Positions 1 through 61,461 are shown, counted from the whole stretch's first letter. The stretch is 61,461 nucleotides of DNA, filler included, from 13 parts of 13 records of this genome joined end to end with filler, not necessarily neighbours in it; one strand, 5' to 3'. A program made the numbers and translations. The notes: a model not told the origin generated them from the letters alone.

Positions 1-187
1 AGGCGGCGAGGCAAGCCGGCGAGCTGCGCGTTGCGCAGTTTCGGCGGCCATGGTCGGCGCATCGGGTGGGCCCGCGGGCCCGCCAGCCGCCGGTCTGGGC
101 CGCAACGGCTGTCCCAGTGAGCAGAGGTTAAATTAAACAAAAAAAAACGCCCGAAAAGGAAGGAGGAAGTGGAGATAGTTAACCACC

Positions 188-3065
188 ATGCGCACGCTGC
201 TCCTCGCGTACGCCCTGGTCGCTGGAATGGCCGCCGCGGTGCCGCTCCAAGTTGATGGCGTCTTACTCGAGCGCGGTGATGACGCACCAGCCGAGGGCAA
301 GCTCGGCTTCTGTGGCTGCGGTTGTACGGTGGCCTTCAAGCCCGGGCAATCGAAGGCGGATAAGAAGCTGTACATGTCGATGATCCTAGGCTACTGCGAC
401 AAGCTCGGGCCGGCAGGCAGATGGCTGTGCAGGATAGGCGCAATGGTGCTGCCACCTGGCGGCTTTACCTGCCTGTTCTGGCGCAGCAGTGCCTGCTCGG
501 CGGCCGAAGACAAGAGCGGCGGGCACGGCCTGGCCGACTTTGTCAACAAGGGACTGGCCGGCCATATCGAGCCGGCTCAGACCGAGTGCTCTGGTTCGTT
601 CCAGACCAGCAAGAGCGAGCCCTCGGAGCTTGTGCAGCGGCCCAACCTCAGAGCCTCGAGTGGTTTGGTCCCGGAGAGCGAGGGGAGGACAAAAAACCCG
701 AATTTCACCATGGCACCTAAGCGTAGAGTCAGACGTTCCGCCCGTAAGGGTCGCAAAGCCCGCAAGGGCCGCAAGAGCAAGCGCCGTCCCCGCAAGGGCA
801 AGAAGCGCTCGAAGCGCCGCAGCCCGCAGCGGACCCCAGCTGTGAGTCCATCTAGCGAGCCTGACTGAGCCGGCCCGGCGGCTTTGCGGCACTGACGGTG
901 TGGCAGGGGGAGCTCTGCGCTTGTAAACCTGGAGCGATGAGGCAGCTGCTGGGCGCCTGTTCCTGTTCAAAAGGAAATGGCATAGACATGGGAGATGAGG
1001 ACGTGGACGCAGAGCTGCAGGCTCTTGAGGGTCTGCAGGAGTCCCCGAATCTGCCCAAACCTCTAGAGGTATTGTTGAAGGCGTTTATGAATCAAGCAAA
1101 CGCCGGCGTTAGCCCTGGTAAACAAGCTCGACTGAAAGTGCAGCTTCTGATGGAATTGTGCAACTTTAGAGTTAATCTGTTCAACCTCCGCCAGAAGAAA
1201 ACAGCTCTTCTTGGTTCGGAAGAAAAGAGTCCGGAAGAAGTGTGCGATGTCCAAGCGGTGAAGGGCATGTGCAAAGAAACAGACCTGACGCAGTGCCGTT
1301 ACTCAGCTTTGATCCCCGCAGACTGGATGCCGGGTGGGTTCAAGGCAGCAAAGATGCTTAAGAAAGCACGTGACAGTTCTGGAACTTATGTGTATTTGAC
1401 CACAGTAGTGAATAGCTGGAACGCTAACAAGCCGTCAGTCGGTGCTGTGCTCAAGCAAATGTATCTCCCGTGGTTGATCTGGTGGGAGTCTGCAGTGATA
1501 GGCAAGCTTCAAAGGAAAGGCGTCGAACCCGGAATGGCGTCAAACCCGAACGTTGTGAAGCTGATGTTTGTACAGGAAGAGGTGCTCAAGATTGGACAAA
1601 GCCAAGAATTGGTACCAGTCTCTTAGATTGCATGTATAATGCGTGTAGGTATATGTTGCCTACTCCTGGGCCACGATGATTGAGGTTTTGTTGCTTCAGG
1701 CAGGACGCAAGGAAGCAGCACTGGCGTTCCACCAACCGAGCAACAAGGACCGAGACTACGTTGACCTGCCAAGTTTTCACGACGTTTCTGAAATGTTTGA
1801 AAAGACACTTGGCCAAGGACTGCAGCAGGATGTGTTCAAGAAGCGTGCGAGCATGGCACTCGAGAGAATGGAGGAGACACTCGGGAAGAAAATTTGGGAT
1901 AAGAAATACAATAAAGACAGGAATTTGCATCCATGCAGAATTCGGAAGGAATACAATGAAGACAGGAAACCGGTGAATGAGCAAGATGTGATCAAGCTTG
2001 CAATTCAGATGGCAGAAGCGCTCAAGTACATACACTCGCAAGATATTGCGCATCTTGATGGCCATCTCGACAATTGGATGTTCAGCAACAGGAAAAAAGG
2101 AGGAGACCGAGAGCTTAAACTGATGGATTTTGACCAGTCTCGCTCGAGTTGCAGGTGAGTATAATATGCACACGATATCTTTATCTAAATAGGCTGTGCT
2201 CTGGCTGGACAAGCTGAGCTGTGACCCAGGAACCCATTGGATGTGGAATGCCCAAAGGAAGAACGATGGCTGTCTCGTAAGTGGAGCCTGGGCGGAGGGA
2301 GCGTGGCTGATATCTCCCAGGCATGGTTGCAAAACGGACATGGAGGCATAGACGAACCCATGCTGGATATGACTATATGGCGTGGAGGACGAACTGCATC
2401 CAATTACTTATCACCCGAGTTAGACAGAGATCAGGAGTTTCCATTGACTCAGGTGGATGTGTGGGCGATGGGGCTGGTTATCTACCAGCTCCTCACAGGC
2501 TACTGCTTCCCTGGGTGGGATCAGAATCATGACCAGGATGGTGAACCCAGAACCTATGATGATGACGAGATCGGCCCCGAGTGGCCCGGAAGCGCGCTGC
2601 GTCATGACATGAAGAACGGAAGGTTCAAGCTCAGTAGTAACGCTTTGAAGCTCCTCCAGCACTTGCTTGATCCTGACCCAAACAAAAGGTTCACTGCGAA
2701 AAAAGCACTGCGCTTTTTAGTTCGGTGAGCAATAGCTGTTGAGGCCTCTATCGTAAGTTGTGAGCCTGATTTGCAGGATGAGGAAGCCCACTCAGGGACG
2801 GAAGCATACGAGTTTTCAAATTGACCAAAGCGGTATGATGAAGAATTCATTGCCAAAGAAGGGCATGCGTGAGTTTTCCCCGGAGCCTTCTGGACCTGAA
2901 TCTCAACGGAACACCATCCAGCAACAGCCTCGTTCTCGACAGCGTTCTCGACAGCGTTCTCAAGCTTTTCAAGGCCAACCTCGGTCTCTGTCAGGCTCTC
3001 GTTCTCGAAAGCGTTCTCAAGCTCAATCGTTTCAGATAGATCAGATGGATGTGGACAGGCACTAG
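188..3065 (+). CDS. Signal-peptide-bearing divergent Ser/Thr protein kinase with Cys-rich and Arg/Lys-rich N-terminal regions (spliced)
   Basis: ORFs 188, 898, 1676, 2237 and 2760 join in frame via GT-AG introns 842-906, 1612-1648, 2155-2229 and 2725-2776. Signal peptide MRTLLLAYALVAGMAAA. Kinase motifs: AVLK, NPNVVKL, HLDGHLDN, LMDFD, YLSPEL, DVWAMG, DPDPNKRFTA. Confidence 0.7.
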
Positions 3066-3122
3066 ACGGAGCATTCGCCTGAGTCACCGAGTCCGCAATC
3101 CGAAACGATCATATCATAGTCC

Positions 3123-3222
3123 NNNNNNNNNNNNNNNNNNNNNNNNNNNNNNNNNNNNNNNNNNNNTTAATTAATTAANNNNNNNNNNNNNNNNNNNNNN
3201 NNNNNNNNNNNNNNNNNNNNNN
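3123..3222. other. Artificial contig-joining linker (N44-TTAATTAATTAA-N44), first of 12
   Basis: Identical 100-nt blocks with a 12-mer giving stops in all six frames. Blocks start at 3123, 6423, 9867, 15898, 25258, 30739, 34252, 37922, 41364, 45461, 49827 and 53565. Confidence 0.98.
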
Positions 3223-4968
3223 GACTTCGACGACGTGCTGGCGCTGCTCACCCTGTTCAACCTGCCAGAGCACGAGGTGCAGCTGGTAGGTGTCACCACC
3301 AACTACCAGCCGACCAAGCTGCGCAAAGCGGTGGCCGAGTCGATGCTCGCCAAGGCCGGCCAAAGGTTCAGCCGGGTGCCGGTCGTGGCTGGGAGCGATT
3401 TGGTCTGCGGCTCGCACCGTGAATTATTGTTGTTTGGGAACGAAGGCCTCGGGCTCGAGCAGCAGCCGGGCTGGTGGGCGGCGAGCGACAGCGACGAGGC
3501 GGTCGAGTTCATCTATCAGGCGGCGCTGGCGGCTCCGGGGCAGGTGGTGGTGTGTGCGATCGGCATGTGCACAAACCTCGGGATGTGCCACTACTTGCAC
3601 CCTGATTTTGAGCAGCTGGTAGGGCACGTCTTCTGGATGGGCGGGGGCGGAGTGTGCACCCAGCGGCACTGGCAAGGCCAGCAGCCGCCCCCTTTCAGGC
3701 TGCCTGCATACCCGCACGAGGGTGTCAGATGGATGCGGGGGCTCGAGCTGGCCGACGATCAAATCTCACGCGGCCAAACCCGACCAGTCACGCTACTCCC
3801 AAACCACAACGCGTCGGGGGATACGCTGGCCACCTGCCTCATGTTCCAGATGAGCTGTCCGATATCGGTCATTTCACATCGGATTACCAAAGCACATTTT
3901 CTAAGGGGGAAGGCGATCGATTCACTTCTAGAGGCAGGCAGGATGCACGAAGCCGGCCAGACCAGTGCAGGGCCGGCTGCCTTCCAGCAAGCCGGAAGGT
4001 ATCTCGTCGAGTGGTTTAAAACGCGGGCAATGAAAGCAGGCCAGTGCACACACGACCCTCTCACCCTGTACGAGGCGATCTACCCGAGCCTTCCCCCAGT
4101 AAACCAACCCGCCTCGGAAGACGACGAGCCGCGCTTCGTTCCAGGCAAAGCGAGCTTGCGTTATTGCTGCGGCACCTTTGTCGCGCACGAGTGGGCTGGG
4201 TTCCTCACGTTTGTGCCCGATCCTAGCGGGCCCCATCGAATTGCGATTGATGCACTCAATCCACGTCAGTGGTTGGAGTGGCTAGAACATACGATTATGA
4301 CCGGTGTGGCCGGCTTGTCCACCTTGAGCCCCTTCAGAGAAATCCGCGCGGTCCACGACGAGACCACCGTCCGCGTGTACCAGGCCTACAACGACGCGAT
4401 TGCCGACGCTGCGGTGGCAGCCAACTCGTTCCAGGGAGCGCTTGAGTTGGGAGTTTGGTCGGTCAGCCGCATGTCGTGGGTGAAGCCGAGTGCAGTGTGG
4501 ATGGCGTACCGGTGTGGCTGGACTACACTCAAGGACAAAAACCAGCGGCGGGTACTTGCACTCGACCTGTCTCGCCCAAGGTTTGAGCAGCTGCTGATGG
4601 GTGCCCGGCTCTCGCATGGCGGCAGTGCTGCCAAGTGCAAGCAAGGGTTTGTGACGGTGCAGTGGGACCCGGAGCGAGTGATCTGTTCCGGCGCCGAGTC
4701 CAAGCAAGTATTCACCCGCGGGCTGAACAACGTGCGGTCGATCCAAGTCGGCATGCGCGGCGGGGCCTGGCTTCTCGATCCCGCCAATGTGCTCCGGATT
4801 ACCGACGTGACCGACCAGTTTCGAGGCGCGGTCAGCGCATTGGAGGCGGGAGACGAGGCGGCGGCCGCAAGAGCGCTGTGGCCAAAGGAGCAAGAGCGGC
4901 CGATGGAAGTGCCAGAAGCGCTTCGAGCCGTTCTTGACATGGATGCCATCGCCCACGATAAATGTTAG
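3223..4968 (+). CDS. Inosine/uridine-preferring nucleoside hydrolase-like domain fused to DUF4291 (5' truncated)
   Basis: Frame is open from the contig edge. Hydrolase-like motifs DFDDVLAL, AIGMCTNL, WMGG, HNASGD, THDPL. C-terminal DUF4291-like motifs EIRAVHDETTVRVYQAY, RMSWVKPSAVWMAYRCGW, VQWDPER, RSIQVG. Confidence 0.8.
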   Translation, partial: DFDDVLALLTLFNLPEHEVQLVGVTTNYQPTKLRKAVAESMLAKAGQRFSRVPVVAGSDLVCGSHRELLLFGNEGLGLEQQPGWWAASDSDEAVEFIYQAALAAPGQVVVCAIGMCTNLGMCHYLHPDFEQLVGHVFWMGGGGVCTQRHWQGQQPPPFRLPAYPHEGVRWMRGLELADDQISRGQTRPVTLLPNHNASGDTLATCLMFQMSCPISVISHRITKAHFLRGKAIDSLLEAGRMHEAGQTSAGPAAFQQAGRYLVEWFKTRAMKAGQCTHDPLTLYEAIYPSLPPVNQPASEDDEPRFVPGKASLRYCCGTFVAHEWAGFLTFVPDPSGPHRIAIDALNPRQWLEWLEHTIMTGVAGLSTLSPFREIRAVHDETTVRVYQAYNDAIADAAVAANSFQGALELGVWSVSRMSWVKPSAVWMAYRCGWTTLKDKNQRRVLALDLSRPRFEQLLMGARLSHGGSAAKCKQGFVTVQWDPERVICSGAESKQVFTRGLNNVRSIQVGMRGGAWLLDPANVLRITDVTDQFRGAVSALEAGDEAAAARALWPKEQERPMEVPEALRAVLDMDAIAHDKC

Positions 4969-5192
4969 GTGACACAGTCACTAGTCAATACATCGTATGA
5001 TACGAGTTCGTAAATCCTTACATGTACAATCATGATAATTCTCATCATTATTGTCATAATTATGTGTAAGAGAATAGCTCCGGAGGCGCGTCGCTCTATT
5101 ACCAAGTCTTGTGAGGGCAGTTACAACAAATTTAGAAGCTAGATTGGCAGCTTCTATATTTGCCGTGAGTCTGGACATAGTCTGGACAGCCC

Positions 5193-6400
5193 CTATTGCT
5201 CTGCGCTGATCAAAGCCTTTGGGATCATCAGTGCGGCCAAGCCTCGCCGGCAGCAGCCCATTGGTTCGATCTGCTGCCACATGTGCGCTTGCCTGTTGAA
5301 ACGCTCGGCGGAGCTCAGGATCCGGATTGTGTGGTCGGCGTCGGCCCCGCCCACCACGCAGTCCATCCCGCCGGCCACGACGATCTGGCCGAGCTCAGTG
5401 ACTGCGGCCGCGCAGCCCTGCCGCCTCTCGCACATGTCCGCGATCCGGCTCCACCCTGCCCCGGCCGACGGGTCGAGCACCTCGCACGAGTCGAGCGCCT
5501 TGACCCCGTCCGACCCGCCGAGCACCACCAGCAGCCCGTCGACTGCTACACAGGCCGCGTCCTGCCTTGGCTCACTCATCGGGGGAAGCGGGCTCCATTC
5601 GTCCGTCTCTGGACTGTACACCTCGCCGCTGGCAGTCGGCAGACGGTCCTGGCCGGCCCCGCCCAGCACTGGCCCCCGAGTCGGCCGGCTGCCCCGGGCC
5701 GGCTCACCGTACAGCTTGCCAGCCATCACGCAGCAGCAGCAGCCTTGCCGCGCACGGCTCATGTTGTTGGCCCGCCGCCACTGGTTGGTCGCCAGGTCGT
5801 ACCACTCGAGCGTGCTCAGCGGGCCGCTCAGCCCGTCGCCCCCGCCTGCCCCCGGCCGTCCCCGCCGCCGCCCCCCGCCCGCACCGGCCACGTAGAGCCG
5901 GTCGCCGATCACCCCGCACCCTGCGCCGGCCCGGCAGTCCTACCCGGCGGTCCAGCCCGCCCGGCCGGCCCGGCACCTGCATGTCGGCCGTCCAGTCCCA
6001 GTTGGCCTCGCGCGACCGGTTGAGCAACGGCGACCGGCCGCGCGCTTCGGGCAGCGAGTCGGCGGACCCGGCCGCCTGCGTGCGCGCCTGCCGTCCGGTC
6101 GGGCCCCGGGCGGGGCGGGAGGCCACCTCGACCGACTTGAGCGATATCCCGCCGTTAGCCCCGCCGGCCAGCACCAGCTGGCTCCGGCCGGCCGGGAGCG
6201 GGAGCAGGCCGGCGGAAGCGGCGCGCCGGGCCGATTGGAGCTCGGGCCCAGGCCGCCAGAGCCCGGTGGACGGGTCGAGCCACTCGACCGAATCGAGCTC
6301 CTGCGCGCCAGTCAGCCCGGCGGGACGGGCTCGGCGCCTGCCGCAGCTGGTCCTCGCCCCCGAGAACGCAAAGGACTTGGTCAGACTGCTCATCAGCCAT
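5193..6400 (-). CDS. Kelch-repeat protein (spliced)
   Basis: Repeated Kelch units (LVVLGGSDG...CEVLDP...W, LYVAG...LEWYDLATNQW, EVYSPETDEWSPLPPMSEPR). ATG at 6400. First intron 6301-6337 is GC-AG. Confidence 0.85.
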
Positions 6401-6630
6401 TTTTCAACGGCAGCACGATTTTNNNNNNNNNNNNNNNNNNNNNNNNNNNNNNNNNNNNNNNNNNNNTTAATTAATTAANNNNNNNNNNNNNNNNNNNNNN
6501 NNNNNNNNNNNNNNNNNNNNNNTCTTCCGCCAAGTTTTCAACGCGTAGGTACCGTAGATCTACGACATGCTCGCGCCTGCATGCAAAGCCCCAGCTGCGG
6601 AACTGAACAACAACCACCCGGTGCAAGGCG

Positions 6631-9605
6631 ATGGATGCCAGTGAGGAAGCGGTGGCGCGGGACCGGGAGTTCGCTGAGCAGTGGCGGGAGGAGCACGTGG
6701 CCGCCAGACTCCAGCTCGAGCAGCCGCGACTCGGGGTGCGGGCCAGCGTGGTGCGCCGGCAGCCGGGCTCGGCCTTCTCGCACCGGCGCCGGCCGAGCAT
6801 GGAGAGCACGGTGGAGCAGATGATGCCCTCCCGGCCGCGAGTGCCCAGGCTCGAGCTCATGAGAGCCAAGGTCGATTCGCTACTGGCCGGCGCCCCGCCG
6901 GAGCCCACCGAGCCTTCAGAGCAGCCCAGCTGGGACGCCCGGCTCTCGCCGGGCTGCCGGCAGTGGATGCGACGGTCCGGCAACGCCACGCTGGAGCTGC
7001 GGCCAGGGCAGGCTGACTCGGCCCGGGCCTGCCGGGGGCTGGGCGAGACCGTGGAGCGGGCGCTGGGGCTGCTGGCACTGCCGGAGCAAGCAGTGCGAGA
7101 GCTGCAGCAACGGACCGCGGCGCTGGAGGCGGTAGAGCAGGCGCAGGGCAAGGGCGACTCGTGGATCCAGGCCGGGGCCGGGCTCTGCCGCACACTAATG
7201 GCCTGGATATCTTTCCACGCCTTCTGCGAGCATCCGCCCTCTGCCGCCGGAATGCTCCGCCGTTCTCGGCTCCGTATACACAGGCAGCAAAGCCCACTAG
7301 CCGGGCTGACGGGGGGCAGCCTGGAGAACTCGTCATGGAACCTGGAGCACCCGGAATCGGAGCCGCTCTGGAGTGGGCCACTGCTGGCGGCTCAGGCAAG
7401 GCTGCGGGCCGAACTTGCGGAGGCGCTCTTGCCATACCCGATCCCTGCCGGGCAAGCCAACCAGTTTGGAGGGCTTTCCGAGCAGCTGCGGGGGGTGCGC
7501 CCGACGGGGAGCGCATGGCTGAGCGGCGCGGGCAGGTGGCGCGGACCGGGGAGCACACGGTGCGGGTGAGCACCAAGACTCAAGCAGTCGAGATGGTGGA
7601 CCGCCTCGGGCGGCTGGGGAGGGAAGCGATAGAGCAGCACGTGCAGCTGCTGGCCGAGCAGCTGGTCAGGGACTGGCGGCCGCCGGACGGGGTCGACCAG
7701 TGCAACCAGGCCATCCACGCCGTGCTGATCGCCGAGCGTGAAGACATTACGCGTAGCATAGGGCCGTACGCGAATGAGTTGTTTGGTGGCTTATTTGAGC
7801 TCAAAGCGCCGGCTGCTTGCCAGCCACCCAAGCTGGAGCTCGCGGTCGGCGAGCCCCAGGCAAAGCCGGCCAGCTCCGGCCGATGGGCTCGACTGCAGTG
7901 CCTCGCCCGCTCACGCACGATCGACCTCCGTGCAGTGCAGCAGCAGATCCAAGCCGATGGGTTCGGAGCGCTTGAGTCCGGTGAGCTCATAGCAGCGCTC
8001 GGGCTGAGCCTGTGGCAGCGGCCCGGGAGGCTGTGGAGGCCCTGGAGGCTGCGACGGTCCGGCAGTGCTGTGTGTGGCAAGCGAGCGCCCAGGCCGGGCT
8101 ACGGGAGGCTCAGCAGCTGACGGCCGCTGTGAGCGGCCTTTGCTTGCCGGCGCTCACCCATCGCAACTTTGAGGAGACTGGCTGGAAGCCGAGTGAGGAG
8201 GGCGTGTTTGACGGGTCAGGCGGGCAGCAGATCCGTGAGCACCTCGAGCTCGCCGGGCTGCAGGCAGCCGTGCAGCAGCAGCTCAGCTGGTTTGAGAGCT
8301 GGGAGCTACCTGCTGGCCCACTGGTGGAGATGCCGGCCACTCCCAACATGCAGCTAGTGGAGGTGGGCAGCGCTGGCCCAGAGCAGTCAGACATGGGCGC
8401 AATGGTCCCTCTATCCGGGCTAGCGGCGCTCGGATCGCTCGAGAAAGGCGCGATGGCTTCGCTGGCTAAAGGCAGCCGGCTAGGGGCGGTCAGGCGCTGA
8501 AATGCTGGCAGGTAAACGGCTCGAGTTGAGCCTACAGCCCGGCTGGCTGTCCCCGGACCACTTGGCCACGCAGCACGAACAGGTGGACCGAACCCAATCA
8601 AAGGTGGGCGCCCGCGCGGAAAGGATTGTCAAGGTGGCCAACTTTGCCGGCGCTGCAGCTCAGGCCACGATCAATCCAATGGCAGTGTTCTTCCAGGCAC
8701 TGACTGGGATCGAGTGTTGAACTAAGTGCGGGTCAGGTGTTTTCGATTGCGACCAGCCAGTATTACATGCACGAGATCAACGAGCAATTGGATAAAATCG
8801 ACAAATCGCTCAGCAGACAAGAGCTCCGGCAGGCGTGCGCCGCCGTGGGCACCCTGCAGGCCTGCGCCGTCCTCACGCAGGAGCTCAAACACGAATTCAG
8901 CGCGCTGTCGGAGCTGCCGGCCGACTGGCCCACACGGTGTAATCAGGTGCTTAGGGACACCACGCACGGCCTGTGCATCGCAGAGGCGGGTGTAGCTGTC
9001 TTCCTGTCCCGAATAGAGGCGTTTGTTGAGACGGCGGATCCTAAAGATCGGCTTAGGAAGCTCCGAGATATTCACGCAGAGATGCAAACCGCACAGCAAG
9101 AGCTCACCTGCTTGCTTGGTTACTCCAAGGCGACCAGCCGTGAGCTCTGTCTCTCTGATTCTGCGCGACCGTGCAGGTGTTGTTGCAGCTTCGTGAGCTG
9201 CAAGCGCTTGCTGACTTGCGTCTGGGCTCGGAGGTATGCTGATGGCTGGCTGGTGGGCTGAGCAGGGTGCAGCGGCTCTCGATCTCAATCATGAGGGTGG
9301 ACGACGCTCTACTTGGGATTTGCCAACGATTTGAGCTGTTTGGGCAGCTTGAGAAGCTGGTGAGAGTAGCAGAAGACGACGTTGCCGAGTTGAGCTGGCT
9401 TCAACGGAACGTGATGAACCGTTCAGCCGGAGTCTATGCGGAACAGGTGGCCAGTAGCATCAATGAGCTCCAGCGGAGCTTGAACGGAAAGGGAGAGTGG
9501 GCGCACCTCAAGTTTGTCTTGTCGCTCAATGACAGTGGCGATCAAGTGCAAGTTAGGGCCATAGCTGATGACGCCGAGGAGGCTCCATTACGGCTTACAT
9601 GGTAG
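6631..9605 (+). CDS. Hypothetical alpha-helical protein (spliced)
   Basis: ORFs 6631, 7161, 8012, 8502, 8737 and 9267 join in frame via introns 7495-7535, 7981-8018, 8472-8511 (GC), 8697-8736 (GC), 9130-9176 (GC) and 9234-9272. No family recognised. Confidence 0.6.
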
Positions 9606-9979
9606 CTTACTTATAAGATTACTCGTACAGTACAATAAAGTAAGCCCGGACATTTAATCGCGTAAAGTCTAGCGTGAAGGCCTCACACACGTTACCCGGG
9701 AGCTCAGATCTGAACGAGCCGGCGGAGCCGGGCAGGGCGATTTGATATTCGGACCTGCAGCTTAATACTTGCAGCTGGTATTGAACTAGGGATTGTTGAC
9801 CAAGGCACTCTCAGCTCACCTGCGGGCAGCCCCGAATCCGTGAGAATGCCACGGACCGCGCACACCNNNNNNNNNNNNNNNNNNNNNNNNNNNNNNNNNN
9901 NNNNNNNNNNTTAATTAATTAANNNNNNNNNNNNNNNNNNNNNNNNNNNNNNNNNNNNNNNNNNNNTCGCGCTCGTAAA

Positions 9980-11779
9980 ATGGCACCAATGGCACCATCG
10001 GCGTGTGTGCTGGGTCTGTTGGCAGTAGTGTGTCAGCCGGTCTGGACCGCCGAGTGGGTGGAGGGCCGGCTGTTCCGCACACAGTTTGGGCTGTGCGATC
10101 CGACCAACGCGAGCTCCCTGCTGCTCAGCAACCCCGAGGTCCGCGAGACGATCGGGCAGGCCCAGCGGCGGAGCGGAATGCTGCCGCTGCTCAAACGGCT
10201 CACCGACAACGGGCACACCGCTCGGCTCGAGCTGTCACTCTTCATGCGCGGGCTGGACGGGCCCGGGTCCTCGCAGGACCTCCCACAGTGGCAGCGGCTG
10301 CTCACGGACAGCGCCGACCCGCAGATCGGGAACATGCCCAAGACTCCGACCATCGCCTCCATGTTCAAGCTCCACCTGAGGTTCACGGTCTCGGCCGGCC
10401 CCACCAGCGTGCGGTACGTGGCCAGGCAGTACGGTCTGGACCACACCTGGACCGAATCGCCCCAGGCCGGCTCCGGACTCTCTCAGTGGCAGGCGCCCGG
10501 GTTCGTTATGCTCGGGCTGCTCGGCTGGTCCGGGATGCGGCTCGAGCTCGAGCTGATGCAGGTGGCCACGATGGCCAAGGAGGGTGGGATGGGCTCCTCA
10601 GGCGCGTTCAACGCAGGCTTGATGGCCGGCGGTTCGATGCTCACTGGTGCCGGGCTAAGCGAGGCTGACATCCTGGCGCTCGGCACAAAGCTCGAAAACT
10701 CCGAGTTCGGCGGCCTCACCGGCGGCCAAGAGCTGCTCTCATCCCTGCTGGGCGGCAGTTACTTGCATCTGTGGCTGCTCGGACTGACTGGCCGGTACGA
10801 CGCCTTCAGCATCCCGCTGGGTGGCCGACCGGCGGTCGAGGCGCTGGCGGCGCACGCGCTCTACCTTCAGGCGGGCAAGGCGTTTGCGGATGGCAAGCCC
10901 GTGGTTGTGCGGGCTGCCAGTGCGGTGAACACCATGTGGACCGACCTGCTGGTTGATCGGGACCCCAAAGTGGAGCCAGTGCTGGCCCGAATGAAGCAAC
11001 TGGCCGGGCAGTTTGCGCTGGCGATCAAGGAGCAAAGTGTGGCCCCGATGGTGAGCCACGTGAACGAGTTTGTGGCCTTGAGGATCCAGATGGGTCAACG
11101 GTGGCTCCAGCTTCTCGCTGAAGCCACTGTTGCGCTTAACCAGCTACTCGCCCCAGACCAGCTCGAAGTGGGCGCTCTGGACAAGCTCAGCTCGGACCAG
11201 CGGGCAGGCCTCGCGAAGCGTCTGGGTTCGGTCGGGATGGCGCGTGCGGGGGTAGGCTATGCTCTCAAGGTGTGGGTAAAGGACAGCCCTAGTTACGCCG
11301 AGTTTGGGGCAGTACGCACACTCTGGCTGCAGTGCGATGGCCAGCCCGAAGGGCTGAGCAAGCGGGACCTTTACGTGTCACCAGAGGCCCAAAGGCTGCG
11401 CGCAGCGGCTGCGAGTGACATTGCGATCATGCCGCTCGGCGCTGGAGGCCCAGGGGCTAACATGATCGTTTTGACCTCAAACTCGGGCGGGAGGGACTAT
11501 CTGGAGGCTTTCCTAGCGGAGAACGGAATCGGCCGGCTGCAGGAGGAGGAGGTGCTCAAAATTGTGAGTGGGAGCGGGCTGCTCCAAGGTTGGATGCCAT
11601 TTACTGGAGCCCCGACAGGATGGAACGCCACAGTGCAGCTGAGCACACCGAATGGCGACTCTGAGCTGGTAGAGGAAGTCCGGGCCCGGCTGGAGGGCGC
11701 AAAGCCCAAACCGCCGGCTCAGGCGTGGTATGATACGAGCACTGGCGAGATAGCACTCGAACTGCCGCAGGAGCACTAA
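9980..11779 (+). CDS. GHMP-family sugar kinase-like protein with predicted signal peptide
   Basis: Intronless 599-aa ORF. GHMP ATP loop EGGMGSSGA, LENSEFGGLTGGQE and C-terminal PLGAGGPG motif. Hydrophobic N-terminus CVLGLLAVVC. Confidence 0.7.
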   Translation: MAPMAPSACVLGLLAVVCQPVWTAEWVEGRLFRTQFGLCDPTNASSLLLSNPEVRETIGQAQRRSGMLPLLKRLTDNGHTARLELSLFMRGLDGPGSSQDLPQWQRLLTDSADPQIGNMPKTPTIASMFKLHLRFTVSAGPTSVRYVARQYGLDHTWTESPQAGSGLSQWQAPGFVMLGLLGWSGMRLELELMQVATMAKEGGMGSSGAFNAGLMAGGSMLTGAGLSEADILALGTKLENSEFGGLTGGQELLSSLLGGSYLHLWLLGLTGRYDAFSIPLGGRPAVEALAAHALYLQAGKAFADGKPVVVRAASAVNTMWTDLLVDRDPKVEPVLARMKQLAGQFALAIKEQSVAPMVSHVNEFVALRIQMGQRWLQLLAEATVALNQLLAPDQLEVGALDKLSSDQRAGLAKRLGSVGMARAGVGYALKVWVKDSPSYAEFGAVRTLWLQCDGQPEGLSKRDLYVSPEAQRLRAAAASDIAIMPLGAGGPGANMIVLTSNSGGRDYLEAFLAENGIGRLQEEEVLKIVSGSGLLQGWMPFTGAPTGWNATVQLSTPNGDSELVEEVRARLEGAKPKPPAQAWYDTSTGEIALELPQEH

Positions 11780-12089
11780 CTGATGCCATTGAGATGGCAC
11801 TGCAATCGTCAATCGTCACTGACAAGTCTTGCCAATTACTTGCCTACTACTTGCAAATTTAACAACTCCGCTCAGATAACTTTCAGCATCATTGTAATTA
11901 CATTGTAATTATCACGTAAACAAATTAGTAAAAAATGCTGCAGATTTATCATAAAATATTGATTCAGAACGGTGGCTGATTCTATCCGATCTAGACTGAA
12001 GGCTTCTCGCTAGTAAAGCTTGCCGGTCAAAGCGGAGCTTTTAAGCGGAGCGCAGAACTCTAGATTCACTAGAATGCTTCTATAGATTG

Positions 12090-15000
12090 CTAGAGCGAGT
12101 GTGGATGGTCTGCGAGCTCCTCGTCTTGTGCACTCTCGTCCCAGCTAGTCTCGTACGTGATAGTCCCGATTTTATGCCGTGGTAGCATGTGTGACGGATC
12201 CGAATAGTGTTCCGAACGGATCAAGTCCATGCTGTGTATCTCGGGTGGCCGGTTGTTGAAGTCCACTTGCATGGTCGCCCTACACACTGCACAAGACTAA
12301 ACCACGGACCCAAATCAAGAGCTTGCCTTCGATGGTGCGTATGCCAGGAACCTCGTGGTACACGATCAGGTTGACCTCCACTTGACGGATCTGAGTCAGC
12401 CGAAACTTCATGGGCTTTCTGCCCATCCTAAAAGTGTGCACTCTCTCGCTGAGCACAGTAAAGTCGCCCGATCCAGTGTGGCTGCACAAAAACCCGTCTT
12501 GAGCGCACACCCAGTCGCCCGCAACTAACCTGGAGTGGGATGTGGAAGTGGCCGAGTCTGTGCGAGACACCAGCTTCTTGATCACGCGCCCGGTGTGCGG
12601 GTTGCTGATTTCCTGCTTGATCTCCACCTGACAGAAGATGTGGTCCCGGAACAGAGGCAAAGTGCTGATCGATGTCAATGTTATACTCGGCACGTTGATT
12701 GTCAGCTCCGCATTGGACTGCTCTATACTCTCTGCTGCCATCTCGAAGTCAAAGTCATCTTCCGGTCCACTGACATGTAAAGGTCAAAATCTCTCACATC
12801 TCAACAGGGGAGTGGGTGACTGTAGGCACTAAAAGCTCTCAGGCGGAGCTACCTTCGCTTATCGCCCGTGCCTTGCAGGGTTGTATGGAACTCGGACTTG
12901 ATCATGTCGAGGTAGCTGTCGTCCAAGTGCCGCTCTTGTCGAATGAAGGTTCGATCGTCCAGAGAAGCATAAAGCTCTACATAAGCCTGCCCAGACCAGT
13001 GACCAGGCAGCATCTGGTGGCTGGCTCACCTGATGCCTCTCGCCCTGGTATCGGTCAGCTTCAGAGTCTTTCGCGTCAGATAAGACCACCTGTACAGGGA
13101 GCGTTCAGCTGATTGTTCGAAACTATGGCAGATAGCCAGGTAGCATATGCATCAGAGTCACCCTGTTCTCTATCGAATGGGCCGCACGGAGAACCTCGCA
13201 CTGGCTGGCACGCAGCACCGACATCTCGGCCTTCATCCGGCTGTGCATCGACTTGATGTTCCTGTATGTTTCCTGCCCCGCCAAGTAGCGTCAGACAGTA
13301 GCTAGACCGGTCCGCACATTCAGCATCTGGTACTCCGACATCTCATAGAGGGTGATGCCCTCGGAAGGCTGCATCTGATCCAGCCATGTTGTCAGGCTCA
13401 CCCAGGCCTCTGTCGCCAGCTTGCTGATCAGAACTTCGCTCCTCTTCTTGGCGACACTGTTAGCATTGGCGTTCACCACTGAAAGGCCCATGACTTGTTC
13501 GATCAAATGCCGGAAGTCGGAACGTGACAGAGTGACCTCCGAGTATGCATCCGACTTTTTGGTCTCTGCCTCGCAGTTGGTGATCATCTGGGTTATCACT
13601 GGAGCGCTAAAAGCAAGGATGGCTCCGAGCTGCAGACTCACAAGTTACAGTCGGCCAAGACCAGTTTCAGACCTCAGGAGGGTCCGGGGTGTAGACGCCG
13701 GTCAACGCATAGAAGAAAATGTCCTTCATGTACACGCAAAATCTCCCACACATCGCGCCCGCCCCTAGCTTCTGAATGGCTCCTTCCCCTAACGACTTGA
13801 CATAAGCGGCCTCCTCCTTGATCAACTCCTGAAGAGTTCCCCTGCAAGGCAGACACTCAGCATCCGAGTCCAGGTCGATTCACACCCGCGATCCTTTGGC
13901 CGCGTCTTCCGGCGAACGTCAAAAAGCGAGTTTGCAATCACACCAATGAACATGTTCATCAGGATCAATGTCATGATCATCAGGAACGAGTAAAAGTAAA
14001 TTGGGCCCATGTACTTGTTCAGAAATTGGAGCTCCTGCACTTTAACGTGCCCAAACAGCATACCAACTTGGACTCCCATTGTCTTACCAAAGGTGCAGAA
14101 ATTCTCAGCCTCCGAGCCTGCAACAAATCAAGGCTGCTGGGCCCCAGCCAGAGTCCACACCGAAAACGATGTGCGCAGCTACAGCAAATGCAATGAACAC
14201 AGAGAAGAAGAGCACCATAAAAGCCATCAGATCTCCAAACTGACCCAATCAAGCTCAATGTATCGAGCAAGCCCAGAGCTCACCGCGCCAGCAATCGAAG
14301 CACACATAAGGGTGAGTTTCTTGGAGTAATACAAGAACCGAGCAAACTTGAAGAGCGAGAGAAAAGCCGTCACCCCGTAGGTATAAAGTGCCACCCTGCA
14401 GGCAGGCTCATGAGTATCATCGGGGCTTAGCGACCTGGATGCGTAAGCTGTGTCCCCCAGTGAGACTATGTTGCCCATTGACGCATCGGGCTGAGTATCC
14501 TGGCTATCGGCGCTCATGATAAATAATGCGCTGGTGACAAGCGTAATATACCAGCTTAACAAGAACAGATACTCGTACCAGCCCCAATACGCTTGCTCTG
14601 CCATCACTCCTTTAAATACAGTCCAAGCGTCATCGCAAAAGCCCATCTTATGCACGTCCTTGCCGTTCAACCTCAGTCGGAGATGTGAGAGCCTGCTCTG
14701 CCATTGGACATACTTGACCACCTCGCGAGCTTGTCGGATCGAATAAAAGTAAACTCCAAACACAACCACAAACCAGACAAACAGCCGAAAAGACCAGTCT
14801 GAATTATCAGACGGCTTGACAGTGAAGCTGGTAACCCGGTAGGTCGGGTAGATGGCCCCGCTCGGGGAGAACTCAACCATGATAGTCCCGTACATATACT
14901 TGTCATAGCCAGGGTTGTACAGGTTAACAGCAATGATCACCACCCGAGTGGCGTCGTCCACCCAGGTGCCAGTGCCTCCGGCATTTTGGAGAGTGGCGGC

Positions 15001-15720
15001 TACAGTGCTCCAGGTGGTGGTTGCGTCCAGCGTGAAGAACACCGGATACCCACCATTCCTATATTCTTGAATGTTTGCATTCTGGAGTGGCAGCACGCCG
15101 TACAATGTGTGTGATCCTGTGTCCGAGTGGTAGATATACGTCGAGACCACCCCCGTGGAGCTCGTAATGCTGAAGGCGCTTTCACTCTCGGAATTTTCAG
15201 TAAGCAGCCCGTAGCAGTTGACGGTGCTGTCGTTGTCGCTACAATCGGTATTCGGCTTCACTCGTTGTTGTCGCATCATCACCGAGCCCTGGACGATATT
15301 GTACTTGTGGACCTTGCAAACCGAGCCGGTGCAGTCGGCCCCGAGGTTGGCCAGGAACGGATTGGAGAGCCAGGCCCAGAAGTCGGCCACATTTTGTATT
15401 TGCTTAAATCTCTGGCACGGGTACTGAGTCGAGCCGAACGGCGGGCTGATGAAGGCTTCGGAGAACATGTTCTGCAGGTCCCAGTCGGCCGGGATGTTGG
15501 AGAAGTAGAACACGGCCAGCAGCACGAACACCATGAACAGCGAGTACCCCAGGCAGTCCTCGCGGGTCTGGAGGATCTTCTGTTCCTCCTTCACGTGCTT
15601 CAGCCACCGCTTGGCGTCGGCAGCACCGACCTCGTCCCCCGGCAAGTGGCTCTGGCCAGCCGTGCCCCGACGGAGCCGAGAGAGCGGCACCGTGGCCGAG
15701 GCCGGCGGCACGTACGACAT
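12090..15720 (-). CDS. Polycystin-2 (PKD2/TRPP)-like cation channel with long C-terminal extension (spliced)
   Basis: TOP-domain motifs (F..I.NVADFWAWL, MMRQQRVK, WVDDATRVVII..NLYNP, VEFSPSGAI), TM helices, and S6 GPIYFYSFLMIMTLILMNMFIGVI. Short introns join the ORFs down to the stop at 12090. The C-terminal exons are less certain. Confidence 0.8.
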
Positions 15721-15997
15721 TAGACGTAAAACACGGCCACCCCCCCACCCCGGTCCTGCCTGCGGGTCCAAGTCCGCTGGGATCCGTTGGGGAGTGACAC
15801 TATGGGCGAGATGAGGAAGGCAGGAGGCCCCTGAAAAATGTTATGGTTCATATGGGTCCGCACTATACGGCTGTAGGTGCCCGAAGCCCCGGAAACTNNN
15901 NNNNNNNNNNNNNNNNNNNNNNNNNNNNNNNNNNNNNNNNNTTAATTAATTAANNNNNNNNNNNNNNNNNNNNNNNNNNNNNNNNNNNNNNNNNNNN

Positions 15998-18900
15998 ACT
16001 GCAGAGGCCCCCGAGTCGATCCCGCAGCCCCAGACTGGCAGGCAGCCCCGGCGGGCAGCGAGAAAGATTCAAAGCTATGCCGATGCCGACGATGACGACG
16101 ATGAGGACGATGCCGTCAATGAAGACGACGAGGACGACGAGTTCTCAGACATGAGTGACTCCGAGGAGGAAGAAGAGGACGACGAAGAGCTGTCCGAGGC
16201 CTCGGATGAAGACTTGCCCGAGCAGACCGACGAGGAGAGCGAGGACTCCTCGGTAGATGGCGGGAAGAAGCGCAAGAAGCCAGCGAAAGAGGCAGCCAAG
16301 AGCAAGCCGCCCCCGAGGAAGCCACCGCCCAAGAAATCAAAGCACAAGCCCACGCGTAAGCCGGCAAGCAAACCGCGCGCAAAGAAGCCGGAGACTGACG
16401 CGGCCGGGAGTGGGAGGCCGCAGGGAATGAAGGCGGTGTACCAGGAGGGCCTGGACCTGCCGATTATTGCCCATCCGCAGTTGATGTTTGATGACATGAT
16501 CAGCAAGGTGCGCCGGCGCGGCTTGCGGTCCTGAGCCAGGACTAGGTGCCCGAATTGGGAGCGTTTGCTCAAGCCCTGGCTGCACACGGCAAGCAGGGCA
16601 GCCTGCGGGCAAGTGCGCGGCGCGGGGCCGGTCTCATGCGGGGCTGCAGGTGGCCACAATGTGCTCCGGCACTGAATCGCCGCTGCTTGCGCTGCACATG
16701 ATTTGCCAGTCGTGCCAGGATCTGCACGGAGTAGCCCCTGTGATCGAGCACGTTTTTAGCTGCGAAATTGAGCCGTTCAAGCAAGCATACATCGAGCGCA
16801 ACTTTGCCCCGCCGATCCTGTTCAGGGACATCCGTGAGCTCGGGAACAAGTACGCTACCACTGCTTATGGCAGGTTGGTGGAAGTGCCTGGTGGGATCGA
16901 TATTCTGGTGGCCGGGACCAGCTGTGTAGACTACTCCAACCTGAATAACGAGAAGAAGACTATTGACGGCAAAGGCGAGTCCGGGCAGACATTCCGCGGG
17001 ATGATGCAATGGGTGAAGCAGTACCAGCCTCCGATTGTGATCCTCGAGAATGTGTCGGGCGCCCCGTGGGACAAGAAGGTTGAGATCTTTGAGACTGAGC
17101 TGGGCTACCACGCCGACTTTATTCGGCTGGACACCAAGCACTACTACATCCCACAGACCCGGCAGCGCGGCTACCTGCTCGCAGTGCGGCAGGACCGTTG
17201 CAAGCCAGAAGTGGTAGCCAATTGGAAACAGAGGCTGGTGGAGCTCCGCCGGCCCTGTTCTGCCGCGCTCGATGCCTTCATGTTTGCGAATCACGATGTC
17301 CGCGTGCTCAAGGGCCGGGAGCGCTTGTCGGCCGAAGATGGTGAGAGCGGATCTGGCAGAGTGGACTGGGGCAAGTGCGAGAGTCGACATCTGTTTGCTC
17401 GGTCGAGTGAGCATCTGGGCGACAAGCGGCCGCTGACCGGCTGGTCGGACGCGGGCAACACCACGATGCCGGACTGGGCGTGGAACGACTGGGTTAACTC
17501 TCAGGCGAGTCATTCATCCGAGAGTTTTGACTGACGGCTCGATGTTGCAGGTGCATAGGATCCACGATTTGATGGACATTAACATGCTGCGGCTGGCCAA
17601 AGACGGCGTTGACGGCACCTACAAGACAATGGTCTGTCGCGTCGGCTGCCGGTGGTAGATTTGGCTGTGCAGGTGTGGAACCTGAGTCAGAATGTCGACC
17701 GGGACACGATGGGCAAGCTCGGGCTGTGCATGTGTCTGACTCCCACCGGAGTGCCATATGTGGCCAACAGGGGCGGGCCGCTGGTGGGCGAGGAGCTGCT
17801 GCTGTTGCAAGGGATTCCAGCAGACGATCTGCTGCTCACAAGAGAAACTGAGAAGCAGCTCAAAGATCTAGCAGGCAACGCGATGAGCACCACAGTGGTT
17901 GGGGCGGCTCTGCTCTGTGCTCTGATTGAAGCTGGGCACGAGGCACTCAGGCCACAGAAACCTTCCAGCAAAGCGGCCGCACAGGTTGGGGCACAGGCCG
18001 GGGCCAACATGGACCTGGTTCCTCGAGCGCTGGCACCCGATCCTGGCGAGATCCAGGTGGACACCAGCCAAGCCAAATCAACCACCGATCTAGATCTGAA
18101 AGCCGATCTGCGTACCCCACTGAAAGAGCTTCTTCGGAAAGCCAACATGTCAGCATGCCGTTGTGTGACTGAAGGGCGGTACGACCTCTCAGAAGACCTG
18201 CTGGAGTGTGTGGACTGTGGGCACACGTGCAGCCAAGACCAAGCATTCCCTCCCCGCAAGTTTGAGGAGCACAACTACCAGCCATTCAGTCAGCCCAGGC
18301 TGCTTCCCAAGGAGTTTGAGCTCTTGCTGCAGAGAGTCCTGCCAATGCGTGTGGAGCTGTCCAACTTCAATCCCCGGACACAGATCAAAACAAGTCCGGG
18401 GATGGACAGTGAGCTGTGGGAGAGCTGGCTGACTGCACTTGAATCGGTGCTGTCTCACGACGGCAAGCCTACGGTCTGGCAGTATGCTGGGCAGGAGCGT
18501 GGTACCGTCTGGACAGTGCTCTACGATGCCCCTGGGGGCAGCTTGAGGTTGCTGCTGGACCAGGCTGCCCCGCGCTGGCAGCTGAGCGTGGACCCGCCAC
18601 CAGAGCGAGGAGCGCTGAGGAGAGCATTGGAGAGGTCTGTGGCCGAGATGAAATTGGACCCAAAGAAACCTCTGCTGGCTGGTGATTGGTTGGTGCGACT
18701 GCCAGAGGCCAAGGAGTTGCAGATGACTGTAACTGGTGGGGGAGATCTAGTGGAAAGCTGGGAAGCCAGGATTGGGCTCAAAGGGAAGTTTGATGGGAGC
18801 AAACGTTGGTCTGAGCTCCAAGTGAGTTGCCCCGAGATGCCAGATGTAGATGGCACCTATTCCCTGCTCCAAAAGTGTGGTGGGGCATTGGGATCGCTAC

Positions 18901-21900
18901 ACGCTCGCAAAAAAAGTTCAGACACACGCCAACCAATGTTCTTGCTCATCGAGAGTGGCCGTTGCTCTGGCGCAGATGATGATGGCTACGTGTTTGCAAC
19001 AAGCTGCCAGAGAATTGGGTACAGGGAGAGTAGAGATGAGATGCTGTCTGCAGATCCATCTTGGAGACCGCTGCCTGAGAGCGACCCACAGACTGTGCAG
19101 TGCACCTCGCATGCCAACTGGCAAAAGACTCCTGCAAAACTCCTCAACGTGGAGAATCAAAAGGCATCTGTGAGCACTCCTGATCAGCGCATTGAGCTCG
19201 ACATGACTGGCTCGGAGAGCTGGAAGTCAGCTCCAGCAGTTCTCAATTGCAAAGTTCCTCTATTGCGTGCTGATTCCAAGCTCTGGGGCGAATGCACTTC
19301 GACAAAGGCAGAGAATTGGTTGAAATTGAATCTGCACAAGTCCAAAGCTGTCTTTCAGCAGCTTTCGTGGTTTACTAGTCGGCTGGCTCTCCCTTCCTCG
19401 CTGCAAGATTGGTCCATCATCGAAAAGGGCGATGACAGCATTGCCATCAGCTGCGAGCGCTGTGCGCCTCAAATGCCATCAGTGGTTTGGAAGGTCGTCA
19501 CTGTCAAAGGTAAGGAGAAGTATGTACCTGTGGAAGATGCACATGAGGCAGCTCGTTTCGAGCATGCTTTGAAGCAGCGACCAGGGGCATTCACGGTGCA
19601 GCTTCGTGCTCTTGAATCGAAATCCAAGTCAGAAAGTTCAATCAATGGCGAGCTGCGAGTTGTGTGCAACGCAGTCAGTTTGGTCCATCGTGCAAACAGC
19701 TGCCTCAGTAAGATGAGTGTGGCCAGAGCAGCCTTTGGAATGTCCAAAGCAAGCAAGGATGAGCAGATTGTGTTCGACTGGCGCATTGTTGAGCATGACG
19801 ACATGACTCGCATGCCTGTGTTCGAGCCTCTTGTGCTGGTCAGCAACAAAAAGGACAAGCCAGCTAAACAGCCTCCCAACTTTTCCCGTTTCAAACTGCG
19901 ACCTGAGCAGTTGAGGAGTCTGCACTGGATGTTGCAGCAGGAATCAAGCACCACTGCCTTTCCAGAGGAGGAAGTTGCAGAAGAGGTGTTGCCTTCCTTG
20001 CAATGGCGAGCCGAGGCCAGGGTGCGGCGCCCAGTGCTCGTTCGGGGTGGAATCATTGCTGACCAAGTGGGCTACGGCAAAACAGCCATAACTCTCGGAC
20101 TGATAGATGCCTCAAGGGGGAAAGAGATTGAATTTGATGTTCCAGAGCAGTACGCCAGATCCAGTATTCCAACTAAAGCGACCCTGGTGGTAGTACCGCA
20201 ACATCTGATGGGTCAGTGGCCGTCTGAAATCGAGAAATTCTTGGACGATTCTCTTGAAGTGGTGGCTCTCAAGACAATGCAAGACTTCAACAATCTAACT
20301 GTGCAACAAGTGGTCGACGCCGATGTAGTCATTGCAAACTTCACGGTAACAATGCCGTGGCCATGCTGGGTCTGAATTTATTTTGCAGGTGCTCCAATCC
20401 GAGTTATATCTTGAGCGCCTGGCAAGACTGGGTGGGGCAAACGGCGGAGCATTCCCTGCAGGCAAGACAGGGGGTCGACATTTCAATGCAGTATATGCTG
20501 CCTGTCTGGACGGGCTAGCTGATCTCCTCGAGATTCTGAAGGCCAAGAGTGGTGGGGCAAAGCAGGCACGTAGCGAGATGGACAATAGGATCAAACAGCA
20601 CAAAGAAGACGAGCAGGAAGCTAGGATAAGTGGTCTAGCCATTCGCTTAGATGGCAAGAAGAGCGTGTACAAAAGCGTTGAGGAAGAGATGGCACAGGAG
20701 GAGCGCCGGCCCAAGCTGGAAGGCAAGGCTCCAAAAAAACAGTCCAAAGGCAAAGCAAAGACAGATGATCCTTGGGGTCTTGGTAGCAAAGGTGTTGAAA
20801 AGGACTGGCACGCCATGAAGTGCCCTCCCCTCGAGGCGTTCTTCTGGTCGCGCCTAGTGGTGGACGAGTTCCACTACCTGAATGACAAAGCAGACCGGGC
20901 TCGAGTGCTTTCAGTTGTGTCGAAAGGCTTGAAAGCCAGCTGCCGATGGGCTCTATCAGGGACCACGCCCCATCAGGACTTCGAGGACGTCGCTTATCTC
21001 GCTCAGCTTCTAGGTGTTCACCTCGGTGTAGATGACCCAAGTAACTCAAAGAGCAATGCCCGCAAGGTTCTGCCACGATACACGCTGCCCATGAATTGTT
21101 GTTGTGTTTTAGGTTGCGGCAGAGAACAGGGAAAAGACAGCCTTGGAGTTGTTCAGCAATATGCTCACAATGCACTCGCCGCAGTGGCACTTGCGGCGTC
21201 ACGAGATGGCACAGACTTTCTTGCATCAGTTTGTCCGACAGAACGTGGCCGAGATCGATGAGATCCCGTGGGAGGAGCACATAGAGAAGATTGTGCTGCC
21301 TCCTGCTGAGCGCGCAATCTACCTCGAAATGGAGACGCACCTTCGAGCTCTCGAGATGAACAAGAAAATGGCCATGAAAAGCAAGAAGGCCAGCACTAGC
21401 GATCGCGAGGCTCGTATCAGAGAGGTGTGCTCTAGTTGCAAACAAGGTGTGAGATCTGTTTTGAAGGTACTTGAAGACTCTGCTGATCCGGAGGAAGCTC
21501 TACTGAAGCGTTGTGCGCACTTTGACTTGTCGTCTGATTCCAATGATAGTGCCCTGGAGGTGATTTTTAAACTCAGGTTTGGACTGATGCTTTTCTTTTA
21601 GGTGTGCCTGAAGATTATCAAGCTGCGGGAAAGACAGAAGCAGCAATGTGTTGCAGATCTGGAGACTCAGATCTGTTCAGCATTCCAGCAACATGCTAGA
21701 ATCCTTAATACTGATCCGGACTGGACTGGTCACAGCGATATTGGCGATGTGGAGGACCGGCTGGCTGTCTATATCACAGATGTGGAAAACCAACAGAGCG
21801 TCAACGGGGGAGCGGATACAGAGGTGCATGGAACTATACTTGAGATTTTCAATAAAGCAAAGAAACGAGCTGAAAAAGAAGGACCTAAGGGAGGAGATTC

Positions 21901-22851
21901 AGATGAGGATGATGAGGACGACGAAGAGCCGCCAAGGAAGAAGAAGAAGAAGGGCGTGAAGAAGCAGCGTATTCTGGATGAAGAGGAACTGCATGCTGCA
22001 AAGTGGGCGCTTCGCGAGCATATGCACGGGGTGCGGGCCATCGGCAAGGAGCTCACAGCACGCACCAGATCCCTGCGCTATTTTCAATGGGTGCGTGATT
22101 TCCAGAGCAGCTCTTGTGAGCCTACGTGCGTCCGCTGTGGCACGGCGTACCCACAGGAAGAGGTCGGGGTCCTGTCATGCTGCGGGCATGTCGGTCGGCT
22201 CGCCTGTTTGAAGCAGATGGCCGATCGCGAGGAGTGTGTTGACCCTGGTTGCTCAGCTCCAGTCAAGCCTGAACATATTGTAGCTGCGACTGCTCTTGGG
22301 AGTGACAACGAACAACAGAAGGGCAGTGAATACGGGACCAAACTGGCAACGATCATTTCCAAAGTCAAAGAACTTGTAGCCCAGGAAGACCGAGTTCTAA
22401 TCTTTGTTCAGTTCAGCGATCTCAAGGAGAAGGTCGCAGCAGCGCTTGAGTGCAATGGGGTGCGCACACTGCAGGTAAGGCCTGCAAATCATCAGGTATG
22501 CTGACAGGTAATTTGTGGCAGGTGCGCGGTTCCCTGCACACACAGGTGAAGGCATTGACAGCCATGCAGAATGAAACACTCAAGGAAGACGACCCAAGGG
22601 TGTTGCTCCTCACAATGGACGACGAATCTTCGTCAGGCGTGAATCTGACCACTGCAAACCACGCAATATTTGTGCATCCTCTCCTTGCCGAGACGAAACA
22701 ACAATACGATGCTTACGAGACTCAGGCTATTGGCCGCATCCGACGGTATGGACAAACAAAGACTTGTCATATTTGGAGATACATCTGCCCATCCACAATT
22801 GATACTGAGATATTCAAGCTGCGAACAGGTAGAGATATCGAGACAGAGTAG
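15998..22851 (+). CDS. DNMT5: DNMT5-type C5 cytosine methyltransferase with SNF2 ATPase and RING finger (5' truncated, 9 introns)
   Basis: MTase motifs LRVATMCSGTESP, AGTSCVDYS, ILENV, IPQTRQRGY, DLAGNAMST. SNF2 motifs ADQVGYGKT, VVVPQHLMGQW, VVDEFHY, LSGT, QAIGRIRRYGQ. RING CVRC...CCGH...C...CVDPGC. Introns 16508-16545, 16609-16649, 17505-17550, 17632-17672, 20346-20388, 21067-21112, 21425-21466, 21560-21601, 22475-22521. Confidence 0.92.
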
Positions 22852-23075
22852 CCGAAAAATATGTACGTACATACGTAGCTTGAAAGGCTTGGGCCGTGAT
22901 GACAAGACTGCTAGTCCATGCCTAGTTTATATACAATTTAGTACAATCATGTACGTGTACAGTACCTACTTTTGTACATAGTTTGGTCGCATTCCAAGCA
23001 GCTGCCCCGGCCGCAGGCTGACTGGCAGGAAAGAGTTGAGATGGAAATAATAATATCGACGGTAAGCATTAATCA

Positions 23076-25257
23076 ATGGCAAAATCGAGGCCGTGTTGGC
23101 CGATTGTGCCGCAGCTCCTGGCACTGCTCGTGCTGGCGACGGATGCCCAGGAGCCAGCGCAGTTGGACGGGCTTCGGAGCATCAGGGACGCCGCTTTGGC
23201 TGACACGAGCCGGCAAGCCGCCGCGTTGCGTGACGCCAGGGTCGGTCTACGGCGCAACAACCAGGCCCACCGTGCTGCAGCCCGCGAGCTCCGCGATGCC
23301 GAGGCCGAGCGGGACAAAGCAAGCGCGGCGCTTGCCAAAGCCGAGGCTGAGGCGCCTCAGATCCAGCATCGTCTGCGCGAGGCGTCCGAGCAGCTATCCA
23401 ACTCGGCCGCGAGCCTCAGCCAGGCCAAAAAGGCGGCCGCACATGCGGATGGGGTCCGGGATGAGGCTCGCCAGCGGGTGGAACATGCCGAGAGTCGGGT
23501 TTCTGAGACGGAGACGGCACTGGCTGTGGCAATGGCCGAGCTCAAGGAGAAAAACAAGGGGATTGACGCCGGGAGGGCCGGGCTGAGAGAGGCGAGGAGC
23601 CAGCTCAAGGAATTGCGCGCGGCGGCAGGGATGGCCACCGGAGATCTCGACCACGCGGCGAGCAAGCAAGCGGCGGCAGAAGCGGCGGAGGCCAAGACGC
23701 GAGTTGCGCTGGAGGCGCAGGTGGTGGCACTTAGGCGAGCTCGCGTGACTGAGGCCGACTTGGAGAACGCATTGCAGGCAGGCGAGCTTAGCCTGGAAGA
23801 GCTCAAAAAACGGGCCGATGACGCCAGCATGGTGCAAGAGGCAATGGGCCGTCAACTCAAGGAGAGCCTGGCGAGATTCCAAGAAGCGAGCCTGCTTGCC
23901 ACTGATAAGGCCGCACAGACCAAGAAGGCCAAGGACATCTTAGACAAGCTCCAGCGTGGGGTGGACGCGGCGGCGACCGGCCGGAGCACCGCTACCAAGC
24001 TGGTCGAGGAAGCAGATGGGCAATTGTCCGTTCTCAGGAAACTGATAGGGAAGGTCTCATCTCTCAAGCAGGACCGTGAGATCTCCAAACGGTGACGGCC
24101 GGGCGCAGGCTGGCTGACTGGACCGGCAGGGAGAAGCAGTTTGTGGACAAGGAGAGTGCTCTGGCCCACCAGAGTGCGGCCAGCGCCTCCGACCGTGTGA
24201 GCAAGGTAAAGCGCGAGAAGGTGCTCGATCAGGCGGATGTGCACCGCCTCAAACTGCAAGCCGCCAAAGACGCGGATGGCTTGGCCGAGATGCAAAGGGT
24301 GCGCCCGCTGGCCGGTGCGAATCTTACTGCGGTGCAGCGGCTGAGCCTAACGACTTCCAAGCTGCGACGGGCCCAGAAGCACCAGAGCAAGTGCCGGGCA
24401 AATCGGCAGCAAGCCGAGCAACAGATGGCAGTCAAAGCGCGGGCCCACATTCCGGCCGGGACCAAGATCGAACGAGCCCAGGAGATACTTGAGAACTCGA
24501 AGAGCCGGCTCAAGATGGCTCACATGCAGCTGGATCGGGCGCTGCATTCCGAGCATTCGGCCATGAGCAAGACAAAGCTTGCCCAGCAGGCTCGTGATGA
24601 GCTGGCCGGGCGTGTGGACCAGCTGCAGACGAAGCTCAGCCAGCACCGGGAGCAGCTAGAGGCAGCCAAACTAAGGCTAGCTGGGCTGCAGCCGGTCGAG
24701 GATAGCGGGGCCAAGAGGTCGGAGCACGCTGCTGAGGCCAGAGCCAATCGGGCCGAGCACGTGTACGAGACTGTGAGCGAACAGCTGGAGCGGGCCGAGG
24801 AAGACATCAGGACTACGGAGAGCAAGCTGCAGGGGCTGCAGACTGAGCGGCGGAAACTGGCAGTCCAGATGCAGGTCAGTCAGCTCAGGGTGGCAGCCTG
24901 ATCGGCGGTGCAGGCGCAGCTGAATAAATTGCAACCGGCTCGAATGTACGCGCCAACGGGGGAAAAGAATGAGCCGGACCAGGTAACCAAGCTTGGCAGG
25001 CTCCCGGCCGATCATGGGAGGGTGTAGGCTCCAGGGATTTCAGCTACGCAAGCGCAACACATGGAAGCGATGGTAGATAAGATGGAAACTACCGCCGCAG
25101 CCAATAAGCGGAAGGAGAAGAGGAAGAAGGCGAAGCGGAAGCTGGACAAGAAGTCGAAGGGAGCGCTGAAGAAGAAGATGGAGAGAAAGCTGAACACGCT
25201 GAAGGAGAAGATGAAGAAGGCGAAGCGGAAGCTGAAGAAAGGGCTGAAGAGAAAGCT
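23076..25257 (+). CDS. Secreted long coiled-coil protein with Lys-rich tail (3' truncated, spliced)
   Basis: Signal peptide (VPQLLALLVLATDA) and Ala/Glu/Arg heptad-rich sequence. Intron 24092-24129 and two more near 24875-25030 join ORFs 23076, 24092 and 25061. Runs into the gap. Confidence 0.65.
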
Positions 25258-25357
25258 NNNNNNNNNNNNNNNNNNNNNNNNNNNNNNNNNNNNNNNNNNN
25301 NTTAATTAATTAANNNNNNNNNNNNNNNNNNNNNNNNNNNNNNNNNNNNNNNNNNNN

Positions 25358-26604
25358 TCTCCTCTGCCGACATGGCTGCCACTTTTTCTGCCTCTCTTTT
25401 CGTTTTATTTGCCTCTGCCTGTGCCTTTTCGGCCGCTCGATGCCTCAGGACGCCTCCAAAAGCGGGATGCAGTAATGTCCGGTGAGCTGTAGTGACCTTG
25501 TCCGACTTGAGTGTGTTACCTGCAGTGTGGCTGTTGGGAGATGCACCTTCAAGATCTTGAAGGTCAGGCTCCTCGATCCCCCACCGAAAAAAAGGTCGGT
25601 TCGGATCTAATTGCAGTCCGAGTCCTTCGGAGTCCGTCTCTAAAAGGTCGCCGTATTGCCAAAAGCCAAACCCCAAGATTAACAAGAGCGACCCGAATAA
25701 TAATAAGTTCTGCCGGGAGGAGGAGACTCTGCGCCGCTCATCCTGGAGTTGCTCTTTCTGCCGGAGCTCCCCCCCTTTCACGTTCAGCAATACGTTAGCC
25801 GCACTGGCGTTTAACTCAACCAGCTCACGCGACATTCTGCAGGGCCCATATACTCATGCCGCTCCTTATGCAACAGGAGACCTGAGGTTGCCGTGGTCGA
25901 GGTCACTATACAGCGTTCCATCGGAGAAAATCTCTGCACGAGACCGATTAATTACTGACTGTTACAACCAGTGGCACCGGGGTCAGGGTCCAGGTACTTC
26001 ATCGACGCTGCTTTGAGCAGTGTCTTTTGTAACGCATTCGCCGCTTCAAACAGCACGTGACGTCCACTGCACCAGCGTCAGCACCGCACCAGGCTAGGCA
26101 TCTGCCACCATCCGCACCGCACCATCTGCGAGAACTCGTGGTATTTCAACCTGTCCAGGCACCGGCTCAGGCCCAGCAGGGCACCGGGCGCGCACTTGGC
26201 CTCGAAGTAGAACCCGCGCAGGCAGCCCGGTGCTAGATCCTGTGCCCTGGAGGCGTCCTGTTGCATCTTCGTACGAAGCTCTTTGAGGCGTTCGTCTCGG
26301 ACAGCTTTGTGGCCCTGCACAGACATCCTTTCGTACAGCGCCGCTCGGATCATGTAGTTGACTGCGTCGTCCGGACAAATCTGAATCGCCACCGCCATCG
26401 TCTCGAAAGCCTGTACCGGGGCTCACGTCCCGATGGCGTGGCGCAGAGCCGGACCTCGGTGGTGTCACCCCTTTTGAACGAGTTGACGGCCTCGAGCCGG
26501 TATGAAGATGCAAGCTTCTCATCCATCGCCTCTGGCAATGCCTCCGCCAATGCCTGCTCCTCAGCTTCGCGTCTGTTCCCAACAGAAGATACGACAACGG
26601 ACAT
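25358..26604 (-). CDS. TPR-like protein with a transmembrane helix (spliced, 3' truncated)
   Basis: TPR-like segments (AIQICPDDAVNYMIRAALY, AQDLAPGCLRGFYFEAK). Short introns link these to ORF 25835, which has the TM stretch LLLFGSLLLILGFGFW. Confidence 0.5.
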
Positions 26605-27168
26605 GACATTAATAATACGACAACATCGGTGCACCTCGCCGGAGGCACGAGGAGGTGGGCTTCTGGTACTGCGGGTTCTTGTTGGCTCGCGGCATGCTGC
26701 TTATCTTGCAACAGCGCTCCAGGTTGAATCGTACTGAATTCCGGTGGTTGCGCGAACGTCGGCCGAAGTGCTGTTGTGTGCTATTGTGGCTCGCCTAATC
26801 CTTGGCGCGCTTTGCGTATTTGGCCCAACAATTGCTCTCGATCTCCGGATTATTGCTAGTATGTGACTACATGTATAATAATTATGTACGAGTCCATTAT
26901 GTACGGTTCCATCACTCATCACTCATCGTGAACACATCACGTGCACTCATAATTATAAGATATCGATGTCTGGATTAAATGAATTGTGGAGGGAAAACGT
27001 GTCACAATGTCAAGGAGGTTAATTAAAGGAATGTGCTTTATATTCTCCATATATTCTTTGAGGCAATCTTGTACCAGATGAATTTGAAGCCGAGCATTTA
27101 GATGGCAATCGTGTGTATGCCACCAGCACCGCCATGCATCATCGCATCATCCCATGCCGCACGAGGCC

Positions 27169-28773
27169 TTATTCTGTGGCGTTCGCCCCTTTCGATGAAA
27201 GTTTGCCTAACTTCTCGTTAATTGCGCTTAGCCTCTCCTCGAGTTGGTTCAGATACCCCGCACTCTCGCCATCCGGGTCATTGCCTGCTGCCAGCTCTGC
27301 CCGCGCAGTTGCTATTTCGTCCTCCGTCTCGCGCTTCATTTTGTCTAGCTTGGCCTTCTTCTTCATCTTCTTCTTCATATACTGCACTAGACACCGCTTG
27401 AAGTGTTCGTCCTCTGCTACGTCCCCCCTCTTCTTGGCCTCTTCGGTCGCCCCAGCCACCGAACTCGGCACCGCCATCAGTTCCCTACGATTGTCGGCCA
27501 CTCCCCTATCCGGCGCATTCAGCCAGCTCGCCAGCTGCAGGGACTCCATCTGCTCGAGCCGTTGCTGCACCACCGCTCAGCTAGGCGCCCCGGCTGGCCT
27601 GCCTTCATTTTGGCGCTAATCTTCTCAGCATCAAGATCCACTTGACCCAACACACTCCCGCCACACACGTACAGCCCTGTATCGAGCATCCCCAGATCTA
27701 CCGGCCCATCAACCCCCGCGCTCCCGGCCAGGCCCACCCTCGGACGCAGGGTTGCTGCTGAGCTCCTCCCCAATCGCCTCAAGCAGTGGTTTCATAGGGC
27801 TGTGGTACCTGCAGCAGCGGCTCAGCCGGCGGTTCAGGCCGAGCCTGGCGGCCTGAGCTGCTCCCTGTCCACAAACTCTTGGGCAATGCTCTTGGACATG
27901 TTTTTGCCGTGCTGCAGATGTATGCACAGGCCGTCATCGTCGGTGCTCAGGCATATCTCATTCCCGTGGTGCCTACACGCCCTCAGCCAGGCTCACACTC
28001 GCACGCACACCTGAGCAACATTAAAAAGCCCTGGTCCTCGGCCCACGAAACGTGCGGGTACTTGACTTTCTCCATTAGCGCCGTGTAGTGCAGGAGAGAG
28101 AACCCGTAGCTATAGAGCATAGTCTTGCGCTTCTGCTCAGCTGGCGGAGGGAGCGGCTGGGTAAGGTCTGTATGAGCGCACACGCCCAGCTGGGTATCGT
28201 ATGTGAACCAGGAGGCCAGCTGCCACCCACTCAGCCGGCTGGGCGGGGCTGTCCGGCGCCTTGATCACTTGACAGTTGGCCTGGTGCATACGATCTACCA
28301 TCACTGCCAGATAGGACGGCGCATACCTGCCCACACCGTCAGCCCGCCGCCCGCCCTTCGGGCGCACATGTCGTCGTCGTCAAACGACGCCAGAATCTCC
28401 CCGCGAGCCATTTCCCCGCCCTGCCCAGCGCTCGGTCCGGTGGCCCCGGCCGGCGCACCATGTTGCGCTTCTCGCCGATCGAGACGGCATTCTCTGGGCC
28501 TTGGATGTGCGTGTAGCGGACGCGCGGGTCGTCCAGCCCGGCGAAGAAGGGCGAGGCGGTGGGGCCGGTGTCGATTACGATCAGCTCCTTGCTCGGATAG
28601 TCCTGCATATCGAACGAGGTATACAGCCGGCTGTGGTAGACGTGGCGGGCCCCGATCGTGGGCGAGACCACGGTCACCATCGGCCGGGCTGTCTGAGGCA
28701 CCGCTGCGTCGGCTGGCCGGGTGGCCTCGAGCCGGTCCAACTGAGAATGGATGTGCGCGATCGCTGGATCCAT
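27169..28773 (-). CDS. Glycosyltransferase family 2 (GT-A fold) protein with coiled-coil C-terminus (spliced)
   Basis: Motifs PMVTVVSPT, QDYPSKELIVID, SIGEKRN, ILASFDDDD(M)YAPSYL and WAED. GC-AG introns at 28220-28259 and 27809-27852. The C-terminal junctions are less certain. Confidence 0.8.
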
Positions 28774-28867
28774 GTCGGCCGGAATAACGGACTTTTGCAG
28801 GTTGGTGAGGTGTTGCCCTCTGCCCCTCTCAGCACCAGCAAGGGCTTCCACGGCTTCCGCCCAGGAA

Positions 28868-30666
28868 ATGGAAGCGGAGGAGGAGGCTGCGATCCAGGCG
28901 GAGGCGGACCGTCTCTTCGACCGGGTGTTTGAGCAGGGCACCCAGCTCAAACCTGTCCAGCCGCAAGTGCGGCTCTGCCGGTACTATGAGATCGCGGAGG
29001 ACCTGGCTAAGCAGGCCGCCGCCCGCGACCGCAAGTGGCGGCATCTCTGGCGGCAGGATGACCTGAGCACGGCGTACATTCTGCTGCTCCGGGCGGTGCA
29101 CTACGTCACGGCCGAGATTCCAAAGCATCCGCAGTACAACGCGCCCGAGTACGCACTGGACAAGAAGATGTTCCGGCAGCAGGCCGCCGGACACCTGAGC
29201 AAGCTCGAGCAGCTGAAGCCGGAGCTGAAGGCCTGTTGCCTCCGCACCGCCCGAGCAAGCCACCAGCCCAAGCCCAAACCCCAACCGGCCCCGCCTCCTC
29301 CGCCTGACGAACCATACCCAGAGCCTGTGAGGAGCGTCGAACCAGGGCTGCTGCAGGCGGCCAGGCAGGCCGAGCTGGACCGCGGGTTGGCCGAGGGCGC
29401 CACCGTGCTGCACAAGCCCAGCCTGGAGCTTGTGACGATCGCGGCTGTGCACCTCGACGACACTGCGCCATACTACACGGTTCGGAACCAGAAGGGTCAG
29501 GAGCGCCAGACCACCGGCGAACATCTGGAGGTCACCGAGTCACCGCCCAGCCCGGGCAGCCAGCCCCCGCCGGAGCTGGCCTACCCTACGATTGGCGGGC
29601 AGGACGTAGAGCCGGGGGCTGAGCCAGAGCACGCCGAATCGGATGACGACTCGGACCCGCCTTATGAGTACCCCAACGTGGTCTACCCCCAGCTGTCCAG
29701 GCCGGCCCCGGCGCCGAGCGCCCCATTCGTAGCCCGCGCACTTCCAGCCGCCTCGGGCAACAGCCCGCCGCCGCCGCCGCTGCCGCCCCCCCCACCGCCA
29801 ATTGAATCCCCGCCGCCCGTTCCAGTGAGGAGGCAGCCACCGCCAGGCCGCGTGGGGCAGCCGCTGGCTCCTGGGGCGAGACGGCCGCCGCCGCCTCTGG
29901 GCCCAGGCGCCAGTGACTTTGATCGTGCAATCCAGGTAGCGTTTGGCTGGAGCTGCAATCAGCCCCGGGCGGCAGGCAAGCCTGCAGGAGCAGAACCGAG
30001 TGATGCAGAAACGTGCGGTACTTGCGGTGCGCCCCCCGCCCGGCTAGGTCTGAGCGATGGCCAGAGTAATCTGCGAAAGAGGGGCTTCCAGGAGCAGCAG
30101 GTACCAGGGGACAACAACTGCCAGGTGCCCTGGCGAGCAGCTGGCACTGACTCCGAGGCAGTTCCATGCGCTGGCCAAGCAGCTAAACCAGGTGCCGCGA
30201 TCGGGCGAGGCCAGTGATGAGCCTGGCTTGGCAGAATGGGCTGTCTGGCTGGACTGCGCTCACGCTGCGACGTGAGATCGTGAGTTGGCTGAGGGGGCAC
30301 ACCCGGAACGGTGCCACTGCGGCTGGTCCGGCTGAGTGGACGGCAGGCGGGATCTTGATGGACCTCGATGGGATCGGCGAGGCCACCACGCTCAAGGACG
30401 CGGCAGGGGTGGACAACTGGGCTGAGTATTGCCATACGATGGCGCTACATGGCGTGACGTGGGGCGACGAGCTGACGCTGATCGCAGCGGCGGCTATCTT
30501 CCGGGCGGAGGTTGTCATCATCAGCTCGGTCAAGGAGGACGCATGCACAGAGATCACGCCCCCGGCTGCGTGGCGGGTGCCTATAGAGCGGCGATTGATC
30601 CTCGGGCACTACCACGAGTACCACTACACCTCAGTCGAACCGATCTCTACTACACGCCAGGCCTGA
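28868..30666 (+). CDS. OTU-family deubiquitinase with N-terminal USP8-dimerisation (AMSH/USP8 MIT-like) domain and Pro-rich linker (spliced)
   Basis: N-terminal RYYEIAEDL...AYILLLR...EIPKHPQY. After splicing, the OTU Cys box reads VPGDNNCQFHALA, followed by WGDELTLIAAA and His box YHEYHYTSV. Confidence 0.8.
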
Positions 30667-31035
30667 CTGTTACTAATCCATACAGGACATCTTAATAAAT
30701 ATATCTGTTATCGTGCTTTGCCAACAGGTCTACTTGGCNNNNNNNNNNNNNNNNNNNNNNNNNNNNNNNNNNNNNNNNNNNNTTAATTAATTAANNNNNN
30801 NNNNNNNNNNNNNNNNNNNNNNNNNNNNNNNNNNNNNNAGAGGGTCGTGCGCGTCCGTGTCGCCCAGCGCTTCTCGCGCTCGCCGCTGCGGACTCGGGAG
30901 ATGGGCCGGTGCCGGTTGCGCCATCGATCAGGCAGATCCGTTACGGTCAGGCAGTCAACGCTTCACAGTTGGACTGAGGTAAGGTCCCTCGGCGTCGGCG
31001 GCGAGCTTCAGCACAGCTGCAGCGTTCACTGCAGC

Positions 31036-31416
31036 ATGGGGGCAAAGCGCTGGAAGACGGGAGCTGCCACCAAAAGCGACGAAACGACCAGCGCGGCCAA
31101 GGCGGCCGCCAAGGCGTCAAAGAAGAAGAAGGGCGGGCTGGGCATCATCAAGTGCTCGGGGAGCAAGAAGTACGAGCGTGTGGCGATGGTCGCCGGCGCT
31201 TTCATTCACGCGGTGCGGTCCGGTAGGAGCGTCTCCCTAAACCCCGGGCGGTACAGGCAGTCATCAGCGGGGGGATTTCGGCGCTCGCGTACACGATGGG
31301 CTGGGAGGACCCGGTGCCCCTTCGGCTGGCCGCCCTGGTGAGACGAACCGGTGCAGGCGTACATGACGTTCTTCGGGATTGCACTGGTTCCCCTAGCAGT
31401 CGTCGCCATGAAGTGA
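31036..31416 (+). CDS. Small membrane protein with basic N-terminus (2 introns)
   Basis: ATG at 31036. Two ~45-nt GT-AG introns give the hydrophobic segments VAMVAGAFIHAAVISGGISALAY and YMTFFGIALVPLAVVAMK*. Confidence 0.5.
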
Positions 31417-31666
31417 TGCGGAGGTGGGCCGTGCTGGCTGATGCTCTGGCTCTCTAATAATACGTACGAAACTATACTCGATAATACCAATCTAATACAA
31501 ATCTATCTATAAACATCCCACGGAGCGTTGATTCACTATGAACCAATCAATTAAAAGAGTGCATGGCCAGCTTAGTAACTATGCAGGCCACGTACGGTGC
31601 TTGAAAATGTTAGGAGCAGTATTCACGACAATAGTGTCACGAGCACGATCACAACTCGGCAAATCA

Positions 31667-32755
31667 TCACGGTAATTCGGGAACAAGCACGTAGCCTTCG
31701 GGTAGCGTGTACTGTTGCCGCACAATTTCTATTTGTTCTGTGTGGTGGTTCACCGTGCTGGCCTTTTTGAGAGCCTTGCGCATCTCCGAAGCCTCTTGGT
31801 TCACTTGGATGAGCTCCAACTCCTTTGTGTTCAGCCGCTCCGTGAGCTGACGAATCTCCCGCATAGATCCCTGACGCTCCTCGTGCACCTGCTGCAGCTC
31901 CTTACACAGCTGCTCCGCTTCGGCCCAGGCCTTCTTCCCTTCCACTCGGAACCGCTCGCTCTCAGCAGCCAACTCTCGCTGCGCTTCCCTGCAGTCTTGC
32001 CTCAGCTTCTCCACATCCAACGCATCAAAATAAGCTTGCAATCTTTCCCGCTCGCCTCTCTCCTGCTCGAGCTCTAATTGCAGCCTGCGCTCCGCTGCCA
32101 CATACGCCGCGATTTGGGCCTCTAATTTTGTCCGCTGCTTCTCCAGCTGCTGCCTGGTCCTCTCGGTAGTCTCTCTCTCCATCGCCAGCTGCGTGCTGTG
32201 CCTGGTTTCGAGCTCCGAACGCAGCTGCTCCTTGGATTGGATTTCGGACTCGAGCCGGGCCTGGTGCCGGCCCTGGAGCTCCCGCCGCATCTGCGACTGT
32301 TCAACCAGGTGGCTGGTGTCCATCTCCCGGAGCTGGTGCTCCAGCCAGACCCGCTCGGCCTCCACCTCGGCCCGCAGCTCGCGCAACTCGCGCTCGAGCT
32401 CCTCATTTGATTGCTGCAGCGCTGTGCTTCGGGACATGGACTCTGCCGCATTGGCTGCCTCCAGCTCGGCCACCCTCGCCCTCAGCACCTGCACCATGTG
32501 GCACAGCTCGCGTTTTTCCATCGCGGTCCGCCCGTTTGTGCCCAGATTAGGCCAGCGCTCCGTAAAACTGTCGGCAGTGCACGGGCGGTGAGCCTGCTCC
32601 GGGGCCACATCATTAGCGCTTCTGGCTGGAGCTGGGGCTGGGGCCCGCAGCCTGTGGATCTCGGCGCATGCCTCTATAAAGCTCGAGAGGCTAAGTCTAC
32701 TGAAGCGGTCACAGTGCCGCTGGAAAATCGCACGCTCGTCGGTGCATGCGTCCAT
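31667..32755 (-). CDS. Coiled-coil hypothetical protein
   Basis: Uninterrupted 362-aa ORF rich in E/Q/R/L heptads. Confidence 0.7.
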   Translation of the reverse strand: MDACTDERAIFQRHCDRFSRLSLSSFIEACAEIHRLRAPAPAPARSANDVAPEQAHRPCTADSFTERWPNLGTNGRTAMEKRELCHMVQVLRARVAELEAANAAESMSRSTALQQSNEELERELRELRAEVEAERVWLEHQLREMDTSHLVEQSQMRRELQGRHQARLESEIQSKEQLRSELETRHSTQLAMERETTERTRQQLEKQRTKLEAQIAAYVAAERRLQLELEQERGERERLQAYFDALDVEKLRQDCREAQRELAAESERFRVEGKKAWAEAEQLCKELQQVHEERQGSMREIRQLTERLNTKELELIQVNQEASEMRKALKKASTVNHHTEQIEIVRQQYTLPEGYVLVPELP

Positions 32756-32948
32756 TGATGAGTTTCTCGAGGAGCTTTTCGGACTGACCGACTCTTCGTA
32801 GTCTGAATCATACGTCGTCGTTGCTCTAGGCAGTGCGATGTGCAGTATTCAACTATCGACGGGCTACCGACGGGCTAGATGTCACGCTATCATGATACAC
32901 GTACTGCATACAAGGTTCGAAGGTTCCGGTTGTAAAGCAGTTGATGGA

Positions 32949-34251
32949 TTAGCTTGTATTATTGTCCAAAGTTACTTCCTCATTCCCGTCTTCTATGGGA
33001 GTGGTTGATGATTTTGGAAGCACAAATTCAGTCGGGGCGCTACCTGTACTACGTAGGCCATATGGCTCACGGAAGTGGCCCGGCGAGGCGTGTGGGGTTC
33101 TGCTAAAAATGAGCTCGTCCTGAATGTCAAAGCTGGCTCTGGAAGGGATCTGGTTCAAGGCAATGATCTCTGCATCAGCTGTACGAGCTTGAGCGGTGTC
33201 GAGGACAATGACAGAAGGTGACGCTTTGGTGGAGAATCCGAACTTGAGGAACTCGGAGCTACAGGCTTCAACCATTTGAACCAGCTTCCTCAAACTATGC
33301 ACAGACTGCCTGTAGGTACCCATTTTGTTACTCGGTGGCAAGCCGGCTGTGCCACTCACCCGTTGAAGTGCTCAAGCTGCTGTAAGCCTCCCAGTGCAGA
33401 GATTCTGTATCCGTAGTTGACGTCGTGAGTCAGAATGTTGAGCAGGCAAACAACCTCCTCGTCCTCCTGGCTCTTGAAGGAGTCCATTGCCTACTGACGG
33501 TCAGCTGCCCCAAATCGCAGAGCGCGAAGCACCTTGTGTGCGAGTTTTTCTGGTATGTGGTGACTCTGGTCTCTCAGGCACTCTACAGCCCCAGGGCTCA
33601 GGCATTCTAGCAGAGCTACTAGCTCTAGCACCGATGAACAAGGGAACTGTGAATCGAGTGAAAACAAGCCCGCCAATGATGAAGTAGCTGGGTTGACAGT
33701 CGGCTTCGTGGTAGCTGTCAGCCCACTCTCAGCGAGCCACCCAACCAGCAAGCGACCGCGGAGCAATGTAAGGCGACGGCTTCCGAGTCATGTCAACCTC
33801 AACTGCCCTGATCTCTCCAGCACGCAAAACCTCAAACCTCGTGGGTCCGGAGATCCTCGACGTGACACGATAGACCCAATTGATCCTCTCCTTGTGCCGC
33901 AGGATGACCTAGCACGCAGCTAAGTGGCGCACCGTGGCGTCGGGACACCGTGCAGTCGTTGCCAATTCGGACCCCATCCACCTGCGATAATGCACCCTCA
34001 GCATACGGCAGTCCTAGCACAGCAAGGTACCGATAAGAGCACATCTGAAGTCTCCAGAACCCCATTGCACGCCCCATACTTGGCTACCTCTGTTACCAAG
34101 ACTCCACTCTGCTCCGTCTGCATTCCCAGCGATCGGCGCAAAGCCTCGTTCTCCAGCTGCTGGAAATTGAACCCCAGCGGAGTCATGCCGCCGTAGTGCC
34201 CGGCCTGGGTGAACTCCTCGAGGAACTGCATCACCACCGAGACCGGGATGA
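32949..34251 (-). CDS. Deg/HtrA serine protease, PDZ-containing C-terminal part (Deg2/Deg9-like, 5' truncated, spliced)
   Basis: Motifs IPVSVVMQFLEE, LGFNFQQLENEALRRSLGM, VDGVRIGND, PSYFIIGGLVF, HDVNYGY and SLRKLVQMVE, all typical of Deg2-type proteases. Confidence 0.85.
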
Positions 34252-34513
34252 NNNNNNNNNNNNNNNNNNNNNNNNNNNNNNNNNNNNNNNNNNNNTTAAT
34301 TAATTAANNNNNNNNNNNNNNNNNNNNNNNNNNNNNNNNNNNNNNNNNNNNCCCTACGAGGCTGTTGTAAACTGGAGCGGCCACTCACCGGCTGCACCTG
34401 CAGACAGCAGGCTGCAGCCCGCCAACGGCAACTGAACAACCTCGGTTGCAGCGGTGCTGTGGCCCTTGAGAGCTGCCGTCATCTGCGCAGTCCAGCCCTG
34501 CTGAGCGCTGCAA

Positions 34514-37500
34514 ATGCTGCTGGATAGCTCCGCCTCCGGAGAGGTCCAGCCGGAGGAGGGGCACGAGCCTGGGGAGGCCGACCAGCCAAATCGCTGGAGC
34601 CTGGCCCAGACCAAGCAAGAAGCCGACGCCGTTGAGTATCAGCACGCGGAGCTGCCTCAGGAGGAAGAGCCCGGAGGAGTAGACCCGGACTCAGCCCCAC
34701 CCGCACGCTCGCCCGAAAGCTCGCCGCCCGCGGAGCCAACGCCGGTCCGGCCGCCTGTCCGGACGGCGAGCCCTAAGGAGGGCGTATGGAGGAGCCTGGG
34801 CGGGGCGCTGTGTGAGTGCTGCATCCAGTGGCATGCCAGCCTGTTCAATGTCTATTTCCAGGCGGCTGTGACCCTGTTCAGCTGCGCGCTGTTCGTCTGG
34901 TCGACCTACTACGAGGATGAGGGTGTGCCGTTGTGGATGGACTGGCTCGAGCTGCTCTGCGTGCTGATCTTTGTGGGCGACTACGTATACAGCCTCTGGT
35001 CGGCTCAGTCCGCCTGTCGGTACGCTCGGTCCACTGAGGGCCTGATAGACCTGGCATCTATCCTGCCGGTGCTGAGGATATTTTTCCTCAGCTCAACCTT
35101 CGGTTTCGTACAATTCGTGAGACTATTCAAGGTGCCTGCGGGCTCGGCGGCCCACCGAGCTCTCACCAGGTGCTCCGAGTGCTTCGGCTCCACAACCTGC
35201 GGACGCTCCAGTCCCAGACACAGGCTGCGTACGGCGAGGAGGCTGCGCGTGGCCGGCTGTTCGACCTGTGCTTCACCATTTTCTCTCTGCTGTTCATTTC
35301 AACCGGTCACCTATGCTGTCTGGGCAGGGCTCAGTGGGGGGCAGGGCTGATTCACATGCTCGATCACGGGTTTGGACAGACGTTCAGCTACCTGAATGAC
35401 GGCACCACTGACCCGCTCGAGTGGCTGGACGCGCTGTACTTTGTGATCATCACTTTTTCTACCGGTAAGCCCGCTGGCTGGGCTGGCTGAACTGGCTGGG
35501 TAGTGGGCTACGGCGATATTGTGCCGCTCGGTACGAGCGCCCGGCTGCTCTGTTGTGTGTTTGTGGTCCTGGCGTTCGCCACGGTCCCGCGAAAAGTCAA
35601 CTCGCTGGCTGAGGCACTCTCAAAGCGCTCGCCATATCTGGGAGAGTTCAAGCTCGCACCGAGGGTCACTCACGTGGTGGTCACGGGCAACCTAACCCCA
35701 ACTAATGTGGAGAGCTTGCTCGACGAAATTTTCAGCCCGTGCCACACCGGCGACCCGAGGCAGGCGCACCAGGCCGTGCTGCTGTCGCCGGAGGAGCCCT
35801 CAGATAAATTCCTGGGTGTGCTGGGGCGTCATAGATGCAGGCAATTTATCACTTTCCTGCAGGGCTCACCGCTCGTGCCTCACGATCTGATGCGGGCCAG
35901 GGCAGACAGGGCGGCCGCTATATTCGTGCTCTGCGATCAGAATAGCAGCAAGGACCCGCAGAATGAGGACGCGCGGGCGATCATGAGGACCACGGCGATC
36001 CGGCGGTGGAGCCCTGCAGCCGGGGCTCTGCTTGTGACTCAACTGATCCATCAGCAGTCAGTACAACATCTCACGATAGACCAGACGGTGGGCAAGTCGC
36101 ACAGTGTCACAAGCTGCTGTGTGTGCGCCGATGAGATGAAGCTGCTGCTGCTAGCGGAGTCCTGCTTAAACCACGGCCTTTCTACTCTAATCTGCAACCT
36201 GCTCACCTCAGTGCAACGCTTTGACGCTGACCCGAGTCAAGAGCCCCGGCCGAGTGTGCCCTCCTGGTTTAGGCAGGACTCTTGGCGGCTCGAGTACGAG
36301 AACGGCGCGGCCAATGAGATTTACCAGGTCTCTCTCGAGCAGTGGGCAGATCAGCCCAACGTGATGTTTCACCACGCAGCAGCCGCCATCTTCGAGGAGC
36401 AAAATACAGTCTTGCTCGGGGTCGTGATCAATGACGGCACAGTTCTGGTCAATCCGGCCGAGCACGAGCTTGAGCCGGAAGACACGCTGCTGGTGATTTC
36501 GTCGAGTAACCGGATGGCGCAGCGAACGGCTGTATGGCATAACTCGCTGGGCGAGGAGCAGGAGGACATCCATCTCGGGATTAAATCTATCCGCGCAGCG
36601 CTCGAGCTCGACGCAAACCCACCGCGCAGCCCTAAAATCGACCCACTGCCTGAACCCGAGATCGACTGGCAGATCGAGCTACAGGAGATCTGTGGTGAAG
36701 TGATGGCAGCCACCGCGCCTTCATCGAGATCAGCTGCTGTGGGTCGGGCGAGCGTTGCGAATGCACTTGCAGCTGCTGCTACCAAGATGCATGACCTTGC
36801 ACAGCGCACGGCGGCTGACTTGGATGAAGGCGAGATGGGCGAGACCGATCAGCATGTAGTGCTGGTGGGGCCGCTGCATCATGCTGCATTTTTCATTCAG
36901 TCGCTGCTGGGCTCAGCACGCAAGAAGAAGCAAAAGTGCCTGGTCACTATTCTGCACACGGACCAGCCAGGGTTGGACACTTTGCGAGACAAGCTCCTGA
37001 GAGACCACCCAGGATCTACACTGATCAATGGCTGCGTGCACCTGCCAGACTCCAGGATTCGGTTGGTCCGGGGATCGCCGCTTGTAGGGTCGGATCTGAA
37101 GGACGCCGGGATAGCGTCTGCAACATCGCTAGTGGTCCTTGCCAGTCCTGCGGAGCTTGTTGAGGGCCACGAGTATCTAGTCGATTCCGATGCGATTATG
37201 ATTGCAGCCAGACTGAGGTCGTTCTTCCCGGGCAACCTGCAGATGGTATTTCCACACCTGATTGTGGAGCTAGTCTGGAGCAGCAACATCTGCCTGCTCG
37301 ATAACTTAGTCGGGGACGCCGACGCCTCAGCCTGGTCTGGCGCGCTCTTCGCTTCAGGCTCAATATACTCAAACACGATCTTGAATTGCCTGGCTGCACA
37401 GGCCTACTACAACCCTTTGATTCTTCGAGTAGTGTCGGAGCTGCTCAATCCAGGGATGGCCAGTATGCCTCTCCGACACAAGCTGAGACAGATTCAGGTT

Positions 37501-37689
37501 CCAGCGCACTTTGTTGGCAAGTCGTATGGCACGCTTTTTCGGTGTCTAGTGGAGTGCAAGTTCATTGCTTTGGGGCTGTACAGGATGGCTGGGACTAATG
37601 GGAGCCAGAACCATTATGTGTGCTCTAATCCAGATTCTAGCACCATGATAGTCGCTGGAGATCACATATACGTGGTCGCTCCTGATTAA
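34514..37689 (+). CDS. BK/Slo-type Ca2+-activated K+ channel alpha subunit (spliced)
   Basis: S4 FVRLFKVLRVLRL. Pore DALYFVIITFSTVGYGD across an intron. RCK domains (HVVVTG, FLQGSPL..DL.RA, GLSTLICNL, EYENGAANEIY, ALGLYR, YVCSNP). Confidence 0.92.
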
Positions 37690-38315
37690 TTAAACAAATC
37701 TTATACGGAGTACATGCACTGTAAGGAGCGCCGGAGGCGCGACGCTCCGCTAAGGTACGCTACGGCCGCTGTAGGGCCGCAATCGCCTCGAAAATGCTCG
37801 AAAATAGACAAACCACTTTAGGGTTAGGTGCAAAAGGTCTTGTACGTACTGAATTAGTACTGAATAGTAACTAGTGGACCGGTGTTATTCATACCACGCC
37901 GCCGCTGCTACTCCTAGGTGTNNNNNNNNNNNNNNNNNNNNNNNNNNNNNNNNNNNNNNNNNNNNTTAATTAATTAANNNNNNNNNNNNNNNNNNNNNNN
38001 NNNNNNNNNNNNNNNNNNNNNTAGTTATCAATAAACGACTTCAACTCTCTACTTAGTCTTAGAGTCTTGGTTCGGAACTGCAGTGGTCTTCAGTTGCTCA
38101 ATCTACACCTAAGCTACAGCTGCTCCTTGTTCGACGACGCGCTTTTTAATAGGCCTAGGTACGGTACATCTTAAAGCTCACCTCATTACAGCACAATCAT
38201 TACATGTACACAATCATGGTAAACTGAATAGTAGTAAAGTAAAAATAAGCCTTTAGATATCAATGTTGTAAACGACTTTTACTCTCTTCGTTGCTACGTC
38301 ACATGCAGTCAGCAA

Positions 38316-41308
38316 TCAATATACACCGCGAGCTGGTTCAGCCATGTCAATCAGCTCCATCCCGATGGATGGAGCTAGTTGAGGAGGGTGTGGGACCGGG
38401 GTATCAGGCGGGGTATCTGCCCCAGCTTGGTCGTCGTACTGCGCGCTGAGTCAGTGGCCAATGATACTAAAATAAAGCCACCTGGTGAGCAAACTCCATC
38501 CCTAGTAGCTCCTGCCCGGGCGGTATATCGAAGCTCATCACCCGGTGCAGGTCGCGGCAGATAGTCATCCACTCACTCTCGCCCACCTCGCACTCGTCGT
38601 CCATTCCAAGCTTCTGCAGCATCCGCTCCAAGCTGCTGTTGGTGAACCGCTGGCCCATAGCCCGAAGAGAATTCCTCAACTCGCCCACCCCGACCTGTCT
38701 CATGTCAACCCAGCCCCAACCCCACACCTGCACCTTGCCGCTTTTATCTCGGGCCACAACCGCAAACGTCTCACGCACCTGCCGTGGAGCTCAAGGGGTA
38801 TCGGGTGGGAGTTTGGCACCAGGCTCTCGTTGAAAATGTCTGTGCTGCTGGTGGCCCCGTACTGACTCTGATCGCTTCTTGAGGAGGTTTGGCCGTAGAT
38901 CCGGAGGATCCAGTGGATGTGCCCCAGGTTGTACCCGGCGGCTGAATCCTCCGACTCGAAAAGCAGATCCGTCACCGCTCGCAGGTCATACACATTAAGC
39001 TGCAGCTGTTTGTTGTCATCGAACAAAGGGTACGACACGATCCTGAGCACCGTGTTCGGCGGCACCTGCCACCAGCTACAGCTACAGCTTGCCATCCGGT
39101 CGGGCGTACGTAAAAGCTCGATGAGAACTGGAATTGCAGCCAGTGTCCGAGGTGGTGCGCGATCACACCGAGGTCGCCCAGGATCGAGTTGGCTCCAGAC
39201 CGCTTCTTCTCGTTGTGGTGCTTCTTGTAGGCCTCGAAGATCATCGCCATTACCATCTTGAGCAGCAACAGCACCGTGAGCAGCTTGAACAAGGTCGCGA
39301 AGATCTGAGTCGACAGCCGGGATGTGACCTGCCCAGCTGTTACTCACAATAGATCGGCGCCCGCCGACCAACATTTCCTTCTTGTTCAGGAACGATAGAT
39401 TGTTGAAGATCATCTGAGTGACCTGCACCCTGGCTCCCGACCAGGCAGTCCAAAGTCTCTCACTGTCCATATCGAGGTGCCAAAGTCACCAAAGTCTGGT
39501 TCCGAGTCACCAAACGCTAGGTAGCCCATGTAGGCGAAGCATACCACCGTGGCGTAGATCACGAGGAACAGGTGCAGGATCTCGGATGCAAGGTCTCGGA
39601 AGGTGGATGTTATAACGTTGATCTTGTTCTGGAAGGCCATCCGCTCGAACAAGTGAAACAGCATGAAGCCAGAAGTCACCTGCCCGACCGGTCTCAGGCC
39701 ACGATGTCTAGCCCCGCTCTCCCAGCGCGCTCGTACCGAGGCCAGCAGCGCAAACATCTCCCTGATGCTATTTATCTGCGAGATCAGCTGCAGTATTGGC
39801 TGGAGTGCCGCTAGCTGCGCCGGCTGCTCTTGCTCAGCCAGAGGCCTGGCCAGCACGCCAGCCCGGCCGATCAGCGCGTCCAGCTGATTCCGTTGCTGCC
39901 GGAGCGAGAGCCAAACCGCCAGCTGGAGCAGGATCAGCCCGAGCACCATGGAGAAGTTTAGCACATAAGCGTTGCCCTTGGCGTCCACCTGCTGTGGGAC
40001 TGAGTGCCCAGGCGTCCCAGGATACACCGGGAGCGTGAACCACTTGGGCTCCCTCTTGCGCACCGGCGGGAGCAGCCGGGCCAGCCAGGCACAGCTCCCG
40101 GGACAGCACCTGCCGCAGCTCGCGCGGCCGGTTAGTTACAGCCACCAGATCGGGTCGGTGCCAGGGGTGCGCTGCTCGCCAGGCTCGCCTCGTGGGGTGA
40201 GCTTTGGCGACTCGTGCCGGTTCCAGGGCAGCTTGCCGCACTGACGACGGTCGATCAGACCGCTGGGCGGGGCACCTTGAACAGTACGGCCCACACAAAG
40301 TAGAAGAGAGAAGTGGTCCACATGCCAAGCAGCAGGCATGCCACCAGCACCCGTGTCTGATCGACCGTCATCGCATGCGGAATGGTCTGCGTGTCCACCA
40401 CGGCCGCCCATCTGCCGGCCAAGTCCACTTTGAACACTACTAGCACCTGCAGAGCAATCGGACGGGCCCCTGGGGCCAGGCGCCTGCGAGAGGGCGCTCT
40501 GTGATGGATTTGACACCACGAATTCAAGCTGAAGTTGCTCGAGCCCGGCCGGCAGGATCTCGGCCGCCTCCAACCGGGCCAACTGCACGTCCACCGCCCT
40601 GCGCGACTGCGCGGCCGGGACGAGTACCGGTTTGTCCGGCCTGGCGGCGGAATGCTGGTCAAAGCAGCGGCCTGTCGGGGCGAGCAGTGCGCCGTGCCGG
40701 CAGGGGACCGCGGCCCGGCCAGACCAGCTCAGTAGCACCCCGCCGATCAGGTGGGTATATTGATTGAGTGAGAAGCTGCCGACCGGGTCAGCACCAGGGG
40801 ACAGCGGCCGGGTGCCCGCACTGGCCCGTCGAATTGGACTCCCAGTCCAGGGCGAATACGGCCGGCGTCAGCTCCGATCGGATCCAGCCCCAGGCCTGTG
40901 GGCGTGACTGGACGCCGCCTGGGTCGGGCACGATACTCTGCAGTGCCACGTTGTCCACCTGAGCCGCCAGATGCAGCCGGCTCCCAACGAGAAGGCGGAC
41001 CAGCATGTCGGCCGAGTTGCGCTCTACGCATATCCAGGCCCAGTACAGCCCCATCAGGGCCAAATATGTGACCAGCGAGGCGTATCTGGCCCGTCTGGCC
41101 CGGAGCGGGGGGGGGGGGTCAGGGCACCCGCGCCGCAGGATCTTGTACATTCGCAGGTATGATTTGGTGGCGGCGCGGTTGATCACCTGGAGCGGCCTGA
41201 CACCCCGGGGCCGGGGCCAGGCACCAGCGAGGTGGGCAGCAGCGACGAGGCCGCATCCGCGCGGTGCACCTCGTCCGAGCTGAACGGATTGGCCAGCCTT
41301 CGAGCCAT
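38316..41308 (-). CDS. Second polycystin-2-like channel with C-terminal EF-hand-like region (many short introns)
   Basis: Motifs QNKINVITSTFRDLASEILHLFLV..VVCFAYMGYLAFG, LLLLKMVMAMIFEAY, and the EF-like VGVGELRNSLRAMG...LERMLQKLG. Start and end inferred from by-eye splicing. Confidence 0.7.
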
Positions 41309-41481
41309 CTCGGCCCGAGGGACGGAAGATCTACCACTCTAACAAGTCAACGAGTCAAGTGCANNNNNNNNNNNNNNNNNNNNNNNNNNNNNNNNNNNNN
41401 NNNNNNNTTAATTAATTAANNNNNNNNNNNNNNNNNNNNNNNNNNNNNNNNNNNNNNNNNNNNGTACCGGTAAGCTCAGGG

Positions 41482-42252
41482 GTGGACATCCTCGGAGTGG
41501 GCTCGTATGGGCCAGTGGATGGGGGTCTCTCGGGGGGGATGGTACACGTGAACAACTTCCCCGAGCCGATGCCCTCCAACCAGATCGAGAGCGTCTCGTC
41601 GATGCCGCCGAGGACCAAGCGGGTAGAGATGCCGGAAATCGGGGTCGATGAGATCCTCGCGTTCGATTGGAAGGCGTTCATGGACGGGGGGTCGCAGCCG
41701 GTCCCTCCGGAAGATCGGGTGGACACGTACCTAGCGAACAAGAGGACAGAGAGGCAGAAGCGGCAAGAGGGCTTACCTCAAGAACTGACGTTGGAAGCGC
41801 ATCGGAAGGCGCAACCGGGACCTTCTCAGCCCGACGCGGACAAGCTAGAGCAACAAAACAAGCTCGACGTTTTGACCCAGAACATCGCGGAGATCAAGGA
41901 CTCAATCCAGGAGTTGCGGCAGGGCCAGGCTCAGCCTGTGCCCCAGGATCATGCCAAAGTGGTCTCCGATGCGCTGCTCGCGCTCACAAAGACCGGGGCC
42001 AAGCGGCCGCTACTCGAGCTAGCCACCGGGGGGGCGGATGTGTCCGAGAAGAAGAGGATCCGCATGCAGCGGAATAGACAGTCGGCCCATGAGAGCAGAG
42101 AGAGGAAGAGGATGCACACAGAGAACCTGGAGAAGGAGGTGAAGGATCTGACAGACCAGAACGAGCAGCTGCGCAACACGTGCGAGACGCTCAAGCTTCA
42201 TGTACAGAGACTGGAGGCTCAATTAGATCAGTTACGCGAGAGCCGGGGTTGA
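41482..42252 (+). CDS. bZIP transcription factor (5' end uncertain)
   Basis: Basic region KKRIRMQRNRQSAHESRERKR followed by a leucine zipper (LEKEVKDLTDQNEQLRNTCETLKLHVQRL). Confidence 0.9.
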   Translation: MDILGVGSYGPVDGGLSGGMVHVNNFPEPMPSNQIESVSSMPPRTKRVEMPEIGVDEILAFDWKAFMDGGSQPVPPEDRVDTYLANKRTERQKRQEGLPQELTLEAHRKAQPGPSQPDADKLEQQNKLDVLTQNIAEIKDSIQELRQGQAQPVPQDHAKVVSDALLALTKTGAKRPLLELATGGADVSEKKRIRMQRNRQSAHESRERKRMHTENLEKEVKDLTDQNEQLRNTCETLKLHVQRLEAQLDQLRESRG

Positions 42253-42402
42253 GCGGCTCTTTCCCTTAACGTCTATTTAACGTCATGATTAAGTTAAGGA
42301 CCTTCAAACTAACACACAACAATAGTCCTGAGTAGTCATTCTATAAAGAACTTACGTATTCAAAGCTTCGTCTATCCTACTTGTGTTTAATTCCATATTT
42401 GT

Positions 42403-42464
42403 CGAGTTAGTCATTGTCGAGGGTTGCGACATTAGTCGAACCTCATGACAAGACTAACCTCTCG
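42403..42464. repeat. Imperfect ~60-nt inverted repeat between convergent genes
   Basis: Arms cgag-ttagtc-ttgtc-gag-ggtt-cgac and gtcg-aacc-ctc-gacaa-gactaa-ctcg pair around an ATTA loop with small bulges. Confidence 0.55.
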
Positions 42465-42653
42465 GTCTAGCTAGCTAGGTCTTAATTCACTACTTCTCGG
42501 TCTCTTGATTATTTGATATCATTCTCTACTTCTTGTCCAGCTTTTGTAGAATCGGTCGCCCACATGCTTTGCACTAATCCACCCACTGCCACCGCTCGCT
42601 GTCACGCTGTATCAAACAGCTTGAGCTCTTGACAATTGTCGTCTCGATCAAGT

Positions 42654-44471
42654 TTAGCCCCATTTCCATATTTTCACAAAACCATCCGCCCCCCCTGTGC
42701 ACGGCTGCTCGCCCGGCCGCCCGGCCGCGTCGGCTCACCGGCCATAAGCAACTGCTTTGGAAAATCAGCGAGCACTACAACTTCGCCCATCTGGTAGCTG
42801 CCACCGACAGTTAGAGCGCGGGCGGGTGGGCGGACGCACCCGTTGGGGTTGCCTGCACCGTTGAGCTTACACCGCTCGGTGAAGGCGGGCACTTCCCAGA
42901 GGACCACAACCCCACCAGTGAGTGCTGTGGCGAGCACGGGCACTCCAGCAGGATCTGCAGTGAGCAGCATTGCTGAGACACGGCAGGAGTCCAGATCGAC
43001 CCCGGCGCTGGTGGCCTGGATGGCCGTGTGCACGTTGTGCTCGTGAAGAGGCGCGAATTGGTTGCCTTGCACTCGATACACCTGTCAATCGATCAGCAGA
43101 CCGATACCTGCCGGGCCGGTGCCTTGACCGTCGCATCCAAGCTGGCAGTGGTGAGAAAAATGCCGTTGGGCAAAGCCATCTCCAGTGCGTTCATCACGAA
43201 ATGCGTATGGTCTTGCAGGGTCTGTAACCATGAAATCTCAGTACGCTCTGCTCCGCCCAGCGCAATAAAATCTCTAAGCCAGACCTGAACCGGCCCGTTC
43301 GCGACGTTCTCCAGCATCCAGATCTTGCAGCTGTTATCTTGGGCCGCCGAGACTACCAAATTACTCCCTGAGACGGTGCACATCTGGCCCAGGCCCACTC
43401 AGCGTGCCCTCCACAAGCCACGCCGGTACCTGGATGGAACGAATCGGCTGAGTGTGGCCCTTGAGCTCCATGCAGCCCGACCACTGGTTGTTATCCAATC
43501 GCCAGACGCGTATCGAGCCTGCCACCGCCTGCTGAGCCCGCGTGTGTCGAGCCAGGCACCATCGGCGCCTCCAGAAAGCATGATCGGGCCTGTGTTGGGG
43601 TGGCTGGTTGTCCTGAGCGCCTGGACAGCCCCTGGCGGGTGATCCAGCTTCTGCGTGGCCGAAGTCTGTAAGTTCCAGCATTGAACTGCTTGGGAGATCC
43701 CGGCAAACAGCCAAGGCGCCTCCGCATGCAGACACTCTACTGGCCCCTCGGTGGGCTGCCCCAGGCCACTCACGGCAGCCCGAGCCAGTCGGACCCACCA
43801 CCGCACTTTTCTTCTGGAGCTGCTGGCCGTTATACGCCCAGACCTGCCCCGGCTGCTGGCACCCCGCCTGGGCAGCTCTGTACAATGATTTGTCCGTCCT
43901 TCCCACTCGAGTACAAGTCATTGTCGCTGATCAGGATTCCACTCACCTTCGGCCGGCCATTGAGCACCGGCCCGGCCGCCGGGTCCCACCGCCCCGTTGT
44001 GCCGCTCCGGGCTTTGGGCGTGCTCTACTAACTTTGAAGCTCCCGACGAGTTTCCGCCGAACACGCCCCCACTAGGACTCCCGCCCTGTGCCCGAGGTGA
44101 ACCAGGGCCCCGGGCCGCCGACAGACCATGCCGCTGCCCGCGGGCATGGCCACCCCGGACTTTGAGACCAGACGGTGAATATGGTCCCTGGCGCCGTTGG
44201 CGTCCCGGCCTTGAATCAGGATCAACGCGGTCGGGGACGTGTGGCCTTTGCCCGGGACCTCCAACTGCGGCGGGCTGGGGGGCGGGCCGGGCGTGCGGGG
44301 CACCTTGACCCCGAACTTTTGTTGGATCCCTTTGATCTCGGCCCCCTTCTTACCGATAATGAGCCCCGTGCACTGGGTGGGGACCTAACCCCCAACCCGC
44401 CCGGTCGGCCCGAGGCCCAGCCCAGCCAACACCTCGAGCTGGACGGTCTGCTGCCCGCCGCCCATCATCAT
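42654..44471 (-). CDS. KH-domain plus WD40-repeat protein (spliced)
   Basis: Spliced N-terminus TVQLEVPTQCTGLIIGKKGAEIKGIQQKFGVKLEV has the KH GxxG loop. WD40 units LSGGADGSIRVW, LKGHTQPI, SAAQDNSCKIW, TASLDATVK, GGADGFVKIWKWG*. Confidence 0.8.
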
Positions 44472-45193
44472 CCCCGGACCGCTACTGAGACTGGGCTCGG
44501 GCGCCGGCCGCGGGCCAGCCCAGCAGTTGTCTCATCGTCCGCAAGTCCGTTGTCCGTTGCCGGCTGGGACAGTTGGATCAGTGTACAAAGGTACCTACGC
44601 GCACGGTGCGACTAGAGCAATCGTGCCTAGGGGCGGCGTCCTCGTGAATGCCGCCCAAGCAGGCAGCTAGCAAGAATTTGGTTAATTCAAAACTAAAAGC
44701 CGCTTGACGATCGCATCGGCGCTCCTCGTACTGCACTCGTACCACGAGTACGCGACCAACATGCAACCGATCGATCTAGAGAGAATTCGTGAAAGCAGCG
44801 AGGCGCTCCGAGCGATGTCCGTGCGCACCGACTTACCCGCTGGCCGGTGGCCCGAGCGCCGGCCGTTCCGGTTGGTCTGTGGTGTCAACAAACGAGTTGG
44901 GGGTAACCACCCGCCCGCCTGCAACTGACAGGCTGACGCTCGATCAACCAGCCATGGCCCACTTTATTCGCGTGCCCCCGTCGCGGTCTTATCTAGGATG
45001 CCACGTCTCTGCCCTCCATACGCTGCTAGCCCCTGCATCTCCGTTTCTGCGCTACCAAAGCACCGGGTCCGGCTCCCCGCCTCGCGGTGACACCCAGCAG
45101 CCCGTCGGGGCGCCCCGCATCCTCCCAACCGCCGACCAGCCCCCGCGACCCGAGCGCAACAAGGCGAGCCGCCGCCGCGGGACGAGCCCGGGC

Positions 45194-45355
45194 TCAGGAG
45201 AACTTGGGCTGCAGGCCGCCTTTCTTGCTCCGGCCGGGCTTGGCGGCGGCCTTGTCGCCACCGGCAAACATAAAGTACATGATCACCGCCCCGACCACCG
45301 CAGTGCCCACAATCTGCAGGTAGAACATCGAGGAGCCCTCCTCCTCGCCAGACAT
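45194..45355 (-). CDS. Possible 53-aa single-pass membrane protein, or last exon of a truncated gene
   Basis: Reads MSGEEEGSSMFYLQIVGTAVVGAVIMYFMFAGGDKAAAKPGRSKKGGLQPKFS* with one clear TM segment. Below the ORF-track cutoff. Confidence 0.4.
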   Translation of the reverse strand: MSGEEEGSSMFYLQIVGTAVVGAVIMYFMFAGGDKAAAKPGRSKKGGLQPKFS

Positions 45356-45560
45356 CTCGTCGTCGCCGGTGTTGCTCGGTGTGCTCGGGGGCGAAGAGTG
45401 ACGGCCGCATCATAACTACCCAGCCGACGAGGGCTTTCAGCTGGTGGTCGTATAGCTTAGNNNNNNNNNNNNNNNNNNNNNNNNNNNNNNNNNNNNNNNN
45501 NNNNTTAATTAATTAANNNNNNNNNNNNNNNNNNNNNNNNNNNNNNNNNNNNNNNNNNNN

Positions 45561-45762
45561 AGTCGAATGGGCGCTCGTCCGTCCAGTCTACCGGCGGGGC
45601 TGGAGCGGCCGGGGCGGCCGGCTCGGTCTTGGCGGCATCGGCCGGGTCGAGGGCGTCGGCCGGCTCAGGCCTGTCTCGCTTGACGGCCGGGTTGGGTGAC
45701 GACTGAAGGCTTCGCACCGCGTGCTTGCCCTTGGTGCTCTTCCGGCACGTCTGCTTACTCAT
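45561..45762 (-). CDS. 5' fragment of a gene starting with a histone H3 tail-like peptide
   Basis: ATG at 45762 gives MSKQTCRKSTKGKHA. Possible in-frame intron 45679-45717. Runs into the gap. Confidence 0.55.
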
Positions 45763-45934
45763 CGGCACGTCTGCTCCAGTGATGTGGCCCGGCCGGGTAC
45801 AGTGATTGGCCAACGGAATTTCATCCAGCGCGCCGCGGTGGCGAGCGGGCGACCAGTTAGTACACTCGAGCTCGTTCGAAACAACAAATCTACAAATCTA
45901 GATTTAGTTAATGGTATACGAGCAGCTACAATAG

Positions 45935-47629
45935 TCATAGCTCGCGGTCTTTCTGCTCCGGTGCATCCGGCGGCGGCGGCTCGCTAAGCTTGTCAAACCA
46001 TCGATCCCGTGCACGAATCGCCGCCCGGGCATTCAACCGCGATGTTTGGCTTAGCTTGGCGTTGAGCAAGTGCCACTGCTCGAGTCCAGCTGTTAATTCA
46101 GGCAAAGAGATCGCCGAGTCGTTATCTAGATCATGCCAAGCTATTGTATCGTGCACCCTATTGCTGAATAGCTCTCGACTCATCAACGTGCGGTCAGCTG
46201 TCCGGCCGTCTGCCCCGGCCTGAGCTGGCGGCACACCAGCGGGTGGGCGGTAATCATAAAAGAAATCCTCAGTCAGGAACCAGCCGGCCCAGCCTGTGGC
46301 CCGGCTAGTCAGCGGCGGCTTGACAACTCAGTCACCCTCGCGAGGCAGCAGCACGGAAAGCTCATCCGGCCGTATGAGCCCGTCGGCGTCTTCATCGGCC
46401 TTGCGGAAGAGTGTAGCAGCCATCTCCCTTATGGCAGTGATGTTGGTAGGTGAGCGTCCGGTGCTGGGGGCCTGCAGAGTGGCGAATGATTCCCAGAGCC
46501 CGACACAGTGCCCCTGCACCCGGCTGAGCCTGGCCCCGCATGCAAGCGTGCCTCGTAGTATAGATGTGAGAACAGATGGGTGGGCAAGAAGCGGCGCAAG
46601 TACTGGACCGGCAATGGGAGCTGAACTTGGAAAGTAGTCCCGACCACGCACTCCTGCCCTGGCTATACCGCTGCCAATGCTATCCGCATCACCGGGTTGT
46701 CTCGCGGGGTGTGCGTCTCATGGAAGATGTTGGGAAAGAAGACGATGGCCTCGCCCTGCTCTAGAGTTGCCTCCCATCCTGGGTGCCACAGTCCCGTCGA
46801 GTAAAGCCCTCCGTCGTGAGGCTCGTACCGATCGAGCACGGACCGGATAGCCGGCGGGGGCATCAGCCTGCCACTGGGTTATCAGCCTGCCACTGAAGCA
46901 AGCTCGCACCGCCAGTACTTGCGGCCTTTCAGCTGCAGTGATACAGCTGGGATACAGTATGTGTCGGCGTGGGCCTTCACGGCCCCGCCCCGTCGGGAGA
47001 ACCAAAACTCCTGCGACTCGTTGGCCTCTCGCCTGCCGACAGTGACTAAACGGCAAGTGAGGCTCCGCGCCTGTTGACCAGCCCTTGCACAAAGTATGGC
47101 GGCCGCCACTCTCGCTGTACGCCGGCCCGCACCTCTGGCGGCGCCTCCAGCCCGCCATCCTGGCCAGCCGATCGGCTGCGCGGCGGCACCGGCCCAGCAC
47201 CTTGACGTGCCAGACGTACGGCGCGTTGAGCCTCACCCCCGGTCCAGCGCTGTGCTCCGGCTCCGGCGCTGTGCCCCGGTCCTGTTCGAACCAGTGCCGG
47301 CTGCCCAGGCTAGTGAACCGCTCGTCCCGGCCGTCCGTGTACTCCATCCGCATGCTGGCCGAGGGGTACCGGGTGTGGTACGTGGCGCAGTCGGCCCCGA
47401 GCAACGGGTGATCCCGCCCGGCATCCTCGACGATGAACGGAATCCCAGCCCGAAGCCGACTCGACCATTCAGCGGCTGTGATGTTGCGCACACGCGGCAC
47501 AGGTGCCAGCCCGCCCGGCAGACCGAAATAGTCCGGCCGGGCAGGCTCGTCCAGCGGCCCGCCCAAGGCCGCCGCCGCCCAGCAGAGCCACCACAGGCTG
47601 CAGCCAGATCCGCACTGCATAGCGATCAT
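45935..47629 (-). CDS. JmjC/cupin 2OG-Fe(II) oxygenase with signal peptide, EF-hands and C-terminal KDREL (spliced)
   Basis: Signal peptide SLWWLCWAAAALG. JmjC motifs FWFS...KAHADTY...LQLKGRKYWRL and GEAIVFFPNIFHET. EF-hands DEDADGLIRPDEL and DLDNDSAISLPEL. Ends EQKDREL*. Confidence 0.8.
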
Positions 47630-47677
47630 AACGGACAAACGGACTTGGCGAACGGGGCTCTCTGGGATCGCCGAGCG

Positions 47678-48142
47678 ATGAAGCGTCCTCCGGGCGGACC
47701 GGGCTTGTCCATGACCGGTTACCTCAAGCTTGGGTTCTTTGGGATCCACCGCAACGCCCGGCGGCTCTACCGCCTAGCCTCGTACGGCCTGGTCCGCACC
47801 CGGCCGGCCCTGGCCCCAGCGGGCGGCATCGATCCGGTCAGCCTGGAGCAGACGATTGCCGAACTAGACGAAATGTTCACTCCGACTGGGGCGGACGCAC
47901 CGGCCGAGCTGGATGCGGATGCGGCGTTCGGGCCAGGGGCTAAGACCAAGTGCTCGCACAAGCGGCGGGTGCACTGGGGGAGCGGACAGCGGCTTGTGCA
48001 GAATTTCAACCCGCCGGGGCAGGCGGAGCGGGCGCTGGAGGCGGTCCGGCTGTTCAACCCGGACCAAAAGGAGCTGCAGGCCCGGCGGCGGCTGATGCAG
48101 CAGATTGAGATGCAGGTGGCTGCCACTAGTAGTAGTAGATAG
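47678..48142 (+). CDS. Hypothetical protein divergent from the JmjC gene
   Basis: ATG at 47678 with coding-like composition. The 3' end may be spliced. Confidence 0.4.
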   Translation: MKRPPGGPGLSMTGYLKLGFFGIHRNARRLYRLASYGLVRTRPALAPAGGIDPVSLEQTIAELDEMFTPTGADAPAELDADAAFGPGAKTKCSHKRRVHWGSGQRLVQNFNPPGQAERALEAVRLFNPDQKELQARRRLMQQIEMQVAATSSSR

Positions 48143-48745
48143 TACTAGATAGTGAAGCAGATTGCGGCCTGAGCCGGGCCGGACAGATGTATTCGAATCA
48201 GATGGCGCTGTACAGCCCTCGGGTCAACAGGCGAGGCAGGGGTCGGGGCAGAGGCAGAGGCCGAGGCAGAGGCAAGGGGCGAGGCAAGGGACGCTAATTC
48301 GGAGCTACCACAGTACTAGTGTACTACAGTCACATTGTAAGGTGCTGCGTTAGTAGCTAGCGCCAGGCATCGTAGCATGCTCTGTTTTATCTAACACGTC
48401 GTAAAGCTTAACGCTAGTAGTAAAAACGACCTGTAAAAGGGCACCCGATTGGGTCGAGCTCGATATCAGGCTCAGCTGCAGGCTCGGCTGCAGGCTCGGC
48501 CCTGGCCTTCTTTTTGGCTTCGATCTTGCTGAGTACCATCTTCCAGAATCTGGCGTCCTTGCTGCTCATCTGCACCTTGGGCTTCTTGCGTGCCAGGATC
48601 AGACTGAGCTTGTCCGTACCCTTGGCGTGGTTCTTGTTGTACAAAGCCGTGCTCACCTCCATCTGGCCAACTTCCACCCGAAAGACTCAGTACCAGATGG
48701 CTCCAACTAGCAGTGCTACTAGGTATTAGCACCAGTACAAGTACA

Positions 48746-49384
48746 CTAAGTCTTATCCAAGCTGCCACCTTTCCAGTCGAGAGCTTCTTCCTGGGCCAAC
48801 TGCTGAACTTTAGGCTGTGCAGACACGAGCACAAACACCCCCTTAGGTCGGAGCACCCGACAAGCTTCTTTCAGCATCGTCTGCACCTGCTGCTCGCCTT
48901 TCTCCATGCAAATCACAGCGTCGGCTGTGGCCTTGTCAATCACTATGTCAAAGCTACCGTCCTCAAACCGACTCATGTCGGTGGCGTCCATCGCCAGCCA
49001 CTCCATCCCAGGCAGGTGCCCGTTCCGCTGCTGCATCATCTCGATACAAACCTAACCGCAGCCTTAGCACCACTGCTGCTACTTTCTAACGCTGCTACTG
49101 CTCATTGCGGCACACCGGTGATATGTCGATGTTGACTATGGTAGGTCCTGCCCCGGCCTGGTGCAGCTCTTCGCTGAACGTCGAGTTGCCACATCCGAGC
49201 ATCAGCACCTGTGCAGCAGTCAGCACTCCGAATAGCCTACTGGCACCGAGTGCTCCGGCTGAATCAATTGATCCAGCACCGGGGCCAGCCCCTGGTAGGT
49301 GTGGTGCCAGTCATATACCGCAGTCCCAGACCGGCTGTACCGGTCGTCCCAGTAGCTCGCGCTGGCATACTTGGCGTTTGCCAT
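48746..49384 (-). CDS. Class I SAM-dependent methyltransferase (EEF1AKMT4/METTL13 N-terminal-like, spliced)
   Basis: Motifs YASASYWDDRY...YDW, VLMLGCGNSTFSEEL, NIDISP, MDATDMSRFEDGSFDIVIDKATADA, RVLRPKGVF. Confidence 0.88.
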
Positions 49385-49614
49385 AGTGGCCGTGTCGGAG
49401 CCGTTGCGGCCCAAGCCCCGAGCCCCGGCCCACGCCCGGGCCACTGCCTCGGCCAGCCGCGGGCAGTCCGAGGCCGCCTGGACCAGAAGCTCCCGCCCAG
49501 CGGACACCGCCGCCTCCCGTGCCGGCCGGGGCTCGCGCTCGGCTGCAACCGGGAGCTCAAACTGCGCCATGATGATGAGCGTCCGTTACAGCTGCAGCGC
49601 AAGGTGGGCTGACG

Positions 49615-49826
49615 ATGAGGATCCTGATCAGGGAGGGACTGCGCGACCCGTACGGCGACACGGCGGCGCCAGCGATCGCACTCGAGGTCGAGTCTAGCGA
49701 CAGCTTCGAGGCGGTGAAGCGACGCCTGCAGGAGGAGACGGGAATCCCGGCCAGCAGGATGAGGCTGATGTACTACTGGCGGGTACCGGGGGCAGATCCC
49801 CAGGGCAACGAGGAGACCGGGGGGGG
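49615..49826 (+). CDS. Ubiquitin-like domain protein (3' truncated)
   Basis: IALEVESSDSFEAVKRRLQEETGIPASRMRLMY follows the ubiquitin pattern [33 protein letters not shown]. Confidence 0.75.
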
Positions 49827-49980
49827 NNNNNNNNNNNNNNNNNNNNNNNNNNNNNNNNNNNNNNNNNNNNTTAATTAATTAANNNNNNNNNNNNNNNNNN
49901 NNNNNNNNNNNNNNNNNNNNNNNNNNTACCAATTACTGGTGAGATGAACTAGAGGTGGACTACGAGTATCTAGAGTCGGG

Positions 49981-51049
49981 CTAGTCGGACTGCTCTAGAG
50001 CAGATGTTAGTGAGAATGCCGGATCGGCACCGTACTCGTCGGGCAGCTCCTCGTCTGAGTCGTCTAGAGTCACCCATCTGCCCCAGCCAGTCACGCCAAT
50101 CAAGCCGCAGCCACACATTTGCTCGCCGCTCGGAAGGACCCGCAGCACCAGCTCGGCCTCGGTAGCCTGTGTGTGCGCCTTGTCCAGCCACTCGAGCAAT
50201 CCACTCGCATCAGTGAGCGGAATGATTTCGCCCACTGGTTTATTGCCCATCACGTCCCAGCCGATCTTCTCAAACCCGTCAGCAAACCACTCACTCACCT
50301 GCCGACCGTCTGACGGCTGCCCACCGCACAGCTAGCTGCCTCCTCCGGCACTTGGCGCAGCCGCGGCGCCAGTTGGGAGACCAGCCCCTCGAGGAAGAAG
50401 CCCAGCTGCTCAGGGAGCGGTTCACCCAGCTCACTCACTGTCCTCAGAAAGCCCTGGATGTTCATTCTCAACACCTGCCCCCGGCTCGAGCCGCAACCAG
50501 ACCCCCGCGCCTCGGCCGCCAGCTTCAACGGATCCGGGGGCCGTTTGGAAGTCCAGCCCGGCTCTACTTTCTCTTCCAGTTCCTCTTCTGGTTCCTCTTC
50601 AGGTTCCTCTTTGGTTTTCTGCTCCGGCTCCTCCTCCACCACCTTCTCCTCCGCCTTCTCCTCCGCCTTGGCCTTCTCCGCGGGCTTGGCCTGCTCCTCC
50701 GCCTTCGGCTCAGCTTCCGCCGGTTTGGCCTCATCCGGCGAACCGCTCGGCGACCGTCGCCTCCGGTCGCGGCTCCGGCTCCGGTCCTTCCTCCGGTCCC
50801 GGCTGCGGCCCCGGCCCCGGTCACGGCTGCGGTCGCGGCTCCGGTCGCGGCTGCGGTCACGCCTGCCCAAGCTCGAGTCTGCCGGGCAGCACCGGCGAGC
50901 ACCTCGAATCGCGCCGCCGCCGCCTGTCCTGCGAGCCGCTCCGGTGCCGTCGCCTGGACCTTTTGCGCCGCCTGCTCGGGCTCCGATCCTGCCCCCGGCT
51001 CGCCGCTGACTGGGAAGCGCGGCACCTCGTCGCTGCTGCTCCGACCCAT
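49981..51049 (-). CDS. RS/RD-rich protein (SR-like, spliced)
   Basis: ATG at 51049. Repeats RDRSRDRSRDR...RSRSRDRRRRSP, an acidic linker and a globular C-terminus ending at 49981. Confidence 0.6.
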
Positions 51050-51173
51050 TCAGCACTCAGCACTCGCTCGGCTCGCTCGGTGTGCGACAGGCCCGGCAGC
51101 CCAACGGATTGTACGCCAAGGCCGCCAGGTGGTTGGAGCCAGGCGCACTAGGGCCCTCAGGGAGGGAGGTTCG

Positions 51174-52423
51174 ATGTGGCCATGGCGGTTGGTGGCGCTG
51201 TTAGGGGCGGTGCGGGCATCGACCTGGAGCCCGGGTCCGCTCGTGGGCTACTGGGAGACCGAGCAGTCGCCGGGCCCGCAGCTGCCGTCGGCGCTGATCT
51301 GCCTCAAGTTTGGAGCGTTCAGCGGCGGCCAGGCCAAGTTCGTCGAGATACGGAAACTCTCCTGGGCCGAGCCATCCCAACAGGCCGCCACCGTGGCGGT
51401 CCGGGGCACGGTGATGGCGACCGCCGGGAGCGGCAAGGGCTTCCCCAAACCGAACGGCCTGCTCAACTTCACAGTCAGCACCGCCAGCTTCCGTTACGGC
51501 GAGCCGACAGACAAGGTGCGCCCGGTGCTTGCTGGCGGCCAGCTGACCTGGCCGCAGGTGGCCGGGCTCAAGGCCGAGGCGGCTAGTCTGGCCAGCCTGC
51601 GCCGGAGCTGCCTGTACGCTTACGGCGGGGCGGCCACTAAGGACCACAGCCAGCTGAGGCTGCTGTGCAACCCGGCCTCGGGTCAGGGGCTGAACGCGGT
51701 GCTCGGATTCGGCCAGAAGCCCCGGATTCCGGAGCCTGAGCTCGTCAAGACCACCGAGCGAACCCCGATCGAATTCAAAAAGGACCCGGAGGCAAGGTGC
51801 ATGGTGCACGGGACCAAGCCGATCTTCAAGGCCGGGATCCTGCCGCCCAAGAAGACCGGGTACATACTGTGGCTGCAGCTGGATGCCGATCTGGCCGGCT
51901 GGAGCTCGCAAGACTCTGCTGCGGTCAAGAGCGAGCTGGCCGGGTACCTGCACCGGGACCAGTCGCAGCTCGAGCTGGTGAGCTGCACCGAGGGCAGCGT
52001 GGTGCTCCAGATGGTGCTCACAAAGGTCAAAAAGGACGAGCCAGAGCTGCTCAGCACACTGGCCACAATGCAAGCCGAGGTGCGCACAAGCCAGCCGAGC
52101 CTCACCGCCGGGCAGGTGCACGACGCGCTGCTCACGCTGGGCGGGGCGGTGCTGCTGCTGATTGAGTACGAGTGGTACGTGTACCGGCCGTCCACCTCGC
52201 CCGATGACGCGCTGCCCGGCTGGTCAGTCACAGTGCTGCTGCTCGCCTCAACGCTCTTCCTGTGCTGGGTGGCTTACACCGTCCAGTGCCGGCGGATGGT
52301 GCCCGCCCAGCCTGGTTTGGGTCACACAGCTGGCAGGTGCTCGAACTGGAGGAAAAGTATGCAGACGACAAGAATCCATACAAGCGGATCAATAGACGAC
52401 AATATGCCGACGTGATGGACTGA
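51174..52423 (+). CDS. Type I membrane protein (signal peptide, C-terminal TM, spliced)
   Basis: Signal peptide MWPWRLVALLGAVRA and TM WSVTVLLLASTLFLCWVAY. A terminal intron near 52299 gives a short cytosolic tail. Confidence 0.6.
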
Positions 52424-52725
52424 TGCTCCAATCCGATCACAATTCAGTCGCCGATTAGTGTATATACCTTAGTTACTATAAATACTAGTTGAAACCACGT
52501 AATGGATTCATGTGCGGTTAATGTGCGGTGCACAGTAAAATGTTTGTGCAAATTTTAAGAAAACTGGTGTTTGTGCTTGAAGCCAAGAGACAACATTTAA
52601 AGGCGGTGGGATCTTGGGCGGACGCAGCAATCACTCCGGCGGGCGCCACGGGCGCCCAGATACAACGCACGTCCGGAGCAGTGCGCAGTGGGGGAGCCGG
52701 CAGCGCGGAGCATCGACTGTGCAAG

Positions 52726-53028
52726 TCAGGACTGCAGGGCCCGTTTCAACCTCACGAGCTGAGCCTGGCAGACTCGGCTGTCCTCCTGCCCGGCCGTCCG
52801 CGCCTGGGCTGGCAGGCCGCACCCGGCACTTGGTCAGGCTCGACTTGGCCAGGCCGACCTCGTGACCCATCCCGGCAAGCTTGCGGCTAAACGTCCTGGA
52901 CATGCCGTCAAAGTGAACCTGCACCCGTATCCTCAACCCGGCAGCCACGCCTCCCGCCACTTTATGCTCGGCTAGCAGCGACGCAAACTCATTCTTGCTG
53001 CTATCCGAGGCGCCCGTGCTGTCCTCCA
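52726..53028 (-). CDS. Small coiled-coil hypothetical protein (spliced)
   Basis: Starts MEDSTGASDSSKNEFASLL. A short GT-AG intron gives the ending CQAQLVRLKRALQS*. Confidence 0.4.
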
Positions 53029-53109
53029 TTGCATCAGAGCCGTTACAATCGGTGAATCTCGCGCTCACCGTCCGGCGCCACGGTGGCGCGCTCCGAGCTG
53101 TGCTGAGGG

Positions 53110-53439
53110 ATGCTGGAGGAGCAGCTCGCGGCGGCCGAGAGTCAGCTGGCCGATAAGAAGGAAGCGCTGAGCAGGCTCCAGGCCGAGGTCACCCAAGCCG
53201 AGCGCGAGGTGCTGGCACTCCGGACCCAGATGGAAGCACAGCAGAAGGCAGAGGCCGACCGAGCCGCCGAGCTGGAGCGGACCCGGGCCTCGATCCTCGA
53301 GGCCGAGGCATATCACGAGTGTGTGATGTCGGGCGGGCTGGGTGGGGCTCCGTCGCTGGAGGAGCAGCAGTCGAGCCTCCAACGGCTCGAGCAGCTGCGA
53401 GACGATGAGCGGCGGCTGCAGGCGGGCGACGTTAGCTAA
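53110..53439 (+). CDS. Small coiled-coil protein
   Basis: 109-aa ORF with E/Q/A/L heptads, divergent from the ATG at 53028. Confidence 0.55.
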   Translation: MLEEQLAAAESQLADKKEALSRLQAEVTQAEREVLALRTQMEAQQKAEADRAAELERTRASILEAEAYHECVMSGGLGGAPSLEEQQSSLQRLEQLRDDERRLQAGDVS

Positions 53440-53781
53440 TACGTGCAGTGGTGTACGGTGCACCGTACAGTACGTAGCATGGTACTCGCACTCGTATCGT
53501 ACGAGTACAAGTACTCATGAAGAAATAGGAATGAGATGATGAAACAGACAGTTACACACTAGGANNNNNNNNNNNNNNNNNNNNNNNNNNNNNNNNNNNN
53601 NNNNNNNNTTAATTAATTAANNNNNNNNNNNNNNNNNNNNNNNNNNNNNNNNNNNNNNNNNNNNTAGAATGAGTAGTTTGAGTTAAGTTACCAATCCTCG
53701 GCCAAAATAAATTTTGCCATTTTCGGGCCCAGCAGGGTCTCAATTACCACTAAATAATAATCTTTGACCCACTTCCTCAAC

Positions 53782-54972
53782 ATGGCGTCTCGCACTTGGG
53801 GCATGGCTCGCACTTGTGTGGTGGTGGCCTGGCTCTGTGTGTTGGTACTGGGGGAGGCGGCCGAGCCGGGCAGCTGCGGCGGGCTCAAGAAGGCATACAA
53901 AGCCAACGGATGCTGTGGGGCCCCGGCGGCCAAGCCGCTGCCCCGCACGGTGCTCCGCTGCGGCATCAACTACGGCGCCGCCTCCAACGAGGCTCAGATC
54001 ATCCCATTCATGAACCGGCACCTCGCCAAGCTCACCGACGGGGCGCTGCAGTTATCTATCAACGTCACAGAGCCGCTCTACGGCGCAGCGTTTGGAAAGG
54101 TCGAGTCGGGCGAGATCGACTGCGCAGTGACTCTGATCAAGGACATCCCAGATGTGCCGGCGGCCGCAGTGCTGGCCGGTGGGCTGGCGGGGGCGGGGTA
54201 CGGGCTTGACCAGGGGACGATCTTCCGTTGGATGCTCACCGATCCGGCGGCGTCGGGTTTGCTGGAGCGGATGTACGAGGACAAAGGCTATCTCGGGGTG
54301 GTGGCCGCACTGGTCGGCCCGGAGATCCTGGGCTGGTGCCAGCGGCCGGTGCCGACCGTTGAGGATTGGATCAACCAGACCTTTCGGGTGCCCGCAGGTC
54401 TGGTCGGCGAGGCATTTACTAAGCTGATGGGTGAAAACGCCAAGGTGCTCAACCCCTATGACACGATCCAGGCGGTGAAAGCTGGCAGCGTCGACTGCTT
54501 CGAATGGAACAGTCCATACGCGGATGTCGGCATCTTTGGTCAGTTTGATGTTGACTTGCGCGACAGCCCGTACAAGCACCTGTACCTCGGGACGCTTCAC
54601 CAGAACACAATGATTGGTAGCCTCATCTTCTCCAGGCCAGTTCTCGCCTCGCTGTCCGCCTCCCAGCGCGCTGCGATTAACACCGCAGGCGAGCTGACCG
54701 CCCTGGAGATGCAGGCAGCACGGTCGGCTGGAAACGCCGAGCTGGTCAATCAGATGGCAGAGGGCCAAAATGGCTGGAACATTACGTTTCACAACACGCC
54801 AGCTGGGCTGGCCGGGGCGTTCAAGGGCAAGGTGCTCGAGGTGATTGCAGCCCGGGTGGCTGATGGCGACTCGCTGATGGAGGACACAGCGGCCAAGCTG
54901 AAAGAGCTGGCTGCAAAAAGCCGAATCTATAGGTCGTACGAGCTACAAGGCGAGGCTGATCTTTGGAATTAG
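53782..54972 (+). CDS. dctP: TRAP transporter solute-binding protein (DctP/TakP-like), secreted, intronless
   Basis: Motifs LTDGALQLSI, FGKVESGEID, GW..RPVPTVEDW...FRVPAGLVGEAFTKL, IQAVKAGSVDCFEWNSPYAD and LSASQRAAINTA follow the DctP pattern. N-terminal signal peptide. Confidence 0.8.
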   Translation: MASRTWGMARTCVVVAWLCVLVLGEAAEPGSCGGLKKAYKANGCCGAPAAKPLPRTVLRCGINYGAASNEAQIIPFMNRHLAKLTDGALQLSINVTEPLYGAAFGKVESGEIDCAVTLIKDIPDVPAAAVLAGGLAGAGYGLDQGTIFRWMLTDPAASGLLERMYEDKGYLGVVAALVGPEILGWCQRPVPTVEDWINQTFRVPAGLVGEAFTKLMGENAKVLNPYDTIQAVKAGSVDCFEWNSPYADVGIFGQFDVDLRDSPYKHLYLGTLHQNTMIGSLIFSRPVLASLSASQRAAINTAGELTALEMQAARSAGNAELVNQMAEGQNGWNITFHNTPAGLAGAFKGKVLEVIAARVADGDSLMEDTAAKLKELAAKSRIYRSYELQGEADLWN

Positions 54973-55518
54973 CCGCGTGCTACATGTTTGTCTATTGTGT
55001 GTGCACTGTACTAATTCACATGTAAACCCATGTTTACACCCGCGCACGTATACTATGTGCTGTAGCACTTGTCCCTATTAAGTATTGACGTGTCCGCTTA
55101 TTTTCTTTTTTTACGGCGAGACAGGATCTGGGGTCTCTAAAACTGAGCTCGACATGGCGGGGCACCGACTCATGCTGGCCACGCTTCTGTTCGCGGCATT
55201 CGCTCTGTCCACGGCCCAGGAGGGACCAGTGACGAGCCCCGCGACCAGCGCGGACGAGATGGAGCAGGCTGACGGTCCTGCCAGCTTCGAGACGGAGGAG
55301 GGCCCAGCCGGTGAGACTTCCAGCTCGGCAGGGGTGACCTTGCCGTCGCCGTCTTTGTCCATGCGCTTTAGGTCGTCAGTGGCGTACCCCTCGGCGTCGA
55401 CAATTCTGTGTACCAATGTCAACGGAGTCTTCATCTGCAGTCTCAGCTTCATCATCAGGAACGTACAAACTCTGCTCTGTGACGCAGAGCTACGATAGCG
55501 CGCTGGGTCAGGCGACAT

Positions 55519-55959
55519 TCAACTGCTCGTTGGCAGTTTTCCAAGCACAAGCGCTGCTCCCTCCCGCAGAGAAACGCGTTGGGTCCGATCAGCCTGTGTG
55601 CCGAGCGCGGCTTTGAGGGCCTGCATGGTGGCCTGGATCTCGTGGGTGAGTGTACCGACAGGCTTGGTGCAGCCTGGGATGAAATCGTTCCCGCCGAGTG
55701 AGAAAACTACCACATCGCTGCTGGTCAGCTCGCCGGCCGCCTGAAGGGCCTGGGCGAAGCTGGTCTCGCCCTGGCCGCGGCGCCACTGGGCGGCCGTCGT
55801 GCCGCCGATGCCCCTGTTTACCTGGACGGCGCCCCGGCAGTACTTGGCGAACGTGTCGCCCGAGTACTCGGCCCAGCTGTCGCCCAGCGTCAGCACCTTG
55901 AAAGCGCTGGCCTGGCCCAGCCCACCCGCCAGCAGTACTGGCAGCACCAGCCCATTCAT
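55519..55959 (-). CDS. SGNH/GDSL hydrolase N-terminal part, apparently truncated or chimeric
   Basis: Signal peptide, block I LGDSW, block II NRGIGG and block III FSLGGNDF are present. I found no block V DxxH downstream. Confidence 0.65.
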   Translation of the reverse strand: MNGLVLPVLLAGGLGQASAFKVLTLGDSWAEYSGDTFAKYCRGAVQVNRGIGGTTAAQWRRGQGETSFAQALQAAGELTSSDVVVFSLGGNDFIPGCTKPVGTLTHEIQATMQALKAALGTQADRTQRVSLREGAALVLGKLPTSS

Positions 55960-56052
55960 GGGAGCCCGGGTGTTGTCCGTTATTACGAATGATTCACGTT
56001 CATTGAATGAATCCCGAGTTTTTATTCCTCAGGCCGGGGCGGCTGGATTGCA

Positions 56053-57045
56053 ATGATGAAGCTCGCTCTTCTAGCTCTCGTCGGTTTAGCTTGCGCTCAC
56101 GCGCTGCCCGGGACGATCCAGCAAGACGAGTGGTCCGAGGTCCAGGTCAAGAGCCCGCACAAGGAGATCGCGATGATGGCGCTGTGGAGCTCGGCCCGTG
56201 CCAACCAGGAAATCAGCGTGACGGTCGAGGTCAAGGGGGCCGATCACGGCGACAACGGCCCCCGCCTCGGGAAGTTCTGCGTGGAGGCGTCGGTGCCGGA
56301 CTGGGTGGCGACCGAGGTGATCAATAGCGGGCTGCACGCTGTGTTCGAAGACGACTCGGACATCAGCGCGATGCAAGAGCTGCTCGACAAGCTCAAGGCC
56401 GGGTCCATGACCGTGGTGAATGCCTCGGCCGTGACCGTCACGGGCGCGGCGTGCGACCAGGCAGTCGTGCCGCATCAGCTCTTCTCCAACACCACCGACC
56501 TGCCGGTGTTGGGCCAGGTAACTATCTCGGGCTACACCTCCCTCTCGCCGCAGTCACCAAACAATTGGCTGCTCCTGCCCAACCACGAGTACCACCGACT
56601 AGTGGAGACCGTCTGGTGGAAGTCGGCGGTCAAGAAAGCGTCTGACGCGATCAAGAAAGCGGCCGATGCGGCCAGCCAGAGCAAAGTGGTGTCAATGGAC
56701 ACTGATGTGAAGATTGCTCAAGGAACGGTCGCTCATGGCTCGATTTGCATTCAAGCGACTCTTCCGGGATGGGTTCCCACCAACCAGCTGTCAAAGAGTA
56801 TGGATATCATCCTGGAGAGCAAAGTGGTCAAGGAGCTGCAGGCCAAGGCGCAGAGTATGGTCAGCGTGGAGCCGGATGCCGACACTGAGACGGTCGCCGA
56901 GAATGAATGCGACACAGAGGAGAATCCGAACCTGCTGGTCACAGTTGGTACAAAGATTCCGTTCGTTGCGCCAAATGGCATCAGTTTCAGTGTGTATGGC
57001 GGCGGGAGTTTGAACGGCACTTCTATTGCAAGCCTCTTCGGCTAA
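56053..57045 (+). CDS. Secreted protein with two tandem homologous domains
   Basis: Signal peptide MMKLALLALVGLACAHA. Intronless 330 aa. Internal repeat GKFCVEASVPDWV / GSICIQATLPGWV. Confidence 0.75.
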   Translation: MMKLALLALVGLACAHALPGTIQQDEWSEVQVKSPHKEIAMMALWSSARANQEISVTVEVKGADHGDNGPRLGKFCVEASVPDWVATEVINSGLHAVFEDDSDISAMQELLDKLKAGSMTVVNASAVTVTGAACDQAVVPHQLFSNTTDLPVLGQVTISGYTSLSPQSPNNWLLLPNHEYHRLVETVWWKSAVKKASDAIKKAADAASQSKVVSMDTDVKIAQGTVAHGSICIQATLPGWVPTNQLSKSMDIILESKVVKELQAKAQSMVSVEPDADTETVAENECDTEENPNLLVTVGTKIPFVAPNGISFSVYGGGSLNGTSIASLFG

Positions 57046-57253
57046 TCGATCAAGACCATTGGGAAATACCCCGGCCTGAACATCCACCTCGCGAGATCTC
57101 TAGCCTCGCACTGCAGTTGCTAGCTGACCAAGACAAGCTTGATAATGCATACGTAGCCACATTGATTTAGTCATGATCATTTATTACGTAAATCATTGGC
57201 TAATGGCTATACGTAGGTCAAAGCTGTATCATGCGAGTACGGTACTCTTGCAC

Positions 57254-60200
57254 TCATTGCAACCCAAAACCTTCAGCATTCTCTACTGCGGTGGTGAGCA
57301 ATGTTCGAAGTTTGTGCTTTGAGTCGTACGCTGGTAGCAACAAAAGGTCGAAGCACGTGTGGCTAGTGGGAAGCCGGTCCGAGTCCGGGCCTGCTCGCTG
57401 AATCTTCATGGTCAGTTCGGCCAGCCCTCCAATTGGCGCGCGGTCTGAACCGGAAAAGAACCTGCCCCCAGCCGATCTGTCAAGTGCGAATGACACATAT
57501 ATGCCAATACACACCTGAGGAATTTCCGCTTTTGCTCCAAACTAAACTCTGTGAGCACCTCCCACAGCCACGTGACCACCGTCGAATCAGCCGAGTAGCC
57601 TTCAAATGCGACTCGCTGCTGGAGCTTCTGAAGATCCAAGTCGGGCTGGCAAACATGGCTCAGCTGTGGCTAAGGGAGCTGCAGACACCTGTCCACAGAC
57701 GAGTGCCTCGAGCTCCTCTGGCGAGAAGAGCGAGAGTGCTGGCCCGTGCGCGAGAAGCATGAAGCCGTGTGCAAAAGCATCAAACTGATCCCGAATAGAC
57801 ACATTAAGCACATAGTCCACGTGCCTCTGTACATAATCATGCCTATTCTCCTCGGTAACTTGGATGTCTCTACCTCCCGGGAGCAGTTCGGCCGTGTTGA
57901 CCTCGCCAAACGCCTGCGAATCGATTGTAAAGGTTGCACAGAACACGTCAGCAACGCTGCCCGGCCCTTCCCACGTGAGGAGCTCCTCAAAGCTTTTGCC
58001 CAGCTGTGGCTGCATCATGGCCAAGTCGCTTAACCCCACAATCTGGCCTAGCAGCTTTTTGTACAGCACGATGGGGAAATGCACATCCAAGATCACACTG
58101 TTATAGATGGCAATGCCAAATATGAGCCCGAGCAGTGTAAACTCGGCTGCCGACTCGAATGAGCTTGGATTGAACCAATAGGTGCGCGACTCGTCTTGAT
58201 AGCTCAACATGGCATAGTCGGGCTGCGCTAGCTCGTGCACAAGCAACTGAAAGAACTCTTTTTTAAGGCCGCCAGCATCGATCCCCTCCTCGCCGATGAA
58301 GTGGACCTTCAGTGGCTTGTATAGGTCTCGTTGCTGCTGCCGTATAATCTCATCTAGAGCATCCTCAAGCAGATGTGATCGCCGTACCCGGATAATGCAC
58401 ATGTCAGGGTGGCTAGCGGGTACCCCCGAGTCCTCAGGCGAAGGATATGCAGGTCCACTGGTCTCGGTGCTGACGTTAGCCTTGCGTCGCGGGCTTGATG
58501 CACCAACGAGATCGCGGATAGGGTTATCCGAGACTTGGATGGGCATGCCAGTTTGACTGAGCAGGTGCTCCATACGCGATTGCTGGATCCTCTGGCTCAT
58601 TCGCAACTGCACCGTACCGAGTGAGCATTTAAGCAAGAGTCAGGGAACAATTTGCGCATTAGACTGACCTCAGCCTCGGCATGCAGTAAGTTGCTTTTGG
58701 CTGCATTGCTGAGCAAGAAAGGGAAGGAGCAGAAGCACAGTGACTGTCCACCTTGCTGGAGACTTTCTTGCCAATGAAGGTACTCCTGTATTGCATGAAG
58801 TCTGTCCTCAAAAGCTCGGCTCGAAATTAAATCATTGTAGAACTCGGTGGCTGGTAGCGTACGATTCACCGTGTTAGCCGAATAGATGAGAGAGAGCGCT
58901 GGGAGAACCATTGATCGCCCAAGGAAAGCTTTGCCATAGCGCTCCATCTCGGCAGTTATAAAGCTCTGGAATGGTCGGACCTGCCCTCTCGTGAGCAGTC
59001 AGCAGCTAGCAAGTGCTTACCACTCGGCTGCCTAGGATTTCCTTTGGCAAGTTGGCTAATAGCTGTACCATAATGCCTCGGCCTGCTTCGGGCAATCGAG
59101 CTAAAATCCGAGCGACAGGCGGAATCAGCATCGTTGCAAATGATGGCTGGGATAGCAAGGGTGCTTGCAGGATTGTGAGGAGTGGCACCAGCCTCAGTTG
59201 GTCGTTCAGTTGGGCTATGTGGCTTTCAACCTCAGCTGTCAAGGTTTGAAGAGACTCAAACAGCGCGGTGACTGCGTCAGCATCCTGCATGCCTGCCTGC
59301 AGGATGCTCTTGAAAACTTTCTCCGCAAAAAGCGCCTGAGTGGCCGCTTCCTCTGCATTGCTGCTCTGGAAGACTCCTGCCACAAGAGTGCCCGAACTGA
59401 AGACTTGCTTGGTCAGGTTGATAGTCGAGGCCACAGAACTGCTCTTGGCTGACACAATCATCTCTTCCAGGCTAGCACGAATGGCCTCGGCTGGAGCCCA
59501 CGCTTGCTGACCAAACCCTGCCAGGAATGTGCTGTGCCCAGCTGCAACTACAGACCGGGGCTTGCAATTTCCGGTGTTTAGTGGCCTCGGTACGAGCACT
59601 TTGCCGTCAATAGGCTCTAACTGGTCGCTATCCTCTGGATCGCCCAGCTGCCCGTGAACCATTGCTCCACATCCCACCACCAATCCGTCAGCGTAACACC
59701 ACAACGAGTGCTCCGACCCACAGGACAAACTCACTAAATCGCAAGCATTCGCTATTCCAGCCACTACTCGCGGCAGTGGCTCATTGTCCAGCCCGCCGTG
59801 CCCCAGTTGGCCTGAAGACCCGGCACCCCAACTGAGCACCGCATCTCCTGTGCATGCCACAGAGTGCGACGCCCCAGCAGCCAAGAGCCTGACTGAAGCC
59901 AGCCCCGGCACCTTCCTGAAGCTCCGCACGTTGGCCACCTGGACCGCAGTCGGGCTGAGCATGTCCGGCTTCTGAATGGCCGCCACGATGTTCCGTGGAC
60001 GCAGTGCGAGCCTCTCGCCTGAGATCACACGGACTTCATACCGCTGCTTCCCGCCCAAATAGGCCATCACTTTGGCCTCAGAGCCGTTCAACTCACCCCT
60101 GCCCACCAGTCCCTGGATTGTGACCACACTCCCGGGTGGGAGCACGCCCTCCTGCTCTGCGGGGTCTGGGTCAGCTTGCATGGCCTCCTCTTGGGGCGTG

Positions 60201-61111
60201 AGCAAGTACTCAAGCGCAGCTTCGACGCTCTGATTCCGCGTCTCTATCAAAGCATGCTCGGCTTGCTCTTTCGCGAATCCCATGGAGACCAGGTTGGCTA
60301 CCAGCCGGGCGCTCGCAGTGAAGCTGGAGGCCCTGCGCTTGATGGGCGAGTCGATGGTTCCCCTCACTGTGCCCTGATGGCGGAGCCCCAGCTGGCCCTC
60401 CTTTGCACGGCCGCACACATACACCCCGCCCGTCGCGGCGAGCACCAAGCTGTGTGACGAGCCTGCGACCACCTGGTTGACTGGCACCCCCCACAGCCCC
60501 ATGGGCGTCTCTGGGGATGCAAGCAGCTCCGGCCTGGCATCGCCCAGCCCAAGCTGCCCGTATGAATTCCCTCCCCACACAAACACGGTGCCAGAGCTGC
60601 TGAGCAACAGCGTATGCTGCGACCCGCACGCCAGCTGGACCGCGACGGTTAGCCCTGGGATCCGCACCAGCCGCGGCTGGCTGAGGAAATGCTCCTTCTC
60701 GGCGTCCACCGCGCACTGCCCGGCGTGGTTCCCGCCCCAGGCCACCACCCCGCGGTCGGTGATGACAACAGTGTGCTCCCAGCCACACGCCACCTCAGTC
60801 GCGCCGGAGCCATCCAGAGAACTCACTCTAACAGGGGCTCGCTGCGGTTCGGCTGTACCAAACTCTCCCCAAAGGAAACAATCGCCACCGTCGCTTACCC
60901 CGGCCGCGTGGCAGCCACCGCAGGCTATCAACTTCCACCGGGAGACCGCGCTGAGCTTGGCCGGGCTCAGAATTCTCTCCGCGGAGACCCCCACCCCGGC
61001 CTGGCCGCTGCTGTTGTCGCCGAGCGCCAGGACCTCGACCTCTTGCGTGAGCCCGCCCTCCGCTGGACGGTGATCCCAGCTCGCATCCCGCTGGAGGGCA
61101 GTGCCGTCCAT
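57254..61111 (-). CDS. HERC-like E3 ubiquitin ligase (RCC1 repeats, UBA, HECT, spliced)
   Basis: RCC1 repeats (ACGWEHT, WGGNSYGQLGLGD, WGAGSSGQLGHG) and UBA LVSMGFAKEQAEHALIETRNQSVEAALEYL. HECT motifs LKVHFIGEEGIDAGGLKKEFF and LPTSHTCF...EGFGLQ*. Introns include 58981-59020 and 57646-57688. Confidence 0.92.
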
Positions 61112-61461
61112 CCCGGCTCGGGACCGCTTGCACCCTCGAATGGCGCGTACCAGGCCCCTGAGAGATGCGCGCCGCCCAATGTTCTGGAATCCTTGAAGAG
61201 CTCGAGGTTGCCAAATGAGACACGCAGGGCGTGCAACCCAGCGCGCGGGGCTTGGGCGGCGGCCAGAAGCTCGGGGGCGGTCAGTGCACCTCGGGCGGGG
61301 GGCTGGCGCGCCTGGCGTACCCGGAACGCCGATCGGTGCGCCAAACGCGTACGCTCTCTCTCAAGCCCCTTCGTGGCACCGGCAAGGCATGCGGCAAGGC
61401 CCACCGGCCGGGCCGCGGGGTTGAATCAATACACTTGTAACCAAACCACCTCACAAACCAC

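Follow-up and report, generated by a model that had tools for sequence, protein, structure and literature searches.

Introns that start with GC in animals and plants carry donors that are near consensus on the intron side (GCAAGT-like). Overall, about one intron in a hundred is GC-AG (1.3% in a set of 2.46 million, in the available part of PMC3033335). High GC-AG use has already been published for a few algae, as the earlier note on this DNA had stated for Emiliania and Aureococcus, and the same holds for Micromonas pusilla. The accessible portions of the sources give, for Emiliania huxleyi, a share of 56% among 241 curated junctions and of 61-65% in further sets (PMC4028052), 14-17% (bioRxiv 10.1101/2024.10.30.620910) or 39.6% (PMC3033335) for Aureococcus, and 22.2% for M. 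pusilla CCMP1545 (PMC3033335). In the Mamiellophyceae (Ostreococcus, Micromonas), the excerpted text of PMC2483917 and PMC3879977 describes a donor AG|GTGCGT(G) and a branch site (N/GA)CTGAC(G).

We analysed a window of 61,461 nucleotides, filler included, which consists of 13 short contigs of a GC-rich marine eukaryote with N linkers between them, and whose GC content is 51-67% across 2-kb windows. The earlier note had reported eight GC-AG introns in it, with degenerate donors and a tight length of about 40 nt. All eight segments carry the hexamer and the AG end ascribed to them and are preceded by an exonic G, and excision of each one links two open frames. The observation of GC-AG introns is confirmed, and three more, absent from that list (27565-27602, 46514-46551 and 47033-47070), pass the junction test used here, in which all possible boundaries with any end dinucleotides were scored against homologues. 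GC at +1,+2 and a 3' AG are present in all eight claimed segments and in the three further ones. The candidates, with the evidence for each, are as follows.

6301-6337, minus strand: GC-AG intron 1 (GCGCCG, 37 nt), the first in a gene with Kelch repeats; comparison with those repeats
8472-8511, plus strand: GC-AG intron 2 (GCAGCC, 40 nt); frame and signal score
8697-8736, plus strand: GC-AG intron 3 (GCACTG, 40 nt); one distant homologue, L001
9130-9176, plus strand: GC-AG intron 4 (GCGACC, 47 nt); one distant homologue, L001
16609-16649, plus strand: GC-AG intron 5 (GCAAGT, 41 nt) of a DNMT5-like gene; junction test against homologues
17505-17550, plus strand: GC-AG intron 6 (GCGAGT, 46 nt) of the DNMT5-like gene; junction test against 6 homologues
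27809-27852, minus strand: GC-AG intron 7 (GCCGCC, 44 nt) of a family-2 glycosyltransferase gene; transcript-derived protein P0121
28220-28259, minus strand: GC-AG intron 8 (GCGCCG, 40 nt) of the glycosyltransferase gene; P0121
27565-27602, minus strand: further GC-AG intron (GCAGGC, 38 nt) of the glycosyltransferase gene; P0121
47033-47070, minus strand: further GC-AG intron (GCGCGG, 38 nt) of an EF-hand-containing conserved gene (45938-47578); 12 homologues
46514-46551, minus strand: further GC-AG intron (GCACGC, 38 nt) of the EF-hand gene; homologues

Without splicing, the frame meets a stop at or shortly past the segment in seven of the eight claimed cases; the downstream frame at 16609-16649 remains open upstream, and the upstream frame at 28220-28259 continues for about 40 codons before a stop. 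Since many neighbouring boundaries also leave the frames open, frame restoration alone is little proof. Backing from homologous proteins is strong for three of the eight proposed introns (16609-16649, 17505-17550 and 28220-28259), support is moderate for four (6301-6337, 8697-8736, 9130-9176 and 27809-27852), and 8472-8511 is predicted from signal scores only. At five of the six best-supported sites, the GC-AG boundary is best or second-best among 748-2046 junction peptides, with GT-AG far behind, and at the sixth, 16609-16649, it is the sole GT/GC-AG boundary linking its exons. Only two of these six donors are GCAAGT-like (GCAAGT and GCGAGT), the rest being GCGCCG, GCAGGC, GCGCGG and GCACGC.

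The DNMT5-like gene, which combines a C5 DNA methylase with SNF2, contains two of these sites. A model with both 16609-16649 and the GT-AG intron 16508-16545 scores 1487, while one intron alone gives at most 1350 whatever its ends and at most 1294 if GT-AG; no GT-AG option bridges the small exon and the methylase one. The splice would rebuild the motif LRVATMCSG, which is held by 8 of the 11 homologues printed and lacking in three. The boundary 17505-17550 ranks first of 2046 junction peptides (score 988) and is the sole canonical one yielding that peptide; its best GT-AG rival scores 879 and is merely 16 nt long. No Mamiellophyceae proteins occur among the 120 DNMT5 matches listed. The gene's GT-AG introns are the following.

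16508-22521, plus strand: span of the five GT-AG introns, placed by homologues, eye and gene finder
16508-16545, plus strand: 38 nt; top junction peptide against homologues
17632-17672, plus strand: 41 nt, GTCTGT; top junction peptide against homologues
20346-20388, plus strand: 43 nt; top junction peptide against homologues
21067-21112, plus strand: 46 nt, GTTCTG; in a variable stretch, placed by eye and gene finder
22475-22521, plus strand: 47 nt; best GT-AG, 477 vs a top score of 481

In the glycosyltransferase gene, the spliced form across 28220-28259 and 27565-27602 is collinear with the transcript-derived protein. The former ranks 1/1051 (69, best GT-AG 57) and is the sole canonical boundary for its peptide, and the latter ranks 1/748 in a score tie with a non-canonical boundary (91, best GT-AG 50). 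The same protein is collinear over 27809-27852, with a one-residue gap (indel) nearby. This boundary ranks 31/957 with a score of 78 (best GT-AG 73) and further GC-AG boundaries fit too; a GC donor is likely here, its exact boundary not being fixed. The GT-AG introns of this gene rank as follows against that protein.

27698-28458, minus strand: span of the four GT-AG introns
28421-28458, minus strand: 38 nt; rank 3/935, tied at the top score
28327-28367, minus strand: 41 nt; rank 1/1043
27973-28010, minus strand: 38 nt; rank 4/787
27698-27737, minus strand: 40 nt; rank 51/893

The EF-hand gene is collinear, once spliced, with 12 homologues of over 250 aa across both of its candidate GC-AG introns. 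Against these homologues, 47033-47070 ranks 1/1009 (1115, best GT-AG 914) and 46514-46551 ranks 2/1137, at 589 vs 590 for a non-canonical boundary (best GT-AG 468). A PKD-channel gene also has three predicted GC-AG introns; a protein homologue search with its exon 39464-39679 gave no match. The GT-AG introns of the EF-hand gene are listed with their junction ranks.

46294-47200, minus strand: span of the four GT-AG introns
47160-47200, minus strand: 41 nt; rank 1/1126
46868-46909, minus strand: 42 nt; rank 1/776
46654-46692, minus strand: 39 nt; rank 1/790
46294-46335, minus strand: 42 nt; rank 19/789

In the Kelch-repeat gene, the splice at 6301-6337 would bring an exon with ...LGG... together with the Kelch-blade portion ...SVEW.DP..., and ranks 11/1951 against the gene's own Kelch repeats (317, top 335, best GT-AG 264); the acceptor may lie at 6301 or at 6298 (CAG GAG). 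The long gene at 6625-9581 belongs to no known family and carries the three segments 8472-8511, 8697-8736 and 9130-9176. Its distant homologue spans the 8697-8736 region in a single frame, where the GC-AG boundary scores 105, the maximum over 2194 peptides being 111, and the best GT-AG boundary, merely 28 nt long, scores 95. At 9130-9176, each of the six junction peptides printed (out of 1758) corresponds to removal of 47 nt, and this is the sole GY-AG boundary among the 47-nt solutions printed (52 vs a top of 56, best GT-AG 35). Both are the best GY-AG boundaries against that homologue, whose similarity fades in the region of 8472-8511. There the frame is restored by the GC-AG segment and is also kept by a 37-nt GT-AG rival at 8489-8525; a signal model trained on GT introns gives -2.5 to the former vs -7.5 to the latter, and 8472-8511 is probably a GC-AG intron on these signal scores.

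We compared contigs of a metatranscriptome run (X2) over the N-free piece 15998-25257, where they skip three GT-AG introns.

24092-24129, plus strand: GT-AG intron (GTGACG, 38 nt), skipped in X2 record 11; a repeat permits three placements, of which one alone gives GT..AG
24875-24913, plus strand: GT-AG intron (GTCAGT, 39 nt), skipped in X2 record 12; boundary resolved
24983-25027, plus strand: GT-AG intron (GTAACC, 45 nt), skipped in X2 record 12; boundary resolved

Depth in this run is 0 over 16307-17542, and 16609-16649 and 17505-17550 are without X2 contigs. Deep cover with long "skips" at 15998-16306 falls in a low-complexity acidic stretch common to other organisms and was disregarded. 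As the RNA contigs span no GC-AG intron, the case for GC donors is made by proteins or by statistics. For 28220-28259, 27565-27602, 47033-47070 and 46514-46551, the collinearity described above is good, if indirect, support that these segments would be missing from mature mRNA. A DNA contig from another sample (X1 record 2) covers 16593-16826 with four other letters, and none of the letter differences listed falls within 16609-16649.

The statistical support comes from a donor-free run, which called 67 loci, 15 of them without a frame-fitting GT at 30-60 nt. At these GT-less loci, a frame-fitting AG|GC is present in 7 of 15 vs 1.02 expected (Poisson tail 9e-5), and AG|GC ranks top of all 4-mers found in predicted coding sequence. 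We used this locus test because the decoy control was unclean and the score gains noisy. When retrained, decoy donors gave 26 (CC), 24 (CG) and 18 (TG) calls, and with fixed GT-trained signals 10, 12 and 4, five of the ten fixed-signal CC calls having their acceptor in common with a GC call. The gain in parse score on retraining was +77 for GC vs at most +24 for any decoy, and with fixed signals +38.1 for GC vs +38.6 for CC. Frame-bridging candidates sorted by donor dinucleotide were undiscriminating, with hundreds each for GG, GC and CT.

About 30% of the introns are GC-AG, and most of these are without a GCAAGT-like remainder. In three fully tested genes GC-AG introns number 7 of 20 (95% interval 15-59%), a count that may shift by one, since a 48-nt GC-AG alternative at 46294-46341 scores 418, above the adopted GT-AG boundary 46294-46335 at 400. 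A gene finder, written for and trained on the same window, predicts 20 GC and 54 GT introns, 74 in all, and retrieves all RNA- or homology-supported introns together with all eight claimed ones; in-frame stop-free introns are missed by this method (e.g. 5669-5707). Its first training over-called (432 introns at penalty 4) and was dropped. Predicted density is about 1.5 introns per kb of coding sequence. Intron length is 36-47 nt in 70 of the 74 predicted introns (median 41). Under a flat 25-250 nt length prior, 48 of 66 still measure 35-47 nt; among the long calls, several merge a pair of short introns with the small exon that separates them. Intron GC is 65% overall in the predicted set, 63.7% in GT and 70.4% in GC introns.

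The intron side of the donor holds little information: over +3..+6 it is 0.72, 0.20, 0.61 and 0.06 bits for the 54 GT donors and 0.63, 0.28, 0.54 and 0.26 bits for the 20 GC donors, summing to about 1.6-1.7 bits. G or A occupies +3 in 47/54 GT and 18/20 GC donors, +5 is G in 30/54 GT donors, and the commonest GT hexamer, GTGCGC, occurs in 5/54. The exon ends in G at 49/54 GT and 20/20 GC donors of the predicted set, a flank preference that is partly circular because the gene finder was trained on the same window; in the fully tested genes, exon-end AG precedes 6/7 GC vs 5/13 GT introns (Fisher p = 0.07). A CTGA-type branch motif lies 10-15 nt upstream of a GCAG|G acceptor: YTNAB occurs 8-24 nt from the 3' end in 33/54 GT and 13/20 GC introns, the distance being most often 11-15 nt, and exact CTGAN occurs in 24 of the GT and 11 of the GC introns. 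The earlier note had proposed that introns are defined mainly by exonic flanks and a length rule. The weak +3..+6 positions, the near-fixed exon-end G and the tight length agree with that proposal, which overlooked the branch motif; with such a motif ahead of GCAG|G, recognition uses more than flanks and length.

We conclude that these are very probably ordinary U2-type spliceosomal introns of a GC-rich, intron-rich uncultured marine eukaryote. At the donor, the exon ends in (A)G and the intron opens with G at +1, either T or C at +2 and a purine at +3, with little more on the intron side. In an intron this short, the two ends would be paired across it (intron definition), and the fixed spacing, the branch/acceptor module and the exon-end AG would together offset poor U1 pairing. 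The snRNAs would be standard, as in other GC-rich algae rich in GC-AG introns. A scan of the window at Rfam gathering thresholds gave no matches, to snRNA genes or otherwise.

Choice of the 5' site could also be near-minimal, limited to the exon-end (A)G, a +1 G and a +3 purine, with near-indifference between C and T at +2 and a ruler that sets the donor some 25-30 nt from the branch/acceptor module, a possibility that we regard as unlikely. Were it true, U1 pairing would be minor, U1-C, Prp8, U5 loop I and the U6 ACAGAGA may differ, and the puzzle of abundant GC-AG introns would become testable in a very simple intron set. The earlier note had suggested altered U1, U5 or U6 RNAs, with 5' sites chosen by exon flanks and a length ruler rather than by U1 pairing with +3..+6. 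The low intron-side donor information, the minority of GCAAGT-like sequences among the best-supported GC donors and the tight intron size all point that way. However, Aureococcus and M. pusilla have a putative U1 5' end identical to the consensus despite their GC-AG shares (available part of PMC3033335), a precedent that opposes modified snRNAs, and the +3 purine and frequent +5 G described above mean that partial U1 pairing is still possible; we consider altered snRNAs quite improbable.

That the GC..AG ends are misplaced, the true ends being GT or other, or that an assembly error or a minor allele has put C in place of T at +2, would also dispose of the GC donors, and some points speak for it: frame restoration alone admits many boundaries, GT-AG rivals exist at some sites such as 8489-8525, the GC sites are without RNA contigs, and the assembly is a fragmented metagenome bin. 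It is nevertheless very unlikely in view of the junction ranks at the six best-supported sites, where GT-AG rivals are far lower at five and absent at 16609-16649, of the roughly sevenfold enrichment of AG|GC where no usable GT exists, and of the spanning contig, in which none of the listed letter differences touches 16609-16649. Least credible of all is that the uniform short introns are introners, copies of a recently spread mobile element: they have similar sizes and recurring words (GTGCGCCCG and GGCTGAC-type strings), and intron pairs sharing 8-mers (181 vs 101 shuffled) or 10-mers (23 vs 7.9) are in excess, but the words in question are simply the splice signals, and an exact 12-mer, the longest common string, is common to one of 2701 pairs against a shuffled mean of 0.66.

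U12-type introns, whose consensus in the available part of PMC3033335 pairs the donor [AG]TATCC with a branch site resembling TCCTTAAC, were rejected, 0 of the 74 predicted donors being ATATCC or GTATCC. Non-canonical introns of the Amoebophrya type were dropped as well, since those are without fixed end dinucleotides.

In this organism, gene callers restricted to GT-AG would disrupt about one in three junctions. A GT-only run left the gene at 6625-9581 in three fragments and the DNMT5-like gene in two. In-frame 39-nt introns are translated silently, so that protein catalogues of such eukaryotic bins would hold truncated or frame-shifted models.

Under the preferred reading, that of ordinary U2-type introns, the phenomenon is real and mostly known in kind. 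Like Emiliania, Aureococcus and M. pusilla, this organism combines a GC-rich genome with a large GC share of U2-type introns and an AG acceptor, and its GC-AG share (7/20 tested, 20/74 predicted) is far in excess of the 1-2% usual in eukaryotes. In animals and plants, GC-AG introns likewise start with GC, end with AG and carry compensating positions (here the exon-end AG), but they make up about 1% of introns, whereas here they reach about 30% and most of their donors have a degenerate intron side. In the accessible text of bioRxiv 10.1101/2024.10.30.620910, pelagophyte introns have mean lengths of 103-177 bp at 0.1-0.9 per gene, in contrast to 36-47 nt and a dense distribution here, and a pelagophyte origin was dropped on these grounds.

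The Mamiellophyceae resemble this window in signal flavour, GTGCGC being the commonest donor here and a CTGA-type branch frequent. As far as the excerpts of PMC2483917 and PMC3879977 go, however, they have few introns with strong signals (4.8 bits at the O. lucimarinus 5' site) and a branch-acceptor distance of 20-35 or 43-52 nt, whereas introns here are dense, the 5' site holds about 1.6 bits over +3..+6 and the distance is 10-15 nt. The BOC1 introns of the Mamiellales are also small (40-65 bp), many per gene and weak in consensus, but in the available parts of PMC3491373 and PMC3879977 they are AT-rich (<43% GC), without a discernible branch motif and mostly GT-AG. BOC1-type introns, which the length would fit (<75 nt, PMC3879977), were rejected on the GC content of both intron classes, the branch motif and the GC-AG share of about 30%. 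What is new here is the pairing of GC donors with a tight size of about 41 nt and weak donors, which adds a lineage combining abundant GC donors, tightly sized very short introns and a weak intron-side donor. Comparison with Emiliania, Aureococcus and Micromonas could separate GC pressure on +2 from the help given by other signals.

The observation in the earlier note that GC-AG introns are frequent in this DNA is confirmed and extended, eleven putative GC-AG introns having some support and six of them strong support. All eight GC..AG segments first proposed are present in the sequence at the positions and with the donor hexamers reported for them; each is 37-47 nt long with a G directly before it, and three of the eight lie on the minus strand. 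Excising each of them does unite two open reading frames, as had been claimed. Because this DNA is poor in stops and many boundaries fit (hundreds of alternatives likewise leave the frames open, and GT..AG rivals lie near several sites), frame restoration is weak evidence, and we therefore sought evidence that fixes the boundaries.

The 61,461 bases comprise 13 contigs of 3.1-9.3 kb separated by twelve linkers, each made of TTAATTAATTAA flanked on either side by 44 N; as the contigs are separate, linkage of neighbouring genes on different pieces is not shown. GC content ranges from 51 to 67% in 2-kb windows, and the Pfam domains in long open frames are eukaryotic (Kelch, C5 DNA methylase then SNF2, polycystin, BK channel, RCC1/UBA/HECT and bZIP). 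Parts of the largest contig are present in marine or aquatic metagenome runs and in one marine metatranscriptome. Among the matches listed for the methylase exon, the top named relatives are two ochrophyte algae (61-63% identity), and unnamed metagenome proteins reach 70%.

Linkers and the DNMT5-like gene
3123-3222, 6423-6522 and ten further sites: linkers
16064-22734, plus strand: DNMT5-like gene, C5 cytosine methylase domain then SNF2 ATPase, with seven short introns, collinear with homologues of 1870-1904 aa

Alignment of RNA contigs from X2, a marine metatranscriptome run, covered one N-free piece. The contigs skip 38, 39 and 45 nt, and once a small positional ambiguity is resolved these skips are GT-AG introns.

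GT-AG introns skipped in X2 RNA
24092-24129: donor GTGACG
24875-24913: donor GTCAGT
24983-25027: donor GTAACC

The RNA thereby demonstrates very short introns whose GT donors are odd. Since the X2 contigs stop short of both GC-AG sites of this piece, with a depth of 0 over 16307-17542, RNA support is confined to GT-AG introns. The adjoining stretch 15998-16306 is acidic and of low complexity, with a weak YL1-like match (28.5 bits, below the Pfam cut-off of 29.2). Its cover is very deep (42-1034, contig depth summed over four runs) and it yields spurious long skips to 21900-25200, the source of both probably being similar repeats of other organisms.

The GC-AG boundaries were evaluated by building all spliced peptides, with any start, end and end dinucleotides, and scoring them against homologues; ranks below are those of the adopted junction among all such choices.

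GC-AG introns scored against homologues
17505-17550: GCGAGT, DNMT5-like gene, best of 2046 peptides
16609-16649: GCAAGT, DNMT5-like gene, scoring 1487 when modelled with a 38-nt GT-AG intron
28220-28259: GCGCCG, family-2 glycosyltransferase gene, rank 1 of 1051
27565-27602: GCAGGC, glycosyltransferase gene, rank 1 of 748, absent from the earlier note
27809-27852: glycosyltransferase gene, rank 31 of 957, adjoining a one-residue indel, with GT-AG never better
47033-47070: GCGCGG, EF-hand gene, rank 1 of 1009
46514-46551: GCACGC, EF-hand gene, rank 2 of 1137

For 17505-17550 the GC-AG boundary is the sole canonical one yielding its top peptide (988, versus 879 for the best GT-AG). Around 16609-16649, a single intron of any type scores 1350 at best, against 1487 for the two-intron model, and the small exon cannot be joined to the methylase exon by any GT-AG option; the gene's five other introns are GT-AG and 38-47 nt long. 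The spliced glycosyltransferase is collinear with P0121, a transcript-derived homologue from EukProt, and its four GT-AG introns rank 3 (tied for the top score), 1, 4 and 51. For the EF-hand gene (45938-47578), 41 homologues were found, 14 aligned to the model and the 12 longer than 250 aa were scored, giving rank 1 to three GT-AG introns. At its last (sixth) junction a 48-nt GC-AG candidate, 46294-46341 on the minus strand, outscores the adopted 42-nt GT-AG intron with the same acceptor (418 versus 400), and may be an additional GC-AG intron.

The long gene at 6625-9581 was compared with L001, a single distant metagenome homologue (31% identity) that is uninterrupted through the region. Against it, 9130-9176 and 8697-8736 are the top canonical boundaries; similarity fades at 8472-8511, which is preferred over a 37-nt GT-AG rival by our own signal model alone. 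This gene has a single related metagenome locus, L001:1-2005, which has 54% GC and one frame across the homologous region, without the three introns. In the Kelch gene, the GC donor at 6337 is supported by the gene's own repeats, the best GT-AG scoring much lower. The first intron of that gene ends in two acceptors in tandem, a CAG and, 3 nt on, a GAG (6298-6303, minus strand), and acceptors at 6301 and 6298 fit the repeat pattern equally (317 versus 319). A 39-nt GTGAGC...GGCCAG segment of the same gene (5669-5707, minus strand) is in frame and stopless, and is therefore read by the gene finder and by open-frame logic as 13 extra residues; its excision gives ...KLYVLGG..., a Kelch blade start, and it is a probable GT-AG intron.

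In the three genes in which all junctions were tested, 7 of 20 introns are GC-AG (95% interval 15-59%). A simple Viterbi gene finder, with codon log-odds trained on Pfam-supported frames and with its own calls as training set for the donor, acceptor, branch and length terms, predicted 74 introns (54 GT, 20 GC), which include all those supported by RNA or homology and all eight originally claimed.

Further predicted GC-AG introns
39680-39742, minus strand, in 38343-41192: an odd 63 nt
40447-40483 and 40776-40815, minus strand, in 38343-41192
43082-43122, minus strand
50299-50339 and 50475-50510, minus strand, in 50299-50510
12287-12326, minus strand
5921-5960, minus strand
28818-28860: very low score, probably false

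In a donor-free test, 67 loci were called using acceptor, branch and coding frames only. Fifteen of them lacked a frame-fitting GT at 30-60 nt, and seven of these had AG|GC at a fitting position where 1.02 were expected (7 versus 0.41 within 36-47 nt), the highest enrichment among all 4-mers present in predicted coding sequence. Runs with decoy dinucleotides were confounded, as the decoys often fell on the same loci.

The predicted introns are uniform in size (36-47 nt in 70 of 74, median 41) and 65% GC. When the length prior was made flat between 25 and 250 nt, 48 of 66 calls still measured 35-47 nt, and several long calls were two short introns merged with the intervening small exon. Lengths of 3n were found in only 15 of the 74, and stopless introns of this kind are likely under-counted. 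In this set, which is partly circular as to flank preferences, GT donors have G at -1 (49/54), G (37) or A (10) at +3, C at +4 (25) and G or C at +5 (49), with about 1.6 bits in total over +3..+6, while GC donors have G at -1 (20/20), A at -2 (15/20) and a purine at +3 (18/20). Acceptors carry G at -4 (40/54 GT, 17/20 GC introns) and C at -3 (44 and 19), followed by exonic G at +1 (38 and 16); a pyrimidine tract is absent from the acceptors of the 74, and a CTGA-type branch motif lies in most cases 11-15 nt before the 3' end. In the three genes tested at all junctions an exon-end AG precedes 6/7 GC versus 5/13 GT introns (p = 0.07), a hint of exon-side compensation for GC donors. An origin as mobile copies is rejected, a 12-mer being common to 1 of 2701 intron pairs.

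These results show a class of tiny U2-type introns with about 30% GC donors and a weak intron-side donor consensus. Such introns would be recognised by intron definition: with a donor-to-branch gap of only about 25-30 nt, the fixed spacing, the branch/acceptor module and the exon-end (A)G could jointly specify the donor, and C at +2 would then be tolerated under GC pressure. The earlier note had likewise invoked weak donors, exonic flanks and length, which fit the data; it omitted the branch/acceptor signal. It further suggested that the snRNAs may be modified, against which there is precedent, as the putative U1 5' end given in an older census matched the consensus in Aureococcus and M. pusilla (PMC3033335).

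That census put the GC-AG share at 39.6% in Aureococcus and at 22.2% in M. pusilla and termed this an enigma (PMC3033335); reported values are about 14-17% for Aureococcus and Pelagomonas, with introns of 103-177 bp (bioRxiv 10.1101/2024.10.30.620910), and 56% of 241 curated junctions (61-65% in other sets) for E. huxleyi (PMC4028052). The canonical introns of Ostreococcus and Micromonas differ, being few and with strong signals, GTGCGT(G) at the donor and (GA)CTGAC(G) at the branch (PMC2483917, PMC3879977). The small introns of BOC1, the big outlier chromosome of Mamiellales, are a different thing, as they are AT-rich and without a branch motif (PMC3491373). A narrow literature search found no paper describing GC-rich introns of about 41 nt with about 30% GC-AG, and we do not claim that they are unpublished. 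GC-rich marine protists in which GC-AG introns are abundant are an already known kind; what stands out here is the tight size of about 41 nt and GC donors without the usual strong consensus.
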